Source of the DNA: a virus
Lineage: Duplodnaviria; Caudoviricetes
IMG/VR virus record: IMGVR_UViG_2889049205_000001
Location: 96,001 to 160,000 of that record
DNA: 64,000 bases
Strand: one strand, 5' to 3'
Within the stretch, counting starts at the first letter, position 1, and every line of letters begins with the position of its first letter. Under the pieces are notes generated by a model. It did no database searches. It was not told the DNA's origin and saw nothing but the letters and a program-made list of their open reading frames with translations. The translations under genes were made by a program, and so were the position numbers. Of the stretch, positions 1-64,000 are shown piece after piece.

Positions 1-90
1 ATATCAATTCCCTTGCAAAATTGTCGTATTGCCATCCGCCTCTGAACCAATGAGCCATGCCATTCATTCCTCCATTTCTTAATAGACCGG

Positions 91-357
91 TTAATTAATT
101 TTACGACCAATGATCATGCCGCCATGGTTCTCGATCGCATCTTTGCGGATCCGTTCCCGCTGCTCGTACAGCCATGTCAGCCACTCTTCCCGCTCCTTGA
201 TCTTGCCTCTGCATTTGAAGCAGCATCCGAAGGTGATTCCTGGGAACTTGATCGATTTGGTCCTGTTGCTGATGAATCCGCACTCCGAATTCAGGCACTC
301 ATAGCGTTTCGGCTCTTTCGGCTCTTTCGTCACATTGGTCGCTTTCGCCCTGCTCAT
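91..357 (-). CDS. Hypothetical Zn-ribbon protein
   Basis: CxxxxC and CxxC pairs; purine-rich RBS. Confidence 0.65.
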   Translation of the reverse strand: MSRAKATNVTKEPKEPKRYECLNSECGFISNRTKSIKFPGITFGCCFKCRGKIKEREEWLTWLYEQRERIRKDAIENHGGMIIGRKIN

Positions 358-541
358 GTTCCTCTCCCCCTAACTCTCTTTGTCCCTTGATGAATTGCAG
401 CAGATTCCGAGCCAGCTTGAATTGTCCACGATAGCTGTCCGTGTCATCCTTGTACATCTTGCCGGCGGCAATCTCCTTTTCTTCTTTTATTTTTTCAATC
501 AATGCTGCCAGCAGTTCTGAATCGTTCATCCTTAACGCCAC
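299..541 (-). CDS. Hypothetical protein
   Basis: Coupled to flanking minus-strand ORFs. Confidence 0.55.
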   Translation of the reverse strand: MALRMNDSELLAALIEKIKEEKEIAAGKMYKDDTDSYRGQFKLARNLLQFIKGQRELGGEEHEQGESDQCDERAERAETL

Positions 542-777
542 CTAACTCTGTTGAAGTCTCCTCTTGGCCGCAGCACCTGTTCTGGATCAACGGTGATAGC
601 CTCTTGGCCTTCGATGTGATCAGGTAATCCCAGACTTACATCCCCTGTAAGCAGGACCTCAATGGTGCCTCTGAAATGATTCACTCGGATGTCCTCGATC
701 GTGATCCCATCTTGAAGGCCAATCAGCTCCACCATCAACTCTTTCGTGACATGCAATTTTCCCTGCCCCATGCTCAT
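532..777 (-). CDS. Hypothetical protein
   Basis: GGAGAG RBS, operon context. Confidence 0.65.
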   Translation of the reverse strand: MSMGQGKLHVTKELMVELIGLQDGITIEDIRVNHFRGTIEVLLTGDVSLGLPDHIEGQEAITVDPEQVLRPRGDFNRVRWR

Positions 778-792
778 CTCTCCTCTCCACGC

Positions 793-1062
793 CTACAGCA
801 TGTCATTCCAGTCATCATTCGTTGAAATACCTCGGGCCTCATACGATTTCATTTTCTTGTCGAATTTGGCGAGCGCCTTTGGACTCATTTCAAAGAAGTC
901 ATCGTCCACTGCATTCGGATTTGCTTCACCGAAGAAGAGGCTTCCCCTTTTCTTTGGCGCCGCAGCTGCTGCTGACTTGCTGCCAGTCGCTTTCCCGAAC
1001 ACAGAGGATACATGCGAGAACAGTGGATTGGTCCCTAGAGCTCTGTTGGCCCGCAGGAACAT
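793..1062 (-). CDS. Hypothetical protein (start moved to ATG 1062)
   Basis: GAGGT RBS downstream of a sigmaA-like promoter. Confidence 0.6.
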   Translation of the reverse strand: MFLRANRALGTNPLFSHVSSVFGKATGSKSAAAAAPKKRGSLFFGEANPNAVDDDFFEMSPKALAKFDKKMKSYEARGISTNDDWNDML

Positions 1063-1081
1063 GTCACTAACCTCACTTTCA

Positions 1082-1129
1082 TGTAACGCATTACACAACT
1101 ATTATACACCGTCTGTCTTGTTATTGGAA
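1082..1129 (-). promoter_or_regulatory. SigmaA-type promoter with palindromic operator
   Basis: TTCCAA-17 bp-TATAAT on the minus strand, followed by TGTAATGCGTTACA. Confidence 0.65.
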
Positions 1130-1145
1130 TAAAAAAAGACACCGA

Positions 1146-1568
1146 TCACTCGGTGCCTTGAGTTTCCTTTCGAAAGCTGTAGATTTTCGCCGGTCTTCGC
1201 TTTGCCTCGCTCATCTTCTTCTCGAAGCTGCTGTTCATATGAGTGCCATAAAACTTGTTATGGAACAGTAAGAATGCTCTGCTCATCGACTCCGCCATGC
1301 TCGGCGATGCCGTTTCCACGCTCCATGATTCATTCTCATCATCCTGAATGGAACAATGTTCCTGAATCGCTATTGGAGCTCCGCCAAATCTTGTGCAGCT
1401 GACGCTACACCCTATATCCGATATGTACTCTCTTAGCTGCAGTGCTGCTAGGTCATCTGTTGACCACGATTTATGCGGGATCTCATTGTCCACTTGATGA
1501 ACGATACTTGTGATCAGCTCATCCATCAAAGAGCCTGGATCCATTTGAAGGATCTTTTGCGGGTTCAC
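1146..1568 (-). CDS. Hypothetical phage protein
   Basis: 140 aa ORF, GAGGTG RBS. Confidence 0.65.
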   Translation of the reverse strand: MNPQKILQMDPGSLMDELITSIVHQVDNEIPHKSWSTDDLAALQLREYISDIGCSVSCTRFGGAPIAIQEHCSIQDDENESWSVETASPSMAESMSRAFLLFHNKFYGTHMNSSFEKKMSEAKRRPAKIYSFRKETQGTE

Positions 1569-1814
1569 CGGCCCACCACCTCTCTCTTATTCTATCTACC
1601 ATTTTACCCCATTTCCTATAGCGGCATAATTATTCTCAAAAAAAATTTTGAGCCACAACAAACCTATGGAAAGTTTCCTATAGGGGGCCATTTTTCTAAA
1701 AAAAATTGCTCGAGGTAGCTGGTATATAGGGGTGGCACCACTTAAACGTTCTGTGCCCCACCCCCTATATATACAACGCCGGCACATGGACTGTGCCATA
1801 TGGAGGAAACCCCA

Positions 1815-2105
1815 ATGAAGATCAGAGTCGTGAATGTTAAGAGATTTGCAATTGCTTGCGTTACTGTAGGTGTCGTACTTGGTTCTGCTATTACCTTATT
1901 GGTAAGCAATCACCATGATACGCATTACACCTATAAGAATGTAGTCGCAAGCAAGGGCGATACGCTATGGACATTGGTACGGCAATACAACCCTGATTAT
2001 AGCGGGGATGTGCGTGTACTGGTACACATGGCAAGCAAGCACAATGGTAGCTCATCTATTGATGCAGCTACTGTGGTGAGTATCCCTGTGCAGGAGGGCA
2101 ACTAA
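1815..2105 (+). CDS. Membrane-anchored LysM protein (YneA-like)
   Basis: One TM helix followed by LysM signature VVASKGDTLWTLV...IP; GGAGG RBS. Confidence 0.75.
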   Translation: MKIRVVNVKRFAIACVTVGVVLGSAITLLVSNHHDTHYTYKNVVASKGDTLWTLVRQYNPDYSGDVRVLVHMASKHNGSSSIDAATVVSIPVQEGN

Positions 2106-2262
2106 TATGCCACATGCAAAGGACCTCATTCATAAGGGGCTCTACATGGGTCCTGTAAGCGGCGGTATCGGCTACGTGTATGAATACCATGGCCAACTGT
2201 ACGTGTACACTGCTGGCCGCATCATACCTCATGAGCAGCATCTGAGGGAGAAGGCATGACAA

Positions 2263-2324
2263 GGACGAAACGCACCCTGTATCAAGGGGGTGCGTCCATG
2301 GGTGCTACCCATGCTGATGAGTCC
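2263..2324 (+). ncRNA. Hammerhead ribozyme, type II
   Basis: GGAC-GAAA-CGCACCC/GGGTGCG-TC-CATGGG/CCCATG-CTGATGA-GTCC: complete core, GUC cleavage triplet at 2294-2296. Confidence 0.9.
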
Positions 2325-2388
2325 AGTAAATGCTCACCCATGTAAGACGTGACCTATATGGCACGCTATGGGATAGAAAGGATCTACC

Positions 2389-2955
2389 ATGAACGCAGCA
2401 TCTATCCGTAACAGTTTCTCCACCATGATGGAGGACATGGCCCGTGAGGCAGGCAAGGTATTTCGCCGCTTTGCATCCACTACCCCTGTACAGGCAGCCC
2501 CTGTGCATGTAGCATCCTCCCCTGCCAAGAAGGCCCCTACTGTATCCCATGCCCCTGTAGCCAAGGCTAGCTGGGTTGTGGAGCGTAGCGAGGCTATGCC
2601 TGTAGCTGCAGCCCGCTATGCTGCACAGGTGGCCAAGGTACCCCCTACTGCAGAGAAGGTCTCTGTTAAGGGTGCTGTCGTCGTAGGCGTGGTTGCTGCA
2701 ACGGCAGCTGCCATTGCAACCCCTACCCTGGGGACGGCCTTATTGGCAGGTGCTTCTGCGGCTGCTGTTGCAGAGCTGATCCGCAATCGCAAGAAACAAG
2801 GCGCCAAGAAACAAGCCCTTGTTGCAGGACTCACTGCTTTGGCCGCACCGCTTGGCGTGGTCTATGGCGGCATGGCCGTGTTGTCCTTATCTGGACTTGC
2901 ATGGCAATTGGGCTTGACCGGCTGGAACGCAGCCACGCTCGCAATCCTGCTTTAA
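2389..2955 (+). CDS. Ala-rich membrane protein
   Basis: Hydrophobic C-terminal segments; AAGGA RBS. Confidence 0.65.
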   Translation: MNAASIRNSFSTMMEDMAREAGKVFRRFASTTPVQAAPVHVASSPAKKAPTVSHAPVAKASWVVERSEAMPVAAARYAAQVAKVPPTAEKVSVKGAVVVGVVAATAAAIATPTLGTALLAGASAAAVAELIRNRKKQGAKKQALVAGLTALAAPLGVVYGGMAVLSLSGLAWQLGLTGWNAATLAILL

Positions 2956-3361
2956 TTGGCAGGGTTCGATATGGGACTCGCTGATTACAGGGTGAAATGA
3001 TATATCCCTGCTATTGGCATCCCCTCCCCCTTGTGCCGGTCGATCCGCATGGGGGCAGTACACAGAATCGGCCTAGCTGGAACACGGATCTTTAAGCCGT
3101 GTTCTTTTTGTGTTCCGGCGAACTGCAAGAAGAACGGGCCGTGTCCTGTGGGTGTACGTGACCCAGGGCATTGGCAACCACGTATCCCTCTCCTGTTTAA
3201 GGGCTGATCACCCCAGGAGTTGTAGTCCGTGCATGGCGAGCTTTAACGAGACAGTGACTGTCATCCCTCTCCGACGCAATACCGCAATACCCGCTTCACC
3301 TGTCGCCCGTCCCTTTGTCCGCAAGTCCAAAACCAATTTACTCTGAGGAGAGATATCTATC

Positions 3362-6300
3362 ATGACAACTACTAACCGTAACGCTAAGAAAGCACACATG
3401 GAAACAATGAAAGCTCAACAAGCCAGAAAGTCGATGCTCCGTAACGCTATCAAGTCGCATAAGCAATCGATGAAGGCCGCTCGCCCTGTGGCAGCTGACA
3501 ACCCATTGGCAACCAACCAAGGCATCATCAGCGCAATGCAGGTATTCGGTATTGAGCAAGGCATCATCAATCGCATCCTCTTCGGTATTGGCGAGGGTAT
3601 GGGCCTGATCGTGCAGCTTCGTGATCCTGCTCTTGTGGCCGGCCTTACTGATGCTGATCGTGCTGAGATCGAGCGCTTCGTGAATGCTCACGACAAACTG
3701 CCTGCAGTGGTTCGTAAGCCGAAGCGGGTATCGGTTCAAGTGTCGAAAGCAAGCGTCCACAAGATGCGTTACGATCTGGACGGCATGGATATCTTCTCCA
3801 CGCTGAACTACTCGGATCCAGGCAGCACACAAGCTGATACTGGCTACCAAGTGATCCAGGAGAATCAACTCTCTGAGCTGCTGGCTTCTGCGCCGGTCGA
3901 AGTGGTCTTCACTCGCAATGTTGGTGGCGAGATCGTAGAATCCCCACGCCGCCTCTCCCTGATGCGCTGGGTGCATGTCGTGGACATGTATGTATCCCTG
4001 CCTGAAGATGAGATCGATGCAGAAACGCAAGAGCTGCTGACTATGCAGGAGCTGATGATGCGTAACGGCTACCTCTTCGCAAATGAAGATGGTGAGATCG
4101 TGCGTGCCAACTACCTGTATCAATCGGCATCTCAAGCACGTCAGCTGCAAGGCATCTTCTTGTCAGAAGAATGCCCACATACACCAGCCGAAGTGCTGAT
4201 GATGCTGGGTCATGACTTCCTGGCATACTCGAAACGTAAGGCAGCTGGTGTCTATGAATTGGACATCACGAAGATGCTGAAGCGTTTCGGTCTGGCTGGT
4301 ACTTCCTCCATTCCTTCCCGCACGATCGACATCGGTCAAGATACGGTGAATCTGGAGAATGGCGAGTACATGATCGTTGGTGGCCGTCACACGATGATGG
4401 TGATCGAGGATCGATATGCGGTGGTGAAGCGTGGCCTGTACAAGGTCATGGATCCGAAAACCCGCTCCATGAAGACCCTCGATGCTGCAGAGATCAATCA
4501 AACCATGGCTGTCGGTGATGGCCTGGTCTTCTGCGACGAGGAAGTATACGCAGCACTCTTGGCTGAGTTCGGCCAGGAGTCTGATGCTTGGCAGATCCGC
4601 CTCACTCCGTTCACCAAAGGCCTGATGGTCTTTGTTCCGGATATGAGAGCGATCGTTGGGGCCAATGGCAAACCACTGTATGACGCAAACATCGTTGCTA
4701 CGAAGTCCGCTGTCAAAGGCGACTATCGTGCGATCGCTAAGGACTTCAAGATCCAACTCCGTGTTGCCCTGTTCAATAAATCCATGGGCCAAACGAAACC
4801 GTACACGCTGCTGCCGTATCAAATGACTCATGGCACATCGGTGACGGCCAAGGATCTGATCAACACCTTGGATGTGCATCTGAACGGTGTATTGGATGAT
4901 ATGAATGATCCACATCGTATGGCCACACGTCTGGGCTTGTATTCGATTCAAGACATGGGCAACGACATGACACTTGAGGAGATCGAAGCAGCTGAGAAGA
5001 AAGCCATCTTCAATACTCATGGTCTGTTCCTGCACCACGCTCCGTTCACAGCACATGATGCCATGATGCGTCGCTGGTCGATTGAGCTGATGCATGAGCA
5101 GCTGGAGAAATGGCAGTATGGCAGCATCCCAGTGGAAGGCCACTATCGCTTCATGGTTCAAGATCCATATGCGATCCTGAATGCAGGCATCACTCAGATT
5201 CGTGACGATGAGGGCAATCTTCTGGTTCCGGAGAATGAGGGTCTTGAAGCGAACACGATCTTCATCAAAGGTCGTGGCGAGAACGGCAAGCTCGAGGACA
5301 TCACCGGCCAACATGTAGCACTGGGTCGTAATCCAATGGTTGGCAAGGAGATGCAAATCACGAAGGTGGCAGCGAGCACTCGATATGAGGCTGCCGTGAA
5401 GAAGGGTGGATTCCGTAACCTGCTCGTAATGAGTGTGCATGACTTCTGCACATTCGCTATGGGCGGCGCTGATAATGATGGGGACACCGGCTTGACCATT
5501 ACCGAGAACGCAATCGTCCGCAGCGTCATGAAGAAACCAGGCATTCCCGTGCTTGATCTTCACATGAAATACGACGCTGATGGACGCCTCTCTGGTTTTG
5601 GAAGCGGGTGCCCTTGGAGCGGCGACACGGGTGAGGTTCCATCTCTGGAAGCACCACATGTTGCACAACGTGATTTTATCATTCAATTCACAGCGGATCA
5701 ATACACAGCTGAGTTCCGTTCTGCGATCCATGAGCTTTCCAAAGAGTTCGTCATCCGTACACTGGAGCCGAACAAGATTGGATACATGACCAATATCGCT
5801 ACGAAGCTGGCTGATGCTGTGCGCAAGATCGGCTATATGATCGCCGGCAACCTGGATCAATACGGCAACAAGATGAATGCACCTCGTAATGCTTCGGCCG
5901 CCGCTGTACTCAAGAGCGAGATCGAGCAATATGAGAGCTACATCGAATTGCTGCGCCTTTGCCAAGGATGGGAGATCGACCGTGCGAAACACGGCGGTGC
6001 TTACATGGAGCAGCTGGCTGAGGAGCTGCGCTTCCTGAAGGATCCATCCCTTGCCACATTCGCTAAGTACAAACTGAAGAACGGTCGCACGGTATGGACC
6101 AATCCAGTATGGCTTGCTGAAGCAAAAGGCAAGAACGGCTTCAATACAAACTCGGTTCTATCTCAGGTGCATGCCTATGTGAAGAACTGGAAAGCTACGC
6201 AGCTGGATGCACGCCTCGATGAGATCATGAATGACGTTGACACGTATAACGTGCTGACCGATATGGCGCAAGGTATTGCAATCGAACCAGCTGTGCAGAA

Positions 6301-7045
6301 AGCACTTGAAGATGCAATCCGTCCGATCAAAGGCACATATGGTGCAGCGATCGCCAGCGCATACGATAGGTTCAAAGCTGCTCGTGATGAAGCTCTTGCC
6401 CAATGCAATGGTGACGCTGCTGTGGCGGAGGAACTGATCGAGCTGCTTGAGAAGGAGCGGGCTCTGGATGTTGCATCTGCAGTTGATGCTGCTCAGCAAT
6501 CCATGACTGCTCTGGAAGAAGGATTCGATATCGTTCACATCGGATATGTTGCTTACCACATGACCTATGCTAATCGTCGCACCAATAAGCGTATCGACGA
6601 TGTCACTGGTGAAGTGGTCGAGTACCAATCCGGCATCGGCTTCCCATGGACCGCAGCCAAGCGTCAATTCCTGAATGCAGCACGCTATGTGCAATTCGGA
6701 AACACTGGCCGCACCGTCTTGAACGAAATCAAGGCAGGATCCTTTAACATGGGCACGGTGGTGCATACCGCTAAGGATGCAGAACGCATGCTTGATTCTG
6801 TTCGCAACTTCGGAAAGGTTATCGTGAAGTATGAGCGTAATCTGCTTACGAAGAACTCTGCATATAACATTTATGCAATGAGCGCCAATGGAACCATGAC
6901 ACAATGCGGCATCCTGTATGATTCTGCTCTTCGCTTCCTCACTGGTGCTCCTGCTTATGAGGTTACGGTAGAAGATGCAACATACAACGGTGGTCACTCC
7001 GTAAACATGAAAGTGATCGCTCGCCAACCAATCGAGCTTAACTAA
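3362..7045 (+). CDS. YonO-like single-subunit two-barrel RNA polymerase (cellular RdRP-related fold)
   Basis: 1227 aa; GDG, WQIRL..TKGL, GRNP and MGGADNDGD (DxDGD catalytic loop) in the order typical of the QDE-1/YonO family. Confidence 0.8.
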   Translation: MTTTNRNAKKAHMETMKAQQARKSMLRNAIKSHKQSMKAARPVAADNPLATNQGIISAMQVFGIEQGIINRILFGIGEGMGLIVQLRDPALVAGLTDADRAEIERFVNAHDKLPAVVRKPKRVSVQVSKASVHKMRYDLDGMDIFSTLNYSDPGSTQADTGYQVIQENQLSELLASAPVEVVFTRNVGGEIVESPRRLSLMRWVHVVDMYVSLPEDEIDAETQELLTMQELMMRNGYLFANEDGEIVRANYLYQSASQARQLQGIFLSEECPHTPAEVLMMLGHDFLAYSKRKAAGVYELDITKMLKRFGLAGTSSIPSRTIDIGQDTVNLENGEYMIVGGRHTMMVIEDRYAVVKRGLYKVMDPKTRSMKTLDAAEINQTMAVGDGLVFCDEEVYAALLAEFGQESDAWQIRLTPFTKGLMVFVPDMRAIVGANGKPLYDANIVATKSAVKGDYRAIAKDFKIQLRVALFNKSMGQTKPYTLLPYQMTHGTSVTAKDLINTLDVHLNGVLDDMNDPHRMATRLGLYSIQDMGNDMTLEEIEAAEKKAIFNTHGLFLHHAPFTAHDAMMRRWSIELMHEQLEKWQYGSIPVEGHYRFMVQDPYAILNAGITQIRDDEGNLLVPENEGLEANTIFIKGRGENGKLEDITGQHVALGRNPMVGKEMQITKVAASTRYEAAVKKGGFRNLLVMSVHDFCTFAMGGADNDGDTGLTITENAIVRSVMKKPGIPVLDLHMKYDADGRLSGFGSGCPWSGDTGEVPSLEAPHVAQRDFIIQFTADQYTAEFRSAIHELSKEFVIRTLEPNKIGYMTNIATKLADAVRKIGYMIAGNLDQYGNKMNAPRNASAAAVLKSEIEQYESYIELLRLCQGWEIDRAKHGGAYMEQLAEELRFLKDPSLATFAKYKLKNGRTVWTNPVWLAEAKGKNGFNTNSVLSQVHAYVKNWKATQLDARLDEIMNDVDTYNVLTDMAQGIAIEPAVQKALEDAIRPIKGTYGAAIASAYDRFKAARDEALAQCNGDAAVAEELIELLEKERALDVASAVDAAQQSMTALEEGFDIVHIGYVAYHMTYANRRTNKRIDDVTGEVVEYQSGIGFPWTAAKRQFLNAARYVQFGNTGRTVLNEIKAGSFNMGTVVHTAKDAERMLDSVRNFGKVIVKYERNLLTKNSAYNIYAMSANGTMTQCGILYDSALRFLTGAPAYEVTVEDATYNGGHSVNMKVIARQPIELN

Positions 7046-7053
7046 TCGGATAG

Positions 7054-7084
7054 GAGATGGTGATGCAACAGTCACTGTCTCTTT
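7054..7084 (+). terminator. Probable terminator hairpin after the RNAP gene
   Basis: GAGATGGTGA/TCACTGTCTC then TTT. Confidence 0.4.
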
Positions 7085-7248
7085 AGAGTTCGTCATGCAC
7101 AGGACAAATCAGATTCACACACCCTTCGGGTTAACCACATGCAGCCGGCACCATCGTGCTTGCACCATGCTGTGCGGCCCCACCCATTTGCTACCCCGCT
7201 CCTCCCTCCGTATCATGACCACGCATCATTCCCCGATGCACGCACCAC

Positions 7249-7274
7249 AGGCCTGTCGGCCTCATTCATGATGA
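7249..7274 (+). promoter_or_regulatory. Hairpin promoter motif, copy 1
   Basis: AGGCC-TGTC-GGCCT CATTC ATGAT GA. Confidence 0.6.
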
Positions 7275-7545
7275 TGCAACACGACCATGAAAGCCACCAG
7301 GATATCGTCTCGCACCAGAACAGCAAACGTGGGGTAACTCAGCAATGTTATCTGCATAAAGCAGTCCATGCCCTCCCAGGGCGTGGCTGCAGGTTCACCA
7401 GTGGCATGTGTGTTGTGTGATGGCCGTGAAACGAGCAAACCTGGCGAAAGAATTTCCAGTTGCGTATAGCATGCTTATGTTATGATGGTTCTATTCGTCT
7501 TTCTTGATTATATGTTATGAGACTGTCGTGCGAGGTGCGTTATCA

Positions 7546-8043
7546 TTGATTGTTCATCGTAGATCCAAGGAGCATTATCCGGTTGAGTTTCAGCCGCTTA
7601 CCTCAAGGGACGTGCAGCGCATGGTTAAAGACGGCGGCCCGAACAGTTGGGAGCCGGCATTCGACTGGTCGCTGTATTTCCGTTACAACCGCACTGAAGT
7701 GTATAAGATGGTCATTAAGGGTAATGACTACATACAGGGCTGCATTGCCTTCGAGATCAAGGAAGATCATGTCTATGTACACTTGATCGAATCGGCTCCC
7801 CATAATTTTAAGGGTAAAGAGTTCGAGATGATCGGCGAGCACATGCTTGCTTTTGCGTGTAAGCGAAGCGAGCAGCTCGGATTCGAAGGGGCCGTCGCAT
7901 TACAGTCGAAGACGGGGCCAAGATTTGTACCTCTTATGCGTTATTATATGGGCCCTAAGATTAGAGCCGAGCATCTCGGAAATGGGTACATGATTATAGA
8001 TGGCCCTTCAGCTGACCGGCTAATTATGCTATACTCTAATTAA
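7546..8043 (+). CDS. GNAT-family acetyltransferase-like protein
   Basis: VYVHLIESAPHN...IGEHMLAFAC...GFEGAVALQSK pattern; TTG start after GAGGTG. Confidence 0.65.
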   Translation: MIVHRRSKEHYPVEFQPLTSRDVQRMVKDGGPNSWEPAFDWSLYFRYNRTEVYKMVIKGNDYIQGCIAFEIKEDHVYVHLIESAPHNFKGKEFEMIGEHMLAFACKRSEQLGFEGAVALQSKTGPRFVPLMRYYMGPKIRAEHLGNGYMIIDGPSADRLIMLYSN

Positions 8044-8046
8044 GGA

Positions 8047-8238
8047 GTGATGATGCTTATGAGAACAAGACCATATGCTAGGCTGTATGCGCCAATGAGA
8101 TCTCTTGATGACGCTGCTCGTCTTGCCGGCGGGTACGTAAAGCAATCTCTTCCTGTTGAGAACCAACAACGTGATCAGATGATTTCAGAGGCTATTGCCA
8201 ATCGTAAGAATAAACGTGTTGCGAAGGTCCGCTCTTAG
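8047..8238 (+). CDS. Small basic protein, possible GNAT partner
   Basis: AAGGAG RBS directly after the GNAT stop; followed by a terminator. Confidence 0.55.
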   Translation: MMMLMRTRPYARLYAPMRSLDDAARLAGGYVKQSLPVENQQRDQMISEAIANRKNKRVAKVRS

Positions 8239-8257
8239 GAGTGGGCCTTTTTCTTTT
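8225..8257 (+). terminator. Intrinsic terminator
   Basis: AGGTCCGCTC/GAGTGGGCCT plus T-run. Confidence 0.6.
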
Positions 8258-8499
8258 GGTTCGTGATCTGTATAAAGCTTAATGCTACATATGGGGGCCG
8301 AGTGAATACGAGGCCCATATCAGATACATAGAAGTGATGTGCCTATACGATTGCTTTTCATACTGATGACTATGTGTATTGGTATGATGATCCTTTCAAT
8401 GAGGATCGTCTATAGTTCTCTCTCTTCCCCCGCCCTCCTCGCTTGGTAATCCTTTCCCCTGATTATGGTATACTATCAACATAGAAAGGTTGTGATCCT

Positions 8500-8676
8500 A
8501 TGAATATTGCTGTGTGTGAGAAAGACGGCATTACCAGTGTCCCGTTGTCTGAGGTAATGTACGTCAGCACTGAGGAGAATGCCGGAACCAAGAGAGTCGT
8601 TGTCCAAACGGCGAGCGGGAATTATACGCTGCCTGCAACACTAGCTGAGTGCGGTCAGCTCTTCGAGAAAAAGTGA
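8500..8676 (+). CDS. 58-aa half-LytTR-like protein (absent from the ORF track)
   Basis: MNIAVCEKDGITSVPLSEVMYVSTEE...VVVQTASGNYTLPATLAEC; extended -10 TGGTATACT, AAAGGT RBS, own terminator. Confidence 0.6.
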   Translation: MNIAVCEKDGITSVPLSEVMYVSTEENAGTKRVVVQTASGNYTLPATLAECGQLFEKK

Positions 8677-8829
8677 GAGAGCCCTCGTGGTTCTCTTTTT
8701 TCGTGTTGTGGTGCTTCATTTATGTATGCTCTCTATATGCTTCGTGCGTATAGGGAGCTTTTTTTATTCTCCCCCTTTCCCCAGGTTTGTGTAATGTGTT
8801 ACATTAGTCGATGAACTACAAGAAAGGAT

Positions 8830-9126
8830 GTGTTACATATGCACCCGCTCCAGGGTCATTATGCTCGTAGCTTGGATAAGCCATATGCTGCTGTTAAGGC
8901 TATCCGTAAGGGTAAGCGTCTTATCGTTGTCCCCGGCAGCTTCTTTATCAGTCGTGCAGATACTATGTTTATCTCTCTTCCCGACGACTACCAGGTGGTT
9001 TCTGAGGAAGGCAAGGTCCTTCCGGCCACCGGCTCGTTCATGATATCTGCAGAGACGTTCGATCCCTATCATGTGCTCGTAGACTATCAGCAGCAAGGGA
9101 GTGAAGCTAATGTCTCGGACGAATAG
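8830..9126 (+). CDS. Hypothetical protein
   Basis: AAAGGA RBS; operator upstream at 8790. Confidence 0.6.
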   Translation: MLHMHPLQGHYARSLDKPYAAVKAIRKGKRLIVVPGSFFISRADTMFISLPDDYQVVSEEGKVLPATGSFMISAETFDPYHVLVDYQQQGSEANVSDE

Positions 9127-9259
9127 TGATCTGCTTGATATGTCTCCTGACGATATCATGGCTGCGTATGATGCTGCCGTGAAGCGTGGGGATCAGCAAG
9201 AAGTCGCTCGGCTGCGTGAGTTTATTATCGATCGGTTGTATCAGTCCAATTTCATATGA
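9110..9259 (+). CDS. Hypothetical 49-aa protein (absent from the ORF track)
   Basis: GGGAG RBS; MSRTNSDLLDMSPDDIMAAY... Confidence 0.55.
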   Translation: MSRTNSDLLDMSPDDIMAAYDAAVKRGDQQEVARLREFIIDRLYQSNFI

Positions 9260-9272
9260 TGGAGGTAGTGCT

Positions 9273-9440
9273 ATGCTTATTGCAGATGTGGCTCACATTA
9301 CATATGTCTGTAGCTGTGTTGCATGCGGTAATGGTATTCCGCCTGAAGAGCGTGGATACTTTCGGAATCCCGCTTCCGGTGAGGAGTATTGCATTCCATG
9401 TGCTGAGCAAGAGATACATGCTATTGAGAGGGCGGGATAA
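9273..9440 (+). CDS. Small Zn-finger protein
   Basis: CxxC...CxxC; GGAGG RBS. Confidence 0.6.
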   Translation: MLIADVAHITYVCSCVACGNGIPPEERGYFRNPASGEEYCIPCAEQEIHAIERAG

Positions 9441-9442
9441 GT

Positions 9443-9724
9443 ATGCCAGATGATCTACGTAAGGCGCAGGCTGCTGATGTGTTCAGAGCACTTTGTGATC
9501 TATATCAGCAGCTGTATCCTGTATACGAGGGCATTACCCGCTACGCCTGGAGGCAGCATCATATGATGCATGGTTCTATGGCAATCAGCCATGAGGAATA
9601 TGGTAGTATCGTCTACTCTCTCGTCATGTCCGGGTTTGTGGAGTATCAAGATAGGAATGCGTTGTATCGTCCCGGAGCCGCCGGCCTTGCCAGACTGCAG
9701 CAGATATCGAATGGAGGGGCATAA
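9443..9724 (+). CDS. Hypothetical protein, possibly winged helix
   Basis: Operon context; LVMSGFVEY...YRP. Confidence 0.55.
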   Translation: MPDDLRKAQAADVFRALCDLYQQLYPVYEGITRYAWRQHHMMHGSMAISHEEYGSIVYSLVMSGFVEYQDRNALYRPGAAGLARLQQISNGGA

Positions 9725-9725
9725 A

Positions 9726-9944
9726 TTGAGGATCCCAGTTAAAGTCACGAGCAAGGTTACAGGCAGGGTTGTCGAAGCATCCTATCCTGCTCGTAAGCTG
9801 CTTGATATGTACGAAGAGGAATTGGTGCAAGACATTACTAGATGCGATTGCCAGCCTGTTGGTGAAACCAATGTCGTGGATTGTTCTTGCTATGAGGAAT
9901 GGGAAGATTACGAGCTGCTAATTGGCGACGAGATCGCTGCATAG
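9726..9944 (+). CDS. Hypothetical Cys-rich acidic protein
   Basis: GGAGG RBS, TTG start; CDCQPVGETNVVDCSC. Confidence 0.55.
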   Translation: MRIPVKVTSKVTGRVVEASYPARKLLDMYEEELVQDITRCDCQPVGETNVVDCSCYEEWEDYELLIGDEIAA

Positions 9945-9959
9945 ATCGGAGGGGTTACA

Positions 9960-10226
9960 ATGGAGCTCACTGCTGCCTATATGGATTGTCATATCATCGC
10001 CGATGCTTATCGTATGAATCCTGGGCTTATCTATGGATTCGTCTATCAGTTTCTGGATGATCCCCCGGTCTCCTATGTAGCACGTTGCATTCGGCATGAG
10101 ACTCATTCCTATCAGCATCGTGTGTTATTCAGTGTCCAGTCGAGAAGCGTTGAGCCCCATCGTGAGCGTGTTTCTCTGTATGCTGATGCCATACATAGTA
10201 TTAAGCTGCATTGGAGGATTCCTTGA
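9960..10226 (+). CDS. MELxxxY-family small protein 1
   Basis: Starts MELTAAYM. Confidence 0.7.
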   Translation: MELTAAYMDCHIIADAYRMNPGLIYGFVYQFLDDPPVSYVARCIRHETHSYQHRVLFSVQSRSVEPHRERVSLYADAIHSIKLHWRIP

Positions 10227-10489
10227 TGGGTGCGAAGCCATTAAGACGATGCTCTTTCACCAAGGATAGTGTTAAGCATTACGCTCGCTTGCAAAGGACC
10301 GGTGATCGTTTCCCCCAGCCCGCCAGGATTGTTGTCGATAAGGAATACTTTGAGCATGTCGGCGGCGTCTATGGCATGGAGACTGTAGCCATATACGATA
10401 AAATCTATGAGGATTGGGCGTATGCTCATGCTGTGTATGATGAGATACTGCGTCGTGCTGATCCGAATAGTCTGAAGGAGTTGAAATGA
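10226..10489 (+). CDS. Hypothetical protein
   Basis: TGATG coupling. Confidence 0.6.
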   Translation: MGAKPLRRCSFTKDSVKHYARLQRTGDRFPQPARIVVDKEYFEHVGGVYGMETVAIYDKIYEDWAYAHAVYDEILRRADPNSLKELK

Positions 10490-10493
10490 TTGA

Positions 10494-10727
10494 ATGGAGC
10501 TTGCTACTGCCTACCTGGAGCATCGTTATGATCTCGTTACTGACTGCTATATAGCTTCGGGTATGGTGATTGAATTCATCTACATTCAGGTGTTCGAAGG
10601 CGAGGCTGTCCGTGGCGTATATGAGGGCATGAATGACGATGGTTATGTCATGGTCTATGATGGGGAAGGTACTGAATTCTTTGAGCTCGCAAAGATCGTT
10701 TTTGCAGAGAATGTGGGGTGGCCTTAA
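10494..10727 (+). CDS. MELxxxY-family protein 2 (small beta-barrel-like)
   Basis: Starts MELATAYL. Confidence 0.7.
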   Translation: MELATAYLEHRYDLVTDCYIASGMVIEFIYIQVFEGEAVRGVYEGMNDDGYVMVYDGEGTEFFELAKIVFAENVGWP

Positions 10728-10948
10728 TGGAGCTTGCTAGCATCTATATCCTATCGGTTCGCATCTTGGGCCGTGTTTGGCGTGCTGGTCAGAAGATCAT
10801 ATACGTGCATAAGCATATGCCCTATGGTACGGACTATGAGCAAGGAACCATCATAGCATTTAGTGCTTCAGGGTTCTACGTAAAGAATAAGTGGGACTGC
10901 AATGTCCATATTCCTTACGATATCATTGAGCACATAGTGGAGGAATGA
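10727..10948 (+). CDS. MELxxxY-family protein 3 (Sm/SH3-like)
   Basis: Starts MELASIYI; TAATG coupling. Confidence 0.7.
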   Translation: MELASIYILSVRILGRVWRAGQKIIYVHKHMPYGTDYEQGTIIAFSASGFYVKNKWDCNVHIPYDIIEHIVEE

Positions 10949-11199
10949 TCTTGGAGCTTGTTGCTGCGTATGCATCTTGTGAGGTGAAGGGAGTAAAGCT
11001 TTTTGCTGGCGACTTCATTTCATTCACCTTTCTGGGAGCTGGAGAGTTACGTGGATTCTTCCGTCGTGTTGATATGAGCCACGAGGTATTCAAGTATCTT
11101 GTCGTCGATGATGACAATAACGGCATTCCTCATCATTACCAGCTTCCCTATATATACGGGATTGAGGTTCATCCTGTCCCGTCCCGCTACCGGAGGTGA
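10945..11199 (+). CDS. MELxxxY-family protein 4
   Basis: MI-LELVAAYA; alternative TTG start at 10951. Confidence 0.7.
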   Translation: MILELVAAYASCEVKGVKLFAGDFISFTFLGAGELRGFFRRVDMSHEVFKYLVVDDDNNGIPHHYQLPYIYGIEVHPVPSRYRR

Positions 11200-11206
11200 T
11201 TAGCTT

Positions 11207-11488
11207 TTGGAGCTCGTTAATGAATACTGCTGTGTGCATCAATCGTTTATGCTTCATGATATCGAGATTCGTGTAGGTGACTATGTAGGTTTCACCTATA
11301 CTGCTCCTACGATGTCTTATGAGATATCGGGTAATGTTCATGGTTTCGATATTTCCGCCGGCCTGATGTTTATGATCATTGATGATAAGTATGCAATGTA
11401 CGGACGTTCTGCCAAGAAGCATGCCGTGTATGGATATCCTTTGGATCAGGTGAAGGATCTCTACTTTCCTGCTGGAGATGTTGATTAA
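11207..11488 (+). CDS. MELxxxY-family protein 5
   Basis: TTG start, MELVNEYC; GGAGGTG RBS. Confidence 0.7.
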   Translation: MELVNEYCCVHQSFMLHDIEIRVGDYVGFTYTAPTMSYEISGNVHGFDISAGLMFMIIDDKYAMYGRSAKKHAVYGYPLDQVKDLYFPAGDVD

Positions 11489-11829
11489 TGGAGCTTGTTG
11501 CTGGCTATATGAATAGCTTCGTTATCCCCGATCCATTGGATATGTTGCCTGGCTCTGTCTATAGGTTTGAATATACTTTACAGGATGGCACTCCTGTTTC
11601 CTTTATAGCTGAATGCATGAAGCATTGGCGCTCTGGTGGTCAGGACCGAATACAGATCCTTATCTTCTATCGCAGCGGCGGACATGGTGCCAACATCTTA
11701 TCCCTATACAGTGAAAGGATACGTAATATCCGTCTGCATTGGAATGAGTGCAAGCATAACTGGGCTCTTGATGAGAGAGAGGATAAATGCTTTTGCGAGG
11801 TCTGCGGTATATGGGAGGATGAATTATAG
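11488..11829 (+). CDS. MELxxxY-family protein 6, C-terminal CxH..CxxC finger
   Basis: Starts MELVAGYM. Confidence 0.7.
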   Translation: MELVAGYMNSFVIPDPLDMLPGSVYRFEYTLQDGTPVSFIAECMKHWRSGGQDRIQILIFYRSGGHGANILSLYSERIRNIRLHWNECKHNWALDEREDKCFCEVCGIWEDEL

Positions 11830-11981
11830 TGGAGCTTGTCTCTGCCTATATAGAGTGTAAGCATGAATATGCGCTTATCGGAACTTTTGGTCGTTCTGGT
11901 TATATGATTTATGAGTATTACTGTCCTTTGTGCAATCATACGAAAGAGGAGGTGTACTATGGACCCGACTCAGTTAACTGA
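11829..11981 (+). CDS. MELxxxY-family protein 7, 50-aa Zn finger (absent from the ORF track)
   Basis: GTG overlapping TAG; MELVSAYIECKHEY...CPLC. Confidence 0.65.
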   Translation: MELVSAYIECKHEYALIGTFGRSGYMIYEYYCPLCNHTKEEVYYGPDSVN

Positions 11982-12102
11982 ACAAATCGCTGTTGATGAT
12001 CTTCCTTTCTCCGATCCCGCTTCCCTGCTGTATAAGGAGGATCTCGAGGTAATCGATGACATGTGCGTGTGCGAGAACTATCCGTTCTGCGGCTGCATGT
12101 AG
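11959..12102 (+). CDS. Small acidic Cys-tailed protein
   Basis: GGAGGTG RBS; ends CVCENYPFCGCM. Confidence 0.55.
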   Translation: MDPTQLTEQIAVDDLPFSDPASLLYKEDLEVIDDMCVCENYPFCGCM

Positions 12103-12111
12103 GATTGCCCC

Positions 12112-12294
12112 ATGGAGATGATCCGTATGTATCTGGACCTTAGTGGTCTTGAGCTTGTCCCCTGTCCCTCGTGCAGCAGCACTGGTAAGATTAAGCGTGT
12201 TTCGTTCATTGATGGGCGTTACGTGTATTCGTATCCGCCCTGTACATTATGCAATGGTGGCGGCATTGTCACCTTGCACAGATATAGGATGTGA
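12112..12294 (+). CDS. MELxxxY-family protein 8, DnaJ-type Zn finger
   Basis: MEMIRMYL; two CxxCxxxG motifs. Confidence 0.65.
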   Translation: MEMIRMYLDLSGLELVPCPSCSSTGKIKRVSFIDGRYVYSYPPCTLCNGGGIVTLHRYRM

Positions 12295-12587
12295 CTGTAT
12301 TGGAGCTAATTGCGGAATACCTTTCTTGCACCCAGCTCTCCCGCTTTGTATTCGCCCGGTTCGGTCATAGTTATGGCTATGATCTCGGCATTCGCTTGAA
12401 GGTAGAACATACCGATTGCGAACTCGATGAAGATGGCGATTACGGCTATACCGAGTTTCATTATGGCGACCTGCGCCAGGTGACGCACCATTGGATCGTA
12501 CTGCGGGAGAGGTCTGCTGAAGGTTTTATTGACCATGTGATCAAGCGTTCAGAAATCATTGATGTTGTGTCCCAGGAGAGTGCTTAA
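12291..12587 (+). CDS. MELxxxY-family protein 9
   Basis: LELIAEYL; alternative TTG start at 12300. Confidence 0.65.
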   Translation: MTVLELIAEYLSCTQLSRFVFARFGHSYGYDLGIRLKVEHTDCELDEDGDYGYTEFHYGDLRQVTHHWIVLRERSAEGFIDHVIKRSEIIDVVSQESA

Positions 12588-12832
12588 TGGAACTGATTCG
12601 TGCTTATCTGATCGACAAGTTTGTTGTTGGCCAAATTTATTGGGTCGAGTGCGCCGATCATAACTATTCTGGCACCTATATTGGGAATCGGAGTGTGTTC
12701 GGTGATATGGCTCACGAGTTTCAAGATACTGTGCAATATAAGCGTGACAGCAAGGAGCGGATGCTACAGTCGAATGTATTGCTCTTCCCGGAGGAAATAA
12801 ATCTGATTCGCCGGCGATCCTTCGCTCGATGA
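12587..12832 (+). CDS. MELxxxY-family protein 10
   Basis: Starts MELIRAYL. Confidence 0.7.
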   Translation: MELIRAYLIDKFVVGQIYWVECADHNYSGTYIGNRSVFGDMAHEFQDTVQYKRDSKERMLQSNVLLFPEEINLIRRRSFAR

Positions 12833-12856
12833 GGCTGTCGCCTCCATTCTATTTGA
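12831..12856 (+). promoter_or_regulatory. Hairpin promoter motif, copy 2
   Basis: GAGGC-TGTC-GCCTC CATTC TATTT GA. Confidence 0.6.
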
Positions 12857-12889
12857 TGCTATACTCTACAAAGAAACGAGGTATTATCA

Positions 12890-13153
12890 TTGTCTATCAC
12901 TAATGAGCTGCCGCATCCTATTCGCCGTGGAAAGAAGCGAGTATCTGTTACAAATCCGAATGGCCGCATGTTATATCATGAGCTGCTGTGCGTGGAGTCT
13001 GTTGCATTTGAGCCTGCTGGTCGGTCCGGCCCTTCCGAGGATGGTGGCCGTACTTATCCGGTAATTGAGACGATCGGGTATGTATCCCCAGAAGCAGAGT
13101 GGTATCTGCTTGCTTGTGGCTATCGTGTTGAACCTTACGTTGGGGAGGATTGA
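12890..13153 (+). CDS. Hypothetical protein
   Basis: GAGGT RBS. Confidence 0.6.
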   Translation: MSITNELPHPIRRGKKRVSVTNPNGRMLYHELLCVESVAFEPAGRSGPSEDGGRTYPVIETIGYVSPEAEWYLLACGYRVEPYVGED

Positions 13154-13554
13154 TCATGTCCAAACTTCCACGCCGCTGGTATGATCCTCTGGCTCATAAG
13201 TTATCTGATCTATATGGCGCCCAGGTATTTGATCAACCAGGCCTTGGTAATGGCATCTTTCTGGTGAATGATAGTCTCGATCTTTATATCCGTGTTCTGC
13301 CAGAATACGGTATGACGATCGCTCGCATTGATGTCGGCGAGGGGCATACTCGCAATGGAATTGGCTCTGCTATCGTGGAATGGTGCAAGGAATTTTGCCT
13401 GCAGCATCGTATTCCCGAGCTAAAGATGGAATGTGTGCTAACGGAAGAATGTGCAGCGTTCTGTCGTAAACAGGGCTTTTCGTTGGCTCGTCCAAGTGAC
13501 GATCTGTGTTTCGATTGGGTGCTTCCGATCCCGATCCCGGAGGTGACTGTATAG
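13150..13554 (+). CDS. GNAT-family acetyltransferase
   Basis: Motif A RNGIGSAIV; FCRKQGF. Confidence 0.75.
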   Translation: MIMSKLPRRWYDPLAHKLSDLYGAQVFDQPGLGNGIFLVNDSLDLYIRVLPEYGMTIARIDVGEGHTRNGIGSAIVEWCKEFCLQHRIPELKMECVLTEECAAFCRKQGFSLARPSDDLCFDWVLPIPIPEVTV

Positions 13555-13844
13555 TGGAGCTTATTGCACATTACATTGAGCCTCGCCTGACTCCTGGCGA
13601 GCTCTATTTTATTCCGGGCATTAATCTTTCATACCGTGGAGTATATGTGGGGCCAGTTGATCAATGTGGTCAAACATTTTATGAATTCGCTCCTGCTTTA
13701 CCATTTGATCCGGAGACTGATTATATGGTAGGCCGGCAATCTATGGTGCAATTCCTGCCCTGTGAATTAGCCCTTGCCTCCCTTGTTCCTCGGCCAAACT
13801 CGTGGGAGACCTATATTAATCGCATTTATGGCGTATATGGTTAA
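13554..13844 (+). CDS. MELxxxY-family protein 11
   Basis: GTG start, MELIAHYI; GGAGGTG RBS. Confidence 0.7.
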   Translation: MELIAHYIEPRLTPGELYFIPGINLSYRGVYVGPVDQCGQTFYEFAPALPFDPETDYMVGRQSMVQFLPCELALASLVPRPNSWETYINRIYGVYG

Positions 13845-13853
13845 GGAGGCATT

Positions 13854-14129
13854 ATGGAGCTCATTTCTGAATATCTCGATCTTCTCCCCCGCCCCCTGAC
13901 GATTGCCGAGACTTGTCCAGGCGTGTTTTACCGGCTACTTATGAAGAGCACGCACGCCAATGTAAATGAGCCTGGCTGGATAACCGCCCGTGTACGCCAT
14001 GCAGATGGAGAATTTACGACGTTGTATTTCGATGCCATTAAGAACCCTGATGATTCGATCACCGAGGGCAATTTCTTTGCCACGACACCCCAGATCCTTG
14101 GGATCTATCCGTGGGAGCATACATCATGA
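13854..14129 (+). CDS. MELxxxY-family protein 12
   Basis: Starts MELISEYL. Confidence 0.7.
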   Translation: MELISEYLDLLPRPLTIAETCPGVFYRLLMKSTHANVNEPGWITARVRHADGEFTTLYFDAIKNPDDSITEGNFFATTPQILGIYPWEHTS

Positions 14130-14383
14130 ATCTTGTGCTGCATTACATAACTGTCCCGCTTCTGGATAAAGAGTACCGGCACGGTGATGAGGTTGATGTT
14201 TGGTTCACTGAGGCTAATAGAGAATGGTCTGCTCGTGGCATGATCGTCTCCTCCCATTCTTCCCCTCCCACCCTGGTAATTCGAAACCGTGTTCTCGTTG
14301 GTGAGCCGGAGGACGATTATTACCTTTACCGCATTATTCCGATCGCCATGATCACTCGTGTGGAGTTAATACCCTTCGGGTAG
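14126..14383 (+). CDS. MELxxxY-family variant 13 (Sm/SH3-like)
   Basis: MNLVLHYI; ATGA coupling. Confidence 0.65.
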   Translation: MNLVLHYITVPLLDKEYRHGDEVDVWFTEANREWSARGMIVSSHSSPPTLVIRNRVLVGEPEDDYYLYRIIPIAMITRVELIPFG

Positions 14384-14406
14384 TCGCTTACGTGATCATA
14401 CGTGAT

Positions 14407-14432
14407 ATGCCTATCGGCATGCTTCCTTGTGA
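14407..14432 (+). promoter_or_regulatory. Hairpin promoter motif, copy 3
   Basis: ATGCC-TATC-GGCAT GCTTC CTTGT GA. Confidence 0.55.
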
Positions 14433-14455
14433 TGAATACACGGGAGGCTGATGCT

Positions 14456-14632
14456 ATGCTTATGGTTTCGATCAGAGAATTGGTGTGGGGTAAGGATCAC
14501 TACGATTGGGCATGGTGCGAATTTTGTGGTGAACGTTTCATCGAGGGCTTTTACGATGACCCAGGTAAAGAAGCACATGGCTTTCATGCTGTATCTATAT
14601 GTAGCTGTTGCGCTAAAGGCGGGCTCTCCTAA
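14456..14632 (+). CDS. Small Zn-finger protein
   Basis: GGAGG RBS; two CxxC motifs. Confidence 0.55.
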   Translation: MLMVSIRELVWGKDHYDWAWCEFCGERFIEGFYDDPGKEAHGFHAVSICSCCAKGGLS

Positions 14633-14669
14633 TGGGGAGCCTTATTTCATTTTGAGGAGTGAATGGTTA

Positions 14670-14843
14670 ATGTCAAAACGTATTGTTCGCACGATCGATT
14701 GCCGCTATTGCGAGGAGAATAAGGTTGTGCTCTCCAGCTCGTGGGCCAACAAATGCAAATGCGGCGTGGAATACAATGGCGCCGGCCAAGCTCTTGCACC
14801 ACGTTGGCAATGGGGTGAGGAAACAGGCGAGCGTTTCGATTAG
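14670..14843 (+). CDS. Small Zn-ribbon protein
   Basis: GAGGAG RBS; CxxC, CxCG..YN..GQ.LAP..QWG. Confidence 0.6.
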   Translation: MSKRIVRTIDCRYCEENKVVLSSSWANKCKCGVEYNGAGQALAPRWQWGEETGERFD

Positions 14844-14853
14844 CGTTACCCGC

Positions 14854-14879
14854 CGGCCTGTCGGCCGCATTCCTATTGA
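14854..14879 (+). promoter_or_regulatory. Hairpin promoter motif, copy 4
   Basis: CGGCC-TGTC-GGCCG CATTC CTATT GA. Confidence 0.6.
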
Positions 14880-14907
14880 TGCAAAATTGTTGTCTTGGAG
14901 GCGTGCC

Positions 14908-15048
14908 ATGCTTGAGCTTATGAGGAAGTTTACTGATCAGAAAAAGGCCGAGGGCTATACGCTGGAAGAAATCACAGACATGCTGATGAACATGTCCATT
15001 GCTGATTTGCAGGCCACACTACAATCCGTTCAGGAGGTGCAACAATAA
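14908..15048 (+). CDS. Hypothetical 46-aa protein
   Basis: GGAGG RBS. Confidence 0.55.
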   Translation: MLELMRKFTDQKKAEGYTLEEITDMLMNMSIADLQATLQSVQEVQQ

Positions 15049-15410
15049 TGGGTCTCGATGTATATGCATACGTGAGTGGTATTCATGGCAATCGCCCTTG
15101 CTTGGTCTTTGCCCCCGCTGTCCCGTTTGCTACCATGCCGCAGTTTATCTATGACGGCACGCCAATGTTCCGTTGGTCCACCCCGCTGCGCCGGTTATTC
15201 GTCGAGCTGTTTTCATCGTTCATGATGATTAACCTGGATAATCCGCCTATTTTTACTGAGGAGCAGCTTGATCAAGCTCTCATGATTCTCGATGCTGACA
15301 CATCGCTGAAGCGGGCCAAGGATCTCGGGATCGACCATGCTTATTACTTGGACATGGTGCATTTCTTCAGGATCTGCAAGCAACAGCAGTTTATCGTGGC
15401 CATCGCATAG
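15048..15410 (+). CDS. Hypothetical protein
   Basis: MGLD start; GGAGGTG RBS. Confidence 0.65.
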   Translation: MGLDVYAYVSGIHGNRPCLVFAPAVPFATMPQFIYDGTPMFRWSTPLRRLFVELFSSFMMINLDNPPIFTEEQLDQALMILDADTSLKRAKDLGIDHAYYLDMVHFFRICKQQQFIVAIA

Positions 15411-15472
15411 ATGGCCTTTTTTTCTTATTTCAGTACGTTATATTACATATTTCGTATCGGAGGGAACATACT

Positions 15473-15955
15473 GTGCATTTTACTATCCACCAATTGAAGC
15501 GGGAAGGCAACATTGAGTTTGCATTTCAGTTCCTTAGCATCTTGAAGCTGCGCAATGCCCCATTCATGGAGCACAACGAGGATCTCGATCAGTATTCTTT
15601 CGATATCGATTCCTTCAACGAGGTTTATTCTCGTGACCTGGCATCTATGGGGATCCAATATTCCGATTGTCTACTCGACTTTCACAAGCAGTCCGAACGT
15701 ATTCTCGAGGAGTTGTTCGGTATCTTCAATATGCAGATTCCTGATGATTTCAAGGGTTGGTCAATGAGCTGTGGCGATATCGTTACGCTGCAGCACGGTG
15801 AACACAAGTTTATGAAGGCATCCTACTTCTGCGATGCAGCAGGCTGGAAGCAGATCAATGTATTCAGTGGAGCTGATCGTCATGCTCAACGTGAAGAGAT
15901 CCGGGATCGGGCTCGTAAACGTCTGGCTGCTCTTCGATCCGGTACGATTCATTAA
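15473..15955 (+). CDS. YodL-domain protein
   Basis: LEELFGIFN..PDDFKGWSMSCGDIVTL...YFCD..GW. Confidence 0.75.
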   Translation: MHFTIHQLKREGNIEFAFQFLSILKLRNAPFMEHNEDLDQYSFDIDSFNEVYSRDLASMGIQYSDCLLDFHKQSERILEELFGIFNMQIPDDFKGWSMSCGDIVTLQHGEHKFMKASYFCDAAGWKQINVFSGADRHAQREEIRDRARKRLAALRSGTIH

Positions 15956-16020
15956 CTCGACTGAGCGAGTATAAACAGGCCTTTGGCTCAGTGCGGGCCC
16001 TCTATTTGAGGGTATGGCTC
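15955..16020 (+). ncRNA. Pistol ribozyme
   Basis: P1 ACTCG/CGAGT; loop ACTGAG pairs with CTCAGT (pseudoknot); ATAAACAG linker; P2 GCC/GGC; conserved GCG; P3 GCCCTC/GAGGGT. Confidence 0.8.
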
Positions 16021-16028
16021 ACTTGGTT

Positions 16029-16054
16029 ATGCCTATCGGCATGATTCTATGTGA
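16029..16054 (+). promoter_or_regulatory. Hairpin promoter motif, copy 5
   Basis: ATGCC-TATC-GGCAT GATTC TATGT GA. Confidence 0.6.
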
Positions 16055-16077
16055 AGTACAAAATAGGAGGTTTTCCT

Positions 16078-16302
16078 GTGACGAATGCAATTAAGATGAC
16101 TTGTGCCATCTTTGTTATCATCTTCCTCGCCCCTACTGTTATCCCCGCTATCCTCGGCATCGTGGCCGCCCTGGTCCCTGCCCTGTTGTGTGTCCTGGCT
16201 GTGTGGCTGGTGTACCGCATGTTCTTCAAAAAGCGTGTTGTTTCCAAGCCGCAGGTCCTGCCCGTCATTATCCGAGAAGTTCAACGCATGATGAAAAAAT
16301 AA
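16078..16302 (+). CDS. Small membrane protein
   Basis: Hydrophobic; AGGAGG RBS. Confidence 0.6.
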   Translation: MTNAIKMTCAIFVIIFLAPTVIPAILGIVAALVPALLCVLAVWLVYRMFFKKRVVSKPQVLPVIIREVQRMMKK

Positions 16303-16336
16303 TGAATACCCAAATCAATCTTAGGAGGCTATTAAC

Positions 16337-16801
16337 ATGAAACAAGCATACGGTTATATCGTCGAGGAATCGAAAAAGCGTATCTTGGTAGGCAAGAAGG
16401 CAGATATCATTGCCATTGCCGCTGATTTCCCTGGAACCATGATTGAATACGCAGCAAATTTGGAGCAGCTGCTCGCTTCGGTCAAAGCCATTGGATACGA
16501 AGTGATCTGCCATAATCCAACCACGAAGATGGAGCAGATGTTTGCCGGCTATAAGCCGACGGACACGCTGCCTCCCGCTCCCCCTTCCCCGCCTACTTCT
16601 TCCGCTCCGGATGATCTTGCGATCCGCAGGTTCTGCATCCAGCCAATTGAGAAAGAATTCGCCGTGATGGTGGCCACTAATTATGGCGTCCAATACCTGA
16701 ACCGTGGCCTGCTCTCCAAAGCGAAAGACGCATACCTGAAGTATGTGGCCGATCGCAGCTTGCTCATGACTGATCTGAAAGCGGCAACGGTGCCGTTCTG
16801 A
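16337..16801 (+). CDS. Hypothetical protein with Pro-rich linker
   Basis: AGGAGG RBS. Confidence 0.65.
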   Translation: MKQAYGYIVEESKKRILVGKKADIIAIAADFPGTMIEYAANLEQLLASVKAIGYEVICHNPTTKMEQMFAGYKPTDTLPPAPPSPPTSSAPDDLAIRRFCIQPIEKEFAVMVATNYGVQYLNRGLLSKAKDAYLKYVADRSLLMTDLKAATVPF

Positions 16802-16928
16802 TGTATCAGGCCAAACGAATCGTGAGGTCAATTATATGGACGCTGCTGCCCAAGAATGCTCGGCTGGCATGGTTATTTACCTTGCTGGCCGAAGTAATAT
16901 TTTCTGATCAAAAACGCCGTCGTTAATG

Positions 16929-16948
16929 GTATAATGTAATGCATTACA
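16929..16948 (+). promoter_or_regulatory. Extended -10 element overlapped by perfect palindromic operator
   Basis: TGGTATAAT overlapping TGTAATGCATTACA (16935-16948). Confidence 0.7.
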
Positions 16949-16964
16949 CAAGGAGGTACTGTCC

Positions 16965-17387
16965 ATGGAGTTGAAAGATGTTTTAGCCTATGTCCCGCAG
17001 CATGCCATCTTTACGTTTATGGAGGATGACGTGGAGATGCAGCTCTATCATCACAATGAGGATGGCTGGTGTGTTTGTCCCGTCGGTGATCCCGCTTGCG
17101 ATCCGTCTACCGGCGAGCACAGTCCTCAAGGCCGTATTCAGGCTCAGTTTGTCGAGGCAGTGCTCACACATTTGTACAACACGCAGTGGCTCGATCGTAT
17201 CCTGACCTATGATGTTGCCGGTAATTCTGTAGCGTACACGCCATTTCTCGTGTCTCGCCGCCTTGCCTGCTCAGCTGGTATCAACGGTGATACTTTTGTG
17301 GCTGAGTTCTGGGACGGCGAGAAGGTTGTCGTGCCTTATAATGTCGCATTAAATCGGCCATTTCGGGTCGGCATCCCGCAGTCGTAA
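16965..17387 (+). CDS. Hypothetical protein
   Basis: AAGGAGGT RBS. Confidence 0.65.
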   Translation: MELKDVLAYVPQHAIFTFMEDDVEMQLYHHNEDGWCVCPVGDPACDPSTGEHSPQGRIQAQFVEAVLTHLYNTQWLDRILTYDVAGNSVAYTPFLVSRRLACSAGINGDTFVAEFWDGEKVVVPYNVALNRPFRVGIPQS

Positions 17388-17414
17388 TCCATTACAGAGA
17401 AATGAGGAATCATT

Positions 17415-17696
17415 GTGGCACAAACAGGTAAGAAGCCGCTTCATATGATACAAAAATATGCGGCGGCCAGGCGAGAAGTCTTCTACAAGCGGCAAATGAT
17501 GCAGCATATTGGCTTTGTGTACGTTGATTCTGAGAAGGCGTGGCTGCACCCTGGCGGCGCCCGCTTTAGCAAGAAGCTGTTCGATCTCTTTGATTTCAAT
17601 AAGACCAAATCGAAGCTGCTGCAGCTCGGCTTTATCTCCCCCGACACGAATCCGAATACTCCCTATCAAGAAGAAAATGACGATGAGCTGGAATAG
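17415..17696 (+). CDS. Hypothetical protein
   Basis: GAGG RBS. Confidence 0.55.
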   Translation: MAQTGKKPLHMIQKYAAARREVFYKRQMMQHIGFVYVDSEKAWLHPGGARFSKKLFDLFDFNKTKSKLLQLGFISPDTNPNTPYQEENDDELE

Positions 17697-17877
17697 GCTG
17701 CCGTTACACGTCAGAGCCTTCCTAGTCGTTCTCATTGGCGGTCTGAGCATCATGATGCTTTGGCCGCTTCTTCAGCTTGTGATCGGGCTTATTGTTGCTA
17801 TGATCGTGATCGGAGTGATTGGCGTTGTGATCTATTATGGGGTTCGGATCCTTGCCTATCTTTTCAGGGGACTATAG
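17683..17877 (+). CDS. Small two-TM membrane protein
   Basis: Two hydrophobic stretches. Confidence 0.55.
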   Translation: MSWNRLPLHVRAFLVVLIGGLSIMMLWPLLQLVIGLIVAMIVIGVIGVVIYYGVRILAYLFRGL

Positions 17878-18259
17878 GCTTCATGCTTTGGTATTGGCCC
17901 CTGCCCTCTTTCAGCCGGCATCCCTATGACTAGGGTTTTATGTGCCAGCCGCTGGAGGGCAGACTAGCCCCAGGGTTATATGGAGCACCATGTCATGGTG
18001 AAGATTATGTATCCTCAACGATGTGTGACGGTTATGTATCATGACCGTGTATTGATGCCCATCGCCTTGAACCTTGAGGATGCTATATTTCCATATTTTC
18101 CATATGGCTCCTAATTGTTTTGAATAATCATGTCGTAATGTGTTACACAACTTAAAGTGTATCTATATATAATATATACCGACAAACCTGGGGTATTTAT
18201 AGATTTATATGTATAGTTCACAAAATAGACACACTGTGTTCTCATTGTTCCCCCCTAAA

Positions 18260-18285
18260 CCGGCTATCGCCTGCATTCATTTTGG
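18260..18285 (+). promoter_or_regulatory. Hairpin promoter motif, copy 6
   Basis: CCGGC-TATC-GCCTG CATTC ATTTT GG. Confidence 0.5.
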
Positions 18286-18317
18286 CATATAATGAATCTT
18301 GTTGATAAGGTGGTGTA

Positions 18318-18863
18318 ATGCATTGCATGTTTATGATACAGTACAGGGATCACACATCCAGAGATGAGCTACAGGTTGGTTATGCTGACACTGAATTCGA
18401 TCTTTCATCATGGTGGAGGCACGATGCCAATATCATATCAATACAGGACGTGCGAGATCTCGGCGATCAAAAGCCATTTCGTATTATTGTTGCCGGTTAT
18501 CGGGAGTTCGTTGATTATCCGATGGCATGCAGATGGTTGGATTACTATCTACAATACACCAATCGAGAACAAATCGTCATCATTTCTGGAATGGCTCGTG
18601 GAGCTGATACCATGGGTGAGGATTATGCTAGGGAGCGTGGGATTTACATCCACCAGGCTGCCGCTGATTGGGATCGTTACGGCAAGAGTGCCGGTTATAT
18701 GCGTAATAGTGAGATGGCCAAAGAAGCTGGACCAGGTGGCGCATGCGTTTGCTTTTGGGACGGCTTGTCCAAGGGAACGAAACACATGATTGATATATCA
18801 AAGCGCCACGAGCTGCTGCTACGTGTCGTGAATTACAAGACCAACAAGGAGATGGTAGTATGA
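18318..18863 (+). CDS. SLOG/YspA-like (DUF2493-type) protein
   Basis: RIIVAGYR, ISGMARGAD, ADWDRYGKSAGYMRNSEM, FWDG.SKGT. Confidence 0.8.
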   Translation: MHCMFMIQYRDHTSRDELQVGYADTEFDLSSWWRHDANIISIQDVRDLGDQKPFRIIVAGYREFVDYPMACRWLDYYLQYTNREQIVIISGMARGADTMGEDYARERGIYIHQAAADWDRYGKSAGYMRNSEMAKEAGPGGACVCFWDGLSKGTKHMIDISKRHELLLRVVNYKTNKEMVV

Positions 18864-19216
18864 GCTCACGTTTAGAATGGTTCAAGAAAAGATACACAGC
18901 TGGACATTTAACCTGGAGTGAACTGGAGGATGCGCTGAATCTCTTGGAGCACTACGAGAATCAGAATCCTGTTCTCTCTAAAGAGAAATGGCGTTTAACG
19001 GAAGAGAATCAGCGCATTCAGAAAGAATGGGATATGTGCGATAAAGCATGCAAAATGTGGCGCACTCGTGCCGAGAATCTTATTGGCGCAGTGAGAGTAT
19101 TCGTTGACAAGAACTTCAAGGGTGGATCCAAAGCAAATCGTGAGGATTACACTCAGATGGTAACGGCTGCTGATGTTTATAAGCTGCGTGAGTCACTGGA
19201 GGCGAATAAGTGGTGA
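18860..19216 (+). CDS. Hypothetical coiled-coil protein
   Basis: ATGA coupling. Confidence 0.6.
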   Translation: MSSRLEWFKKRYTAGHLTWSELEDALNLLEHYENQNPVLSKEKWRLTEENQRIQKEWDMCDKACKMWRTRAENLIGAVRVFVDKNFKGGSKANREDYTQMVTAADVYKLRESLEANKW

Positions 19217-19629
19217 GCGATAAGTGGAAGATCTACGATCGTGACATTGTGGGCCTCTCGCTTATGCTGCACGATGAGATCACGGATAATCATATCCCGC
19301 TCTGCGAGATCGATGTCGAGCCTGGTATTCACGATCATATCGTTATCAGGGGCCAGACGTATTCCTTCTGCCAAAAATCCTTTAAGATACGGGCTGCTGT
19401 TGCCCGCCGCATTGATCTCGGCGATGAACATGATACCGAGGATACAGAACATGCCGTATGTCCTCATTGCGGGCATGAAGACCATGATTGCTTCGAATGG
19501 AGCGGTGATGATGCCGAACACGATTGCGGTCACTGTTCGCTACCATTCAGCTATACCCGTGAAGTCACGATCAGCTACACCACAGTAAAGAAAGGTCGTA
19601 GCTATAAAAAACCAATTGCCGAGGTGTAG
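19213..19629 (+). CDS. Zn-ribbon phage protein
   Basis: CPHCG...CGHC. Confidence 0.65.
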   Translation: MSDKWKIYDRDIVGLSLMLHDEITDNHIPLCEIDVEPGIHDHIVIRGQTYSFCQKSFKIRAAVARRIDLGDEHDTEDTEHAVCPHCGHEDHDCFEWSGDDAEHDCGHCSLPFSYTREVTISYTTVKKGRSYKKPIAEV

Positions 19630-19632
19630 AAC

Positions 19633-20097
19633 ATGAAAGACGTAATCATCGATACTGACGGCGCCTGCTCTGGAAATCCAGGTCCAGGCGGCTGGTCCAA
19701 TATATTCGTATACCCGAATGGTGATGAAGAAATCAAGACTGGCTTCATCCCCTACTCTACTAATAACCTCAGTGAAATCATTGCTGTGATCAGGGCACTT
19801 GAATCTATCATCGAGCCTAGCAGAGTGCTTCTCAAAACAGACTCCAGCGTGGTGCGCAACTGTTTTGATCATGATTGGCGTGGTAGATGGATAGCTAACG
19901 GCTGGAGGAACTCTAAGAACAAGCTCGTTGAGCACCGGCCCTTTTGGGAACGCCTGTTTGAACTGGTTGATTATCATAAAGTGCGCTTTGTTAAGACGAG
20001 TGATGCGGATCCACTACATAAACGTGCTGATGGCCTTGCAAAGAAAGCTATTCGAGAGGGTCTTGCAGAGGTCAAGGCGCAGCTGCAAGGAGCATAA
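19633..20097 (+). CDS. rnhA: Ribonuclease HI
   Basis: TDGACSGNPGPGGW, STNN..E, TDS, RAD.LA: all catalytic acidic residues present. Confidence 0.9.
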   Translation: MKDVIIDTDGACSGNPGPGGWSNIFVYPNGDEEIKTGFIPYSTNNLSEIIAVIRALESIIEPSRVLLKTDSSVVRNCFDHDWRGRWIANGWRNSKNKLVEHRPFWERLFELVDYHKVRFVKTSDADPLHKRADGLAKKAIREGLAEVKAQLQGA

Positions 20098-20134
20098 CCT
20101 GCGGGCTCTATCAGAACTCACAGCTATTACAGAG

Positions 20135-20160
20135 GGTGCTATCGCACCTATTCAATACGA
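20135..20160 (+). promoter_or_regulatory. Hairpin promoter motif, copy 7
   Basis: GGTGC-TATC-GCACC TATTC AATAC GA. Confidence 0.6.
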
Positions 20161-20202
20161 TTTACTTAACCATACCCCTATTTTCCCAAGGAGGAACTAT
20201 CC

Positions 20203-20520
20203 ATGAAATACGCATACACGATTAAAGGCTTGAAGGTTAACGTGAACATCCAAGGGCCGCAAAACGACGAATCGAACGGTAAAGCAGTCGCTTCCGTTGA
20301 AGTCGAAGAGCTGAAGATCGAGCATGAAGTTGAAGGCGGCATTCGGGAGCAGGCTGAGCACATGGCTGCGATCGGCAAGGCTGTGCTCGATATCGTCCGT
20401 GAGGTACGTAAGCCGGCTCATGAACAACATCCAATCGATAGTGGCATGTTCGTTCATTTCCTTGGCGCTGATGCCGAAGGCTTTACCTTCCCTGGCTTTC
20501 CAATCTTTAAGAATAAGTAA
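20203..20520 (+). CDS. Hypothetical protein
   Basis: AAGGAGG RBS. Confidence 0.65.
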   Translation: MKYAYTIKGLKVNVNIQGPQNDESNGKAVASVEVEELKIEHEVEGGIREQAEHMAAIGKAVLDIVREVRKPAHEQHPIDSGMFVHFLGADAEGFTFPGFPIFKNK

Positions 20521-20642
20521 CGTCATATTACGTACCGTTATTACTTTATACGTTATATGTTCATATTTAATATGAACTATTGAATGTCGTAATCATGTTC
20601 TTATGGAATATTAGGAATTAACGGTATGAAAAAAGGACGCCC

Positions 20643-21323
20643 CTATTCTTGGGCGTCCATCTCCGGCGGAGACTTAAACATTCGTTTCCATGCTGGCAAA
20701 GCCATGTACTGTCGAAGAGCCAAGGACTGTTTGAGGTGAGCCATCGTCTCTCGGTCCCTCTTCTCTTGATGCTCGATGATCTTATCAATCTTTACTGCTT
20801 GTTCGTTCTTTGAGTGAGCCAGCTGCTGTTCGAGGGTTTCAATCTTCTGGATCTGCTCCTGTTTGGCCAGCACAACCTGTTTCTCCAGAGAATCAATCTT
20901 CTCCAGCGTCTCTTTGTTCATTTCCTGATTCAAAGCGACGAACCATTCTCGGAATGCATCCTGCTGCATTAGGCGATCCATGTCCACATATGTAAGCTGC
21001 GGCGCCGGTATCGGCAACGGGAACTCCCCGTCTGGCTTGCGAAGCTCAAATGCGCCAGTCTCGTTAGCCATGTCATAGATCATGCGGGCCAGGTCTTCAC
21101 CGGTCGTCTTTCGGCCATGTACTTCCTTTTGATCCTTGATAAATTTGAATATCTCGATATCCGTGTCATAAAACAGCCGTTCTTTGCGCTCGTTGCGCTT
21201 CACGAAGTGTACGCCGTGGTTTTCGAGCATATCTGCCCATCCACGAAGCGTCGGCTGCGGAGTACCCAGGATCTCGGAGGCATCGCCGAGCGTCACAAAC
21301 GGCACTTCACGCTGAATTGCCAT
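20643..21323 (-). CDS. MerR-like HTH plus coiled coil (RacA/DUF3967/pSK1 Par-like)
   Basis: TLGDASEILGTPQPTLRGW..R.F...DI; coiled coil; WKRMF tail. Confidence 0.7.
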   Translation of the reverse strand: MAIQREVPFVTLGDASEILGTPQPTLRGWADMLENHGVHFVKRNERKERLFYDTDIEIFKFIKDQKEVHGRKTTGEDLARMIYDMANETGAFELRKPDGEFPLPIPAPQLTYVDMDRLMQQDAFREWFVALNQEMNKETLEKIDSLEKQVVLAKQEQIQKIETLEQQLAHSKNEQAVKIDKIIEHQEKRDRETMAHLKQSLALRQYMALPAWKRMFKSPPEMDAQE

Positions 21324-21413
21324 AAATAAAAACACCTCCCCTACTCTATGTATAGCATATCTGAGCAATCCGCTCAACACCAGAGTTGATAGGTGTAGCT
21401 ATAGATTATACCC

Positions 21414-21610
21414 CGCCCTATATCATAGGTCATCGACTTAGATAATTAAGGTATCTCGCTCTACATGATAGTTCATATACTGAGCTATGATGTAGGTCGA
21501 AATGCAACTCGCCCTACATGATATCTCATACATATAGCTATGCGCATCGGTCGCTATACTTCAGATTTCATAACTCGCTATCAATGAAGTAACCCGCTAT
21601 CCATGAGATT
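21414..21610. repeat. Degenerate 15-bp repeats, consensus about CGCYCTACATSATAG
   Basis: Copies at 21414, 21457, 21485 (inverted) and 21510; weaker copies at 21552, 21576 and 21595. Confidence 0.6.
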
Positions 21611-21658
21611 TCATAGAATAATCTTTGAGGAAAGTATCTGAAAGGGTTTGATGTAGGT

Positions 21659-22276
21659 ATGAATCACCTGATTTTGCGGCTATCAGGTTTCATGTATGGC
21701 GGATTCACCTCTGTAATAGTAGCTATGACATGTCGTGGAGGTCACTCAGAGGCTATCATATCGGTCGCCTTGGCCATCTCAGCTATGAATTACTACCTGA
21801 TAGGCAAGTTAACGCTGAAAAAGCATGCGATGATCGACACTTTGACCAAGGCATTCAATCGATTGGCATGGGAAATGGATCTGAAGAGGAGGGACCGCCA
21901 GGAAATGGCAGTCTTAGCGCTCGATCTGGATCACTTCAAATCCATTAATGATACCTTCGGCCATGTGATGGGGGATTCCGTGCTCCAACAGGTAGGTGCA
22001 GTCGTTCGTCAGCACATAAGACCAGCCGATGTCTTTTACCGGTATGGGGGAGAGGAGTTTGTCATTGTTCTCCATGATGTTGACCTTCAGATAGCCCTTG
22101 ATAGAGGTCAATCATTGCTCGAGCTGATTAAGTCAAAGGTCAGAGCAGGGGAACAGGAGGTCACATGTTCTATTGGTGTCGCTCAAGGGAACGACCTCGC
22201 AGAAACGTTCAAGGAAGCTGATCAAGCCTTATATTTAGCAAAACAGCAAGGGCGAAATCAAGTTAAATGCCTCTGA
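21659..22276 (+). CDS. Diguanylate cyclase (GGDEF) with N-terminal TM helices
   Basis: D.LT..FNR, DLDHFKSINDTFGH..GD, RPAD I-site, YRYGGEEF. Confidence 0.9.
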   Translation: MNHLILRLSGFMYGGFTSVIVAMTCRGGHSEAIISVALAISAMNYYLIGKLTLKKHAMIDTLTKAFNRLAWEMDLKRRDRQEMAVLALDLDHFKSINDTFGHVMGDSVLQQVGAVVRQHIRPADVFYRYGGEEFVIVLHDVDLQIALDRGQSLLELIKSKVRAGEQEVTCSIGVAQGNDLAETFKEADQALYLAKQQGRNQVKCL

Positions 22277-22303
22277 TGTAGCTCAATTTTAAAGGAAAGG
22301 GAA

Positions 22304-23173
22304 GTGGGAGATATGCGCATTATTATTGATGATTCTGCAATTCACTGGGATATGAATCCGGATCCGATTATCTGCTTTTTGACCGGTGAATCCACGAATT
22401 ACTGGTTCATTTTCAAGAACGGAGAAGGGGCTCATATCCATATTGGTGCAACGATAGCCGCACAAATCCTGAACAAATTGGATAAGCGCACTGTAGCCGA
22501 AAAACAGCGGTTTACAGAGATGGCTATTAATCATAAGGGGAGGGAGCTGCAGCTCACGATCGAGGATCTTCGCACCTATTACGGAGCTCAGATTGACCAC
22601 TTGGACGAGCCGGACTATATGCCAACCGAACTTGATCTTGAATCGCATTGGCTGCTGACGGTGCCAGAAAAGTGGATCCACATGAATCCTGGAAGAGAAG
22701 GGATTTTCAATATTGCCCATAAATGGACGAGCCAGCATCTCATGCAGCCTGATCTGTACGGCTACAACAACATGACGAAGGGGGAGAAGGTTATTTTTAA
22801 AAATGACCTTTGGACAATCGTCATGGTGTCTAGGATGGGAGACTTCGGGTTGTCGCAAACTGGTGAGCTTCCATACAGCATTCGTGTTCGTCCAGATGAA
22901 TGCAGCAAAGTGCCATTTCATAATCATGACTGCCTCGAATGCACCTACATCACAAGTGAACAGGTGACAGCAGAGAGGATTGATTGGTACAGCTGCAATC
23001 AAGGTGGAGCCGGCGGTACAGTCATCGCAAGACATGGTAGTGAGGGGGCGGAATATCGCTCGTATCCACATTCCACGCTTGCTGAAGCCTATGTCAAAGG
23101 TAGTCCAGAGATTTATCAAAGGGCGAGGGCGATCTATCGGATCGCTAAATCAAAGGAGGTAGCAGCCGTATGA
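22304..23173 (+). CDS. Hypothetical multidomain phage protein
   Basis: 289 aa ORF with RBS. Confidence 0.65.
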   Translation: MGDMRIIIDDSAIHWDMNPDPIICFLTGESTNYWFIFKNGEGAHIHIGATIAAQILNKLDKRTVAEKQRFTEMAINHKGRELQLTIEDLRTYYGAQIDHLDEPDYMPTELDLESHWLLTVPEKWIHMNPGREGIFNIAHKWTSQHLMQPDLYGYNNMTKGEKVIFKNDLWTIVMVSRMGDFGLSQTGELPYSIRVRPDECSKVPFHNHDCLECTYITSEQVTAERIDWYSCNQGGAGGTVIARHGSEGAEYRSYPHSTLAEAYVKGSPEIYQRARAIYRIAKSKEVAAV

Positions 23174-23655
23174 TCAAGCATATGAAGGGCAATCTGCTTC
23201 TTAGCGATTGCAATATCATCGGCCACCAGGCCAACTGCTTTTCAACCATGGGGTCCGGCATTGCTCATCAAATTGCCAAGATGTATCCCATAGCTCGCAA
23301 TTCGGATACGAACTATCCCGCTCAGCCACGGGATCGCCTTGGAAGTTGCTCTTATGCGGTATGCAAACATGAAATGGGGGAGGGTAGGATCGCAGTTTTC
23401 AATCTCTACGGCCAGTACGATTACGGGCGAGAGAACAAGACCTATACCAACTACCAGGGCTTACGATCGGCTCTCAATAAGATGATGCAGTTCGTTCAGC
23501 TGCTTGAAGAGCGAGAAGTAATCCCGAACCCGAAGATCGGGCTTCCGTACCGGATCGGGGCCGGACTGGCGAGAGGGCAGTGGACGATCATTGAAAGCAT
23601 GATCAAGGAAGTCTCTGATTTCCATGGTCGCACCATTTATTTGTACGAGCTCTAA
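23170..23655 (+). CDS. Macro domain protein
   Basis: KGNLL, HQANCFSTMGSGIA, PYRIGAGLARG.W. Confidence 0.85.
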   Translation: MIKHMKGNLLLSDCNIIGHQANCFSTMGSGIAHQIAKMYPIARNSDTNYPAQPRDRLGSCSYAVCKHEMGEGRIAVFNLYGQYDYGRENKTYTNYQGLRSALNKMMQFVQLLEEREVIPNPKIGLPYRIGAGLARGQWTIIESMIKEVSDFHGRTIYLYEL

Positions 23656-23707
23656 TAAGACGGGTATTAGCCCGTCTTTTTCTATTCCAAGAAGGTGGTG
23701 AAAAGGC

Positions 23708-24226
23708 ATGACATTAGAAGGAAAAGCTAAATTTGATGCAATGCGTTGCGATATTTGGATCAGCGGCACTGCAGCAATCGACGAAACGAGTGGAGGATAC
23801 GCTGCCATCCTGCGATCCCACATTGGTGGGGTGGACTACTCCAAGAAAGTTGCCGGCTATGGGCTGGATGGTTCTACCGTAACTCGGATGACGCTAAAAG
23901 CTGTTGTGGAGGCTTTGAAACAAATCAAACACCCAATGTTTGTTCACGTCTATACGACGCTGCCGCAAGTAAGCGCCGGCATCAACAAGAATTTGCGTAA
24001 GTGGGCGGCCAAGGATTTCACAAAGGGCCGTAAGAAGGAGCTGCTGCAGCACGAGGATCTCTGGCGTGAACTGTCTGCCTTGCTCGAGGAAAAATGCATT
24101 TCGTATAAATGCCACTTCCAGAAGGAAAGTCCAGATCCGCAGAACAATCTTCGTGCGATTCATACTGCATCGGAATACGCCATGAAAGCGAAGAAAACAT
24201 TCTTCGACGTGGCCATAGCTCAATGA
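23708..24226 (+). CDS. RNase H-fold protein, catalytically degenerate
   Basis: GGYAAIL, RMTLKAVVEAL, DLWREL; acidic active-site residues replaced. Confidence 0.7.
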   Translation: MTLEGKAKFDAMRCDIWISGTAAIDETSGGYAAILRSHIGGVDYSKKVAGYGLDGSTVTRMTLKAVVEALKQIKHPMFVHVYTTLPQVSAGINKNLRKWAAKDFTKGRKKELLQHEDLWRELSALLEEKCISYKCHFQKESPDPQNNLRAIHTASEYAMKAKKTFFDVAIAQ

Positions 24227-24243
24227 GAGAGAAGGGGAGAGGT

Positions 24244-24489
24244 ATGCGAGATAAAATTTGCGCAGCTATCGACTATGCAATCGATCGTCCGAAGCTTTAT
24301 GTGCCCATCGGGATCCTGCTTCTAGGAATCGCCATCGCTTTGGGGCCGCTTGCACTGGTTATGTTTGCTCTGATGATACCTGTCATTGTGATGTACTTCC
24401 GCTGGACGCTGATCGAGGAGGAGCCCTCCAAGGTTGTCAAAGAAGAGGTGCATGAAGAAATGTTGCGCCGTCGCCGGAAGCACGCTTAA
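24244..24489 (+). CDS. Small membrane protein
   Basis: Two hydrophobic segments. Confidence 0.55.
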   Translation: MRDKICAAIDYAIDRPKLYVPIGILLLGIAIALGPLALVMFALMIPVIVMYFRWTLIEEEPSKVVKEEVHEEMLRRRRKHA

Positions 24490-24492
24490 ACC

Positions 24493-24518
24493 AAGCCTGT
24501 CGGCTTCATTCATTGCGA
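24493..24518 (+). promoter_or_regulatory. Hairpin promoter motif, copy 8
   Basis: AAGCC-TGTC-GGCTT CATTC ATTGC GA. Confidence 0.6.
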
Positions 24519-24544
24519 AAATTATATTAGGAGGAATATACATC

Positions 24545-24808
24545 ATGTTGAATTACAAAACGTCTTTAAATCTTGCCACTTGCGATTCTGCTCAAGAGGC
24601 TAGATCGATCCTGTCGTCTATCGAAGCGTCGGTTGCTAGTGATTCCTTGAATCATGCCATCAAACAACTCGGCGACCAGGTAGAAGGCTTCATTGCATCT
24701 GGTCATCATAATCTGGCTCTTTTCACATTGACTCGGCTTGCCATGCTGGAAGATCTTCAGCTTAACGTCGAGCGCATGGCCAACAATGTGCAATCCCTTC
24801 GAAGATGA
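24545..24808 (+). CDS. Hypothetical protein
   Basis: AGGAGG RBS. Confidence 0.6.
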   Translation: MLNYKTSLNLATCDSAQEARSILSSIEASVASDSLNHAIKQLGDQVEGFIASGHHNLALFTLTRLAMLEDLQLNVERMANNVQSLRR

Positions 24809-24951
24809 ATAAGGCGCTGGTCGTGATTGGCGTCATCTGTCTTATTGGCGGCAACGTTATGGCGTTGCCGCTTATTTTTATTTGCTGGCTCATTTATCAA
24901 TGGATCCGAAACGGAACCTAAACCAACCCAATTTCGAGGAGGAAATATCCA

Positions 24952-25824
24952 ATGATTCAACTTATCCAGAACGTAATTAAAAACAGCATCCGTGTCGAAG
25001 TCAAAGAAAAGAATCGCTATGAACAGTATCCGGTAATCGTCACTGATGTAGCTGAGGGTTCCATCACAAATGGCTGGTCGCTCACTTATTATCCAAAGCT
25101 GACGCATGACCGTCAGCGCTTGTACGACATCAAGCAGGCGTTCGGGTCTCTTGGTATTACCATGTTCAGCAACCTGTACAATGCAGTCATGTCTGTCGAT
25201 CAGCGTTTTCTCGCCGGCGAAGGCGTGCAAGAGCTGCGTGGTCGGAAGCATGCAGCCTATGAGTTCGGAGACGGAACGGGTCGCATTACTTCTCGTTTTG
25301 CTTGCATGCAAAAAGAGCATAGCAATACAATCACAGTTTCGATCCTTGACTCCAATTCGCCATTCTATATGCTGTCCATTAATTTCACGGTTATGAATAG
25401 CAAACAGGAGCCTGGAAAACGTCACATGGTGGGGTCCGACAAGCAGTGGGATGCAGCCATTGACGTGTTCAATGAGCGCAATGCTCAGTTCGCTCCGGAC
25501 AGCGCACGGTTCATTCAAGTATTTCAGGAGGGGGAAAACACCTTTCCTTATGTACGAGCAGCGATGCAGTCAGGTATGAATGGCGTATCTCAGGTCGATC
25601 CTAATGCTAGCTTCGTATGGCGCCGAGATATTTCTAATGAGTTTCAAGCATTGGCGCTGGCCTATGAGAAAGTAATTCTTCGGACGGCCATGGAAGTAGC
25701 TTATGACAGTATTCGACATACACTTCAGGCCACAAGAGTCCAAGAGCCTACTTTAGCTTCCGGAAATGTTGGCCCATTCGGTATGGCCGCCGGTGCAGTT
25801 GCGTCTGGATGGCAGCCAAGATAG
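24952..25824 (+). CDS. Hypothetical protein
   Basis: 290 aa; GAGGAGG RBS. Confidence 0.7.
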   Translation: MIQLIQNVIKNSIRVEVKEKNRYEQYPVIVTDVAEGSITNGWSLTYYPKLTHDRQRLYDIKQAFGSLGITMFSNLYNAVMSVDQRFLAGEGVQELRGRKHAAYEFGDGTGRITSRFACMQKEHSNTITVSILDSNSPFYMLSINFTVMNSKQEPGKRHMVGSDKQWDAAIDVFNERNAQFAPDSARFIQVFQEGENTFPYVRAAMQSGMNGVSQVDPNASFVWRRDISNEFQALALAYEKVILRTAMEVAYDSIRHTLQATRVQEPTLASGNVGPFGMAAGAVASGWQPR

Positions 25825-25974
25825 TCGTATTGGGTGCTGTGGGTAAAGTTTCCTTGCAGCACCCGATGCACATTTCACCGAATATTGCTATAATATTCTA
25901 GGAGCATTGGATATCGTATTGACGGACCTAATGCTATACTTTATGGGTCCTTTTGCCCCCGAGGAGGGTTTCGT

Positions 25975-27822
25975 TTGATACAGGTTCGATCGCAATATAA
26001 TAATATATACGTGAAGATTCTCGATTCCATGGAGACTTTTGATCTGACCCTTGAAAAAGTGCGGTCAATTCCAGATCGATCCTTCAACATGGCCACAGGG
26101 GAGTGGATGTTTCCACGTACTCATATCGGCCATCTTCTTTATTGCTTCAACAATCAAATCAGTTGGATGACTCCTCTTGCTGAAATTGTACAAGATGTCC
26201 CAATTGATAATGAGCTTGTTAATCAGCATTTGCAATGGGAGTCTGAAGGGGAGTTCAAAAACTTCCTCATACCGATGTACCCGTACCAGAAGGTTGGATC
26301 TAATTTTTTGATCGACCGTGGATCTGGCGCTGTGTTTGACGGCTGCGGGCTGGGGAAGACGCCTCAATTGATCGGTGCGATCATGAAGCTTAATGAAATG
26401 GGTAAAGCTGAAAAAGCACTCATCGTTACGCTCAACAGTTTGAAACGACAATGGGCGAAAGAGATTGAGAAATTCACAGGCGAGACAGCTTTGGCCGCCA
26501 CCGGCACATCCGATCGAAGAGGCAAGATTCTTCGAGAATTTGGCCGGCGCAAAGAAATTAAATTCCTTGTAGTTAATTACGAGATGCTTCGATCAGAGAG
26601 CTTCATGAAAATCCTAAAATCGATTAAGATCGATGTAGTTGCTCTTGATGAAGCACAGAAAATAAAGACGGGTGTTACAGATGCTTATCTGGACATTAAG
26701 CCGAGCCAGAACGCAATGGGTGCCCATGAGCTGAAACATATTCCATACCGTTTTATTGCGACGGCCACGCCGCTGCAGGGGAAAGCCGAAGAAGTGTGGA
26801 GTCTGTTTTACTTCCTGGACGAGAATATTCTTGGACCATGGGAATACTTCCGTGAAAGGTATTGCACCTATTCCAAAAAGTATGGCATCACTGGTTATCA
26901 GAACCAGGGCGAACTATACTATCGAATTGCACCGTACTTCATCAGAAGGACGAAGGATATGCCGGAAATCCAGCAGCAGCTACCGGAAGTTCAACACAGC
27001 CATGTCTTCTTAGAGATGACCGATCTTCAAGACAAGCTGCACAATTATTTACTGCAGCAGTTGGCTGATGTGAAGGAGCAGGCGAGAGGGATCAACGGCT
27101 ACACATTCCTTAACGGACAAAGTGTTTCGCCGCAAGAAGCGAAAGACTACTTCGATGCGCTGGCGCAAGGATATACTACCTTCTTAATCGAAACCTGCGA
27201 CTCCCCAGAGCTCATTTATAACAGCGCTTCTCAGATGGCACAACGGATCCGCACCGAGTTTGGATTGGACCCAAAATCGTTAAAGTCTCCGAAAATTGAG
27301 CACCTTAAAGACTTCTACGAGAACATGACGTTCGATGAGCCGAAGTCCAAAGTCGTTATCTTTACTCGATTTGAGGGCATGGCGCAGCTGATACACAAAC
27401 AGCTGCCTAACTCAGTGATCTATCATGGTGAGATGAGCGAGGGCGGCAAACAATTCGCTGTCGAACGATTCCGTGAGGATCCAGAGATTAAAGCATTTAT
27501 TTCGACTGACGCAGGATCAACGGGGTTAAATCTTCAGGTGGCGAATTACCTGATCCACGTTGATATGCCATGGGACCATACCTGGGTTGAGCAGCGAAAC
27601 GGTCGTATTGACCGGACAGGGAACCAGTTCAGCAACGTCACCATTTATTATTACTGCATGGGCGATAGCTATGACGAGCAGGTCCTGGAGATCATTAATC
27701 GCAAGTCCGAGCTGGCCGCCGCCATCATTGAAGGCGGAAGAGATTCGCATCATCGAGGCCCTGATGTTCACGCCTTGGCGATTGAACGGATGCTCAAGCG
27801 AAAGAATAAACAATTGGCCTGA
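25975..27822 (+). CDS. SNF2-family helicase/translocase (HARP-like N-terminus)
   Basis: GLGKT, DEAQ, TATP, TGLNLQ, QRNGRIDR. Confidence 0.9.
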   Translation: MIQVRSQYNNIYVKILDSMETFDLTLEKVRSIPDRSFNMATGEWMFPRTHIGHLLYCFNNQISWMTPLAEIVQDVPIDNELVNQHLQWESEGEFKNFLIPMYPYQKVGSNFLIDRGSGAVFDGCGLGKTPQLIGAIMKLNEMGKAEKALIVTLNSLKRQWAKEIEKFTGETALAATGTSDRRGKILREFGRRKEIKFLVVNYEMLRSESFMKILKSIKIDVVALDEAQKIKTGVTDAYLDIKPSQNAMGAHELKHIPYRFIATATPLQGKAEEVWSLFYFLDENILGPWEYFRERYCTYSKKYGITGYQNQGELYYRIAPYFIRRTKDMPEIQQQLPEVQHSHVFLEMTDLQDKLHNYLLQQLADVKEQARGINGYTFLNGQSVSPQEAKDYFDALAQGYTTFLIETCDSPELIYNSASQMAQRIRTEFGLDPKSLKSPKIEHLKDFYENMTFDEPKSKVVIFTRFEGMAQLIHKQLPNSVIYHGEMSEGGKQFAVERFREDPEIKAFISTDAGSTGLNLQVANYLIHVDMPWDHTWVEQRNGRIDRTGNQFSNVTIYYYCMGDSYDEQVLEIINRKSELAAAIIEGGRDSHHRGPDVHALAIERMLKRKNKQLA

Positions 27823-27890
27823 CGATTGACCAGGACATCCTTCATGTGTAAGATGGGGGATGTCTTTTTTTATGCGTAAGGAGGGCTGAA

Positions 27891-28757
27891 ATGAAAAGCA
27901 AGGTTATTTTGCTCGACAACGGGAATGTGCTATACAACACCGGATGGGGGGAAGAACGCTGGGAGGAGAAAGAGCCATACACCTTGGTGCGACTTAACGC
28001 AAGAGGTGGGTCCCCGTATCCTGATGGGGAGTGGGAGTTCTCCGGCAGCTATGATATCGAGATCCGGACCGGCGACTTCGGAAACGTGTTCTGCTATACC
28101 GGATACGTCCAGGGAGACTATAATAAAATCAAGCGGGTGGATGGCCGCCGGATCCGTGGCCCGAAGTTTGAGGTTCGGCTTGTCCCGAAGTCGGACATCC
28201 ATTACGGTGTTACCGGCGAAGCTATCCTTCACCGCAAAGGCATATCCATCAAGAAAGCTAAGAAGCTGATCGTCGAAGCCGTCCGTGCTTACGAGGCTAC
28301 TGATCGGTTCAAGCAGGAGATCTGGCCACAGGTGTTGAATCCAGATGCCAGGAAACCGATCCTTAAAGAAATTGACGGCCAACTCATTTGGGTCGCCACA
28401 ACCTGGGGAAGTCCGTGGAGCGCTGTCCAAACCAAGAATGAATACAATCGCTATGGCGGTAATGCACTTGGATACGGACACTTTTTTTACCGTGAGTTGC
28501 AGCCGAAGCTTACATATCCGAAGACGGAAGATGGGTATAGCGATTTCAGCGGGCAGCCGACCAAAAATTATGAGGACCCACAATACTCGCACATAGAAGA
28601 ACGTGGCGGATCCACCTATGGCGGATGGGATAAGCGACATGATCCGGAAGAGATGAAGAAGCGGATCGATGAGGCCATCTACGATCTGAATGATTTAGCT
28701 CAGGTCTATATTGCCCAATTACAGTTCCGATCAATCGATTGGGGCAAATCGAGGTGA
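27891..28757 (+). CDS. Hypothetical protein
   Basis: 288 aa; AAGGAGG RBS. Confidence 0.7.
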   Translation: MKSKVILLDNGNVLYNTGWGEERWEEKEPYTLVRLNARGGSPYPDGEWEFSGSYDIEIRTGDFGNVFCYTGYVQGDYNKIKRVDGRRIRGPKFEVRLVPKSDIHYGVTGEAILHRKGISIKKAKKLIVEAVRAYEATDRFKQEIWPQVLNPDARKPILKEIDGQLIWVATTWGSPWSAVQTKNEYNRYGGNALGYGHFFYRELQPKLTYPKTEDGYSDFSGQPTKNYEDPQYSHIEERGGSTYGGWDKRHDPEEMKKRIDEAIYDLNDLAQVYIAQLQFRSIDWGKSR

Positions 28758-29142
28758 GAAGCAACTGTTTAATATCAAGCAGCCTTGCAGCGACTGTCCT
28801 TTCCTTGCCAATGGCTTTATGCTTCAAACGCTTGAAGAGGGAAGGATAGAGAAGATCGTGCAAACTCTTCACGAGGACAGGTTATTCCGTTGTCACAAAA
28901 CCATTCAGTATGAGCTGGAGGAGAGTGACGGACATATCCCGCTCACGGAAAAAGATCAACACTGTGCCGGCGCACTGGTCTACATGCAGAAATGCGGCAA
29001 GGACAACGCCCCTATGCAAATTGGCGAGCGGCTTAGGATGTTTGACCCGTCGCAGCTGCGTGGCCACGATGACGTGATCGAGCCGCTCGAGATCTCCAAA
29101 TTTAAAGTGAGATTTGGCGATAATTTGAGCAATCATAAATAA
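28711..29142 (+). CDS. Cys-rich phage protein (start uncertain)
   Basis: PCSDCPF, FRCHKT, HCAGA. Confidence 0.6.
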   Translation: MPNYSSDQSIGANRGEKQLFNIKQPCSDCPFLANGFMLQTLEEGRIEKIVQTLHEDRLFRCHKTIQYELEESDGHIPLTEKDQHCAGALVYMQKCGKDNAPMQIGERLRMFDPSQLRGHDDVIEPLEISKFKVRFGDNLSNHK

Positions 29143-29193
29143 CTTGCAGATAAAAGCCACGATGTGCTAATCTAAAGCATATTGTGGCTTTTA

Positions 29194-29238
29194 TGTAATG
29201 CATTACGTTAAATCGCCTGTCGGCGTCATTCATTTTGA
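29194..29238 (+). promoter_or_regulatory. Palindromic operator plus hairpin promoter motif, copy 9
   Basis: TGTAATGCATTACG then TCGCC-TGTC-GGCGT CATTC ATTTT GA. Confidence 0.6.
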
Positions 29239-29254
29239 AAGAAAGGAGGAGCCT

Positions 29255-29491
29255 ATGAACATAAGCATTAAGGAGCAGCCGGAGGTCATCTTCCTACACG
29301 ACTACTATTTCCGCTTCTATGGCCGCACGCCGGAAGACACCAATGAAAAGGGCCTACTTACTACAGTTTCCGCCCTGGACGAAGAGCAGGCGATGGAGTT
29401 CGCAGAGGCCGTCGCAGACAAAATGGCCACAATGCTGGGCATTGAGCGGGTGTTGTTTGAACGTTATCATGCCAGAAACCTTATGGATTAA
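29255..29491 (+). CDS. Hypothetical protein
   Basis: AAAGGAGG RBS. Confidence 0.6.
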   Translation: MNISIKEQPEVIFLHDYYFRFYGRTPEDTNEKGLLTTVSALDEEQAMEFAEAVADKMATMLGIERVLFERYHARNLMD

Positions 29492-29529
29492 ATTCGTGTA
29501 ATGCATTGCACAACATAGGGAAAGATGCT

Positions 29530-30195
29530 ATGATGATTGAGGACAACTACACAAGTGAGGTGAAAACCTTGAGAAAACGCAAGATAATTGCAGGTATTCT
29601 CATCTTTTCGCTCCTCATTGCCGTAGCAGTTGTTAAAATCACTGATTATAACAACGTCTTGCGAGAGCAGCGTAAGATCGGTCATGATCTGGAGCTGAAG
29701 GTCCACATGCTTCAAATGGAGCAAACGGGCCTTGTAAATCACCTGCAGACATTGGAGGAGAAGAGTGATACACTCCAATCCAAGAATGAAAAGCTGCAGG
29801 AGGATAAGCGATCCTTGCAAGAGAAGGTTGACCAGCTCGAAAAGCAAGTGGAGCAAGAACGAGCCAACCAGTGGCAGAGCTTCAAAGCCACGTATTACGA
29901 TGCGGATTATCAATCCACCGGAAAGAGCCCTGGAGATCATGGGTATGGCATTACGGCTTCCGGTAGACACGTACAAGCCGGTGTGACGGTAAGCGTGGAT
30001 CCAAAAGTGATTCCATTGGGATCATGGATCGAAATTCTGTATCCGAACGGCAAAGTAGAGCGCAGACGTGCCGATGACACCGGTCGCCTTATTAAAGGCA
30101 AACATCTGGATATTTACATCCCGAAGGCGAGCAACACGTCGGGGAATCCGACCGTTAAAGTTCGCATCATTTCGGGGCAGAAGACAGCCGTGTAA
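29530..30195 (+). CDS. Membrane-anchored coiled-coil 3D-domain protein (putative lytic transglycosylase)
   Basis: TM helix, coiled coil, GITASG, VSVDPKVIPLGS, ADDTG..IKG.HLDIY. Confidence 0.85.
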   Translation: MMIEDNYTSEVKTLRKRKIIAGILIFSLLIAVAVVKITDYNNVLREQRKIGHDLELKVHMLQMEQTGLVNHLQTLEEKSDTLQSKNEKLQEDKRSLQEKVDQLEKQVEQERANQWQSFKATYYDADYQSTGKSPGDHGYGITASGRHVQAGVTVSVDPKVIPLGSWIEILYPNGKVERRRADDTGRLIKGKHLDIYIPKASNTSGNPTVKVRIISGQKTAV

Positions 30196-30238
30196 TGCGG
30201 CTGTTCTTAATTCACTTGATTGAGGAGGAATACGTAGC

Positions 30239-30514
30239 ATGTCCCAAGAACAGTATGGCGATCTGTTTGATCATATGGTACCAGGCAGCAATCGAGAGCA
30301 TGCATCATCCGAATCGGCGCAACAGGAAGCCCAGGAAGTCCGAGAGTTCAATGATAAGTTGACTTCCGGCGACATGGTAGCCACGTCGTATTTGATGGTG
30401 AATGCTCTTTTGAATTTGCTGATCGATAAAGGTTACATAAAAGAGGATGAGGTTAGCAAGCTTATCGATGAGCTATGGACCGAATTCAAGGCAAAGAGGG
30501 GGCGTCGCACATGA
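30239..30514 (+). CDS. Hypothetical protein
   Basis: GAGGAGG RBS. Confidence 0.6.
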   Translation: MSQEQYGDLFDHMVPGSNREHASSESAQQEAQEVREFNDKLTSGDMVATSYLMVNALLNLLIDKGYIKEDEVSKLIDELWTEFKAKRGRRT

Positions 30515-30879
30515 TTGCGATCCTCAAGCCTCATGTAACGCATTTCTCTGAAGAGCTGAAGTTTAAGGCACAGCCGAGAGATGATGTGGTCGTCGGCGGC
30601 AAAATCGTTAGCGTTGAAGTCATCCCTGAAGCATTCTTCGGTGAAACATACTTCAAGTTGATCCTCGATGACAGTATCGGCACAACGAAGGTTATCATCT
30701 CTAATGAGATGTATCATCATTGCTTTGCTGATATCGCCTTTGAGGGTCAATTCTTTCTCATTAAAGGCATTGTCAACGTGGTTTCCCGCAAAGTGGCCAC
30801 TGGCATAGAAAATCAGTATTCCGTTGTAGGCTACGAAATGAGCCCGTTGCCGATCGGGGAAGGAAGCACCCATGCGTAA
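30511..30879 (+). CDS. Stand-alone OB-fold protein (DnaE OB-like)
   Basis: VVVGGKIVSV...LILDDSIG...FLIKGIV. Confidence 0.6.
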   Translation: MIAILKPHVTHFSEELKFKAQPRDDVVVGGKIVSVEVIPEAFFGETYFKLILDDSIGTTKVIISNEMYHHCFADIAFEGQFFLIKGIVNVVSRKVATGIENQYSVVGYEMSPLPIGEGSTHA

Positions 30880-31117
30880 CGTGTTGGTCTTTCCGGATGG
30901 AACCGAACAGCATTTCATGTATCCAGTTGATCGTGAAATTTCGGAGGGTGAGCCCCTCCAGGTTACGATGCACGATGATTCCATGCAAATGTTCAAAATC
31001 GTTTCGATTGTCTCTGAAGAAAAACGGATCCTGTACTACTTATCTTTTTAAGGAGGTGAGCTCGACTCGCCGATCGTCGTTGCCCCGTCGCCCTGTCGTC
31101 CTGGGAGATCTTGCGTA

Positions 31118-31143
31118 GTCGCTGTCGCTCCCATTCACTTTAG
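31118..31143 (+). promoter_or_regulatory. Hairpin promoter motif, copy 10 (short-stem class)
   Basis: GTCGC-TGTC-GCTCC CATTC. Confidence 0.55.
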
Positions 31144-31184
31144 AATTTACAAATCCAAAAACCCAATTCACGGAGGTACTTCCC

Positions 31185-31961
31185 ATGAGCGAAAACAATA
31201 ACGGCAAAAAAGGCTTTTCTAACGATGCATACATTCACGTCACCGGCAACATCGCAACGCTGAAGGATCCGGACACGCAGCAGCAGGTACATGCGTACTC
31301 CAAGCTGATGCCGAACAATAGCAATCACAAAGTGGCCAATGCTATTGTTGCGGTCAACCACCCGAACGAAGATGAGGCTGACTTCTACAAGATCGAAGCC
31401 TGGTCTTATGATCCGGCTCGCTCGGCGCAGCATGACTTCCTGATGAACAACTGCTACAAAGGTCGTCTGGTCGAGATCCGTGGAACCTTGATCCTCAAGA
31501 AGGATCGCAACGATAAGAACAAGATCTATCCGACGATCGTTGTCGATAAAATCATCGGTCACGGCGAAGCCGGTACGAATGGCCAAGGCAGCAACGGAGG
31601 CGGCCAGCAACAGCAACAACAGCAAGGCTACGGTCAACAGCCGCCGGCGAATGTCGGTGCTGGCCAACAGCAATTTTATCAGCAACAAAACGGATTCCCG
31701 CCGCAAGGACAGCAACAAGGCGGCTATGCCCCGCAAGGTCAACCAGGCGGATTCCCGCCGCAGGGCCAACAGCAAGGTGGAGGTTTCCCTCCACAAGGTC
31801 AACCAGGCGGATTCCCACCACAAGGTCAACAAGGCGGATTCCCACCACAAGGACAGCAGCCTAACGGTTACGGCTACGGGGCTCCTCAAGGCCAACAAGG
31901 TGGCGGCTACGGCGCACCGATGGGTGCTCCTGGTCAAGGTCCTTTCGGACAAGGCCGTTAA
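31185..31961 (+). CDS. ssb: Single-stranded DNA-binding protein with Q/G/P-rich tail
   Basis: OB fold (VTGNI, VAVN, ADFY.IEAW, KGRLVEIRG.L); GGFPPQGQ repeats. Confidence 0.8.
   Translation: MSENNNGKKGFSNDAYIHVTGNIATLKDPDTQQQVHAYSKLMPNNSNHKVANAIVAVNHPNEDEADFYKIEAWSYDPARSAQHDFLMNNCYKGRLVEIRGTLILKKDRNDKNKIYPTIVVDKIIGHGEAGTNGQGSNGGGQQQQQQQGYGQQPPANVGAGQQQFYQQQNGFPPQGQQQGGYAPQGQPGGFPPQGQQQGGGFPPQGQPGGFPPQGQQGGFPPQGQQPNGYGYGAPQGQQGGGYGAPMGAPGQGPFGQGR
31689..31860 (+). repeat. Coding tandem repeats, G(G)FPPQGQ(Q/P)
   Basis: About 6 imperfect units in the SSB tail. Confidence 0.8.
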
Positions 31962-32026
31962 TACGGAAATTCCGGCAAAGGAGGGGGAGCAATCCCTCTC
32001 CTGTGTTGCCTGAAAGGTGATGTTCA

Positions 32027-32389
32027 ATGTCTTCTTCCAACCCCACTGCGTCACTCAGTCGTTTCTTGTATGCTATCTTTGATTACCACCAGGATAAAGG
32101 CCTGCCGGTTCCGGTTGCTAAAGCCAAGATGTATGACGATTCCTTCGAGACGCTCTTCAAGTTGATGAAGCAAGAGAAGGGCATTCCTGACCACATGCTG
32201 GCGATCGCCGCTCAGTTTATGTCCCGCACATTGAACTTGCGTGGCTCGCAGTTGGCGAAACAGGCGCAGGATCTCCAGAAGGATGATCCGCAAGTCCAGG
32301 TTATTCTCAAAGCCATGCAAGACATTAAGCTGGTCAAAGATGCGGTGGACATCTTCATCAGCTCTTACAAGGGCACCACTTCATCATAG
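32027..32389 (+). CDS. Hypothetical protein
   Basis: AAAGGTG RBS. Confidence 0.6.
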   Translation: MSSSNPTASLSRFLYAIFDYHQDKGLPVPVAKAKMYDDSFETLFKLMKQEKGIPDHMLAIAAQFMSRTLNLRGSQLAKQAQDLQKDDPQVQVILKAMQDIKLVKDAVDIFISSYKGTTSS

Positions 32390-32400
32390 GGGGAATTTGC

Positions 32401-33645
32401 ATGGCACCAAAAGCTAAGAGTAAAAGTTTGCCCGAAAGTCCCGTTGCAGCGGCAGCAGCAGAAACGGGTAAGGGAGGTTATGATGTACAGGCCGATTTCA
32501 ATAAACGATTCGGCGCAGGTACGTTTTTTACCTTCGAAGATATCGGTGCCTCGAGAGAGATCTTCCCGATACCATCAGGTATTCCATCCTTTGATTATGC
32601 ATCCGGCATTGGCGGTCTTCCGCTGGGCCGTATCGTCGAAGTGTATGGACCGGAATCATCCGGCAAGACGACGTTCTCGCTTTACGTCGCAGCCGCCTTT
32701 CAACGTATTGCAAAAGTGTTTGGGCATCGTTTGTTTGGCCGTCGTGTAGGCTTCGTCGATGCAGAGCATGCGCTTGATCCGATTCACGTCGCTGCTATTG
32801 GGGTGGACACATCGGCCTCTACCGGTATGTTGATCAACCAGCCTAACAATGGTGAAGAGGCATTCGATCTAATCGAAGCCATGATCAAATCGGATCAATT
32901 TGGCGTCATCATCGTCGATAGCGTTCCGTCCCTAGTGCCGAAAGCCGAAATTGAAGGAGAGATGGACGATCAATTCATCGGTCTTCAGGCTCGTCTTATG
33001 GGCAAGGGGCTGCGTAAGATCCACGGTATCGCTCAGAAACATGACGTGCTTGTGATCTTCATCAATCAGATCCGGGAGAAGCCGGGCACCAGATCACCAC
33101 ACGGTGGAACACCGGAGACGACTCCTGGCGGCCGGGCATTGAAATTCTATGCCAGCATGCGCCTGGACGTTCGCCGCACGACGATCGAGAAGGGGAACAC
33201 CTTCATTGGTCAATCGACTACGGTCAAGATCGTTAAAAATAAGTGTGCAAGGCCATTCACGAAGGCCGAGTACGATTATTACTGGCAAGGTGGCATCGAC
33301 ATGACCAAGAATATCATGACAGTTGCCATTGACACCAACGTTATTGGACGTGCGGGCGCTTATTATTATGTGGGCCCAAGCAACAAGGAGCCCTACACTG
33401 ACGGAAACGGGAACGAGCTGAAGTGGCAAGGAGCGGAATCGCTGCTTGAATCGCTTCGTGTCAGCCCGCAGCTGTTCGCCTATATCAACGACATGGTGCT
33501 GGGGATCATTCCTCGTGATGCTCAATTCATTGTTGAAGAGGCTGATGATCCGTCGGAGCTTGTTGAGCTGGAGCGAGAAACGGGCGAAGAGTCTGATAAC
33601 GCTTCTGCCGGGCCGGATTTATTTACCCAAGCCGGCCAATCATAA
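32401..33645 (+). CDS. recA: RecA recombinase
   Basis: GPESSGKTT, DAEHALD, IVDSV, QARLM, TPGGRALKFYAS. Confidence 0.95.
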   Translation: MAPKAKSKSLPESPVAAAAAETGKGGYDVQADFNKRFGAGTFFTFEDIGASREIFPIPSGIPSFDYASGIGGLPLGRIVEVYGPESSGKTTFSLYVAAAFQRIAKVFGHRLFGRRVGFVDAEHALDPIHVAAIGVDTSASTGMLINQPNNGEEAFDLIEAMIKSDQFGVIIVDSVPSLVPKAEIEGEMDDQFIGLQARLMGKGLRKIHGIAQKHDVLVIFINQIREKPGTRSPHGGTPETTPGGRALKFYASMRLDVRRTTIEKGNTFIGQSTTVKIVKNKCARPFTKAEYDYYWQGGIDMTKNIMTVAIDTNVIGRAGAYYYVGPSNKEPYTDGNGNELKWQGAESLLESLRVSPQLFAYINDMVLGIIPRDAQFIVEEADDPSELVELERETGEESDNASAGPDLFTQAGQS

Positions 33646-33657
33646 GGAGGAGAGCAT

Positions 33658-34254
33658 ATGGCTTTTGCTGTTCCACTTAGCCCTCATGATACCGATGACG
33701 TTCCTTTTCTTGACATGTTGAATATTCCTATTGCCGGGCTTCTTTCAGCCCGGCACGGGGAGATTCGCAAAAACATAATCAATTGCCAAGCCTGCTTTTC
33801 TTGTCAGCTGACAAAGCCTCTAAGCCTTCATAACGAAGAGGCTCGGATCATGATCATTGGCGAACGGCCGGATGATGTCATGCTGGATACAGAAATGGGC
33901 ATGGCGCTATCAACTTTACTGCAATCAAGTCAATTGTCCTTGAAAGATGTATATTTGACCTCTGTTACTAAATGTATTGAAGCCATGGATCCGACCCGCT
34001 GCCAGCATCACTTGGTTGCTGAGTTACTCACGGTTCGACCTCTCCTGGCTATCGCTCTTGGCTACAACGCATCATTGGCACTGACGCCGCAGCCTGCTGT
34101 TGGAAGCTACATTCCACTATTTGCGAAAATTACTTTACTGCCAACCTATTCCATGCGGGATGTTGAGGCAGACAACACAGGTCAAGTGAAACAGTATCTT
34201 TTAGGGCAATTCTCCTATATTGCACAACAAATACGGGAGATGAAGACCGCATGA
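33658..34254 (+). CDS. Uracil-DNA glycosylase family 4-like protein, divergent
   Basis: CxxC, IMIIGERP, YLTSVTKC, ALG, LPTY. Confidence 0.6.
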   Translation: MAFAVPLSPHDTDDVPFLDMLNIPIAGLLSARHGEIRKNIINCQACFSCQLTKPLSLHNEEARIMIIGERPDDVMLDTEMGMALSTLLQSSQLSLKDVYLTSVTKCIEAMDPTRCQHHLVAELLTVRPLLAIALGYNASLALTPQPAVGSYIPLFAKITLLPTYSMRDVEADNTGQVKQYLLGQFSYIAQQIREMKTA

Positions 34255-34463
34255 AAAAAGATCTGACGATCAAAAAGGCTGCAGCGGCTCTCGGTGTCCA
34301 TCAGGATACCGTGAAATATTGGGAGGAGCAGAAACTGATTCCGCCCGCAAGACGAAATCCTGGGAACGGCTACAGAATTTATAATATCGCTGAAATTCGT
34401 GAAATTGCCAAATCGAGAGGGATATGTGCGAACGAGCTCGAATCTGCCCTTGCAATGATGTAA
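34251..34463 (+). CDS. MerR-family HTH protein
   Basis: TIKKAAAALGVHQDTVKYWE...RNPGNGYRIY. Confidence 0.85.
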   Translation: MKKDLTIKKAAAALGVHQDTVKYWEEQKLIPPARRNPGNGYRIYNIAEIREIAKSRGICANELESALAMM

Positions 34464-34703
34464 GAAAATGTACAACGGGTGTTATTTCTGCTCGTATTTT
34501 GTGTAAATTCCTAGAATATTGCAGAAAATACGAGCTATTGCATATGCTCCCCTCTCCAAATGGCAATATTTCGGTTTCCGTGTAATACATTAGGCACAGC
34601 TATGGATAATGGTGTATAGGTGTGGTATAGTGTATTACATCAATGTGATACTGATGCAGCAGACCGTGCCGGGTCGAAAGCATAAAATTGGAGGATGCAT
34701 GCA

Positions 34704-35321
34704 ATGAACAAAGAAGAACTGATCATTGGGCAGCTATTGAGCCAGGCCGAACAGCTGGTTTATCGCTTTCTGAAGGAAGAATCCCTTCACGGAACGATAA
34801 AGCTATCAATGAAAGAAATGGCCAAGCAAATTCTGCATCGTTACAATGACGAAATTCAGGGACGCCCAAACCCAACCACTGGTGAAACGGAGAAAACGCT
34901 AAGCGAAGCGACTGTCCATCGTGCGATCCGTAAAATGACTAAAGAGGGCATTGTCGGTGTTCTTGCCAGCCAGGAAAAGTCTGAAAGCAACGAGATAATT
35001 TTCTATGGCCTTCCCGATGAGGAGCGTCAAGTTGACGAATTGATGGATCTCGGACAAAAACTCAGCCTGAGCTTGTCCAGATTCCAGAGTTTGCTTGCTC
35101 GCAAAGATCAGGAGCTAGAGCAGGTGAAGCGTGAACGTCAAGGGCTTTTCAAAGAAATCGACGCCGTCAAGGCAGCGAATGCGCAGCTGACAAACACGAA
35201 CACCATGCTCAACCAAATGCTGCAGGAGTATCTAGCCGGGCACGAGGTATTTGGACAAGGGAAAATAATCGAAGCGGAGAAGCTTCCTGATGGCACCATC
35301 GCAGTGATCCTCCAACAGTAA
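34704..35321 (+). CDS. Winged-HTH plus coiled-coil regulator
   Basis: LSEATVHRAIRKMTKEGIV. Confidence 0.6.
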   Translation: MNKEELIIGQLLSQAEQLVYRFLKEESLHGTIKLSMKEMAKQILHRYNDEIQGRPNPTTGETEKTLSEATVHRAIRKMTKEGIVGVLASQEKSESNEIIFYGLPDEERQVDELMDLGQKLSLSLSRFQSLLARKDQELEQVKRERQGLFKEIDAVKAANAQLTNTNTMLNQMLQEYLAGHEVFGQGKIIEAEKLPDGTIAVILQQ

Positions 35322-35337
35322 TCTGGGAGGATTGGGA

Positions 35338-35697
35338 ATGAATAAAGGCGTCTCACTTAAATATTTTCAATGTATTGTTGAGGAGTCGGTTGATTTTGAA
35401 GAAAGGTGCCACGGGGTGGCACAGGAGCTATTGAGGCTCTTGAGCCGCCCGCTTTCTCCTTCCGAACACCAAGGGATACGGAAAGATCTTCAGCTATTAG
35501 GGCGACTCGATGAGCGATTCATGTTTCATGTCCAACGTGAGATGATGCGGTTAACGATCAGTTCATTTGACCGGCTGATTTTTGAGGCTGAGAAGGACGT
35601 GGACATGTCTCTGGCTATGATGGCTGCCACTACTTTTATGGGCGGTGATTTCGATGAGCTTGGTTTTAACACGGCTGGTACGGGAAACTTCCACTGA
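35338..35697 (+). CDS. Hypothetical protein
   Basis: GGGAGG RBS. Confidence 0.55.
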   Translation: MNKGVSLKYFQCIVEESVDFEERCHGVAQELLRLLSRPLSPSEHQGIRKDLQLLGRLDERFMFHVQREMMRLTISSFDRLIFEAEKDVDMSLAMMAATTFMGGDFDELGFNTAGTGNFH

Positions 35698-36124
35698 TTG
35701 GGAGTCCCTTGTACATAATTACGAGCAAGAAAATCGAGCCCTGCTGGTTCCGTCTGAGAATAGCGCAGCTACGCTTCATCGGTTTAATGTCCGGTTAAGC
35801 GAGCTGTTCACTCGTGCCCATTATGATTTCGCAAGGGCTAGACGGAATAAGGACGCTGTCGAGCGGCTGGTCGAAAACGTCATAAAGGACTACTATAACG
35901 GGCCGAATGAGCTCGCTCGTAAGGCAGCCGGCATTCAATACGCCAGGTGCTATCCAGCTCCGGAGGAATGGCATGCGGATACAGTCGATTTGTTCGATCT
36001 GGAGGATCGGTTCCGGTATTATTTCTATTCCTTGGAATCCACGATCAAAACCCTAGCCATGAAATCCGAGGCGAAAATCACGAACAATTCGCTACTGAAG
36101 TTGGAAAAGGATCTAACCGGCTAA
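35645..36124 (+). CDS. Hypothetical helical protein
   Basis: 159 aa ORF in operon. Confidence 0.6.
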   Translation: MISMSLVLTRLVRETSTDWESLVHNYEQENRALLVPSENSAATLHRFNVRLSELFTRAHYDFARARRNKDAVERLVENVIKDYYNGPNELARKAAGIQYARCYPAPEEWHADTVDLFDLEDRFRYYFYSLESTIKTLAMKSEAKITNNSLLKLEKDLTG

Positions 36125-36145
36125 CGCCGAAAGGAAGTGCATTAC

Positions 36146-36679
36146 ATGGATTGCGTTTACGAGGCGGAATGCGCCAATTTCGGCCAGTGCCGGCGGTGCT
36201 TTAACCATGACATGTACAAGCCTCATAAAGAATATCAACAGCTGCGCTCCCGATCCGAAAATCGGAAAGAAGTTAAACAGGGGATGGACTTCGAGAATAG
36301 GGGCACGAAAGCTTATAATTCAGCCGTAACTCGAGCCCGTCAAGCAGCTCGCCGTCAACCAAACTCCGGAGCAATGTCTAATGCGCTCGGGGATATGATC
36401 ACCGAAGAACAATTGACCGCCTCGCTTGCGGAGTTCAAGGAGCGCTCTAGTGTAGGCGCCAAAGGCGGAAAGCAGATCACGATCAAAAAGGAATGGCTGG
36501 ATAAGCTTGCCTGGGAATCTAGGCAAATGAATCGGGACTTTTATTTCTTGCCCTTCTCATTTGCTGGAGCAGAGAAAGATTATGTGGCCATGGAATATGA
36601 TATGCTGCTTCGCTATATTCAGAATATTCAATTCCTCCTTGAACAGAATCGTTTATTGAAATTGCAACTCAATGGTTAA
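36146..36679 (+). CDS. PD-(D/E)xK nuclease / Holliday junction resolvase-like
   Basis: GMDFE, RQPNSGA, GD, EFKER, ITIKKEWLDKL. Confidence 0.6.
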   Translation: MDCVYEAECANFGQCRRCFNHDMYKPHKEYQQLRSRSENRKEVKQGMDFENRGTKAYNSAVTRARQAARRQPNSGAMSNALGDMITEEQLTASLAEFKERSSVGAKGGKQITIKKEWLDKLAWESRQMNRDFYFLPFSFAGAEKDYVAMEYDMLLRYIQNIQFLLEQNRLLKLQLNG

Positions 36680-37175
36680 TGCATTTCAACAATGGAAGGA
36701 GGAGGTGATCCTGGACGATTTCGGTTTTTATAATGCTGAGATTCGCCGCAACTTGAATAAGGAACTACACAGCCTGGTCGATCACGCTAATAGGCATATC
36801 GACCAGCGAGATGATTATCCGGCCCATGAGATCATCAAGAGCATTATTTCGCAGTACAGTGCTCGGAGATCGCTATCGGACAAGCAGCGGGTGTGCTTGG
36901 CAAAGTTCATCTTTTACATTCAACATATTCAACCTGTTCCGCCGAGAAAGAAATATTTGCAGAGACCAGTTGTGCCGCCTTCTGATCCAAAGAAGGATCC
37001 GAAATCGTTCATGTATTCTCCGTTCGGAAATCCTAACTTGGGCTCTTATGAGGTTAGAGAAGGACTTGAATTAGTGGCCGCATACATAAACAAGCAGCAA
37101 AGTACCCGCCATCAGAGTCGTGTAAACAGCATGGCAATGAGGGCCGGCCTTAGCGTACATCGTATCCAAATATGA
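36672..37175 (+). CDS. Hypothetical protein with internal LELVAAY motif
   Basis: ORF in operon. Confidence 0.55.
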   Translation: MVNAFQQWKEEVILDDFGFYNAEIRRNLNKELHSLVDHANRHIDQRDDYPAHEIIKSIISQYSARRSLSDKQRVCLAKFIFYIQHIQPVPPRKKYLQRPVVPPSDPKKDPKSFMYSPFGNPNLGSYEVREGLELVAAYINKQQSTRHQSRVNSMAMRAGLSVHRIQI

Positions 37176-37201
37176 AATAAACATCCTAAATAAAGGGGCA
37201 C

Positions 37202-37939
37202 TTGGTCATGTCCGTTTTGATTGCAAATTTTTTGGTATCCCTGGAATGGCTTACAATAGTCATTCTGCTGATTTCACTGTTTAACCTCAGCTTCAGCGGG
37301 TTCATCCCGCACATTATTTTTATTTCCTGGCTGATGGCTTTTGTCGGATGGGGGATTGATCAAACTTACTTATCGGGATCTACGTATGCACTGCTGATTC
37401 AAGTAATAGCGCTGTACCTGTGTACTTGGCTTATATTGCGGATCAACGTCTTTTATGCATTCGGAATATCCGTTGTGTCATACGGAATCTACATGATCAC
37501 TCAGTCTGCATTGTTTTTGGGGCTGCATGCTATATCGTTCATGGATGAAACCGACTTGGTGCCGTTATCCGAAAAACAGCTTATCTTGCAAGGACTTTCA
37601 ATAGCGGTTCCGCTTTTGATTAGTTACCTTGCGACAAAGCTTCGTATCCGTTACAACCTGTTCGTTCCTACGACAGAGTTCATCAAGCTGCAATTCAATC
37701 GCCTAAATAATATCACGGTGTTCGTGCTCATATCCATGATCGGCATATCGGTGGTTAACTTCCACTTCATAACCGAAGGCAAGATTACTTTGTTCATTCT
37801 GATCTCAGTGATCCAGCTCGCATGCGTCGCCTTGCTCTTGTATTTGTTCAAGCGAAAGGAAGGGATTAAACATGATAGAAAAGTGGTCAGAAAAATCAGC
37901 TATAGCAATAAAGAGGATGAATCCCGAGCAAACGCATAG
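37202..37939 (+). CDS. Polytopic membrane protein resembling an AgrC sensor domain, without kinase domain
   Basis: About 7 TM segments; no H-box or HATPase; overlaps agrB. Confidence 0.65.
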   Translation: MVMSVLIANFLVSLEWLTIVILLISLFNLSFSGFIPHIIFISWLMAFVGWGIDQTYLSGSTYALLIQVIALYLCTWLILRINVFYAFGISVVSYGIYMITQSALFLGLHAISFMDETDLVPLSEKQLILQGLSIAVPLLISYLATKLRIRYNLFVPTTEFIKLQFNRLNNITVFVLISMIGISVVNFHFITEGKITLFILISVIQLACVALLLYLFKRKEGIKHDRKVVRKISYSNKEDESRANA

Positions 37940-38396
37940 CATTGCCGTTCTCACTTACGGCTTCACAGTGCTGCTCAATGGATTTCTTACCTTATTTGCC
38001 TGCATTATTTTTGGGGCAATTACCGGGCATTTCACTGAAACATTAATCTCGCTGCTTACGTTTATCATGTTGCGGCAGATTTCAGGTGGATATCATTTGC
38101 GCTCGGCTTTATCGTGTTGTCTGTTTTCTGTAACCATTTTTTTATTGATTCCGTGGATTCATGTCGCTAACGAGAACATTCTGTATGCTATGGATATATG
38201 TAGTCTTGTCCTTGCTGCTGTCTATGCACCATCAAACATCAGGAATCAGTCGAACATTCCAGAGAGGTTTTATCCTCTCTTGAAATACCTCTCAGTGCTG
38301 CTCATTGCTATCGGATCGTTGCTCCGGTCAGAAGTGGTTTCCATCACCATTCTGGTCCAGTGTTTGCTTCTGATCCGAAAGCCTGAGAGGAGGTGA
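37872..38396 (+). CDS. agrB: AgrB-family peptide-processing membrane protein
   Basis: LRQISGGYH-x6-C catalytic His/Cys; YAP motif. Confidence 0.9.
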   Translation: MIEKWSEKSAIAIKRMNPEQTHSIAVLTYGFTVLLNGFLTLFACIIFGAITGHFTETLISLLTFIMLRQISGGYHLRSALSCCLFSVTIFLLIPWIHVANENILYAMDICSLVLAAVYAPSNIRNQSNIPERFYPLLKYLSVLLIAIGSLLRSEVVSITILVQCLLLIRKPERR

Positions 38397-38401
38397 TTTC
38401 A

Positions 38402-38524
38402 ATGAAAAGGTTTGTAGCAAAGCATACTTCTACGCTTGTTGCCGCTGTCGCATTTGCCGTTGTAGCCATGGCATCCCCATGGCTGACTAACAGCCCTGAC
38501 GTTCCTGCAGAGCTGAAAAAGTAG
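38402..38524 (+). CDS. agrD: AgrD-like cyclic lactone autoinducer precursor (absent from the ORF track)
   Basis: MKRFVAKHTSTLVAAVAFAVVAMA-SPWLT-NSPDVPAELKK; GGAGGTG RBS. Confidence 0.85.
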   Translation: MKRFVAKHTSTLVAAVAFAVVAMASPWLTNSPDVPAELKK

Positions 38525-38542
38525 AAACTGGAGAACAAATTT

Positions 38543-38905
38543 ATGGACCTTCCAGCAATCAGCCACGATGGCTCGCCAGTATTGCTTGATGAATCTGATA
38601 TATTCTCTGTGCGTCTACTTGGAAGGCGGATAGTAATGACCACTGTCACTAATGAGGAATATTACTGGCCGCTTTCCATCGATGACGTCTCTATGTTCTT
38701 CGGCCCAGGATTTGAAATATCCGATCGAAAAAACATTTTCAATGCAGAGAAGATCAAAAATTACGATTCCAGTAAGGGGGCCGTATATAGTGACGAGGTA
38801 GTTACCAATAAATCCGCTTCGGTTGCGCTGAACGATACGAAAATGAGAGAAATCAAAAGAAAACTAGGAAAAGAGAAGGATATCGCAAGCGATTGGGAGT
38901 ATTAG
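38543..38905 (+). CDS. Stand-alone LytTR DNA-binding protein
   Basis: LDESDIFSV..GRRIVMTT..Y; FEISDRKNIFNAEKIKNYD; no receiver domain. Confidence 0.7.
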   Translation: MDLPAISHDGSPVLLDESDIFSVRLLGRRIVMTTVTNEEYYWPLSIDDVSMFFGPGFEISDRKNIFNAEKIKNYDSSKGAVYSDEVVTNKSASVALNDTKMREIKRKLGKEKDIASDWEY

Positions 38906-39118
38906 TAGTCAAATAGTCCCAATATAGCCTAATTACATAAACCTTACAGCTTGTCAATAGGAATTTATGTACACAAATAGGCATGGAAGCATTTGACCTC
39001 GGCTGGTATACTTTAGGATATAAGGCAGCGACACAAGATTTGAAATTGCTATGTAGCAATGCCCTGTATCAAATCATTGTGGTTGATGTACTACCTATTT
39101 TTGGAGGCGTACCTACCC

Positions 39119-39403
39119 ATGGCGAGATCTTTCACTGTTTACGGCTTTTTCACTTTCAAAGTAAATCAAACTCCTCACGCTGAGGACATCGCTCTTAACC
39201 TCAATTCCATTTTGTCGCAAATTCCTACCGGGAACACAAAACCTGTCGTGATTCCATGTTATCTGGATAATTCCGATCGTGAGGCGATTGTTGTTGCTGA
39301 TCACGCAATCAGCGAGGATCTCGCAGCCGAGATTGTCGAAAAATCAGGACAAGATTTCACATATACGTCCTTTGTGCATCTCATCCAGAATACGGCTTGC
39401 TAA
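39119..39403 (+). CDS. Hypothetical protein
   Basis: GGAGG RBS. Confidence 0.6.
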   Translation: MARSFTVYGFFTFKVNQTPHAEDIALNLNSILSQIPTGNTKPVVIPCYLDNSDREAIVVADHAISEDLAAEIVEKSGQDFTYTSFVHLIQNTAC

Positions 39404-39465
39404 CCACAATCAAAAGAAAAACTCACATACAGTGGGTTTTATTTTGATTGTGGGGGTACTTTCCG

Positions 39466-39491
39466 GTCGCTATCGCTCTCATTCATTTTAG
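39466..39491 (+). promoter_or_regulatory. Hairpin promoter motif, copy 11 (short-stem class)
   Basis: GTCGC-TATC-GCTCT CATTC. Confidence 0.55.
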
Positions 39492-39508
39492 AATACAGGA
39501 GGTGTCCC

Positions 39509-39973
39509 ATGGGAGACTTTTATTACGCCAAACTATTAATTCCGGATCGCTTCATGAATGACGAGATTCGGGCCCGAATTGCATCGCATTTCAAGATGAA
39601 TCGATTTGAAGAAATCGACGGGAAGATCACGCTGGACAGCGGACTCTGGATGATGGAGGATCCGCTGGCACGGAGCGGTGAGTTTGATCTTGAGCATTAT
39701 TTGGTAGAGCAGGGGGTTCCGTTTGATCGTTGGACGGAGAATACGGGCTCTTCTAGTCCGGCGTACAATCGGGTGTTCCGTCCTGGTCTATTGGATCGAG
39801 AGTTTCCGGAGTCCGATGAAGGCACCGTTGTCCCCGTTACTAAGATTCAAGAGATCTACGATCGTGGAGGAGCCCTTGATATTGTCGAGGGGATTGAAGA
39901 TTTGCTCAAAGAATACAACCCGAAGTATCCTGCAATTGAATCCTATACCGATGGAGGCGAAGCCAATGAGTGA
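39509..39973 (+). CDS. Hypothetical protein
   Basis: AGGAGGTG RBS. Confidence 0.65.
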   Translation: MGDFYYAKLLIPDRFMNDEIRARIASHFKMNRFEEIDGKITLDSGLWMMEDPLARSGEFDLEHYLVEQGVPFDRWTENTGSSSPAYNRVFRPGLLDREFPESDEGTVVPVTKIQEIYDRGGALDIVEGIEDLLKEYNPKYPAIESYTDGGEANE

Positions 39974-40649
39974 TTTGCTGCAAGAAGCACTGCTGTCCGA
40001 AGATGTGTCCATGCTCGACGAAATGATGGAGATGCTGGCCAATGTAAAAGCGGCCGGCGGCCATGTCCCACAAGAAGTGGACGAAATGACGATCCGTCGC
40101 ATGATGATTCGCATGAAGATCAACGAGCGAGAGATCTCGAAAGACAAGAAGATGAAATCCGCTATCGTCGAAACATGGGATGGTCGTATTAAGAAGAAGG
40201 AAGAAGAGGTCAAGACCCTCCGTGCCTTCATTGAACGATGGATTATCGAAACCAACAAAGGCAAGCCGTTGCAGCTTGACGTCGGAACCGCCAGCACACG
40301 CAAGGTTCCGCATGCGTTCGAGATCAAAGACCCAATCTTGTTCCGTGAATGGCTAAAATCGATCGGCAAAGAGGCCACCTTCCTCAAGCCGCAAGAGCTC
40401 GATGTGACAGCTGCGAAGGCGGATATTATCGAGTATGTTGACAAGAATGCCGACGAGATGGCAGAAGCAGAACTGAAGAAATTGCAGGAAGAAAATCCAG
40501 ATAAGAAATTCACAAAAGCGGAGCTGAAGCGCCGAAAAGACGAACTTATCGCCGGTTATATTCCTGCACTCGTTGCAAAAGTCGGCCTTCCAGAAAACGT
40601 TGGTGAATATAAGGCAGAAGGTCAATCAGTTAACCTTCGTTTTGCTTAA
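39966..40649 (+). CDS. Gam-like host-nuclease inhibitor family protein
   Basis: Coiled coil with IVETW, then LQLDVGTASTRK. Confidence 0.5.
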   Translation: MSDLLQEALLSEDVSMLDEMMEMLANVKAAGGHVPQEVDEMTIRRMMIRMKINEREISKDKKMKSAIVETWDGRIKKKEEEVKTLRAFIERWIIETNKGKPLQLDVGTASTRKVPHAFEIKDPILFREWLKSIGKEATFLKPQELDVTAAKADIIEYVDKNADEMAEAELKKLQEENPDKKFTKAELKRRKDELIAGYIPALVAKVGLPENVGEYKAEGQSVNLRFA

Positions 40650-40655
40650 CCTGTG

Positions 40656-40710
40656 CCCCGATCTGATGATAATGCGATGTATTGCATTACATTGATCGGG
40701 GTGTTTTTAT
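40656..40710 (+). terminator. Terminator hairpin enclosing an operator-like palindrome
   Basis: CCCCGATC/GATCGGGG plus T-run; TGTATTGCATTACA inside. Confidence 0.5.
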
Positions 40711-41032
40711 TCCTGGACTTGCGATAGGCTACACGTCGGAGCTGTCATTGTGCGTAGTATAAAACACCAGATCTCCAAAAAGATATAGTGGCTCCTTCGA
40801 GTGTTTCGATCAAGCATTGATGTAGGCTGCAAGGTCGTTAAAATCATTGCAATCGAAGTATTTACGCCGAATGAAGTTCAATACGCCAACGACTAACATA
40901 ATAATCAATATGCCATGGATCTATTTCGCAAGGCTCAAGTCAGCCCAGTTTAAGTCGTGAAAGGATGAGCCTGTTGAATACTTATACAGTCATAGCCATA
41001 TTGATGAATACCCTTATCAATGGTGGCCCGTG

Positions 41033-41276
41033 CATGATTATTTTTTTCCCGTCAATTGGATATATCTGTTTGGCCATTGCCATAATTTTGAGCATCTTCA
41101 TAAAGAGGAAAGCGGAAGCTCTGCAGGACAAGACTGACGAGCTGAAACAACAAATTGTGGAACTCAAAATGGCGCAAGTTGATCTGAATAACGCTCAGAA
41201 TGAGTTTATTAAGCTGTCAGAACAGCTCAACGAGAAGATGCAAGAAAAAACCGGCATCTATCGCCGCATTTCTTAA
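41033..41276 (+). CDS. Small TM plus coiled-coil protein
   Basis: Hydrophobic N-terminus; start uncertain. Confidence 0.5.
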
Positions 41277-41304
41277 TGAAGCGTTAAATATTTCATACTT
41301 TCTA

Positions 41305-41350
41305 TTGTGTTACCGCAGGTTTTGGATTATACTTTGTGTAATGCATTACG
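41305..41350 (+). promoter_or_regulatory. SigmaA-type promoter with operator
   Basis: TTGTGT-17 bp-TATACT then TGTAATGCATTACG. Confidence 0.65.
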
Positions 41351-41368
41351 CAAGTCAGGAGAGATAAT

Positions 41369-42187
41369 ATGAGTGACATTGAAGAATCGATCTCTGAGCG
41401 TCAACATATGCGCTTTATCGGGGTCACAAAGGACGCCACCACTGCCGGGCCAGGGAAACGGCTAGAGCTATTTCTCAAGGGTTGCATCCGTGGGATTGTT
41501 AATCCTTGCGAAGGTTGCTTTAACCCATCGACATGGGAGTTTGGCGGCGATCGCAAGCGCATGCACATCAATGAAGTTGTCGAGATGATCGATCGTGATG
41601 CCTGGAATCGTCAGGTGACGTTCTGCGGCGGTGAGCCATTGCTGCAAACACGCAATCTGATTGAAGTTTGCAGGGAACTCAAGCGCCGTGATCCTCGGAT
41701 ACATATCGTCGTATACACCGCATATCTGTTGGAGAATCTGCTCTCCCAAGGAGTCTTTTATCGACTGCGTGGAGGCGACGAACCTGCTGTTCAAGAGACG
41801 TTATTATCCTACAGCGCCCATTGGAATCCGGAGCTTACGCATTTTCAAATTGCGACTGCGGATCAGATCCGAGAGCTCATGGGAACCATTGATATTTTGG
41901 TTGATGGCGACTACCAATCGAAGCACCGGATTCCAACCGAGAAATACATGAACGAAGGCATGTTCATTGGGTCGAGCAACCAACGGGTGATCGACACTCA
42001 GGAAACGCTTCGCTGGGCGCCGCAATTCGTGTTCGACTATGCGGATGTTTGGATGGAGAAGCACCTTATCAAGAAGCATTGTAAATGCTGCGGCCATCCT
42101 ATCAACAATCGTCAGTTCACGTACTGCGACAGTCGTTGCCGCAAGGCATTTCATAAACGCCAGAAAGACATTGCGGTTTTCCGATAA
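41369..42187 (+). CDS. NrdG-like radical SAM protein
   Basis: GPG.R..LFLKGC-x7-CEGCFNP, GGEPLLQ, DILVDGDY, GSSNQRVID; C-terminal Zn ribbon. Confidence 0.85.
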   Translation: MSDIEESISERQHMRFIGVTKDATTAGPGKRLELFLKGCIRGIVNPCEGCFNPSTWEFGGDRKRMHINEVVEMIDRDAWNRQVTFCGGEPLLQTRNLIEVCRELKRRDPRIHIVVYTAYLLENLLSQGVFYRLRGGDEPAVQETLLSYSAHWNPELTHFQIATADQIRELMGTIDILVDGDYQSKHRIPTEKYMNEGMFIGSSNQRVIDTQETLRWAPQFVFDYADVWMEKHLIKKHCKCCGHPINNRQFTYCDSRCRKAFHKRQKDIAVFR

Positions 42188-43312
42188 ATGATGGCTGATA
42201 TCGATGTCTCTCGATTGTTTCAGTCCTTGGAAGAGGAGCTTGATTCGCTCGTGTCAGTAGATAGGCCTACTACTATTCAAATTCCGCCGGTTTCCCAACA
42301 AAAACGTAATGACCCCATGATAAGGTTCGGAGGCGTCTTAAAGGCGCTGCGCCAAAAGCTCTTTCGGGCCAACATGGAATTTCACTCGGAGGTGTATCAA
42401 CCCATGCCAGTAATGAATCCAAAGACCGGCGAGATGGATCATGTTGATCTGTCGATCGTCAATAAAATCATCGTCGAGCCCGAATATCTGCATGATTTCG
42501 ACATGAACGAGAAGAAGAAGATCGATTTCTCGATCATCGGCGATGAAGAAGCGAATATCGTTACGTTCCAAGCTATGTTCCCGCTTGAGACAAGAAGCAC
42601 TCGGGCGTTCAAGAGCGAGCAATTTGAAACGATCATGTCTCGTGTCGTACATAGCGACACGCAGCTCCGGTTGGAACAAACGGAGGAGTTCAAGAACGCC
42701 ACGGATTCGATGATCGAGAACTATATTTCGAATCAGCGTGGTGACGGAAAGCTGTTTTCTCGCATTGACGAGATCGTGTCGCTGGATAACGGAATTGGTA
42801 TTATTCATGACCTGAAAGCTAACCAGGACGTCGGCACATTCGAGACACTTGTTTTCTGCGTCAAAAAGAATACAAATGAAACGCATTTCGATATCCTCGA
42901 TATCCTATCTGGCGTCCGATCCATGAAGGATCTGCTCGATGATCCAACTCGCTATCGGTTCAGCTATTATGCATTGGACACGCAGACGATTTACGAATTC
43001 ATTGTCTTGGAATCCGGCAGAGGCGTGCTCGCCTTGGATGAAACACTGGAAGGTCATAGCGACCAATCCATTCGAATGAATCATGTTCAAATGGAAATCC
43101 GCAGCCTGGAAACAGAGAAGGACAAAGTCCTTCTGATCGAGAAGGCCAATGAAACCAAGAATACGCTTCGTGGCGTGGCCAGCGATGACTTTTTGCATTC
43201 GCAGTACGTGGAACAGTTTAATTCTGCTCGGTTCGACATCCTTAAAGTCAGCGAACAAAAGGCCAAGAAGGCGCAAATGATGAATAAATATGCCGATCTG
43301 GAGCTGTTCTAG
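42188..43312 (+). CDS. Hypothetical protein
   Basis: 374 aa, coupled to the radical SAM gene. Confidence 0.7.
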   Translation: MMADIDVSRLFQSLEEELDSLVSVDRPTTIQIPPVSQQKRNDPMIRFGGVLKALRQKLFRANMEFHSEVYQPMPVMNPKTGEMDHVDLSIVNKIIVEPEYLHDFDMNEKKKIDFSIIGDEEANIVTFQAMFPLETRSTRAFKSEQFETIMSRVVHSDTQLRLEQTEEFKNATDSMIENYISNQRGDGKLFSRIDEIVSLDNGIGIIHDLKANQDVGTFETLVFCVKKNTNETHFDILDILSGVRSMKDLLDDPTRYRFSYYALDTQTIYEFIVLESGRGVLALDETLEGHSDQSIRMNHVQMEIRSLETEKDKVLLIEKANETKNTLRGVASDDFLHSQYVEQFNSARFDILKVSEQKAKKAQMMNKYADLELF

Positions 43313-43338
43313 GTCGCTGTCGCTCTCATTCCTTGAAA
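43313..43338 (+). promoter_or_regulatory. Hairpin promoter motif, copy 12 (short-stem class)
   Basis: GTCGC-TGTC-GCTCT CATTC. Confidence 0.55.
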
Positions 43339-43377
43339 TAATCTCCAAACCAAAATCGCTTAGGAGGAACACCATAC

Positions 43378-45033
43378 ATGACTACCGCCGCCGCTTCAAT
43401 GCTTGTATCCGGGATGGAAGAGATCCAAATCCTTCTCAATTCCCGCCGCCGTTTGATCCTTGTTCAAACCTACGAGGAGGAAAGATTCACTGAGGACATG
43501 AAGTCCTTGATCGAGGCCCGCAGCTACAAGGGCTTATCCTGGACCGCCAGCTCTGGATTGCGTGACGTTATTACCCGTGAGCCGGCTAAGGAGCAGATGA
43601 CTGATCCAATCAAAATGCTACAGCACATCATGGATACTAAAGATCAAACCGTATTTATTCTGAAGGACTTCCATGATATCTGGGACAACAAGATGGCCAA
43701 GCGTAAGCTGCGTGACGTCATTGAATGGCCAGACAACATGTATAAGCCGATCATCATTGTTGCGCCGCAATGCCAGATCCCGACTGAGCTCGAGAAGCTG
43801 GTGACGTTGGTAAAATATGACCTCCCAGATCGCAGGCGGGTGACAGAGCACCTCGAAAGCCTGGAGGCCTATTTGCAATCGAAAGATCTGGCCTTACCAA
43901 CAGGCCGGGAACGGGAAGCGATTATCAACGCTTTGGTCGGCATGACGGATTCGGAAGTCACGAACGTCTTGAAGAAGTCCGTCGCTAAACACAAAGCGAT
44001 CGTACTGGCTGAAATCGTGGCCGAGAAGGAGCAGGTGATCCGGAAGACCGGACTGCTAGAGTACATCACCAAGCTGGGCGACATGGGTAATGTCGGCGGT
44101 ATGGATGTAGTGAAAAGCTGGCTGACCGATGCCTACTTCGCCTTTGATCCGGAGGCCCGCAACTTCGGCGTCGATCCGGTTCGTGGGGCGGTACTGGCAG
44201 GATGGCCAGGCGCCGGTAAGTCACTGTTCGCTAAAGCCACAGCATTCATGTGGAACCTTCCCCTACTCAAGATGAACATGAGTGACATCATGGATTCTCG
44301 TGTCGGTCAATCCGAAAAGAACATCGCCAGGGCGTTGAAGCTCGCAGAGGCGGTTAGCCCATGTGTGCTATGGATCGATGAGCTGGAGAAAGGTCTTGCT
44401 GGCATCGCATCTTCGGACAAGTCCGATTCCGGCACGTTGTCTCGTGTCGTTCAAGAGCTGCTGACGTGGCTCTCCGAGAAAGAAGCGCCGGTATTCGTTA
44501 TCGCCACGGCGAATGATGTGACGAAGCTTCCTCCGGAGCTCACTCGTGCCGGCCGATTCGATGAGGTATTCTTTGTTTCCTTGCCTCATGACAAAGAGCG
44601 GGAGCAGATCCTTTCGATCCACCTGCAGAAGCGTGGCTACCAGATTGTTGACACGGTTCCGGAAATCGGATCCGGCAAGTTCTCGGTTGTAGAAATTGCT
44701 GAACTGGCCAGTCGGATGAAAGACTTTTCCGGTGCAGAAATCGAGCAAGTGGTTGCCGAGTCTGGCCGCCGTGCGTATGCCTCGTTCAAGAAGAACGAGC
44801 GAACAGTACACCACATTCAACCGGAGGATTTGGTATTCCAGATCGAAACGATCGTTCCGCTGGCTAAGCGTAATCCACAGCTGCTGGCAGATCTGCGGAA
44901 CTGGGCAAAACATTCTGCGAAGTGTGCGTCTTCCGAGGAGCACAACTTCTTGCACAAGGACTATAAAGCAGAGGGGAAATCGAAGCTTCGTGTCATTGGC
45001 GGCGGCTTCGAAGACCTTGATCTTGAAAACTAA
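43378..45033 (+). CDS. Ycf46-like AAA+ ATPase
   Basis: TYEEER, ILKDFH, GWPGAGKS, WIDELEK, ATAN, RAGRFDE, FSGAEIEQ. Confidence 0.9.
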   Translation: MTTAAASMLVSGMEEIQILLNSRRRLILVQTYEEERFTEDMKSLIEARSYKGLSWTASSGLRDVITREPAKEQMTDPIKMLQHIMDTKDQTVFILKDFHDIWDNKMAKRKLRDVIEWPDNMYKPIIIVAPQCQIPTELEKLVTLVKYDLPDRRRVTEHLESLEAYLQSKDLALPTGREREAIINALVGMTDSEVTNVLKKSVAKHKAIVLAEIVAEKEQVIRKTGLLEYITKLGDMGNVGGMDVVKSWLTDAYFAFDPEARNFGVDPVRGAVLAGWPGAGKSLFAKATAFMWNLPLLKMNMSDIMDSRVGQSEKNIARALKLAEAVSPCVLWIDELEKGLAGIASSDKSDSGTLSRVVQELLTWLSEKEAPVFVIATANDVTKLPPELTRAGRFDEVFFVSLPHDKEREQILSIHLQKRGYQIVDTVPEIGSGKFSVVEIAELASRMKDFSGAEIEQVVAESGRRAYASFKKNERTVHHIQPEDLVFQIETIVPLAKRNPQLLADLRNWAKHSAKCASSEEHNFLHKDYKAEGKSKLRVIGGGFEDLDLEN

Positions 45034-45052
45034 TTGCAAGGAGGGGGTGATT

Positions 45053-45433
45053 TTGCTCTATAACCCAACGATGGAAAAAATCAAGGCCATCGATTTTGTG
45101 AATCAGTCCATGGCCTTTGAGCGTGATTTCGATAAAACGGATAAGGTTCGGCGGGCGATACAAATTGCCCTGGATGAGATTCTTGAATTTGAAAATTCTT
45201 ATCGCAATTTTTCGCAGCAGAATCAGCACCTGCAAGTGTTTCAGCACTTACTGAAGCCCATTCTGGATGAGCGTATGGGTCAAATGATCAATCACGCTCG
45301 GCACATGATGGAGAAGACGTACACGACCGATGAGCTCCAGGAGCTTCCGGAGCACGTCTATCAGGATGTGATCGCCGTTCAGAAGCAGCGGGTTGAAGTG
45401 CTTAAAAAGATTGCGAAAAGCTATTTTTCATAA
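45053..45433 (+). CDS. Hypothetical helical protein
   Basis: AGGAGG RBS. Confidence 0.6.
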   Translation: MLYNPTMEKIKAIDFVNQSMAFERDFDKTDKVRRAIQIALDEILEFENSYRNFSQQNQHLQVFQHLLKPILDERMGQMINHARHMMEKTYTTDELQELPEHVYQDVIAVQKQRVEVLKKIAKSYFS

Positions 45434-45437
45434 CAGC

Positions 45438-45580
45438 AACGTGGTGGCGCAAGAGAACGCAACGCTTATGAGCAGGACGGCAATGGGGTGCCTGTCGCTA
45501 AAGGCCGGGCAGTCCGGTAGAAATCCGGGTACGACTTTTTGAGAGTCGGCATGCATGGGAGAGTGGCCCATGCCCACGTT
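45438..45580 (+). ncRNA. Candidate multi-stem structured RNA
   Basis: Closing stem AACGTGG/CCACGTT with about 6 internal hairpins. Confidence 0.4.
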
Positions 45581-45628
45581 ACGATCGGTAGTAAAAATAA
45601 AACATACAGAAGGGTAAAGGTGATTTGA

Positions 45629-46012
45629 ATGTCTCATTTCAAAGCATTCGCATGTAAGGTTGATTCCGTGGAGTTCGTCAAGAAAGCTCTGCAAGAAATG
45701 AATCTCGGCTACAAGGAGAACTGCCAGATCGAGGACTGGGCGCATCAAAAACGCAACGTCGTTCTCGGCGTCGTAAAAGATGGCAAGCTGGTACCGCTCG
45801 GCTTTGCTCAAGAAGAAGGCGAGCTGAAACTGTACGCCGATTGGTTCATGACCGGCTTCTCCGAGAAGCAATTCACGGAAAAAGTGGCGCAGCTGCATGA
45901 CAAGCACAAAGCGATCGACGTTTGCGAACAAAACGGATGGAGCGTGGATATGGATTCCCTGACCACGAATGAAGCCGGCGAGATCGAGTTCCTGGCTACG
46001 AGCTGGGCGTAA
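45629..46012 (+). CDS. DUF1257 (Ycf35-like) protein
   Basis: MSHF...KAL..MNL...GF...LYADW; located near the Ycf46 ATPase. Confidence 0.7.
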   Translation: MSHFKAFACKVDSVEFVKKALQEMNLGYKENCQIEDWAHQKRNVVLGVVKDGKLVPLGFAQEEGELKLYADWFMTGFSEKQFTEKVAQLHDKHKAIDVCEQNGWSVDMDSLTTNEAGEIEFLATSWA

Positions 46013-46302
46013 TGAGCGTTGTAACGCAATACGTTCTGCTCTCCATTTTTTTGGCTCTCCTGGTGGGATATTATCTCCACCAGGCTGACCCAGAGAAAAT
46101 GAAGCGGGCTCGAATGGGCGCAAACATTGCGGCCCTTGGTTTCATGATTAACATCATCTACACAGCATTCATGGGTTGGAATCAGACTGCTCAATCAACC
46201 TTGGAGTGGGCGCTTGATATTTTCACGTCCATTATCTTGTTTGGTGGCATTCTGATCATCATGTCTTGTTCTCGAAAAAAAAGTGTCAAGCGATCTTCTT
46301 AG
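46012..46302 (+). CDS. Small 3-TM membrane protein
   Basis: TAATG coupling; hydrophobic. Confidence 0.6.
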   Translation: MSVVTQYVLLSIFLALLVGYYLHQADPEKMKRARMGANIAALGFMINIIYTAFMGWNQTAQSTLEWALDIFTSIILFGGILIIMSCSRKKSVKRSS

Positions 46303-46484
46303 GCCGCTGCATAAAATTGATGCGTCCTGTTAGGTGACGATGCCAGTGGTCGATCGGGAACCACGGCTGCACTTGAATCCCGTATATTGGGGGCTGCCGC
46401 TACTATGGTGTAGGTCCCCCAATATTTATACATACCGTGCCTGGTATGACCCAAATCCAACATTCCGTCAGGAGGAATTTTACC

Positions 46485-46694
46485 ATGGAACAACAACAAG
46501 TGAAGTTTACGATCGGCAAAGCCGGCGGTATCAAATTCGAAGCAATGAACGTGCAAGGTCAAGCCTGCACTGTCGTCACTCGTGACATCGAGCTGCACCT
46601 TTCCCGCACCAATGCGGTCGTTTCTGAAGGCAAGAAGCCGGAGTTCTATGAGGACGGCCCGAACACTGAAGTGTTCAACAGCCTGAACGACTAA
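46485..46694 (+). CDS. DUF2997 protein
   Basis: VKFTI...G.IKFE..NVQGQAC...T..IE..L...KPEFYE. Confidence 0.75.
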   Translation: MEQQQVKFTIGKAGGIKFEAMNVQGQACTVVTRDIELHLSRTNAVVSEGKKPEFYEDGPNTEVFNSLND

Positions 46695-46755
46695 TTGCGT
46701 AATGAGCGGCGGGCGAAATGCCCGCTTGCTTTTTCAAAGAATGGAGTGATTTGGC

Positions 46756-48342
46756 TTGACGACAACACGCAGCAATAAGCGTACCGGTGGAACAAAGCCC
46801 GCCGAACAAAATCCTGATCTCTTTGACCAGGCTCCGGCGAGTTTGGTCCTCGACGAGTTCCAGATGCTAAAACGCTTCATTACCAACATGGAAGATAACG
46901 TGTATTGCGTTACGAATCTTCCTGAAGAATTTATCGCCGTTCTTTTTGCATGGGTATCCCGCTCTCCAAAAAGCTTCAAGGAGCATGTGCTTCAGGCGAT
47001 TAAGGACGGATTTATTGATCCGGCCAAGATCCTGGAGAATCCATATGAGCAACTGAGCGATAAAGCGGCAGCCTTCCACGAAAAGTGGGTTGTAGGCTAT
47101 GGTCATAGCTCGGTTGCCGAGCATGCTAATGCCCACGTCGGCGTGGAGCGAGTGTCCCGCTTGGCCTCTGCCGAGCTGGAACTTTCCAACGAGCATTATG
47201 CCATTACGGAATACTCACAGCGTTACCAGAAGCCCGTGCGTGGCGCCTGGTTCAATCCGTTCGAGCGGTGGATTAATCACAGCGGACCGACTCGTGACAT
47301 GCACGAGAACCCCGCCTGGATCGCCTACGAGGGCTTCATGAATGAGTGCTTCGACGTATTCGAAGAGCTGATTGATGGCGTTTATAAGCATCTCACGGAA
47401 GGCAAGTTTTATCCGTCGGCCGACTCGGAGATCGCTCGTATCAATGCCACTGCCATGAAGCTGTCATTCGAGGATGCCCGCTATGCGCTGCCGCTGGCGA
47501 TGTTCACGCAACTGGGTATGACGGCAAACGGCCGGTCATGGCGGGATGGACTCAGCAACTTGTATGCGTCTGATTATGCTGAAGTGCATGACATGACCAA
47601 CAAGCTAAAACGTGAAATCACGAAGGTGCTGCCGACACTGCTGAAACATGCCGATCCGTCTGAATACCAGGCGAAAAGCAAAAAGCGCATGAAGGCTCGC
47701 TTCCCGGAAACGTTTGTCAAAGGCAAGGCGCTGCAACCGGTGGCGCTTTACGACTTCCCATTGGAAGGTCACGCACTTCGGGAAATTGTTACGCATGAAA
47801 TAGTACGAGCTCAAGGACTTACGATCAATGAGGCTCGTGCTCGTGCCGGCACATACTCCACGGAGGAGCTTAAAGAAATCGTTCTCGAGCTCATCTGGGA
47901 GATGGGTAAATATGACGCTCCGCCTGAGAGCTTCAAGCAGATTCACTACCAGTTCTCCATGCTCATTTCGGAGGCCAACTGGCATCAGCTGCTTCGCCAT
48001 AATCGCAAAACAGCCTTCACTTTTGCCCCACCAAATGTTCACAGCGGAATCACTATCCCGCCGAGGATCAAAGAGGCCGGACTCGAACACAAACTTGTCG
48101 AGCTCGCAGCAAAAGCCGAAGAGTTTTTCGGAACACTTAGCCCAGGCATTAGAGAATACGTCGTCCTGAATGCGCATCGGCGCCAGATTCTGGCCGACTG
48201 CAACCTCTGGGAGATGTACCATCTGATCAACCTGCGTACGAGTGAAGAGGCGCAGTGGGATATCCGGCAGGCATTCAATGATCTGTACGAACAGCTCAAG
48301 TTTGCCCATCCAACCCTGATTTCGGCAGCCAAGCGGAGGTAG
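46756..48342 (+). CDS. thyX: FAD-dependent thymidylate synthase, tandem-domain type
   Basis: YGHSSVAEHA, EYSQRY, FEDARYALP, second domain QLLRH, LRTSEEAQWDIR. Confidence 0.85.
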   Translation: MTTTRSNKRTGGTKPAEQNPDLFDQAPASLVLDEFQMLKRFITNMEDNVYCVTNLPEEFIAVLFAWVSRSPKSFKEHVLQAIKDGFIDPAKILENPYEQLSDKAAAFHEKWVVGYGHSSVAEHANAHVGVERVSRLASAELELSNEHYAITEYSQRYQKPVRGAWFNPFERWINHSGPTRDMHENPAWIAYEGFMNECFDVFEELIDGVYKHLTEGKFYPSADSEIARINATAMKLSFEDARYALPLAMFTQLGMTANGRSWRDGLSNLYASDYAEVHDMTNKLKREITKVLPTLLKHADPSEYQAKSKKRMKARFPETFVKGKALQPVALYDFPLEGHALREIVTHEIVRAQGLTINEARARAGTYSTEELKEIVLELIWEMGKYDAPPESFKQIHYQFSMLISEANWHQLLRHNRKTAFTFAPPNVHSGITIPPRIKEAGLEHKLVELAAKAEEFFGTLSPGIREYVVLNAHRRQILADCNLWEMYHLINLRTSEEAQWDIRQAFNDLYEQLKFAHPTLISAAKRR

Positions 48343-48344
48343 CC

Positions 48345-48602
48345 ATGACGACATCTGAAGTACGATTTTGCTTCCGAATCAAAGCGGAAGCTGAGATGGC
48401 GCACGACCTCGACACAGGGGAGCTGGTGCCGCTGTATTCGCAGCTGAAAATGGATCTGCCCGAGGTGCCTCCTGCAGACCGCTATACGGAGATGCACCAG
48501 AACTTCGCAGAAAAAGTGGCCGGTATCGCTAAGAAGCCGGTGGAAATGTTTGAGCTGATTACGCCCGAAGAATACGACCGTAACGTGGGCTGGGAATCAT
48601 GA
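48345..48602 (+). CDS. Hypothetical protein
   Basis: GGAGGT RBS; ITPEEYD. Confidence 0.6.
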   Translation: MTTSEVRFCFRIKAEAEMAHDLDTGELVPLYSQLKMDLPEVPPADRYTEMHQNFAEKVAGIAKKPVEMFELITPEEYDRNVGWES

Positions 48603-48617
48603 GGGGAGGTGATTGTC

Positions 48618-48803
48618 ATGAACGCAGCTAAGGCGCAAGCGGTTTTTGATGCGACCGTTGAGAAGTACGTAAACTCCGAGAAAAATTATATCCGCATGCA
48701 AGCGGGTATCAATGTCATTCAGGAGAATGCGATCGTGGACCAGAATGCGGCAGCTCTTAAAGCACAATTTAAGGCAGCCGCAGATGAGCCGGATCCGACT
48801 TAA
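48618..48803 (+). CDS. Hypothetical protein
   Basis: GGAGGTG RBS. Confidence 0.55.
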   Translation: MNAAKAQAVFDATVEKYVNSEKNYIRMQAGINVIQENAIVDQNAAALKAQFKAAADEPDPT

Positions 48804-48838
48804 CCAGCATGGAAGGAAGGGGCAGATTGTTTGTTCCT

Positions 48839-48991
48839 TCCGTCTTGCATATCAATATGGAGCGCCCTGACCTTTGTAGAGGGTTCGATGAGAGCACAGC
48901 TTCGGTGGCCGGTGGGAAGCGCCCTGGATTGGATCAGGGAAAGTCGGAAGCCGTTAAATGCGTGAGGACACCCTGATATGCAAGACGGAGG
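48839..48991 (+). ncRNA. Candidate structured RNA closed by a 16-bp perfect stem
   Basis: TCCGTCTTGCATATCA (48839-48854) pairs with TGATATGCAAGACGGA (48974-48989). Confidence 0.5.
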
Positions 48992-49001
48992 TGAATAAGC
49001 G

Positions 49002-49268
49002 ATGTATCTCGATCGCACTGAACAGCACCGCCGGGATCTCAAGCACCTTATTTACGAGGATCCCTCCAAGCTCCGAACCATGCTTCAGGATATTACTGAT
49101 AAAATCAACATGTTATCTGACAAGTTGGAAGTGGTCACAGATCTATATGGGGATGCCTTGGCTTTTCAGCGGCGCCTTACCAATGAAGAGCGAAGAAAAG
49201 AAGCAAACATGGATTTAGTTGAAAAATATTTGAGAGGCGGGATGCGGCATGGCCGAGTACAAACATAG
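49002..49268 (+). CDS. Hypothetical protein
   Basis: GGAGGTG RBS; C-terminal MDLVEKYL. Confidence 0.6.
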   Translation: MYLDRTEQHRRDLKHLIYEDPSKLRTMLQDITDKINMLSDKLEVVTDLYGDALAFQRRLTNEERRKEANMDLVEKYLRGGMRHGRVQT

Positions 49269-49890
49269 CAAATCAGTATCGGAAACGTATCACATTACAT
49301 GGCCAGGGGAATTTACCTGGGCAAATATCATGATCAATGAAATGGGCGACCTGAACATCCAATCCGACTACGGCAATTATACATACGGATGGCGCTCCTT
49401 CGGCGACAACTTCAAGAAGTTCCTGATCCGGATCTGCGGCAAGTCCGGCGATCACCCAAAAGGCTATTTGTACGACAAGCTGCATGATCATAGTAAGGCA
49501 GCCACAGTCGATGTGAAGAAATCGCTGACCGTTTGGAAAAAGGAAATCATCCGTATGCGCCGTGAAACGGGCCTCCGGTATAAGCGGTATGATTGGGTGA
49601 AACTTTCTAGCGGCGAGATCTCGCAGGAACAAGCCAAAGATGTCTGGGATTCGATATGCATTATTGAGCGTGAACTTGGAAGCACTTGTTCTCAAGATCG
49701 CTTTTACATGTCGCTGGATCGTGAATCTATCAACGATGTATTCGATTGGGAATGGCGTATTCACGGTGACGGCAGTCCGGAGACGACTGGTGACGTCGCC
49801 TGCGAGGCGTTTTGCAGGGAGATTGCACCAGTGTTTGCCAAGATCCTGCAAGATGAGCTCGATCAAGAAGCCATGAAGGAGAGTGCGTAA
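49249..49890 (+). CDS. Hypothetical phage protein
   Basis: GDLNIQSDYGNYTYGW motif. Confidence 0.65.
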   Translation: MAEYKHSKSVSETYHITWPGEFTWANIMINEMGDLNIQSDYGNYTYGWRSFGDNFKKFLIRICGKSGDHPKGYLYDKLHDHSKAATVDVKKSLTVWKKEIIRMRRETGLRYKRYDWVKLSSGEISQEQAKDVWDSICIIERELGSTCSQDRFYMSLDRESINDVFDWEWRIHGDGSPETTGDVACEAFCREIAPVFAKILQDELDQEAMKESA

Positions 49891-50372
49891 TGCGCTATTT
49901 CAGAAGCAAAGTATGTCAACTCGAAACGTCCGAACAGTTCCAGAAGCTGCTGGATCAGTTCTTGGATTTATTCTATCCATTCATCCAAAAGACCGGCGGA
50001 GACGAGCACGACTTTAACCGTTGCTCCAATAACATTAGGTACCGAATCATTAAGATGCGTGAATCAGAGCAAAAGCTCGCTGAAGATTCTGAATCGACAG
50101 ATCTTCGGAGAGATGTAAATTCTAGCGCTCGCCAACTCCGCATGTATTTTCAAGAGTTCCACAATCTCAGTTTTTCGGAATCCAATCAGCTCACGATTGA
50201 GGCTCGTCTTATTGAGTATGAGAACGAAATTGAGGAGCTGGAGAAGCACGGCAATGCACGGCCGGTGATGCGTGAACAGCTCGCAGCTCGCCGTGATTAT
50301 TACTTGGAGCATTATCCAACCCTCGCCTCCAAATTGGCTCAATTCCCGATCCTGTCGGATTCATTCAACTAG
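49890..50372 (+). CDS. Hypothetical protein
   Basis: TAATG coupling. Confidence 0.6.
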   Translation: MRYFRSKVCQLETSEQFQKLLDQFLDLFYPFIQKTGGDEHDFNRCSNNIRYRIIKMRESEQKLAEDSESTDLRRDVNSSARQLRMYFQEFHNLSFSESNQLTIEARLIEYENEIEELEKHGNARPVMREQLAARRDYYLEHYPTLASKLAQFPILSDSFN

Positions 50373-50387
50373 AAGGAGGAGATAGTC

Positions 50388-52364
50388 ATGTCAATCCCAG
50401 CTAATCAGCTGCCACAGGTGTCCATCGAACAGATGCTTATGGAGCTCAATCCGCAGCAGCGGCGTGCGGCGGAAATCATTTATGGGCCAGTTCTCGTTAT
50501 TGCGGGCGCCGGATCCGGAAAAACCAAGACCTTGACGTATCGGATTGCCAACATGATTGGCCGCCATAACATTCAGGCTAAAAACATGTTTGTTGCGACG
50601 TTTACGAATAAGGCAGCAGGGGAGATGAAGGAGCGGATTATCAAGGCATGCGGTCCAGATGCAGTTAGCGATATCTGGGCAGGCACGTTCCACAGCCTCT
50701 GTGTTCGTATCCTACGCCGCTTTGGCCATCATCTGGGTTATGACCCCAAATACTCGATTTACGACCAGGATGACTCCCACAGGCTGATCTACAAGGTGTA
50801 CCAGATGCACAGCGTCGAAGATAAGTATCATCCGAAGCAAGCAGCAGAGTTCATTGGCGACTGCAAGAACAACCTGGCCGACGTGGAGACGGCAATGGTC
50901 CATCGAGTTTACACGACCCAAGATGAAATGATGGCCATCGTGTACCGGGATTATCAGATGATGCTCAAAGAGGCCAATGCTATGGACTTCGATGATCTCA
51001 TTATGAACACGGTCATGCTGCTGGAGAATTTCGAAGAGGTCCGAAACTGGGCTCAGAACAAGTTCCAGTATGTGATGAGCGACGAGTACCAGGACGTCAA
51101 CCATGCGCAGTTCCGGCTGCTGCAGATGCTGGCATGGCCACAGAATAACATTTTCGTCGTCGGGGACGATAAACAGTCCATCTACCGATTCCGTGGCAGC
51201 GACATTGCTCACATCATGAACTTTGAGGCTGTTTACTTTCCGTGTAATACGGTTCAACTCACGATCAATTACAGATCCAATGCGACCATCGTGGCGGCCG
51301 GCAACGGCGTAATCAAGAACAACACACGTCAGAAGGAAATGACGCTAATCGCCAACAAACAGGGCGGGCAGCCGATCAACGACGTGACGCTGGAGAATGA
51401 ACACAAGGAAGCCGCATTCGTGTCCTGGCTGATCCAGAAGGCTGTTAAGGAAGGAAAGCGAAAGTGGAGCGACTTTGCGATTCTCTATCGGACGAACAAC
51501 CAGTCGGCGCCGTTTGAGCAGTTATTTCTGCACAACATGATCCCGCATAAGGTCGTCGGAGGGCTGGGCTTCTTCCAGCGAGAGGAGATCAAGGACATTG
51601 TCTCGTACCTTCGAGTGATCAACAATCCGAAAGACGATGCAGCGATCGGGCGGATCATGAACAAGCCGGCACGAGGCATAGGAGACACCTCACAAGATCA
51701 CCTTCAGGCTTTTGCGCTGTCTCATAAAGTCAGCTTGCATCGAGCCATGAAAATGGTCCGGGACATCGACAAGATCAATAAGCGAACGGGAACTAAAATC
51801 ACTGAGTTCGTGGATCTGATAGAACACTTCCAGAAGTTCTTGGACATGGACGTCTTGAGGTTCTGCCAGTACGTGCTGGATCAAACCGGCTACGTCCGTA
51901 TGTGGGAAAACAAGGCGACGCCGGAAGCTCAAGAGAAAGTTGAGAACATCCAAGAGTTCTTGCGTCTTGTTGAGCGTTACAAACAAGAACATCCAGATAA
52001 AGAACTGAGCGAATTCCTTCTTGAAACTTCCTTGCTCATGGATTTCGATAATCCAGCTGCGGATAATTCGGTCAAACTCATGACGATGCACTCCAGTAAA
52101 GGCTTGGAGTTCCCAGTTGTGTTCATTGTCGGCGTCAATGAAAAGGTGTTCCCATCCTGGCGCAGCAAGGATCAAGAGGACATCGAAGAAGAGCGTCGGC
52201 TGGCTTATGTCGGCATTACACGAGCTGAAGAAGAGTTGTATTTGACACACACCACCCAGCGGACAAACTTCCGTGGCGGTATGGAACTGGTTGAACCTTC
52301 TCGCTTCTTGGACGAACTTCCAGAAGAAATCGTAAGGAAAATGGAGATTCCGCAGAGAAACTAA
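50388..52364 (+). CDS. pcrA: PcrA/UvrD-family SF1 helicase
   Basis: AGAGSGKT, TFTNKAA, DEYQD, GDDKQSIYRFRG, HSSKGLEF, YVGITRA. Confidence 0.95.
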   Translation: MSIPANQLPQVSIEQMLMELNPQQRRAAEIIYGPVLVIAGAGSGKTKTLTYRIANMIGRHNIQAKNMFVATFTNKAAGEMKERIIKACGPDAVSDIWAGTFHSLCVRILRRFGHHLGYDPKYSIYDQDDSHRLIYKVYQMHSVEDKYHPKQAAEFIGDCKNNLADVETAMVHRVYTTQDEMMAIVYRDYQMMLKEANAMDFDDLIMNTVMLLENFEEVRNWAQNKFQYVMSDEYQDVNHAQFRLLQMLAWPQNNIFVVGDDKQSIYRFRGSDIAHIMNFEAVYFPCNTVQLTINYRSNATIVAAGNGVIKNNTRQKEMTLIANKQGGQPINDVTLENEHKEAAFVSWLIQKAVKEGKRKWSDFAILYRTNNQSAPFEQLFLHNMIPHKVVGGLGFFQREEIKDIVSYLRVINNPKDDAAIGRIMNKPARGIGDTSQDHLQAFALSHKVSLHRAMKMVRDIDKINKRTGTKITEFVDLIEHFQKFLDMDVLRFCQYVLDQTGYVRMWENKATPEAQEKVENIQEFLRLVERYKQEHPDKELSEFLLETSLLMDFDNPAADNSVKLMTMHSSKGLEFPVVFIVGVNEKVFPSWRSKDQEDIEEERRLAYVGITRAEEELYLTHTTQRTNFRGGMELVEPSRFLDELPEEIVRKMEIPQRN

Positions 52365-52474
52365 AGAATACATTAGCTTTTTCTCTCTTTCTAGTTTATA
52401 ATGTATTACATCAGGCAATAACTGTCTTATATTATAAACTAGAGAGTTTCCTTATAGATTAAAGGAGGATTCGC

Positions 52475-53485
52475 ATGGCCGCCACTGCAAGAACAAGAAA
52501 GGTTGATCGCCAGGAATTATTCGATCATATCGCCAACTTAATTAAAAATTCACCCAACCAGCAGTCCGAAATCTCGTCCACAGATCTTGCGCATGAGTTT
52601 CAAGTAGAACCACCTACAATGGATCATCATCTCAAGGCTCTTGTTAAGGATGGACTAATTCGGGCAACAGAACGGCGAGGTCGCTACAATCGTAAAATTT
52701 ATGTGTTAACGGATGAAAGCAGTGGCCCATCGATCCCCGTAAGCGTTCCAAAAGAAGAAGGCTCATCCGAGATCGGATCTGCAGGAAGAAAGTGGCTTGA
52801 ACAGCGCCGAGCAGGCACAGGCTCATCCGTTACGGATATCTCGTCCAGGTTCAAGACAGACGATGAGAGCGCAACAACGGAACAGGACGCTTCACCGTTA
52901 ACACCGCAGCCGGCACCCGCATTGCGTGAAGAAGAAGCTCGTCAGCCCGAACTGCCGATAGATCTTGATCCTGTGGCAGCGCCTGCGCCAAGTGTCGGCA
53001 TCCCGGAGTTTTCCTTGGATCAAAAAATTCAAGACTTCCTTGCTCGATCTAATTCGATTCCTTCTGCAGAAGTCGTGCTGCAAAAGACTGACCGTGATAT
53101 CTTAGCTGTCGTCAATGAGACGATTCAGCAAAACATGATCTATCTCAAGGATCTTATGGATCAGCTCTCGACCGTGACAGACAAGAATTTGATTCTTGGA
53201 TTGGTTGAAGAGCGCAATCAGCTTATGGGTAAGATCACAAAGCTGGAAGAGGAAGTCAAAGGTCATGTGGCAATGATCACGAACATGCAGAAGCAAAACA
53301 AGCAGGAACAAGATAAAATCGATCAAAACCGAGTCAAAATGATGTACCAGGTGATGGTGAATACGATCGACCGTTTCGTTGATCAGCCCAACCAATCGAT
53401 GGCTCTGAGCCGGAACGAGTTCCGGAAGCAAGTCACCACTGAGCTTTCTAACCTCGTGAAATATGTACTTGGTGCAGAAAAGTAG
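52475..53485 (+). CDS. Winged-HTH protein with C-terminal coiled coil
   Basis: STDLAHEFQVEPPTMDHHLKALVKDGLI; operator-like site upstream. Confidence 0.7.
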   Translation: MAATARTRKVDRQELFDHIANLIKNSPNQQSEISSTDLAHEFQVEPPTMDHHLKALVKDGLIRATERRGRYNRKIYVLTDESSGPSIPVSVPKEEGSSEIGSAGRKWLEQRRAGTGSSVTDISSRFKTDDESATTEQDASPLTPQPAPALREEEARQPELPIDLDPVAAPAPSVGIPEFSLDQKIQDFLARSNSIPSAEVVLQKTDRDILAVVNETIQQNMIYLKDLMDQLSTVTDKNLILGLVEERNQLMGKITKLEEEVKGHVAMITNMQKQNKQEQDKIDQNRVKMMYQVMVNTIDRFVDQPNQSMALSRNEFRKQVTTELSNLVKYVLGAEK

Positions 53486-53540
53486 GAGAGGCGCTTGTCG
53501 CTTCTCCTTTTTATTTTGTCTATAAAAGGCTGGTGTATGC

Positions 53541-53903
53541 ATGGAATGCCCGTATTGCGGCAGCCCCGCAGTTTTTATGACGCACAAGGAGTTCTACGGG
53601 CGGGATTATGGCGGCAATGTTTACGTTTGTCGGCCATGCGATGCCTACGTCGGGACTCACGGGAGAAGCAAGGCGCCATTAGGGACGATGGCGAATGCAG
53701 AGCTTAGACGGTATCGGAATCAGGCTCATGCAGCCTTTGATCCGATCTGGAAAAGCAAGAGCATGCACCGCACTGCGGCATATCGTTGGATGCAGAAGGT
53801 TATGGATCTCACGCCGCAGGAAGCGCACATCGGCATGTTCGATGTTCCGAAGTGCATTAAGCTTGTTGAAATTTGTAGTCGCTATCGCTCCCATTCATCA
53901 TGA
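53541..53903 (+). CDS. DUF3268-like zinc-finger protein
   Basis: CPYCG, C..CDAYVGTH, PLGTMA..LR..R..AH..FD.IW, AHIGMF. Confidence 0.8.
   Translation: MECPYCGSPAVFMTHKEFYGRDYGGNVYVCRPCDAYVGTHGRSKAPLGTMANAELRRYRNQAHAAFDPIWKSKSMHRTAAYRWMQKVMDLTPQEAHIGMFDVPKCIKLVEICSRYRSHSS
53878..53903 (+). promoter_or_regulatory. Hairpin promoter motif, copy 13 (short-stem class)
   Basis: GTCGC-TATC-GCTCC CATTC ATCAT GA, upstream of the primase RBS. Confidence 0.55.
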
Positions 53904-53927
53904 AATAAACAAACGGAGGTGACGGGT

Positions 53928-55301
53928 GTGGGGAGAAAATATCCCGACGAATTTAAGCAAATGCTCAAAGACAAGGCCACGATCCTGGATGTAGTTTCGC
54001 AATTCGTGCAGATCCAGCAAAACGGGAATGCATTCGTAGCGATTTGCCCATTTCACAACGATACGGATCCGAGTATGCAAATTCGTCCGGATCTGAATAC
54101 GTTCGGATGCTGGGCATGTGGCGCCGGATCTAAGCATCATAGTAGCGTTCAATCTTGTGATGTTTTTGGATTCCTGAAAGGTGTCTTGAATTGCAATCTC
54201 GGCGAAGCGATAGAGTGGCTGGCCACTTTCTTGCATCAGCCGCTGCCGGCCCTTACGCCGGAGGATCAAAAGAAAGCAACGCTGCGGCAGGCATGGGTGG
54301 ACCATTGTAAGCAGGCTGCTGATCGGTTTACGGAAAGCCTCATGAATCACAAGGTTGCCTACAATTACTTGTATCATCGAGGTCTCAACCTGCATGACAT
54401 ATTATCATGGGGTCTGGGATTCGGCGATGACAAGGATACCGACTTCACCAATACCAGGGACCGAATTGTATTTTCGCTTCATGATTATTACGGAGATCTC
54501 GTGAGCTTCACTGGCCGGGTGTTGCTGCCAGATGAAGAGCTCAATCGAATCAACCAAGAACGGAAGTCGAGAGGGGAGAGGGAGATTCCGAAATATCAGG
54601 ATCGTTTCCCTATTAAGAAGGAAGATCCTTATTTCCAAAACCATCCGTATCCGGAATTCGATAAGCGAAATCACCTATATGGGATCCACTTGGCCAAGAC
54701 GTATATCAAGGACTGGCGGACCGCCATTGTCGTTGAGGGATGGACCGATGCGATCATGTTACATAAGTGCGGCGCACGTCATGCGGTTAGTACGATGGGT
54801 GTAGCGCTCACAGACGCCCAGATGGAGTTGATCAAGCGCTCCGGGGCCAAATATGTGATCACCATGCGGGACGGCGACAAGGCCGGCCTGGACGCCGCAG
54901 AACGGGACTGTAAAATTATTGAGCAGCATGGACTGATTCCAATGATCGTGCCGCTCGACAATAAGCTAGATCCCTTTGATTTATGCAAGGCGTATCTTGA
55001 CGGCATGGATGCCGAAGGAATGCTTAAATACATCGACCGGAACAAGCGCACCTATAAGCAATGGCTGATTCAGAAAGTGTTCAATGAGACTCAAGAGGGG
55101 ATCATGTACCATCATTCTGAGATTGCCTATTTGCAGAACATGCGGATGCAGAAGGTGATCGAAATTTTGAGCGCCGTCATGGTGCCGGTCGAGCAGGACA
55201 CGTATCTTCGCCAGGCTTCGGAGCTGTTCAACGTTTCGTATGAAGCTCTGCAAGCGCAAGTCAATCATTATGCGATTCAAAAAAAACATCTGGTGTCATG
55301 A
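53928..55301 (+). CDS. dnaG: DNA primase
   Basis: CPFH..CWAC zinc-binding domain, FTGR, PKY, VEGWTD, DGDKAG TOPRIM. Confidence 0.9.
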   Translation: MGRKYPDEFKQMLKDKATILDVVSQFVQIQQNGNAFVAICPFHNDTDPSMQIRPDLNTFGCWACGAGSKHHSSVQSCDVFGFLKGVLNCNLGEAIEWLATFLHQPLPALTPEDQKKATLRQAWVDHCKQAADRFTESLMNHKVAYNYLYHRGLNLHDILSWGLGFGDDKDTDFTNTRDRIVFSLHDYYGDLVSFTGRVLLPDEELNRINQERKSRGEREIPKYQDRFPIKKEDPYFQNHPYPEFDKRNHLYGIHLAKTYIKDWRTAIVVEGWTDAIMLHKCGARHAVSTMGVALTDAQMELIKRSGAKYVITMRDGDKAGLDAAERDCKIIEQHGLIPMIVPLDNKLDPFDLCKAYLDGMDAEGMLKYIDRNKRTYKQWLIQKVFNETQEGIMYHHSEIAYLQNMRMQKVIEILSAVMVPVEQDTYLRQASELFNVSYEALQAQVNHYAIQKKHLVS

Positions 55302-55311
55302 GGTGCATTAC

Positions 55312-55866
55312 ATGATAGAATGGTTGAAGAAACATATTCAATTTCACGCTTTCGTTCGGGATGGCCGCTATTTTAATCGATTATTCTGGTTCCTGCCTGC
55401 AAAAGAGATCACCAAGCAGGAATTTGATACAATCATGAGTACGAAGCGCATTACGGAAATGCGATTCAAAATGGATCCGCATAAGATAGGTGACTTCTTG
55501 AGCGGTGTCCTCCATGATATCAAACAGTTCAATGAAGAAGACTTCTCTCCCTATGGAGAGCGGGTCGTTCTCACTCCCATTCGTTGTAAAGAATTTCTCA
55601 GATACGACGGATATGAGCTCGATGGCGTATGGAAATGCGAAACGGTGTCCGGCTCGTATATTCATGACTTCTCGATCCATGTAGCCGGCTTTTCTGGACC
55701 GGCCGTGGATCGAGGTGCTAAGCCGTCCGAGTGGCTGCCAGCAATGATTCAGCTTCAATTAAGCGGTGCTTCCGCTACTGAAGAAGATCACGATGCCTTC
55801 TTACGAGCGTTCAAAGCGGAGAAGATCAGGGAGGACTCCTCGGATGAGTTACGGGAACAACAATAA
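55312..55866 (+). CDS. Hypothetical protein
   Basis: GAGGTG RBS. Confidence 0.6.
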   Translation: MIEWLKKHIQFHAFVRDGRYFNRLFWFLPAKEITKQEFDTIMSTKRITEMRFKMDPHKIGDFLSGVLHDIKQFNEEDFSPYGERVVLTPIRCKEFLRYDGYELDGVWKCETVSGSYIHDFSIHVAGFSGPAVDRGAKPSEWLPAMIQLQLSGASATEEDHDAFLRAFKAEKIREDSSDELREQQ

Positions 55867-56521
55867 AGGGAATGCGGGCAATGGTGGGTTCGATCTGGCT
55901 AATTACGAGACAGTCAAGCAGCGCAAGGTTCGCCTACGCAAGGACTATCCGAATTCAATCATTCATCCAATGACGATCTCCGGTATCGGCTATGCAAACA
56001 ATTTCGTTATGCATGTGGCGATGGTCTGGAAAGAGAAGACGGAGATGAGCCTGACACCTGAAGTGGTTGCAGCGATCTCCGATCTGGCCAAGAGTGCGAC
56101 GCATGACAATGCCGGCATCGTGGCGACGACGATCGCTATCATGACCAGGGCGGATAGCGTTGGCCACTCTTTATCCCTTGCGGGTGGACCCAAAGCGGAT
56201 AAGAATGCCTGGGTCGAGAACTCGGAGGAATCAGCGGTTGGCCGGGCACTGGATAATCTGGGGTACCACAGTGGATCCTGCAGCCAGGAAGAGATGATTA
56301 AGGTTGGCTACACAGAAGCTACACAGCAACAGCGTGTGCGCCTTGAGAACGAAATCAATGGCATCTTGATGGATCTGGCTGCTCGTCAGGTGAACTTAGT
56401 TCAACTGCACCAAGAGTGCATCCGGAGGACACGTCCATTCCAACAGCTGCATGAACTGTCCGTGGACGAACTCACGACAATACAGAACTTTCTCACGAGC
56501 AATCAGCCCATAACAGCATAA
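55844..56521 (+). CDS. Possible Rad52/Sak-like annealing protein
   Basis: YETVKQR...YP; VENSEESAVGRALDNLG. Confidence 0.45.
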   Translation: MSYGNNNKGNAGNGGFDLANYETVKQRKVRLRKDYPNSIIHPMTISGIGYANNFVMHVAMVWKEKTEMSLTPEVVAAISDLAKSATHDNAGIVATTIAIMTRADSVGHSLSLAGGPKADKNAWVENSEESAVGRALDNLGYHSGSCSQEEMIKVGYTEATQQQRVRLENEINGILMDLAARQVNLVQLHQECIRRTRPFQQLHELSVDELTTIQNFLTSNQPITA

Positions 56522-56547
56522 AAAACGTAATAACGGTATGAAATATG

Positions 56548-56576
56548 TTGATACTTAATTCTGTATCGCCTATAAT
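56548..56576 (+). promoter_or_regulatory. SigmaA-type promoter
   Basis: TTGATA-17 bp-TATAAT. Confidence 0.7.
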
Positions 56577-56605
56577 CAAGGCATACATAGTTAAGGAGGG
56601 CTCAC

Positions 56606-57136
56606 ATGTCTAAGGATATCAGGGAGCTTGCCAAGGGACTGGTGGGCAGCCCGACAAACAACACCGCATTGCCTTCGGGTGGAGGTTTCCTCGGAGGTAA
56701 AAAGCAATCGTCAAGCAATGAACCATCTTCAGCGCCCGCTATTAATCATTCCCAGGTCGCAGCAGCTTCTGAGGCGACACCGGCCGCCCAAACAACACCG
56801 GCGCCAAGACGGCAGCAGCAGGTTGTACCGAAAGGCGAAAGAATGTATGATGATCTTCCCGCCGAAGCAAAGAAAGTGTACCGGGACGATGTGGATCCGG
56901 AGCGTTACGGCGTCAAGCCGCTTCAGCGCAACGTGCGCTATTATAACAAGGATATTGTCAAATGGCTCGGGGACTTCTCGGAAGAGAATCAGCTCGAGGG
57001 CGGCGAGGCGATTACGCAGTCCGTCTTGATCGAGACGCTGCTCGGTATCGCCATGTATGACCTGCAGCTGCAGCCGGACGGATTTAAATCCGCAAGAGAC
57101 GTTCGTCAATATATCTTGAGTAAATTAAAGGAATAA
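56606..57136 (+). CDS. Hypothetical protein, possible RHH DNA-binding C-terminus
   Basis: Disordered N-terminal half; strand-helix-helix ending TQSVLIETLL. Confidence 0.6.
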   Translation: MSKDIRELAKGLVGSPTNNTALPSGGGFLGGKKQSSSNEPSSAPAINHSQVAAASEATPAAQTTPAPRRQQQVVPKGERMYDDLPAEAKKVYRDDVDPERYGVKPLQRNVRYYNKDIVKWLGDFSEENQLEGGEAITQSVLIETLLGIAMYDLQLQPDGFKSARDVRQYILSKLKE

Positions 57137-57242
57137 CGATCTATATTGAAAGGCATTACACAAATTTAAGTGTAGTGCCTTTTCTTTATGTATATATGTG
57201 GTATAATAGCTTAGAAATTAATCGGAGGTGTACTTTTCCACC

Positions 57243-57998
57243 ATGGAACTGATTACAGCTTATTTATATAATCAGTCGCCCATCGATGTATTTAACATCA
57301 TGGAATCGACATTCAAAAATATGACCTCATCGAGGTGGTTCGAGGAAGAACGTCAACCGAAGAATTTCAAGATCATGAACAAACGATTCAAGGTTGCCGA
57401 TGTCGTTTACCGGGTTGTTCTGCGATTCCGCTTGGATACGCCAGGAGTTTACACACTCGATACGCCTATCCCATTTGCAGTTATGCTCTCGGAGCGGTAT
57501 GAGGTCGAAAAAGCGCACGGGACGGAATCCCGTTACAAAGACGTCAAAGTATGGCACAGCAAGGAAATGAAGAGCACGATCGGCTACTTCCAGGCGGGAG
57601 TTCCCGTAGTGCTGATTAATGAAGTCATTGATGATCTTAAAACGGTGATTCAACATGTTGATGCGCCAGAGGTCGATATCGATCTTTACTCGGCGCAGCG
57701 ACGACCAATCCGCATGTTTTTGGGTGGCCAAGAGATTGGGGAGGTCCAATCGGTTTCAATCACGCCTGAGCGAGATATTAACGGGCGGCCGGTCCGCCGT
57801 GTGAATGTGCTTGGCGGTGGGGATATTTCAGCTGCTCTTGAAGCGGACGCTATCGCTCTCATTCGTCGTGAAATAGGGGTCGGCGTCGCAGAGGCAGAAC
57901 GCCTTTTTCATCGGCTTATCGGCAGCGCAGACATCGGAGAAGAAGCTATTTTAAGATCGATTCGAAATTACATGGACGATACGGAGGATGAGTCGTAA
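57243..57998 (+). CDS. MELxxxY-family protein 14 (large)
   Basis: Starts MELITAYL; GGAGGTG RBS. Confidence 0.65.
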   Translation: MELITAYLYNQSPIDVFNIMESTFKNMTSSRWFEEERQPKNFKIMNKRFKVADVVYRVVLRFRLDTPGVYTLDTPIPFAVMLSERYEVEKAHGTESRYKDVKVWHSKEMKSTIGYFQAGVPVVLINEVIDDLKTVIQHVDAPEVDIDLYSAQRRPIRMFLGGQEIGEVQSVSITPERDINGRPVRRVNVLGGGDISAALEADAIALIRREIGVGVAEAERLFHRLIGSADIGEEAILRSIRNYMDDTEDES

Positions 57999-59251
57999 TG
58001 CGATACATGAATGATCCATTATCCAAGATTACTTCAAGGTGTATCGGTACACACCTGGGTTTCCCGGAAAATCAGCCGATCACAGCGCTCGACATCAAAT
58101 GTCATGACGGTGAGCCGCTTCTTGAAATGACCAAGAAAGCAGCTCAGCCTCACCGCTATGGGATCGAGGAGAATACATACCAGGCACGCTTGGCGCAGAG
58201 CAACGGCTTCGACAAGGTATGCCGGTCGGACTACAAGAGCCAATCGAAGATCACGAATGAAGTGTTCTCCATGGTATTGGCCAACCCGATCGTTGACGAT
58301 CGCTTCACAGATGAGCTTTTCCGTGATTTTGATCCGTTTAAGGTTCCGAACTTTGAGGCTGAAGAGCGGGCTCGCATCGAGGCTATGGCACAGCAGATGG
58401 AAATGATCGACTTCGGTGATGAAGGCCAAACCGAAGAAGAGATCCAAAAACGGAAAGAAGAAGCTGACAGGCAGCTCAAGAAAGCAATAGAAGATCGAGA
58501 GATCGCCTTCCGTCGTGCTCTATTTGAACAAGAAAAACGCACGGAGCAGTATCGGTGGGACCGGTTCGTCTTGAACTTCGTCAGTAAGTATTTGATGCCC
58601 GGCGGGATCCTTGTGTTCGTGACGCCGAAGGAATTTATCGATGGCCAAATTTGCTTTAAGTTGGCGAGCAGCTACGAGGACGTGAAAATTTTCCGTCTGG
58701 AAGATGAAGAGTATGCCGAACAGCGGAAATGTATTATCTTCGCCAAGAAGCGGCGGCAAGCGAATCGTGATCAGGATGCGGCACGGGTGCTTATGCAGTA
58801 CCGGCTGACACCGTATAAAGAAATCCCAGAGATCAGTTTTCAACAAACACCAATGTACCAGGTGCCGATGAGTAAACCGGAGTGGATCGAAAACTTCAGG
58901 GTAGGCCCTATCACTGGTGACGAGGTCCTGGGCGCCCTGGGCAAGTCTCCGCTTATCTCGAAGTATGTAGAGACATACGGATCGGTGCTGAACAATGAGG
59001 CGCCACAGCCGCCTACGCAGTTGCATAAGGGGCATGTTTCCTTGCTGCTTGCGAGTGGACTTTTGAACGGTCATATCGGAACCGGGCCCGACCAGCATCT
59101 GGTTAAGGGCAGTGTCATCAAAATGTCGAAGGAAACGACCGAGGAAGAAGAAAGCGAAGATGGCACCGATGTGCGCATCAAAGAGCGAGAGTTCTTCAAT
59201 ATCGGCATCAAGTACCTCGATCGTCACGGAGAATTTCATCGATTACTTTAG
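57998..59251 (+). CDS. DUF6094-like methyltransferase-fold protein, degenerate motifs
   Basis: LDIKCHDGE, YGIE, LANP, YLMPGGILVFVTP, LHKGHVSLLLASGLLNG. Confidence 0.65.
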   Translation: MRYMNDPLSKITSRCIGTHLGFPENQPITALDIKCHDGEPLLEMTKKAAQPHRYGIEENTYQARLAQSNGFDKVCRSDYKSQSKITNEVFSMVLANPIVDDRFTDELFRDFDPFKVPNFEAEERARIEAMAQQMEMIDFGDEGQTEEEIQKRKEEADRQLKKAIEDREIAFRRALFEQEKRTEQYRWDRFVLNFVSKYLMPGGILVFVTPKEFIDGQICFKLASSYEDVKIFRLEDEEYAEQRKCIIFAKKRRQANRDQDAARVLMQYRLTPYKEIPEISFQQTPMYQVPMSKPEWIENFRVGPITGDEVLGALGKSPLISKYVETYGSVLNNEAPQPPTQLHKGHVSLLLASGLLNGHIGTGPDQHLVKGSVIKMSKETTEEEESEDGTDVRIKEREFFNIGIKYLDRHGEFHRLL

Positions 59252-59262
59252 GAGGATGAACA

Positions 59263-62200
59263 ATGGGTACTTTGCGATCCACTGAATTATACAAGCTCGA
59301 AATCTTTGGCCGTGGTTTCCACGAGCAGGCATTTTGCGATCTGCTGGTACTGGACATGCGCCGCAATGTACGGAACGTTTATCTCGCCAATGTTATGAGC
59401 ACGGATATTCGTGTCAAGTCACTGGCTGCCAATATGCAAGAGGTGCGTACCGGTCGTATCGTGCGGGCTGAAGGCAATGAAAAGGAGTCTCTGCACAAAA
59501 ACGAAATCACGAATATATACATCCATGAGAAGAACTTCTTCCATGTACATGACAGCAAGGTGGACGACTTGCTGCAGATGATGTTTGTCGCCAAGAACGC
59601 TCGTCCGAACGTAAAGGATCGCCAGGATTGGCAGGCTGAAGAAGAGCAGCGGCTCCAAAATGGAGAGTCTCCACGTCGTGCGCCCGAGGAACTCATCCTG
59701 GCCTGGGATGGTGATTTCAAGAAGACGATCTATCAGGTGCTCAATGACCGGTACAATACGCCAATGCTTGAAGATTGGCAGGAATATATCGTCGATACGT
59801 TGATCGCCGATCATTTTTATTCGCCGCTTGAAGTTCGCTGCTACGGACGTGAGCATGCGCTGGAGGCCGGCTTGCTGTCCATTACAGAGCGACAGCTCGA
59901 AGAGATCATTACACAAGGCATTCTGGCGCAGGAGATCTACTTCGATCCATCCGGATCCAACCTGATGAGCGATGGCCGCAGCGAAGACGAAGGCATCTTG
60001 AAGGATTGCAACGGTCTTGATGATTACCTGACTCATTTTGCCGGCGCCCTTGGTTCTCGTATCCAAGAGAACACGGCACTGCGCTTTGATCCAATGCGGG
60101 ACCGCCACAGTGAGGCTTTCTATGATGTCAACCTGCATGCGAATCAGCGGGGCATCACTGGGCTCTTTCCGCCGCAGGCCGATACGGTGATGGGTGCAGC
60201 GAAGACGCTGATTGACGACCGCTATGTGTTCCTCGTTTGTGAAATGGGTACTGGTAAAACGGTTATGGGCGAAGTGCTGCCATACATCACGGAAGCGATT
60301 GATCAAGCGAAACGAAATCCGGATCCATTCCGGACCATCGTTTTCGTGCCGACCATCATGGTATCGAAGTGGATGCGGGAAATTCAAGACCGCATCCCTG
60401 GCGCCAAAGTAATCGAGATCAAAAGCTATCGTGACATCATTCCGCTCCAGCATGCACCGTATAAGCCCGAGACAATCGAGTATTATGTTATGAGCTCCGA
60501 TGTTGCCAAAGCGGATTATCCGATCGTTCCGGTGGAAAACTGGCGTGAGCGCAAAGGCGATGCAAAGCAGTCTCGTGAAGAGGGCAAAAAGGCCAGACTG
60601 GCGCTGCACAAAAGTGAATTCTACGCCGATGGCCATTTGCGTGAGTACGTGATGAGCGGCGATACCGGCTTCTATTGCCCGGATTGCGGCCAGCCTCTAA
60701 AAGTAGGCAAGGGACGCAACGAGAAGATGTCGGACGTAAACTTTTACAAGACCCGCAATTCCAGCGGCAAGATGGTTTATGACCGCAAAGTGGCGAATGC
60801 CTATTGCACGAATCTCGTTGCGACAAAATACATGCCTTCTCACCGGATCAAGACGCCGGGAAAACAAATGCATGCCTGCGGATATAACCTGTGGCAGCCG
60901 ATGCCACTCAAGGATAAATCCCTGAATCGAAAAGTGTCCCCTGCTTGGTTCATCAACAACCGACTCCGCCGTGGCTTCTTCAAGTACCTGATCGCTGATG
61001 AGGTACATGAGTACAAATCCGGCGACACTGACCGTGCGAATGCGTTTGGCCAGCTCGTCAATCACACGACGAAGCAGATTCTGCTGACGGGTACGCTGCT
61101 TGGCGGACAAGCCTCTGACCTGTTCTACCTGATTGCCCGTTTGGATTCCCGCCGGCTGAAGCGTGAAGGGATCACGTACAACGACATTAACGGGTTCATC
61201 GAGCGTTATGGCGTGTTCGAGCACAAATTCCGCATGGTGGATGACTGGGAAGGCGCATCGCTGGCAAATACAGCATCACAAACCCGCAAGAAGAGTGGCC
61301 GCTCCGAAAAGCCCGGCGTTTCGCCGCAGGTATTCTCTCGATTCCTGATCTCGAACTGTGCATTCCTCGAGCTGTCGGACTTGGCGCAGGCGCTGCCGAG
61401 GTATCGAGAAGAGCCGATCTTTGTTGAGATGCATCCGGACCATTTGGCTGCTTACCGGGATCTCGAGGAACAAGTCGGATCCCAGATGCGAAGCAATGTG
61501 GCGCAAGGCGGCATGAAGCATGTATCGACTTACGTGAACCGGATCTATCAGTATGCAGATATGCCGTTTAACCAAAGTCCGATCACCTATTACGATGACC
61601 AGGGCCGGCAGCGGACTTTGGCCACGCCGATCAATTTCAGCTCTGATGACTTGATCCCGACGAAGTACAATGCGCTCACGAACATGATTGATGCGCAGAT
61701 CCGCCGGGAACGCAAAACCATGGTGTACTGCCGCTTCACCGGCGTCAATCCGGTCGATCTCTACCTGTACAACAAGCTCAAGGCAGAAGGCTACAATGTC
61801 GGCATCCTGCGCTCTAGTGGCAAGGACTACGATGGCCTGACGATGCCTAAGCAGGAGGACCGTGAGAAATGGCTGCGCCAAATGATGGACAAGAACGGCT
61901 GGGACGTTCTGATCACCAACCCTCGTCTTGTTTCGGTCGGGCTCGACTTGCTCGATTTCCCGACGATCGTGTACTACCAGATGGACTACTCGACTTACAA
62001 CTACATGCAGTCTTGCCGCCGTTCGTGGCGTATTAAGCAAACGAAGGATGTCGAGGTTTACACGCTGGTGTATCAGGAAACGATGCAAGCCGACGTGCTG
62101 AACCATATCGCCAAGAAGATCGATGCCGCATTGGCGCTGCAGGGTAAGTTCTCCGAGGAAGGCCTCCGTGCAATGGCCGAGACCGGTGACGGCATCAATG

Positions 62201-62565
62201 CGCTGGCCAAGCGCCTGATGCGTGAAGGAACGCTGGACGGAGTGGACTCTATTGAAGATCGCTGGAAGCGAATCAATGAGGCTCGTGATCAAAGCATGCA
62301 GAGCGTGATGAATTTCGGTTACGAGTCTTATGATGAGACCGTCATGAATCCGCTCGGTCTTGAAGAAGTGCGCCGCATTGCACAAGGCATGATCGCATCC
62401 AAGCAAGCCGACTTCGCTGCCGGCAAGATCTCCGCAGAAGCTCTGGACGATTACCTCAAGCACATGGAAGACATGATGCTCTCGATCCAAGATGCCTCGA
62501 AGTACAACAAGGGGTTGCGCAAGAAGGATCGTGTTATCGAGGGTCAAATCGCCTTTTCGTTCTAA
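59263..62565 (+). CDS. Large SNF2-like helicase with Zn insert
   Basis: CEMGTGKT, DEVHEYK, LTGT, GLDL, QSCRRSWRI. Confidence 0.85.
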   Translation: MGTLRSTELYKLEIFGRGFHEQAFCDLLVLDMRRNVRNVYLANVMSTDIRVKSLAANMQEVRTGRIVRAEGNEKESLHKNEITNIYIHEKNFFHVHDSKVDDLLQMMFVAKNARPNVKDRQDWQAEEEQRLQNGESPRRAPEELILAWDGDFKKTIYQVLNDRYNTPMLEDWQEYIVDTLIADHFYSPLEVRCYGREHALEAGLLSITERQLEEIITQGILAQEIYFDPSGSNLMSDGRSEDEGILKDCNGLDDYLTHFAGALGSRIQENTALRFDPMRDRHSEAFYDVNLHANQRGITGLFPPQADTVMGAAKTLIDDRYVFLVCEMGTGKTVMGEVLPYITEAIDQAKRNPDPFRTIVFVPTIMVSKWMREIQDRIPGAKVIEIKSYRDIIPLQHAPYKPETIEYYVMSSDVAKADYPIVPVENWRERKGDAKQSREEGKKARLALHKSEFYADGHLREYVMSGDTGFYCPDCGQPLKVGKGRNEKMSDVNFYKTRNSSGKMVYDRKVANAYCTNLVATKYMPSHRIKTPGKQMHACGYNLWQPMPLKDKSLNRKVSPAWFINNRLRRGFFKYLIADEVHEYKSGDTDRANAFGQLVNHTTKQILLTGTLLGGQASDLFYLIARLDSRRLKREGITYNDINGFIERYGVFEHKFRMVDDWEGASLANTASQTRKKSGRSEKPGVSPQVFSRFLISNCAFLELSDLAQALPRYREEPIFVEMHPDHLAAYRDLEEQVGSQMRSNVAQGGMKHVSTYVNRIYQYADMPFNQSPITYYDDQGRQRTLATPINFSSDDLIPTKYNALTNMIDAQIRRERKTMVYCRFTGVNPVDLYLYNKLKAEGYNVGILRSSGKDYDGLTMPKQEDREKWLRQMMDKNGWDVLITNPRLVSVGLDLLDFPTIVYYQMDYSTYNYMQSCRRSWRIKQTKDVEVYTLVYQETMQADVLNHIAKKIDAALALQGKFSEEGLRAMAETGDGINALAKRLMREGTLDGVDSIEDRWKRINEARDQSMQSVMNFGYESYDETVMNPLGLEEVRRIAQGMIASKQADFAAGKISAEALDDYLKHMEDMMLSIQDASKYNKGLRKKDRVIEGQIAFSF

Positions 62566-62735
62566 TGGAGCTGGTCCAGACTTACTTCAACAAAGTTCCT
62601 ATTCTGTTTACTGGCCGGATTCGGGTGTATGCTGTCATATGCCCGAAGTGCCGGCGGTGCGAATATGAAATTGAGCCCGGCCCGGTTGAAAAGTGTTATC
62701 TCTGCTATCTGGATGACTTGAAAGACGGTGCATGA
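62565..62735 (+). CDS. MELxxxY-family protein 15, 56-aa Zn ribbon (absent from the ORF track)
   Basis: TAATG coupling; MELVQTYF...CPKC...CYLC. Confidence 0.6.
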   Translation: MELVQTYFNKVPILFTGRIRVYAVICPKCRRCEYEIEPGPVEKCYLCYLDDLKDGA

Positions 62736-62750
62736 GAGGGGGTGATTGAA

Positions 62751-62924
62751 GTGTCGGATGAACAACAACAACAACCCAAAAAGCGACATCGGGGGCCATC
62801 CCCTGTCATTGTGCCGAAAAAAATAGCAGACTGGGCAAAAGAAGAGTCAAACGTCGGCAAGGTGAATACCTGGAAAGTCGGCGGTGGTCGGCCGGCATAC
62901 AACGGGACCAGGAACTTGACCTAA
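62751..62924 (+). CDS. Small hypothetical protein
   Basis: GGGGTG RBS. Confidence 0.5.
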   Translation: MSDEQQQQPKKRHRGPSPVIVPKKIADWAKEESNVGKVNTWKVGGGRPAYNGTRNLT

Positions 62925-62956
62925 CATTAATCGATCGGTGACTACCAAAACCATTA

Positions 62957-62982
62957 CCGCCTATCGGCGGAATTCTATATGA
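62957..62982 (+). promoter_or_regulatory. Hairpin promoter motif, copy 14
   Basis: CCGCC-TATC-GGCGG AATTC TATAT GA. Confidence 0.6.
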
Positions 62983-63005
62983 AAAATTAACGGAGGTTTT
63001 GTCCG

Positions 63006-64000
63006 ATGACAACCGAAACCCTTACAGAAGAACAACAACGGGCGGCTCAGCTAGAAGCGGCAGCAGCGGCGACTGCCTTTACTTCGACTCAGAAACTGAC
63101 TGCCACAATCAAGACAAGCGCCCTCAAGGAAGCTGTCGGCCGTGTCGGCGGATCGATCTCCACGAAGGCTTCCATTCCGTCGCTCACTATGCTCTATTTT
63201 TATATCAATCAGGATCGCCTCGAGCTGCGTGGCTCTAATGGCAGCATCACGACGCAAACCTTCCTGCCGCTTGAGAAAGGCGTAGCCGCTCTCGAAGGAG
63301 AGGCAGGCGGCATGTTGTTCCCTGGAAAGAAATTCATGGATCTGCTAGCGAAGCTGACCGGGGTGAATACGGTTCTTACGTTCGACGGCCTGGGCGTGAA
63401 GATCAAATCCAAAGGGGCCGAGGTCAATATGACTGGCCTTCATCTCGATCTGTATCCACAGCTCCATCCTGTCAGAGGCACACGCTCGTTCGAGATCCCA
63501 ACCGACGTGCTGCTGATGATGTACAAACGCACGGATTATGCGGTTTCCAAAAAGGAAACAGACAAAGTGCTGACCAGTGTCATGCACGAGCTCAAGGGCA
63601 AATCCTTCCGCACGGTTGCTTGCGACCGTCACCGTTTGGCAGCGCAGCATTACGATCTGGATGTAGCGGCAGAAGATGCACGACTCGCCGTTCCGGCTGA
63701 GACGGTCTCCGAGGTAAAGAAGAGCCTCAAAGGCAATCCAACGACGCTGATCGAGTTCAACGACAGCTCGATCATGTATACCCTCGGTAACACGAAGATC
63801 TATTCGAGCGTCTATGCGGAAGTGTATCCGCAAGTTGACTCGCTGATTCCGCCGACGACGCAAATCAATATGACGATCGGGTCCAAGGAGCTCAAAGAGA
63901 TCTTCGATCGCTGCTCGCTGTTTCAAGATGAACAGGGCTGCTTGGCGCATATGATCATCAATCCGGTGCAGCGCCGTATGCGTGTGCTGACCGCCACGAC
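63006..64000 (+). CDS. dnaN: DNA polymerase III beta clamp (runs off the window end)
   Basis: KASIPSL, LRGSNG, YAVSKKET..VLTSV, VACDRHRLA, VYPQVDSLIP; missed by the ORF track because it has no stop in the window. Confidence 0.85.
   Translation, partial: MTTETLTEEQQRAAQLEAAAAATAFTSTQKLTATIKTSALKEAVGRVGGSISTKASIPSLTMLYFYINQDRLELRGSNGSITTQTFLPLEKGVAALEGEAGGMLFPGKKFMDLLAKLTGVNTVLTFDGLGVKIKSKGAEVNMTGLHLDLYPQLHPVRGTRSFEIPTDVLLMMYKRTDYAVSKKETDKVLTSVMHELKGKSFRTVACDRHRLAAQHYDLDVAAEDARLAVPAETVSEVKKSLKGNPTTLIEFNDSSIMYTLGNTKIYSSVYAEVYPQVDSLIPPTTQINMTIGSKELKEIFDRCSLFQDEQGCLAHMIINPVQRRMRVLTAT

Follow-up and report, generated by a model that had tools for sequence, protein, structure and literature searches.

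Co-oriented hairpin-and-box sites ahead of the early and replication genes of a jumbo-phage-like element are candidate promoters for its two-barrel RNA polymerase

In a jumbo-phage-like element of 229 kb, a motif made up of a small hairpin and a short fixed box recurs 16 times on one strand, at positions just ahead of early and replication genes. All of them lie in the stretch of 64,000 nucleotides that was analysed (hereafter the window), downstream of a gene for a single-chain RNA polymerase. On balance the 16 sites are probably promoters for this phage-encoded enzyme, with the hairpin on the template strand, a reading that rests on patterns in the DNA and on comparison with related elements.

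The core pattern CTRTCG-N5-ATTC has 15 exact matches in the 64-kb window, all on the + strand, whereas shuffled versions of the window contain 0.38 on average and never more than 3; with the CTTC variant at 14411 there are 16 copies. In extended form the consensus reads stem(3-4)-C-TRTC-G-stem'-(C)ATTC-wtt.T-GA(a/t). On the template strand every one of the 16 copies reads C-GAYA-G, giving a loop with a 5' G and a 3' A that is closed by a C:G pair. A preliminary description of this DNA had listed 14 of these copies with correct coordinates throughout, each 4 nt upstream of the C of CTRTCG; two others, with cores at 50352 and 57850, had been missed. All of the copies fall within 56 kb of sequence that follows the gene for the 1227-aa polymerase. 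Indeed, when both strands of the 7.5-Mb genome were searched in a position-weight scan, the best 14 matches, and also 16 of the best 18, fell at C3:103-159 kb on the + strand. Within the element the copies, all on one strand, are restricted to the arm that holds the polymerase and replication genes, where they take up short non-coding gaps; the host chromosome is free of them. Non-coding DNA amounts to 14.4% of the region and holds the loops of 13 of the 16 copies (binomial P = 4e-9).

The hairpin is genuine, and selection acts on it. Covariation was counted over 36 sites from the present element and its relatives, and 79.6% of cells were found to be paired as against 55% in shuffles, with 58 cells changed on both sides as against 24; none of 500 shuffles reached either value. 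If the partner columns are slid relative to one another, then pairing falls to 28-46%. For the copies in Bacillus thuringiensis phage 0305phi8-36 the paired fraction is 95%, which was again reached in 0 of 500 shuffles. The arms therefore vary freely yet stay complementary, which points to selection on pairing and not on base identity, as had been concluded earlier from a set of complementary flank pairs, all of which are present in the sequence.

A stable hairpin is not predicted for every copy, however. Nearest-neighbour DNA energies place the class A copies at -4.3 to -5.1 kcal/mol on the template strand, where they are more stable by 0.6 kcal/mol than on the sense strand, whereas five of the 16 sites, termed class B (31122, 39470, 43317, 53882 and 57850), reach only -0.8 to -1.1 kcal/mol, which is no better than shuffled sequence, and have no stable hairpin. 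The class B sites have common flanks, GTCG-CTRTCG-CTCYC, and a 2-bp GC/GC stem only. It is doubtful that the hairpin would be extruded unaided at physiological supercoiling.

Because class B keeps every fixed base and loses the stem, the 16 sites might instead be promoters or operator-promoters that are read as duplex DNA through CTRTCG, ATTC and GA, either by the phage polymerase or by the host polymerase together with a phage factor, the repeat being secondary or idle. Plain sequence motifs are used by the P23-45 two-barrel polymerases (bioRxiv 10.1101/2022.12.01.518664), and Hardies et al. (PMC2147016) gave the motif of 0305phi8-36 simply as a 21-bp sequence. Such duplex reading is nevertheless improbable, since the freely varying complementary arms in 11 of the 16 copies and in all relatives indicate that pairing is selected. 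Moreover, neither the spacing nor the bases match a -35/-10 arrangement, and sigma-70-like promoters were not enriched in a scan of the window.

The main rival to the promoter reading places the signal in RNA. The sense transcript would fold into a hairpin with a U-rich tail and serve as a gene-end or intercistronic signal, which would cause pausing or termination of the phage (or host) polymerase, or would be the target of a phage RNA-binding protein or nuclease, and so define the 3' ends of transcripts or give them stable 5' ends. The stem leads into a T-rich tail (CATTCATTTT), interrupted by ATTC, the loop is invariant, and three copies were flagged as terminator-like by a simple terminator scan. 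The pairs in the stem argue otherwise. No G-T pair occurs at 143 variable stem positions, while G-U makes up 27 of 159 pairs (17%) in genuine terminator hairpins of the same window (Fisher P = 1e-8), a difference that could partly reflect the need of very short stems for maximal stability. The invariant sense-strand tips (UGUC, UAUC, UAAC, UCC) have no known stability as RNA, but their complements are of the G...A kind: on the template strand all tip variants (GAYA, GTTA, GTCA, GGA and GCGA) begin with G and end with A. Ordinary RNA-type hairpins nearby carry cUUCGg or GAAA loops on the sense strand. Taken together, stems of Watson-Crick pairs only and G...A tips on the template strand favour DNA over RNA, and the template over the sense strand. 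For class B, a signal in RNA would amount to a stem of 2 bp only.

The positions of the individual sites, all on the + strand, bear on the same question. The first (7249-7275; class A, AGGC-CTGTCG-GCCT then CATTC-N5-GAT) lies 203 nt past the stop codon of the polymerase gene, and its orthologue in an element with an 82%-identical polymerase is GGGC-CTATCG-GCCT. The class A copy at 12831-12857 (GAGG-CTGTCG-CCTC) overlaps the upstream stop, with 35 nt from GA to the start codon. Four class A copies head units that run from the motif through one or more genes to an intrinsic terminator. The copy at 14407-14433 (core 14411; ATGC-CTATCG-GCAT, with the CTTC variant) heads a one-gene unit, 14456-14632, with its terminator at 14621-14642, and that at 14854-14880 (core 14858; CGGC-CTGTCG-GCCG) heads a two-gene unit with a terminator at 15398-15416. 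The copy at 20135-20161 (core 20139; GGTG-CTATCG-CACC) heads the gene at 20203-20520, after which the terminator hairpin at 20635-20658 was found on the - strand, is palindromic and may work both ways. The fourth, at 24493-24519 (core 24497; AAGC-CTGTCG-GCTT), heads the gene at 24545-24808, with terminators at 24813-24872.

Three other copies have shorter or imperfect stems. At 18260-18286 an imperfect stem (CCGG-CTATCG-CCTG) is found 34 nt upstream of a YAcAr-domain gene (18318-18863), ahead of which the motif is present in relatives too. At 29213-29239 a 3-bp stem (CGC-CTGTCG-GCG) is followed, 18 nt past GA, by a start codon; a terminator-like hairpin of 19 bp (29150-29194) and a TGTAATGCATTAC palindrome come before it. 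The copy at 50348-50374 (ATC-CTGTCG-GAT) overlaps the last codons and stop of the upstream ORF, and a helicase gene starts 16 nt past its GA. A class A copy at 62957-62983 (CCGC-CTATCG-GCGG) lies 25 nt upstream of the gene for DNA polymerase III beta (sliding clamp).

The class B copy at 31118-31144 (GTCG-CTGTCG-CTCC, with the GC/GC stem) precedes a weakly SSB-like gene and a UvsX-like recombinase. The copy at 39466-39492 is about 26 nt past an intrinsic terminator (39418-39440) and has 19 nt from GA to the start codon, and the one at 43313-43339 abuts the upstream stop codon and precedes an AAA+ ATPase gene (43378-45033). The copy at 53878-53904, before a primase gene, sits inside the last 8 codons of a phrog_1934 gene, whose stop codon is the conserved TGA of the motif. 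Finally, 57846-57872 is inside an ORF (57243-57998), with the next gene 128 nt downstream.

Overall, this placement fits a start signal. By hand annotation, 12 of the 16 sites have their GA box 16-45 nt ahead of the next start codon, and by automated gene call the hairpin end is 27-56 nt from the start codon, also at 12 of 16. Immediately before the copies at 29217 and 39470 stand terminator-like hairpins, which leave no space for a further promoter. Three sites overlap or sit within upstream coding sequence, in one case that of a gene with a clear family match, a usual situation for promoters and an uncomfortable one for terminators. The motif is not the sole promoter class, since it is missing from several genes that come after strong terminators.

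For a signal in RNA, the copy with its core at 53882 would have to end transcripts within the stop codon of a real gene, and that at 57850 is 148 nt inside an ORF. Two copies already have a strong canonical terminator immediately before them, and four motif-headed units have one after them; the genes after the motif would be left without a promoter in the remaining 16-45 nt. RNA processing does occur in these gaps, as shown by a Pistol ribozyme (15955-16019) directly before the class A copy at 16029-16055 (ATGC-CTATCG-GCAT), 13 nt upstream of its CTATCG core at 16033 and 9 nt from its first stem base. The relatives contribute to both sides. In 0305phi8-36 most hairpins lie 1-10 nt past the upstream stop and are followed by TTTTTGTA-like tails, but in two other relatives (L030 and L028) the hairpin leads into a purine-rich or G-rich spacer and not a U-tract. 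A signal acting in RNA is less probable than a promoter, but is the strongest of the rival explanations.

Co-oriented, strand-specific DNA structures across an arm of replication genes, in an element that encodes primases and helicases, might also be expected of a single-stranded DNA signal for replication or recombination, such as primase or primosome entry hairpins or attC-like folds that separate cassettes. This is very improbable. The sites are tied at short distance to start codons and have a conserved downstream box, there is no integrase nearby, and they are much shorter than attC or ssi; moreover, their positions are kept before orthologous genes in relatives, for example YAcAr.

The polymerase gene (3362-7045, + strand) is the first large gene of the + strand block. 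Its 1227-aa product contains the catalytic loop GGADNDGD, a metal-binding loop of the DxDGD type that is invariant in 22 homologues, and PF05183 is matched by 14 of the 22 members of the family. The protein aligns with gp99 of 0305phi8-36 (E = 4e-10) and with phrog_8308, the YonO family (E = 7e-9), and is only marginally alignable with YonO itself (E = 0.019). An AlphaFold model of residues 280-960 (pLDDT 87) matched QDE-1 with E = 2.4e-16 in Foldseek, and also RDR2, P23-45-type gp64 and crAss gp66. As judged from these matches, the protein has the two-barrel fold (double-psi beta-barrels in a single chain) of the QDE-1/RdRP type and is the counterpart of 0305phi8-36 gp99. The two-barrel assignment of the preliminary description is thus upheld, whereas the label YonO-like holds only remotely. 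That this gp99-like (PF05183) polymerase heads the motif-bearing arm is further supported by synteny with relatives. By analogy with the biochemistry of YonO (PMC5467207) and crAss gp66, the enzyme would be expected to carry out DNA-dependent RNA synthesis. On single-stranded DNA, two-barrel relatives of the QDE-1 class are much more active in transcription than on duplex DNA (bioRxiv 10.1101/2020.03.07.982082).

A motif and covariance scan of the element and its polymerase relatives, an approach put forward in the preliminary description, found the same architecture of variable stem, fixed loop, T-rich box and GA in at least ten elements with this polymerase family. In L013, L015, L016, L017, L012/G401, L027, L028, L029, L030 and 0305phi8-36 it follows the homologous polymerase gene and lies on the sense strand, and it is kept across polymerases that are only 35-50% identical. 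The tip differs by polymerase clade (TRTC, TAAC/TGAC, TCC or TCGC), a correspondence with the polymerase tree that can be explained by vertical descent of whole genomes. A short palindromic unit in many copies could in principle be a selfish or neutral dispersed repeat of the REP or MITE kind, with no role in expression. The arms, however, differ completely between copies while tip and box are fixed, and the repeat is strictly one-way, confined to one arm and maintained across these divergent polymerases, which makes this the least probable of the explanations considered.

The closest known case is that of 0305phi8-36 (Hardies, Thomas and Serwer 2007, Virol J 4:97, PMC2147016), in which 14 copies of a 21-bp phage-specific promoter motif were independently proposed as targets of gp99. 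The preliminary description knew of no such promoter type for YonO-family enzymes, a view that has to be qualified in the light of this proposal; the text of Hardies et al. gives the motif without mention of a hairpin, covariation or a family-wide comparison. On reanalysis, the 0305phi8-36 copies too proved to be hairpins with covarying stems, an unchanging tip and a short box after the stem. In both phages, which share the lineage and a polymerase that heads the replication arm, some 14-19 copies lie on one strand in the short non-coding gaps of that arm only, and the host genome has none. Specifically, 0305phi8-36 has 19 core copies, all on one strand, 18 of them in the polymerase arm at 144-212.5 kb and the remaining one at 71-80 in the left terminal repeat, as a duplicate of the copy at 212540. 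The 21-bp sequence itself does not occur in the present element, since tip and box differ and the architecture alone is common: there it is stem-CGT[TCGC]ACG-stem then wwtGTA, here stem-C[TRTC]G-stem then ATTC-N5-GA. Stems are of 7 bp there and 4-5 bp here, and the class B variant is absent there. Of 17 hairpins in 0305phi8-36, 11 start within 1-10 nt of the preceding stop codon, and the spacing to the next start is looser (21-105 nt), an arrangement that a gene-end signal would also produce.

The likeness to phage N4 that had been proposed holds in part. The early promoters P1-P3 of coliphage N4, which are read by the virion RNA polymerase, are small inverted repeats with conserved as well as freely covarying stem positions, and a loop with 5' G and 3' A and a C:G closing pair allows their extrusion (PMC4496689), a step that requires negative supercoiling and is stabilized by SSB. 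The covarying stem, the G...A template loop and its C:G closure are found here too, as are a sigma-independent phage-encoded polymerase and a short spacer to the predicted start site. In N4, however, the loop is of 3 nt and centred at -11, whereas here it is of 4 nt with about 17 nt from its centre to the conserved GA, which lies about 10 nt past the stem; the stems of 4-5 bp (-4 to -5 kcal/mol) are also shorter than those of N4. N4 has 3 promoters at one genome end compared with 16 sites over 56 kb, and its T7-like enzyme is packaged in the virion and injected, whereas the enzyme described here is a two-barrel protein of the QDE-1 type with no sign of packaging.

YonO of SPbeta (Forrest et al. 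2017, PMC5467207) is, like the enzyme considered here, a single-chain two-barrel DNA-dependent RNA polymerase of a Bacillota phage. It differs in its length of 839 aa and in serving late genes from one start site, the single mapped one upstream of yonK, as opposed to sites before early and replication genes. The amplicon with which that start site was mapped holds a perfect 6-bp hairpin, TGGAGA-TTCC-TCTCCA (template loop GGAA), then GTGTGAAC; in phi3T the stem is weakened. Intrinsic terminators likewise consist of a GC-rich stem then a T-rich stretch, between genes and co-oriented with transcription. The present sites depart from them in their invariant tip, their 4-5 bp stem, a T-tract broken by the fixed ATTC and the lack of G-U pairs; furthermore, the T-tract is absent in some relatives, some copies are in coding sequence and canonical terminators adjoin several.

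In the proposed promoter, the invariant 4-nt tip, 5'-GAYA-3' on the template strand, would be enclosed by a short inverted repeat whose Watson-Crick arms of 3-4 bp vary and whose C:G pair is fixed. A T-rich box (ATTC and about 5 nt) would follow and lead to the conserved GA, which is predicted to coincide with the start site or to adjoin it. The repeat would be extruded as a small hairpin, most probably by the template strand, on which the G...A tip with its C:G closure belongs to a type that gives unusually stable DNA mini-hairpins. The polymerase encoded at 3362-7045 would then recognize the hairpin shape and tip, and the adjacent T-rich stretch would be the melted region. The class B sites, before recombination and replication genes, may be weaker or factor-dependent versions. 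No copy of the motif is found upstream of the polymerase gene itself, which would presumably be expressed first by the host enzyme.

For the wider family, one joint reading is quite possible, though rather less than probable: phage polymerases of the gp99/YonO/QDE-1 type may share a promoter logic, independent of that of the T7-like enzyme of N4, in which a G...A-tipped DNA hairpin on the template strand directs a start about 10 nt past its base. The mismatches of class B would then be tandem G-A pairs on the template strand, and the site used by SPbeta YonO would be another instance. Under such a logic the tip would co-evolve with the polymerase clade, and the strength of the stem may serve to time the expression of early as against replication genes.

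Scanning both strands of the window with the pattern CTRTCG-N5-ATTC returned 15 matches, all on the + strand, against a mean of 0.38 copies and a maximum of 3 in dinucleotide-preserving shuffles; a CTTC variant at 14411 (copies are named here by the C of CTRTCG) brings the total to 16. All 14 coordinates given in the preliminary description are correct and every entry is real; however, that list was incomplete, since the copies at 50352 and 57850 were absent from it. The aligned copies share a consensus comprising a variable arm of 3-4 nt, C-TRTC-G, a complementary arm, (C)ATTC, approximately five mostly T/A bases and GA(A/T). In 11 copies (class A) the arm sequences vary from copy to copy and their pairing is perfect or nearly so. 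The other five (class B; 31122, 39470, 43317, 53882 and 57850, all +) have the common fixed flanks GTCG-CTRTCG-CTCYC, with a GC/GC stem around the tip, the 4-nt loop, only. A position-weight scan of both strands of the whole 7.5-Mb genome placed the top 14 hits, and 16 of the best 18, at 103-159 kb on the + strand of C3, the contig from which the window is taken. The copies are confined to this region of the element, and the loops are non-coding in 13 of 16 cases, compared with 14.4% non-coding DNA in the region (P = 4e-9). The motif pattern is real, highly non-random and conserved across the polymerase family.

The preliminary description had taken the complementary flanks as a sign of selection on a hairpin, and the stems bear this out. 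Among 36 sites from the window element and its relatives, 79.6% of stem cells are paired, compared with 55% when the 3' partners are shuffled, and 58 cells are changed on both sides, compared with 24; neither value was attained in any of 500 shuffles. Sliding the partner columns lowers pairing to 28-46%. In Bacillus phage 0305phi8-36 (NC_009760), 17 clear copies are 95% paired, a value again not reached in 500 shuffles. A neutral repeat is the most improbable of the readings considered here. Mismatches at the outermost stem position (10 G-T and 2 A-C) were discarded as evidence because a conserved T confounds the count.

Ten other elements proved to share the motif architecture, on the sense strand, when the DNA downstream of their homologous polymerase genes was scanned in a hairpin-aware manner. 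In L013, whose polymerase is 82% identical, the orthologous first site reads GGGC-CTATCG-GCCT-CATTC, and CTRTCG tips are also found in L017, L012/G401, L027 and L029. G401, an Alicyclobacillus element, shows no enrichment of the exact window motif; ATTT replaces ATTC there, and its copies were recovered by the hairpin-aware scan. Elements L015, L016 and L028 carry CTAACG or CTGACG tips with 5-bp arms; L030 carries a C-TCC-G triloop or C-TTCC-G followed by GGTGAAA; and 0305phi8-36 carries arm-CGT[TCGC]ACG-arm followed by wwtGTA. In a further related locus, L018, the motif search yielded nothing clear. The complete 0305phi8-36 genome contains 19 copies of the core CGTTCGCACG, always on the transcribed strand, 18 of them within 144-212.5 kb; the remaining copy, at 71-80 of NC_009760 in the left terminal repeat, duplicates that at 212540-212549. 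Moreover, the position of the motif ahead of orthologous genes is kept, as for the YAcAr-domain gene (18264 in the window, 20397 in L017 and 21793 in L016). Tip type fits the polymerase tree with the smallest possible number of changes, but this was dropped as evidence because vertical descent of whole genomes predicts the same. An imperfect hairpin copy lies 105 nt upstream of the gene for gp99, the 0305phi8-36 counterpart of the polymerase, where it may serve autoregulation; the window polymerase gene, in contrast, has no upstream copy.

The placement of the motif fits a start signal. With hand-annotated genes, 12 of the 16 sites have the GA box (the conserved GA some 10 nt beyond the stem) 16-45 nt ahead of the next start codon; with an automated gene call, 12 of 16 have the hairpin end 27-56 nt ahead of it. 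Four copies head units in which one or more genes are closed by an intrinsic terminator (14411 to 14621-14642; 14858 to 15398-15416; 20139 to 20635-20658; and 24497 to 24813-24872). Strong terminator-like hairpins at 29150-29194 and 39418-39440 end 15-30 nt upstream of copies 29217 and 39470, leaving the motif alone to precede the next ribosome-binding site. Copy 53882 lies within the last eight codons of a phrog_1934 gene (E = 3e-43), with the conserved TGA as its stop codon, copy 50352 overlaps the end of the upstream ORF, and copy 57850 lies 148 nt within an ORF. Sigma-70-like promoters show no enrichment in the window (19, 24 and 27 found, 30, 29 and 22 expected from shuffles), which fits the same reading; a sigma-70-type reading of the motif itself was dropped on this ground and because its fixed bases mismatch the -35/-10 spacing.

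Other features point towards an RNA-level gene-end or processing signal. The motif tail is T-rich, three copies pass a simple terminator scan, and in 0305phi8-36 11 of the 17 hairpins start 1-10 nt after the preceding stop codon, with TTTTTGTA-like tails. Across 72 sites in ten genomes, for which gene calling was crude, the hairpins lie a median of 11.5 nt from the previous stop (21% of gaps negative) and a median of 52 nt (IQR 37-105) from the next start; these figures do not decide between start and end, since a promoter in a compact genome would also adjoin the previous gene. An end or processing signal is judged unlikely, albeit the most serious of the rivals. The promoter reading is the best supported of the readings, although unproven. 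A search of public sequencing runs for those containing 24000-33000 of the window listed none.

Several copies have structured neighbours. The palindrome TGTAATGCATTAC at 29196-29209 (+) lies between the terminator-like hairpin at 29150-29194 and copy 29217, a position that would suit control of the putative hairpin promoter. A Pistol self-cleaving ribozyme (Rfam RF02679; 53.2 bits, gathering score 34.5) at 15955-16019 (+) sits between a YodL-like gene and copy 16033, whose CTATCG core starts 13 nt after it; read-through transcripts from upstream would be cleaved just before the putative promoter. In L030, a 216-kb element, cUUCGg RNA-type hairpins at 16810-16860 and 19160-19210 are followed directly by the motif hairpin GCCAC-TCC-GTGGC and GGTGAAA, putatively a compact end signal plus start signal.

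The composition of the stems bears on whether DNA or RNA is the paired species. All 143 pairs at their variable positions are Watson-Crick and none is G-T, compared with 27 G-U among 159 pairs in 16 canonical terminator hairpins of the window (Fisher P = 1e-8). Stems free of wobble are predicted for DNA pairing on both strands, as in a cruciform, and not for an RNA hairpin, although the argument is not absolute because very short stems may also shun wobble for stability. Hairpins in DNA might instead serve replication or recombination, which we consider very improbable for a motif so regularly placed ahead of start codons.

The tips in turn bear on the strand. All variants begin with T and end with C on the sense strand, so that the template strand reads G...A (GAYA, GTTA, GTCA, GGA and GCGA), with C:G closure in most clades. 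The DNA mini-hairpins d(GC-GAAA-GC) and d(GC-GAA-GC) were reportedly found by Hirao and colleagues to be unusually stable owing to a sheared G-A pair, and we know of no special stability for the sense-strand tips UGUC, UAAC, UCC and UCGC. Ordinary hairpins in the same gaps carry cUUCGg or GAAA on the sense strand. The non-pairing positions of class B are C-T and T-C on the sense strand and tandem G-A/A-G on the template strand, the latter being, by established nearest-neighbour knowledge, the most stable DNA mismatch context. In N4 promoters, a 5' G and 3' A in the loop and a C:G closing pair permit extrusion (PMC4496689). Nearest-neighbour folding, in a model that leaves out special loop and mismatch bonuses, gave class A template strands -4.3 to -5.1 kcal/mol, 0.6 kcal/mol better than the sense strand, and class B approximately -1 kcal/mol, no better than shuffled sequence. 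An N4-style template-hairpin mechanism is plausible from these sequences, being supported by the wobble-free stems and the G...A tip rule and weakened by the short stems and the five near-stemless copies. That the sites are promoters read as duplex DNA would suit those five fixed-flank copies and leave the paired, variable arms of class A aside; we consider it improbable.

The candidate reader is the 1227-aa product of 3362-7045 (+), which carries GGADNDGD. It aligns with gp99 (E = 4e-10), and 14 of 22 homologues match the Pfam RdRP family PF05183. An AlphaFold model of residues 280-960 (pLDDT 87, pTM 0.85) retrieved QDE-1 in a fold search (E = 2.4e-16), together with plant RDR2, the P23-45-type non-virion polymerase and crAss gp66. 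Unlike the fold search, a profile search against PDB sequences gave no match; tblastn against a phage collection gave none, and 400 genomes of the host's family held no other match to the polymerase. The earlier label of a YonO-like RNA polymerase holds for the two-barrel fold and for the YonO PHROG (E = 7e-9), but the alignment with SPbeta YonO is marginal (E = 0.019, across the catalytic loop); the protein is a single-chain two-barrel enzyme, best described as gp99/QDE-1-type. A 33-nt inverted repeat (3229-3261 and 7068-7100, 88% complementary, 3.8 kb between the arms) flanks the entire gene, perhaps as an RNA panhandle or as a feature at the DNA level.

C3, of which the window covers 96001-160000, is one of three contigs of the genome (228,841 bp, GC 0.50 compared with 0.55 for the chromosome). 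Its bases 1-200 recur at 211771-211970, outside the window, indicating a direct terminal repeat of approximately 17 kb, compared with 6.5 kb in 0305phi8-36; the arrangement is consistent with a linear jumbo-phage genome bearing long terminal repeats, or with an assembly overrunning a circle junction. A long minus-strand block is followed by a plus-strand block at about 98-180 kb, in which the polymerase gene comes first. Gene order is that of the right arm of 0305phi8-36, and the contigs that bear relatives of the polymerase are 187-216 kb long and have genes for a terminase and an actin-like partition protein in the opposite arm, which together identify the element as a 0305phi8-36-like jumbo phage or phage-plasmid. 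The actin-like (ALP/ParM) gene of the relatives hints at a plasmid-prophage lifestyle. Host-type promoters also occur: TTGATA-17-TATAAT (11/12) with one gene (56606-57136) and a 14-bp terminator forms what appears to be a self-contained moron-like unit amid putatively motif-driven genes (56548-57183, +), and another good one, TGCACA-16-TATAAT with TG upstream, stands before the helicase gene at 25975. A block of about 17 tightly packed small genes (8839-12832, +; ~4 kb), preceded by three tandem terminators (8223-8758), has neither a motif copy nor a good sigma-70-like site.

The preliminary description knew of no account of this promoter type for YonO-family enzymes. A full-text literature search on two-barrel phage polymerases with hairpin promoters yielded nothing relevant, and the hairpin reading is new in this respect; the sequence motif of a relative, however, was proposed in 2007. 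Hardies, Thomas and Serwer reported 14 promoter candidates, self-similar over 21 bp and interspersed among other gaps of promoter size, in the 0305phi8-36 right arm, and proposed gp99 as their reader, the word 'hairpin' being used in their text for terminators only (PMC2147016). The copies extracted here are evidently the same motif, and they are covarying hairpins. What was already known is therefore the hairpin-promoter concept, from N4, and the motif in one relative; new are the reading of that motif as a hairpin, a rule that holds across the family and the connection with a different polymerase fold. For YonO the promoter was still to be determined (PMC5467207), and for crAss gp66, a crAss-like virion enzyme, early transcripts were found to have no upstream motif, and the enzyme strongly preferred single-stranded templates (bioRxiv 10.1101/2020.03.07.982082).

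In SPbeta (NC_001884), the amplicon that mapped the only known YonO start site (published as coordinate 2225998 of B. subtilis 168, NC_000964.3) contains a perfect hairpin, TGGAGA-TTCC-TCTCCA (~60543-60558, minus strand; template tip GGAA), 9 nt upstream of which the forward primer begins. It is followed by GTGTGAAC and resembles the L030 sites of C-TTCC-G and GGTGAAA. The stem is weakened in phi3T, and Goe11 keeps a hairpin of different sequence; covariation among SPbeta-like phages is unusable because the sequences are too similar, and the more distant YonO loci of B. altitudinis and Geobacillus showed no clear counterpart. About 60 nt further upstream in SPbeta lies an invariant 8-bp hairpin, ACTGATAT-TTGGG-ATATCAGT, followed by TTCATTTATGAAGG.

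As a whole, we lean with modest confidence towards the following scheme. Host polymerase would express the phage polymerase gene, which lacks an upstream motif, and the phage enzyme would then initiate at the motif sites. It would recognise the small template-strand hairpin by its G...A tip and open the adjacent T-rich stretch, with transcription probably beginning at or beside the conserved GA. Class B sites, which precede SSB-like/recombinase, ATPase, primase and helicase genes, may be weaker or aided by SSB or higher superhelical stress, and so form a later class. Within this scheme the hairpin structure, its covariation, conservation and placement, and the fold of the polymerase are observed, whereas the role as promoter, the enzyme that reads it, the strand that folds and the start point are inferred.

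To our knowledge, no promoter has been defined for YonO/QDE-1-type single-chain polymerases. In the element and its ten relatives, one compact signal exists in dozens of natural versions that differ by compensatory changes in the stem and by clade in the tip, so that a single purified protein would allow the question to be tested directly in vitro. A short, orthogonal, sigma-independent polymerase/promoter pair would also be of practical use for gene expression in Bacillota. Should the enzyme indeed read a template-strand hairpin, promoters based on DNA structure would have arisen twice, in two polymerase folds unrelated to each other, and this would fit the single-stranded-DNA template preference of a polymerase class that includes the eukaryotic RNAi enzymes.

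Follow-up and report, generated by a model that had tools for sequence, protein, structure and literature searches.

What is shared by a run of small phage proteins that begin with nearly the same eight residues and continue in different ways? The question is raised by 13 open reading frames (positions 9960-14383, + strand) of the window, by which we mean the whole 64,000-nt stretch of DNA analyzed, part of a 229-kb phage-like contig (C3). The eight residues, Met-Glu-Leu-hydrophobic-x-x-Tyr-hydrophobic, look like an undescribed address label on otherwise unrelated small proteins.

A Recurrent N-Terminal Octapeptide

Inspection start by start confirmed that the 13 array ORFs open with the peptides listed for them in a first-pass annotation, and all 13 fit [M/L/V]-E/N-L/M-[VIAT]-x-x-Y-hydrophobic with ATG, GTG, or TTG as the start codon. 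Shine-Dalgarno bases of the GGAG/GAGG type lie 6-13 nt 5' of every start (13/13), six starts overlap the stop codon of the previous gene (TAATG, TAGTG, or ATGA), and two more are no more than 5 nt away from it. The window contains 14 motif starts, compared with a mean of 0.11 and a maximum of 1 in 100 shuffles of its sequence. The annotated membership of the array stood, but two further members elsewhere in the window, one of them probable, had been missed (Table 1).

In the whole of C3 there are 24 tagged starts (105 per Mb), vs. 7 in the 7-Mb host chromosome (1 per Mb) and none in a 246-kb contig (C2). About one gene in twelve is tagged in the 229-kb phage and its uncultured relatives, and the commonest N-terminal tripeptide is MEL (n = 29; next, n = 6). 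The tag is strictly N-terminal, with 24 of the 27 six-frame motif matches in C3 falling on start codons. The phage has about 9 copies, on the same strand, of the hairpin element that divides the array. Downstream of the 251-aa tagged ORF, which keeps its tag in the orthologue from a 198-kb Alicyclobacillus shizuokensis contig (G001), are genes for a DUF6094 methyltransferase-like protein and an SNF2 helicase.

Table 1. Coordinates of tagged genes and associated features (window positions unless C3 is stated).
Feature	Position	Strand	Description
Tagged ORF #1	9960..10226	+	88 aa, MELTAAYM; paralogue of #6 (E 2e-15, tag removed)
Tagged ORF #2	10494..10727	+	77 aa, MELATAYL; Sm/WYL-like barrel family
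Tagged ORF #3	10727..10948	+	73 aa, MELASIYI; start overlaps #2 stop
Tagged ORF #4	10951..11199	+	82 aa, TTG start, ELVAAYA; beta-barrel in AF2 model
Tagged ORF #5	11207..11488	+	93 aa, TTG start, ELVNEYC; barrel family
Tagged ORF #6	11488..11829	+	113 aa, MELVAGYM; WYL-like barrel (Atlas model), then Cys-rich tail
Tagged ORF #7	11829..11981	+	50 aa, GTG start, ELVSAYI; small, Cys-containing
Tagged ORF #8	12112..12294	+	60 aa, MEMIRMYL; two CxxCxGxG motifs
Tagged ORF #9	12300..12587	+	95 aa, TTG start, ELIAEYL; acidic
Tagged ORF #10	12587..12832	+	81 aa, MELIRAYL; same cluster as #11
Hairpin element	12827..12861	+	GAGGC-TGTC-GCCTC, then CATTC..TTGATGC; divides array into two units
GNAT acetyltransferase gene	13150..13554	+	untagged, within array
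Tagged ORF #11	13554..13844	+	96 aa, GTG start, ELIAHYI
Tagged ORF #12	13854..14129	+	91 aa, MELISEYL, then LPRP linker
Tagged ORF #13	14126..14383	+	85 aa, MNLVLHYI; barrel family
NrdG-like radical-SAM gene	41369-42184		
Phage AAA ATPase	43378-45033		
Tagged ORF outside array	57243..57998	+	251 aa, MELITAYL
Probable tagged ORF	62565..62735	+	56 aa, MELVQTYF, Cys-rich; start overlaps SNF2 gene stop
Terminase-type ATPase cargo	C3 94044-94757		237 aa, stand-alone, without nuclease domain
Tad2-like cargo (Pfam PF11195)	C3 95353-95793		match at residues 65-124, 29.6 bits vs. gathering cut-off 25

The Tag Is Independent of the Protein Body

The bodies of 65 tagged proteins from 8 phages were compared after removal of the first ten residues, and they fell into at least 34 sequence clusters. 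Among the C3 proteins trimmed in this way, similarity was confined to #1/#6 and, weakly, #4/#5. Recognizable domains start well past the tag, at residue 38 for Terminase_6N, 65 for the Tad2-like domain, and 19 for phrog_6115, and the linker behind the tag varies in length, with proline at positions 11-16 in 38% of tagged vs. 24% of other small proteins (p = 0.02). Across 11 homologues of the ATPase, residues 1, 2, 3, and 7 are conserved against a mean column identity of 28%, and two distant homologues have no tag. Two AF2 models gave pLDDT values of 61-62 for the tag vs. 84-97 for the bodies, a weak sign from modeling that the tag is free.

The tag is thus independent of the body, and the modular "tag plus cargo" arrangement proposed in the annotation is supported by the unrelated bodies, late domain starts, variable linkers, tagless homologues, and low tag pLDDT. 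That annotation had named the case that would overturn its proposal, a set composed entirely of full-length paralogues; because the octapeptide is independent of the body, this is not what we found, either by BLASTP and hhalign of the tag-trimmed proteins or from the folds, which are distinct. A subset of the array does consist of paralogues: #2, #4, #5, and #13 form one barrel family, #1/#6 and #10/#11 are pairs, and barrel paralogues make up four to six of the 13 members. Relatives of #9 were sought and none were found.

Codon Use Within and Between Phages

The annotation had also argued from synonymous codon variation that conservation acts on the peptide. Such variation exists, but mainly between phages; inside C3 the tag DNA is fairly uniform. 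Glu2 is encoded by GAG in 20 of 22 C3 tags (vs. 53% genome-wide, p = 3e-4) and by GAA in 12 of 14 G001 tags, TGGAGCTY is present in 10 of the 13 array genes, and a 42-nt repeat family covers the Shine-Dalgarno sequence and the first 8 codons. Across the 65 tagged proteins, all six leucine codons are in use at position 3, Glu2 is encoded by GAG (38) or GAA (23), and Tyr7 by TAT (47) or TAC (18). Because synonymous codons vary in this way, mainly between phages, the tag is selected at the peptide level. Homogenization of tag codons inside one genome indicates DNA exchange between tags, and it suggests that recombination between tags also moves or renews cargo cassettes.

The Tag Is Lineage-Specific

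The tag occurs in at least nine related phages of about 200 kb that have the same RdRP-like RNA polymerase and GC contents of 35-55%. G001 has 17 matches to the DNA pattern vs. 4 in the control, six metagenomic relatives have 2-8 tagged ORFs per 15-24-kb locus around the polymerase, and two relatives of 35-39% GC carry the tag as well. Among cultured phages the nearest relative is Moorella phage MTATph1. It has 61 genes in common with this phage, those for head, tail, and replication among them, but none of its 238 genes is tagged, and the polymerase is absent. Three head-module genes (423, 190, and 690 aa) are common to C3 and G001 and absent from MTATph1. The MEL tag is specific to a lineage. 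A search for a cultured member of this lineage with virion proteomics found none. The host of the 229-kb phage is a spore-forming bacterium.

Predicted Folds of the Tagged Proteins

The body folds guessed in the annotation, Sm/SH3-type barrels and zinc fingers, were confirmed in part. The AF2 model of #4 (pLDDT 86.5 overall) resembles Sm/WYL barrels with Foldseek TM scores of 0.5-0.58, and its comparison with the WYL domains of DriD, BrxR, CapW, and PafBC and with Hfq/LSm gave Z scores of 5.5-7.2, the middling range of that tool. Residues 14-87 of the Atlas model of #6 gave TM 0.52-0.55 to WYL clusters, and #1 and #6 probably have an Sm/LSm/WYL barrel fold. The Pfam WYL, LSM, and Hfq families had no match among the array barrels, and the CxxCxGxG pair of #8 matched a DnaJ-type zinc finger below the Pfam cut-off.

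Zinc ribbons are also found among the tagged cargoes, as is one protein with a C-terminal membrane helix. The ATPase cargo aligned in Foldseek with D6E, T4 gp17, and P74-26 TerL (E 3e-8 to 1e-6, TMq 0.55-0.6), and its Pfam Terminase_6N score of 18.9 bits fell short of the cut-off (22). Tagged proteins are mostly acidic, with a median pI of 5.3.

A Proposed Docking Peptide

We consider it somewhat better than an even bet (probability roughly 0.55) that M-E-L-[V/I/L]-x-x-Y-[L/I/M] is a self-contained N-terminal docking peptide, kept on unrelated accessory proteins and read by one putative partner. The lineage using it would be Bacillota phages of about 200-230 kb with an RdRP/YonO-like single-subunit RNA polymerase. 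Hydrophobic positions 3, 4, 7, and 8 could all fall on the same side of a two-turn helix, or the tag might be bound as an extended strand, with the hydrophobic residues as P5/P4/P1/P1' side chains. The residue after the tag is often D, E, or N (position 9 is D or E in 30 of 65 tags). A hydrophobic surface of this kind would fit a pocket of one common partner, allowing about 25 cargoes per genome to be handled alike.

Our leading guess for that partner, made tentatively and by analogy with T4, is a part of the assembling head, such that cargoes might be taken up by the procapsid and delivered together with the phage DNA. The cargoes, which include Sm/WYL-like barrels, the Tad2-like protein, and zinc ribbons, are probably counter-defence or take-over proteins. 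A prohead-protease-like gene of 484 aa was found, with weak PHROG matches. Counting against capsid loading are the placement of tagged genes in the polymerase-downstream and replication blocks, outside the head module; the low pI; the absence of a conserved protease site behind the tag among the 65 tags; and the untagged polymerase. The terminase-like ATPase and the membrane-helix protein would also be odd capsid passengers. Other possible readers are a host hub, a protease, or the phage polymerase.

Alternative Explanations

The tag might instead be a degron or cleavage site by which early or accessory proteins form a regulon, cut or destroyed on schedule by a host AAA+ protease or an intracellular subtilisin-like protease of the phage, a possibility that we regard as unlikely. 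The motif is strictly N-terminal, as expected of such a signal, and immediately 3' of the second tagged-gene cluster, in C3 and G001 alike, is a gene for an S8 subtilase (300-316 aa, 60% identity, no signal peptide). Subtilisins recognize P4 and P1, which fits conserved tag positions 4 and 7 with variable positions 5 and 6; the S4 and S1 pockets would accept the hydrophobic residue 4 and Tyr7. The link to the subtilase nevertheless failed a phylogenetic test: the same subtilase occurs in the same gene order in MTATph1, Tsamsa-like phages and SP-15 encode related enzymes, and none of these phages shows tag enrichment. The phage AAA ATPase has no homologue in G001, and we know of no ClpX, ClpC, or N-end-rule motif, or described class of bacterial degron, that resembles the MEL tag.

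A quite unlikely alternative dispenses with a common reader: the motif would be the first helix of an expanded Sm/SH3-like barrel family, copied to neighboring genes by recombination at coupled junctions and persisting there as a harmless passenger or a folding aid. Sm folds classically open with an N-terminal helix, and this explanation would account for the homogenized tag codons of each genome, for the family of #2, #4, #5, and #13, to which many proteins of the relatives also belong, and for the WYL/Sm resemblance of #1/#6. Yet in the AF2 model of #4 the tag (pLDDT 62) is helical at residues 5-7 only and is not packed on the barrel, and Sm/WYL structural alignments begin mostly at residues 10-14. 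Moreover, orthologues of the ATPase, which is not a barrel, and of the Tad2-like protein keep the tag across phages with polymerases 35-40% identical and GC from 35 to 55%, where a mere passenger would have decayed as much as the remainder of the proteins, whose mean column identity is 28%.

The conserved start could also be an expression or recombination cassette, that is, a standard initiation region (Shine-Dalgarno sequence, start codon, and first codons or nascent peptide) for reliable re-initiation in coupled operons, whose DNA similarity aids the shuffling of gene cassettes. This is favored by the 42-nt repeat, the six starts that overlap a stop codon, and the codon homogenization within genomes, but we judge it improbable, as between phages the nucleotides differ and the residues stay, even Tyr7 and hydrophobic residue 8, which are encoded 18-24 nt from the start of the gene; the same coupled operons also contain untagged genes; and isolated tagged genes with their own Shine-Dalgarno sequence retain the tag.

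Met-Glu, Met-Asn, and Met-Asp starts are the substrate class of eukaryotic NatB, and all 65 tags have E, N, or D at position 2, but the search pattern admits only these, so the informative part is the 61:2:2 split. That the tag is a modification signal, acetylated in NatB-like fashion by the product of the GNAT gene of the array or modified at Tyr7 by the lineage-specific radical-SAM protein, whose gene C3 shares with G001 and MTATph1 lacks, seems highly improbable: no GNAT Pfam family is listed at the syntenic loci of the six relatives, the score of the radical-SAM protein is that of a glycyl-radical activase (NrdG, 87.8 bits, below cut-off), its gene is distant from both tag clusters, and conserved positions 3, 4, and 8 would be left unexplained.

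Comparison With Known Systems

Compared with WYL regulators, the MEL barrels are stand-alone proteins of 75-115 aa without HTH domains. For the proposed docking peptide, an analogy is found in the internal proteins of T-even phages, highly diverse defence proteins that conserve only the capsid targeting sequence (CTS) directing them into the scaffolding core (PMC3012670). Like the CTS of T4 IPI, IPII, IPIII, and Alt, the MEL tag is short, stands at the very N-terminus, and is carried by small proteins that are otherwise diverse and belong to a single phage lineage, and in both cases the genes are in variable loci. In contrast to the CTS, it lacks a conserved protease cleavage site behind it, and the MEL set, at about 25 genes per genome, is larger, encodes mostly acidic proteins, and includes an ATPase. 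The host of the MEL phage is also Gram-positive, and its head is of another lineage, with HK97-like protease matches.

The encapsulation peptides of bacterial microcompartments (PduD, PduP, EutC) form amphipathic helices at the N-terminus, joined through a poorly conserved linker to unrelated enzymes that they bring to one structural partner. They resemble the MEL tag in its loose linker and unrelated bodies, and in the helix and single reader proposed for it, but differ in being about 18 residues long and in that neither their sequence nor their distance from Met1 is fixed. N-terminal degrons (N-end rule, ClpX N-motifs) offer a further likeness, occupying a free N-terminus on many unrelated substrates that are served by one reader, as the putative partner of the MEL tag would serve its cargoes.

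Occurrence of the tag in C3

All 13 ORFs described by the first-pass annotation as sharing an N-terminal motif (window 9960-14383, + strand) were recovered, and we consider it somewhat probable (about 0.55) that their octapeptide, Met-Glu-Leu-hydrophobic-x-x-Tyr-hydrophobic, is a modular N-terminal address tag. A six-frame regular-expression scan with [MLVI]-[EN]-[LM]-[VIAT]-x-x-Y-[MLIAC] found 15 matches in the window, 14 of them on ATG, GTG or TTG and 13 within the array, compared with a mean of 0.11 motif starts in the shuffled window (n = 100 shuffles). Each tagged start has a GGAG/GAGG-type Shine-Dalgarno site upstream, and six array starts overlap the preceding stop codon. The array also contains a GNAT acetyltransferase gene (window 13150-13554), the stop of which is overlapped by the GTG start of tagged ORF #11.

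Across C3, the phage-like contig from which the window comes, there are 24 motif starts (105 per Mb), against seven (1 per Mb) on the accompanying 7.05-Mb chromosome and none on a further contig of 246 kb. MEL is the commonest N-terminal tripeptide in C3 (29 occurrences; the runner-up has 6), and on a crude call of about 283 genes roughly one in 12 is tagged. Start codons carry 24 of the 27 six-frame matches in C3, which makes the peptide characteristic of N-termini rather than of helices in general. The sole internal in-frame copy in the window, LELVAAYI at 37065 in ORF 36672-37175, lies on CTT 36 codons short of the stop and may have arisen by chance or as a short cassette that was captured. 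Near 196 kb of C3, a 66-aa tagged ORF (196433-196630, - strand) has a second copy, IELVAAYL, the first codon of which is ATT (residue 46; 196495), and VELVSAYL on GTA (196172) stands before a 106-codon open frame; these copies may be fused cassettes, or else starts that have decayed or are near-cognate.

C3, of which the window covers bases 96001-160000, is the 228,841-bp contig of a tailed phage and has a GC content of 50% (55% in the chromosome). Its replication genes include Pol III alpha-like, Cas4-like exonuclease, RusA-like, RNR, RecA, UvrD, primase and ThyX genes, and it also encodes an endolysin and a 1227-aa RdRP/YonO-like RNA polymerase, the relatives of which contain the Pfam RdRP domain PF05183. 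The ends of C3 (1-17 kb and 212-229 kb) encode identical 817-aa and 351-aa products and duplicate one motif match (15868/227639), indicating a terminal redundancy of about 17 kb and a unique genome of about 212 kb. Tagged genes lie in two non-structural blocks.

Coordinates of the main features in C3 and the window
Feature	Coordinates	Strand	Remarks
Head module	C3 72-89 kb		terminase, portal, protease-like, major head protein
Terminase-type ATPase, tagged	L026:8047-8757 = C3 94044-94757	-	237 aa, stand-alone, no nuclease; kept in every relative
Tagged block 1			array downstream of polymerase, and 2 genes on the polymerase's other side
Tagged block 2	C3 184-197 kb		among replication genes
Additional tagged ORF	window 57243		251 aa
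Additional tagged ORF, probable	window 62565		56 aa
Subtilisin-like protease	L028:12728-13675 = C3 192725-193675	-	S8, intracellular-type, no signal peptide, 300-316 aa
Hairpin copies, window	7245-7279, 12827-12861, 14403-14437, 14850-14884, 16028-16054	+	
Hairpin copies, C3	116136, 120494, 125214, 158958	+	

Distribution among relatives and candidate readers

Homologues of the polymerase, at 34-77% identity, were found mostly on contigs of about 200 kb. In the complete 198-kb Alicyclobacillus shizuokensis contig G001, where the polymerase is 38% identical, the pattern DTG-GAR-YTN-N9-TAY gave 17 matches versus 4 for the control, again in arrays; six metagenomic polymerase loci have two to eight tagged ORFs apiece, with Shine-Dalgarno sites, and the tag also occurs on two more distant contigs with 35-39% GC. 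A scan of genome contigs for the polymerase retrieved the A. shizuokensis contig only, and the polymerase was not found among 400 genomes from the order of the host; the A2 alignment had diverged too far for pattern scanning. In the INPHARED phage collection, neither megablast with the array nor tblastn with the polymerase or the 251-aa tagged protein gave a match.

The nearest cultured relative, Moorella phage MTATph1 (OR602862.1), has 61 genes in common with C3, including the head, tail and replication modules, and has neither a polymerase homologue nor tagged genes (1 pattern match versus 5 in the control; 0 of 238 crude gene calls), making it a useful natural negative control for the tag. 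Tsamsa, SP-15 and 0305phi8-36 showed no tag enrichment, and among the genomes checked the tag was seen solely where the polymerase is present. A YonO-like polymerase has been reported in Bacillus phage 0305phi8-36 (PMC7824862), but that phage shows no detectable similarity to the polymerase of C3; given this and its lack of tag enrichment, the virion proteome of that phage is no proxy for the lineage described here.

The octapeptide might instead be a degron or processing site, which we consider unlikely. The candidate reader was a subtilase, attractive by position and specificity: in both C3 and G001 its gene is found immediately downstream of the second tag cluster (60% identity between the two proteins), and the P4/P1 preference of subtilisins would suit tag residues 4 and 7. 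Subtilase homologues are also found in many contigs of about 200-250 kb from Bacillus and Paenibacillus assemblies, and at 40-50% identity in MTATph1, Tsamsa-like phages and SP-15. Subtilase-bearing relatives that lack the polymerase also lack the tag, MTATph1 having this protease, in an unchanged gene order, and no tagged genes, so the subtilase reading was demoted to a rival.

Two other candidates fell away: an AAA ATPase (window 43378-45033) is not conserved in G001, and a radical-SAM protein proved to be NrdG-like and unlinked to the tag clusters. The gene of this glycyl-radical activase (window 41369-42184), which has a C-terminal treble-clef, is followed by a 374-aa orphan; both are kept in G001 and not in MTATph1. 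The 45 C3 genes that are common to G001 and missing from MTATph1 include, besides the NrdG-like gene, those for the polymerase, three head-module proteins (423 aa between terminase and portal; 190 aa and 690 aa after the major head protein), a 2307-aa protein, tail fibres, and a methyltransferase-like/SNF2 pair.

Tag and cargo bodies

Another alternative, that the octapeptide is a structural helix spread by recombination, appears rather improbable when tags and bodies are compared. Members of the array are not all full-length paralogues: the 65 tagged proteins fall into at least 34 clusters, with unrelated recognisable bodies. With residues 1-10 removed, BLASTP among C3 proteins joined only #1/#6 (E 2e-15) and, weakly, #4/#5. 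Array proteins #2, #4, #5 and #13 do align with one another and with many of the relatives' proteins as one small barrel family, to which tag-less profile comparison added no further array member.

The gene of the tagged ATPase has as neighbours an Alp7A-like actin gene and the gene of a Tad2-like protein that is tagged as well. The AF2 model of the ATPase (pLDDT 87.9) matched the D6E, T4 and P74-26 terminases in Foldseek (E 3e-8 or weaker), and the Pfam domain of the protein begins at residue 38. An exhaustive HMMER search gave 18 homologues, 11 of which begin MEL/MDL/VEL..Y at 23-36% identity; in the two most distant, from low-GC phages of about 80 kb, the N-terminus is shorter, the tag is absent, and the gene lies among tail genes. 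No tagged ORF was found at the one readable locus of these phages. Linkers between tag and domain vary by more than 10 residues, and positions 11-16 show a modest excess of proline (38% in tagged proteins versus 24%, p = 0.02). In two AlphaFold models the first ten residues were the least confident (61 and 62; bodies 84-97) despite being the most conserved alignment columns. Low model confidence paired with high conservation is what a short linear motif folding upon its partner would be expected to show, though it is not proof.

The bodies had been described as Sm/SH3-type barrels and zinc fingers, a description that held up in part. Protein #4 is modelled as a small beta-barrel resembling the WYL domains of DriD, BrxR, CapW and PafBC and Hfq/LSm (Z 5.5-7.2, TM about 0.55), and the Atlas model of #6 matched WYL clusters over residues 14-87 (TM 0.52-0.55); good barrel alignments begin at residues 10-14, past the tag. 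Since these scores are middling and HMMs lend the barrels no support, we term the bodies Sm/WYL-like only. The 13 array proteins had no Pfam or PHROGs match above cut-off, profile searching with the barrel alignment retrieved lineage members only, and an Atlas search with the 251-aa tagged protein gave no usable match. Other bodies include a 146-aa protein with a Tad2-like domain (residues 65-124) over the Pfam cut-off, a zinc-finger protein in which the PHROG profile begins at residue 19, a mini-protein with a DnaJ-type CxxCxGxG, and helical bodies in G001. The host or its defences are the probable targets of the roughly 65 tagged orphan proteins.

Residues, codons and expression

Position 1 (M) and position 7 (Y) are invariant in the 65 distinct tagged proteins, as required by the collecting pattern and start-codon filter. 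Position 2 is E in 61, N in 2 and D in 2; position 3 is L in 58, M in 6 and I in 1; position 4 is V (28), I (21), L (8) or others; position 8 is L (36), I (12), M (9) or others; and position 9, after the tag, is D, E or N in 36. Leu3 is encoded by all six codons, Glu2 by GAG (38) or GAA (23), and Tyr7 by TAT (47) or TAC (18), a synonymous spread that indicates selection at the peptide level. The first-pass annotation had drawn this conclusion from the array; it stands over the 65 proteins and does not extend to single genomes, where codons are homogenised: Glu2 is GAG in 20 of 22 C3 tags versus 53% genome-wide (p = 3e-4) and GAA in 12 of 14 G001 tags (p = 5e-3). Such homogenisation is a sign that the segments coding for tags recombine with, or convert, one another, and suggests a way in which phages maintain a renewable, shuffled arsenal behind one constant label.

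That the tag is an expression or recombination cassette seems improbable. The idea that the GGAG inside the tag serves a downstream start as its Shine-Dalgarno site was rejected: no start codon is suitably spaced, and G001 has GAA. A hairpin element (GC stem of 4-5 bp, loop T[GA]TC, then (C)ATTC, often TTGATGC) has about nine + strand copies in the polymerase-downstream block, occurs also in the syntenic block of G001, and may be a promoter or processing site of the phage polymerase; as a common transcription-class marker of tagged genes it failed, being limited to this block and absent at the second tag cluster. An N-terminal modification signal, as a further explanation of the peptide, we regard as very improbable.

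Possible destination and known systems

If the octapeptide is an address tag, capsid loading is a possible, still doubtful, destination, proposed by analogy with the T4 CTS, in which diverse defence-related phage proteins with a common N-terminal tag are loaded into the capsid (PMC3012670). This is the only described precedent for such proteins under one N-terminal tag, and capsid loading would link the tag both to the head-module genes peculiar to the lineage and to a polymerase that may itself be injected. Several points count against this destination: none of the tagged genes lies in the head module, their products are acidic (median pI 5.3) with no fixed cleavage site, the polymerase has no tag, and some cargoes would be odd passengers.

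Our broadest proposal is tentative: in a whole lineage of Gram-positive phages of about 200 kb, an eight-residue N-terminal code might send some 25 different proteins per genome, with counter-defence and take-over roles, to a single place, most plausibly the procapsid, from which they would be injected along with the DNA. The code would have emerged along with the RNA polymerase of the lineage and three head-module genes specific to it.

No model for the tag was found in Pfam, PHROG or NCBIfam, and a literature search aimed at the T4 CTS returned T4/CTS papers and none on this lineage. Being short, strictly N-terminal and lineage-wide, the tag offers an experimental handle, as a GFP fusion could reveal its reader, and it flags a catalogue of candidates that includes stand-alone WYL/Sm-like barrels and the Tad2-like protein. 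Were the capsid the destination, chosen proteins could be loaded by means of the tag into Gram-positive phage particles. To our knowledge, outside the T4 internal proteins there are few descriptions of short terminal address labels carried by many unrelated phage proteins. The tag of the C3 lineage and the T4 CTS would be alike in being terminal targeting peptides on diverse cargo, and the proposal, if true, would describe a general and programmable system for delivering proteins, with the T4 CTS so far as the sole described example.
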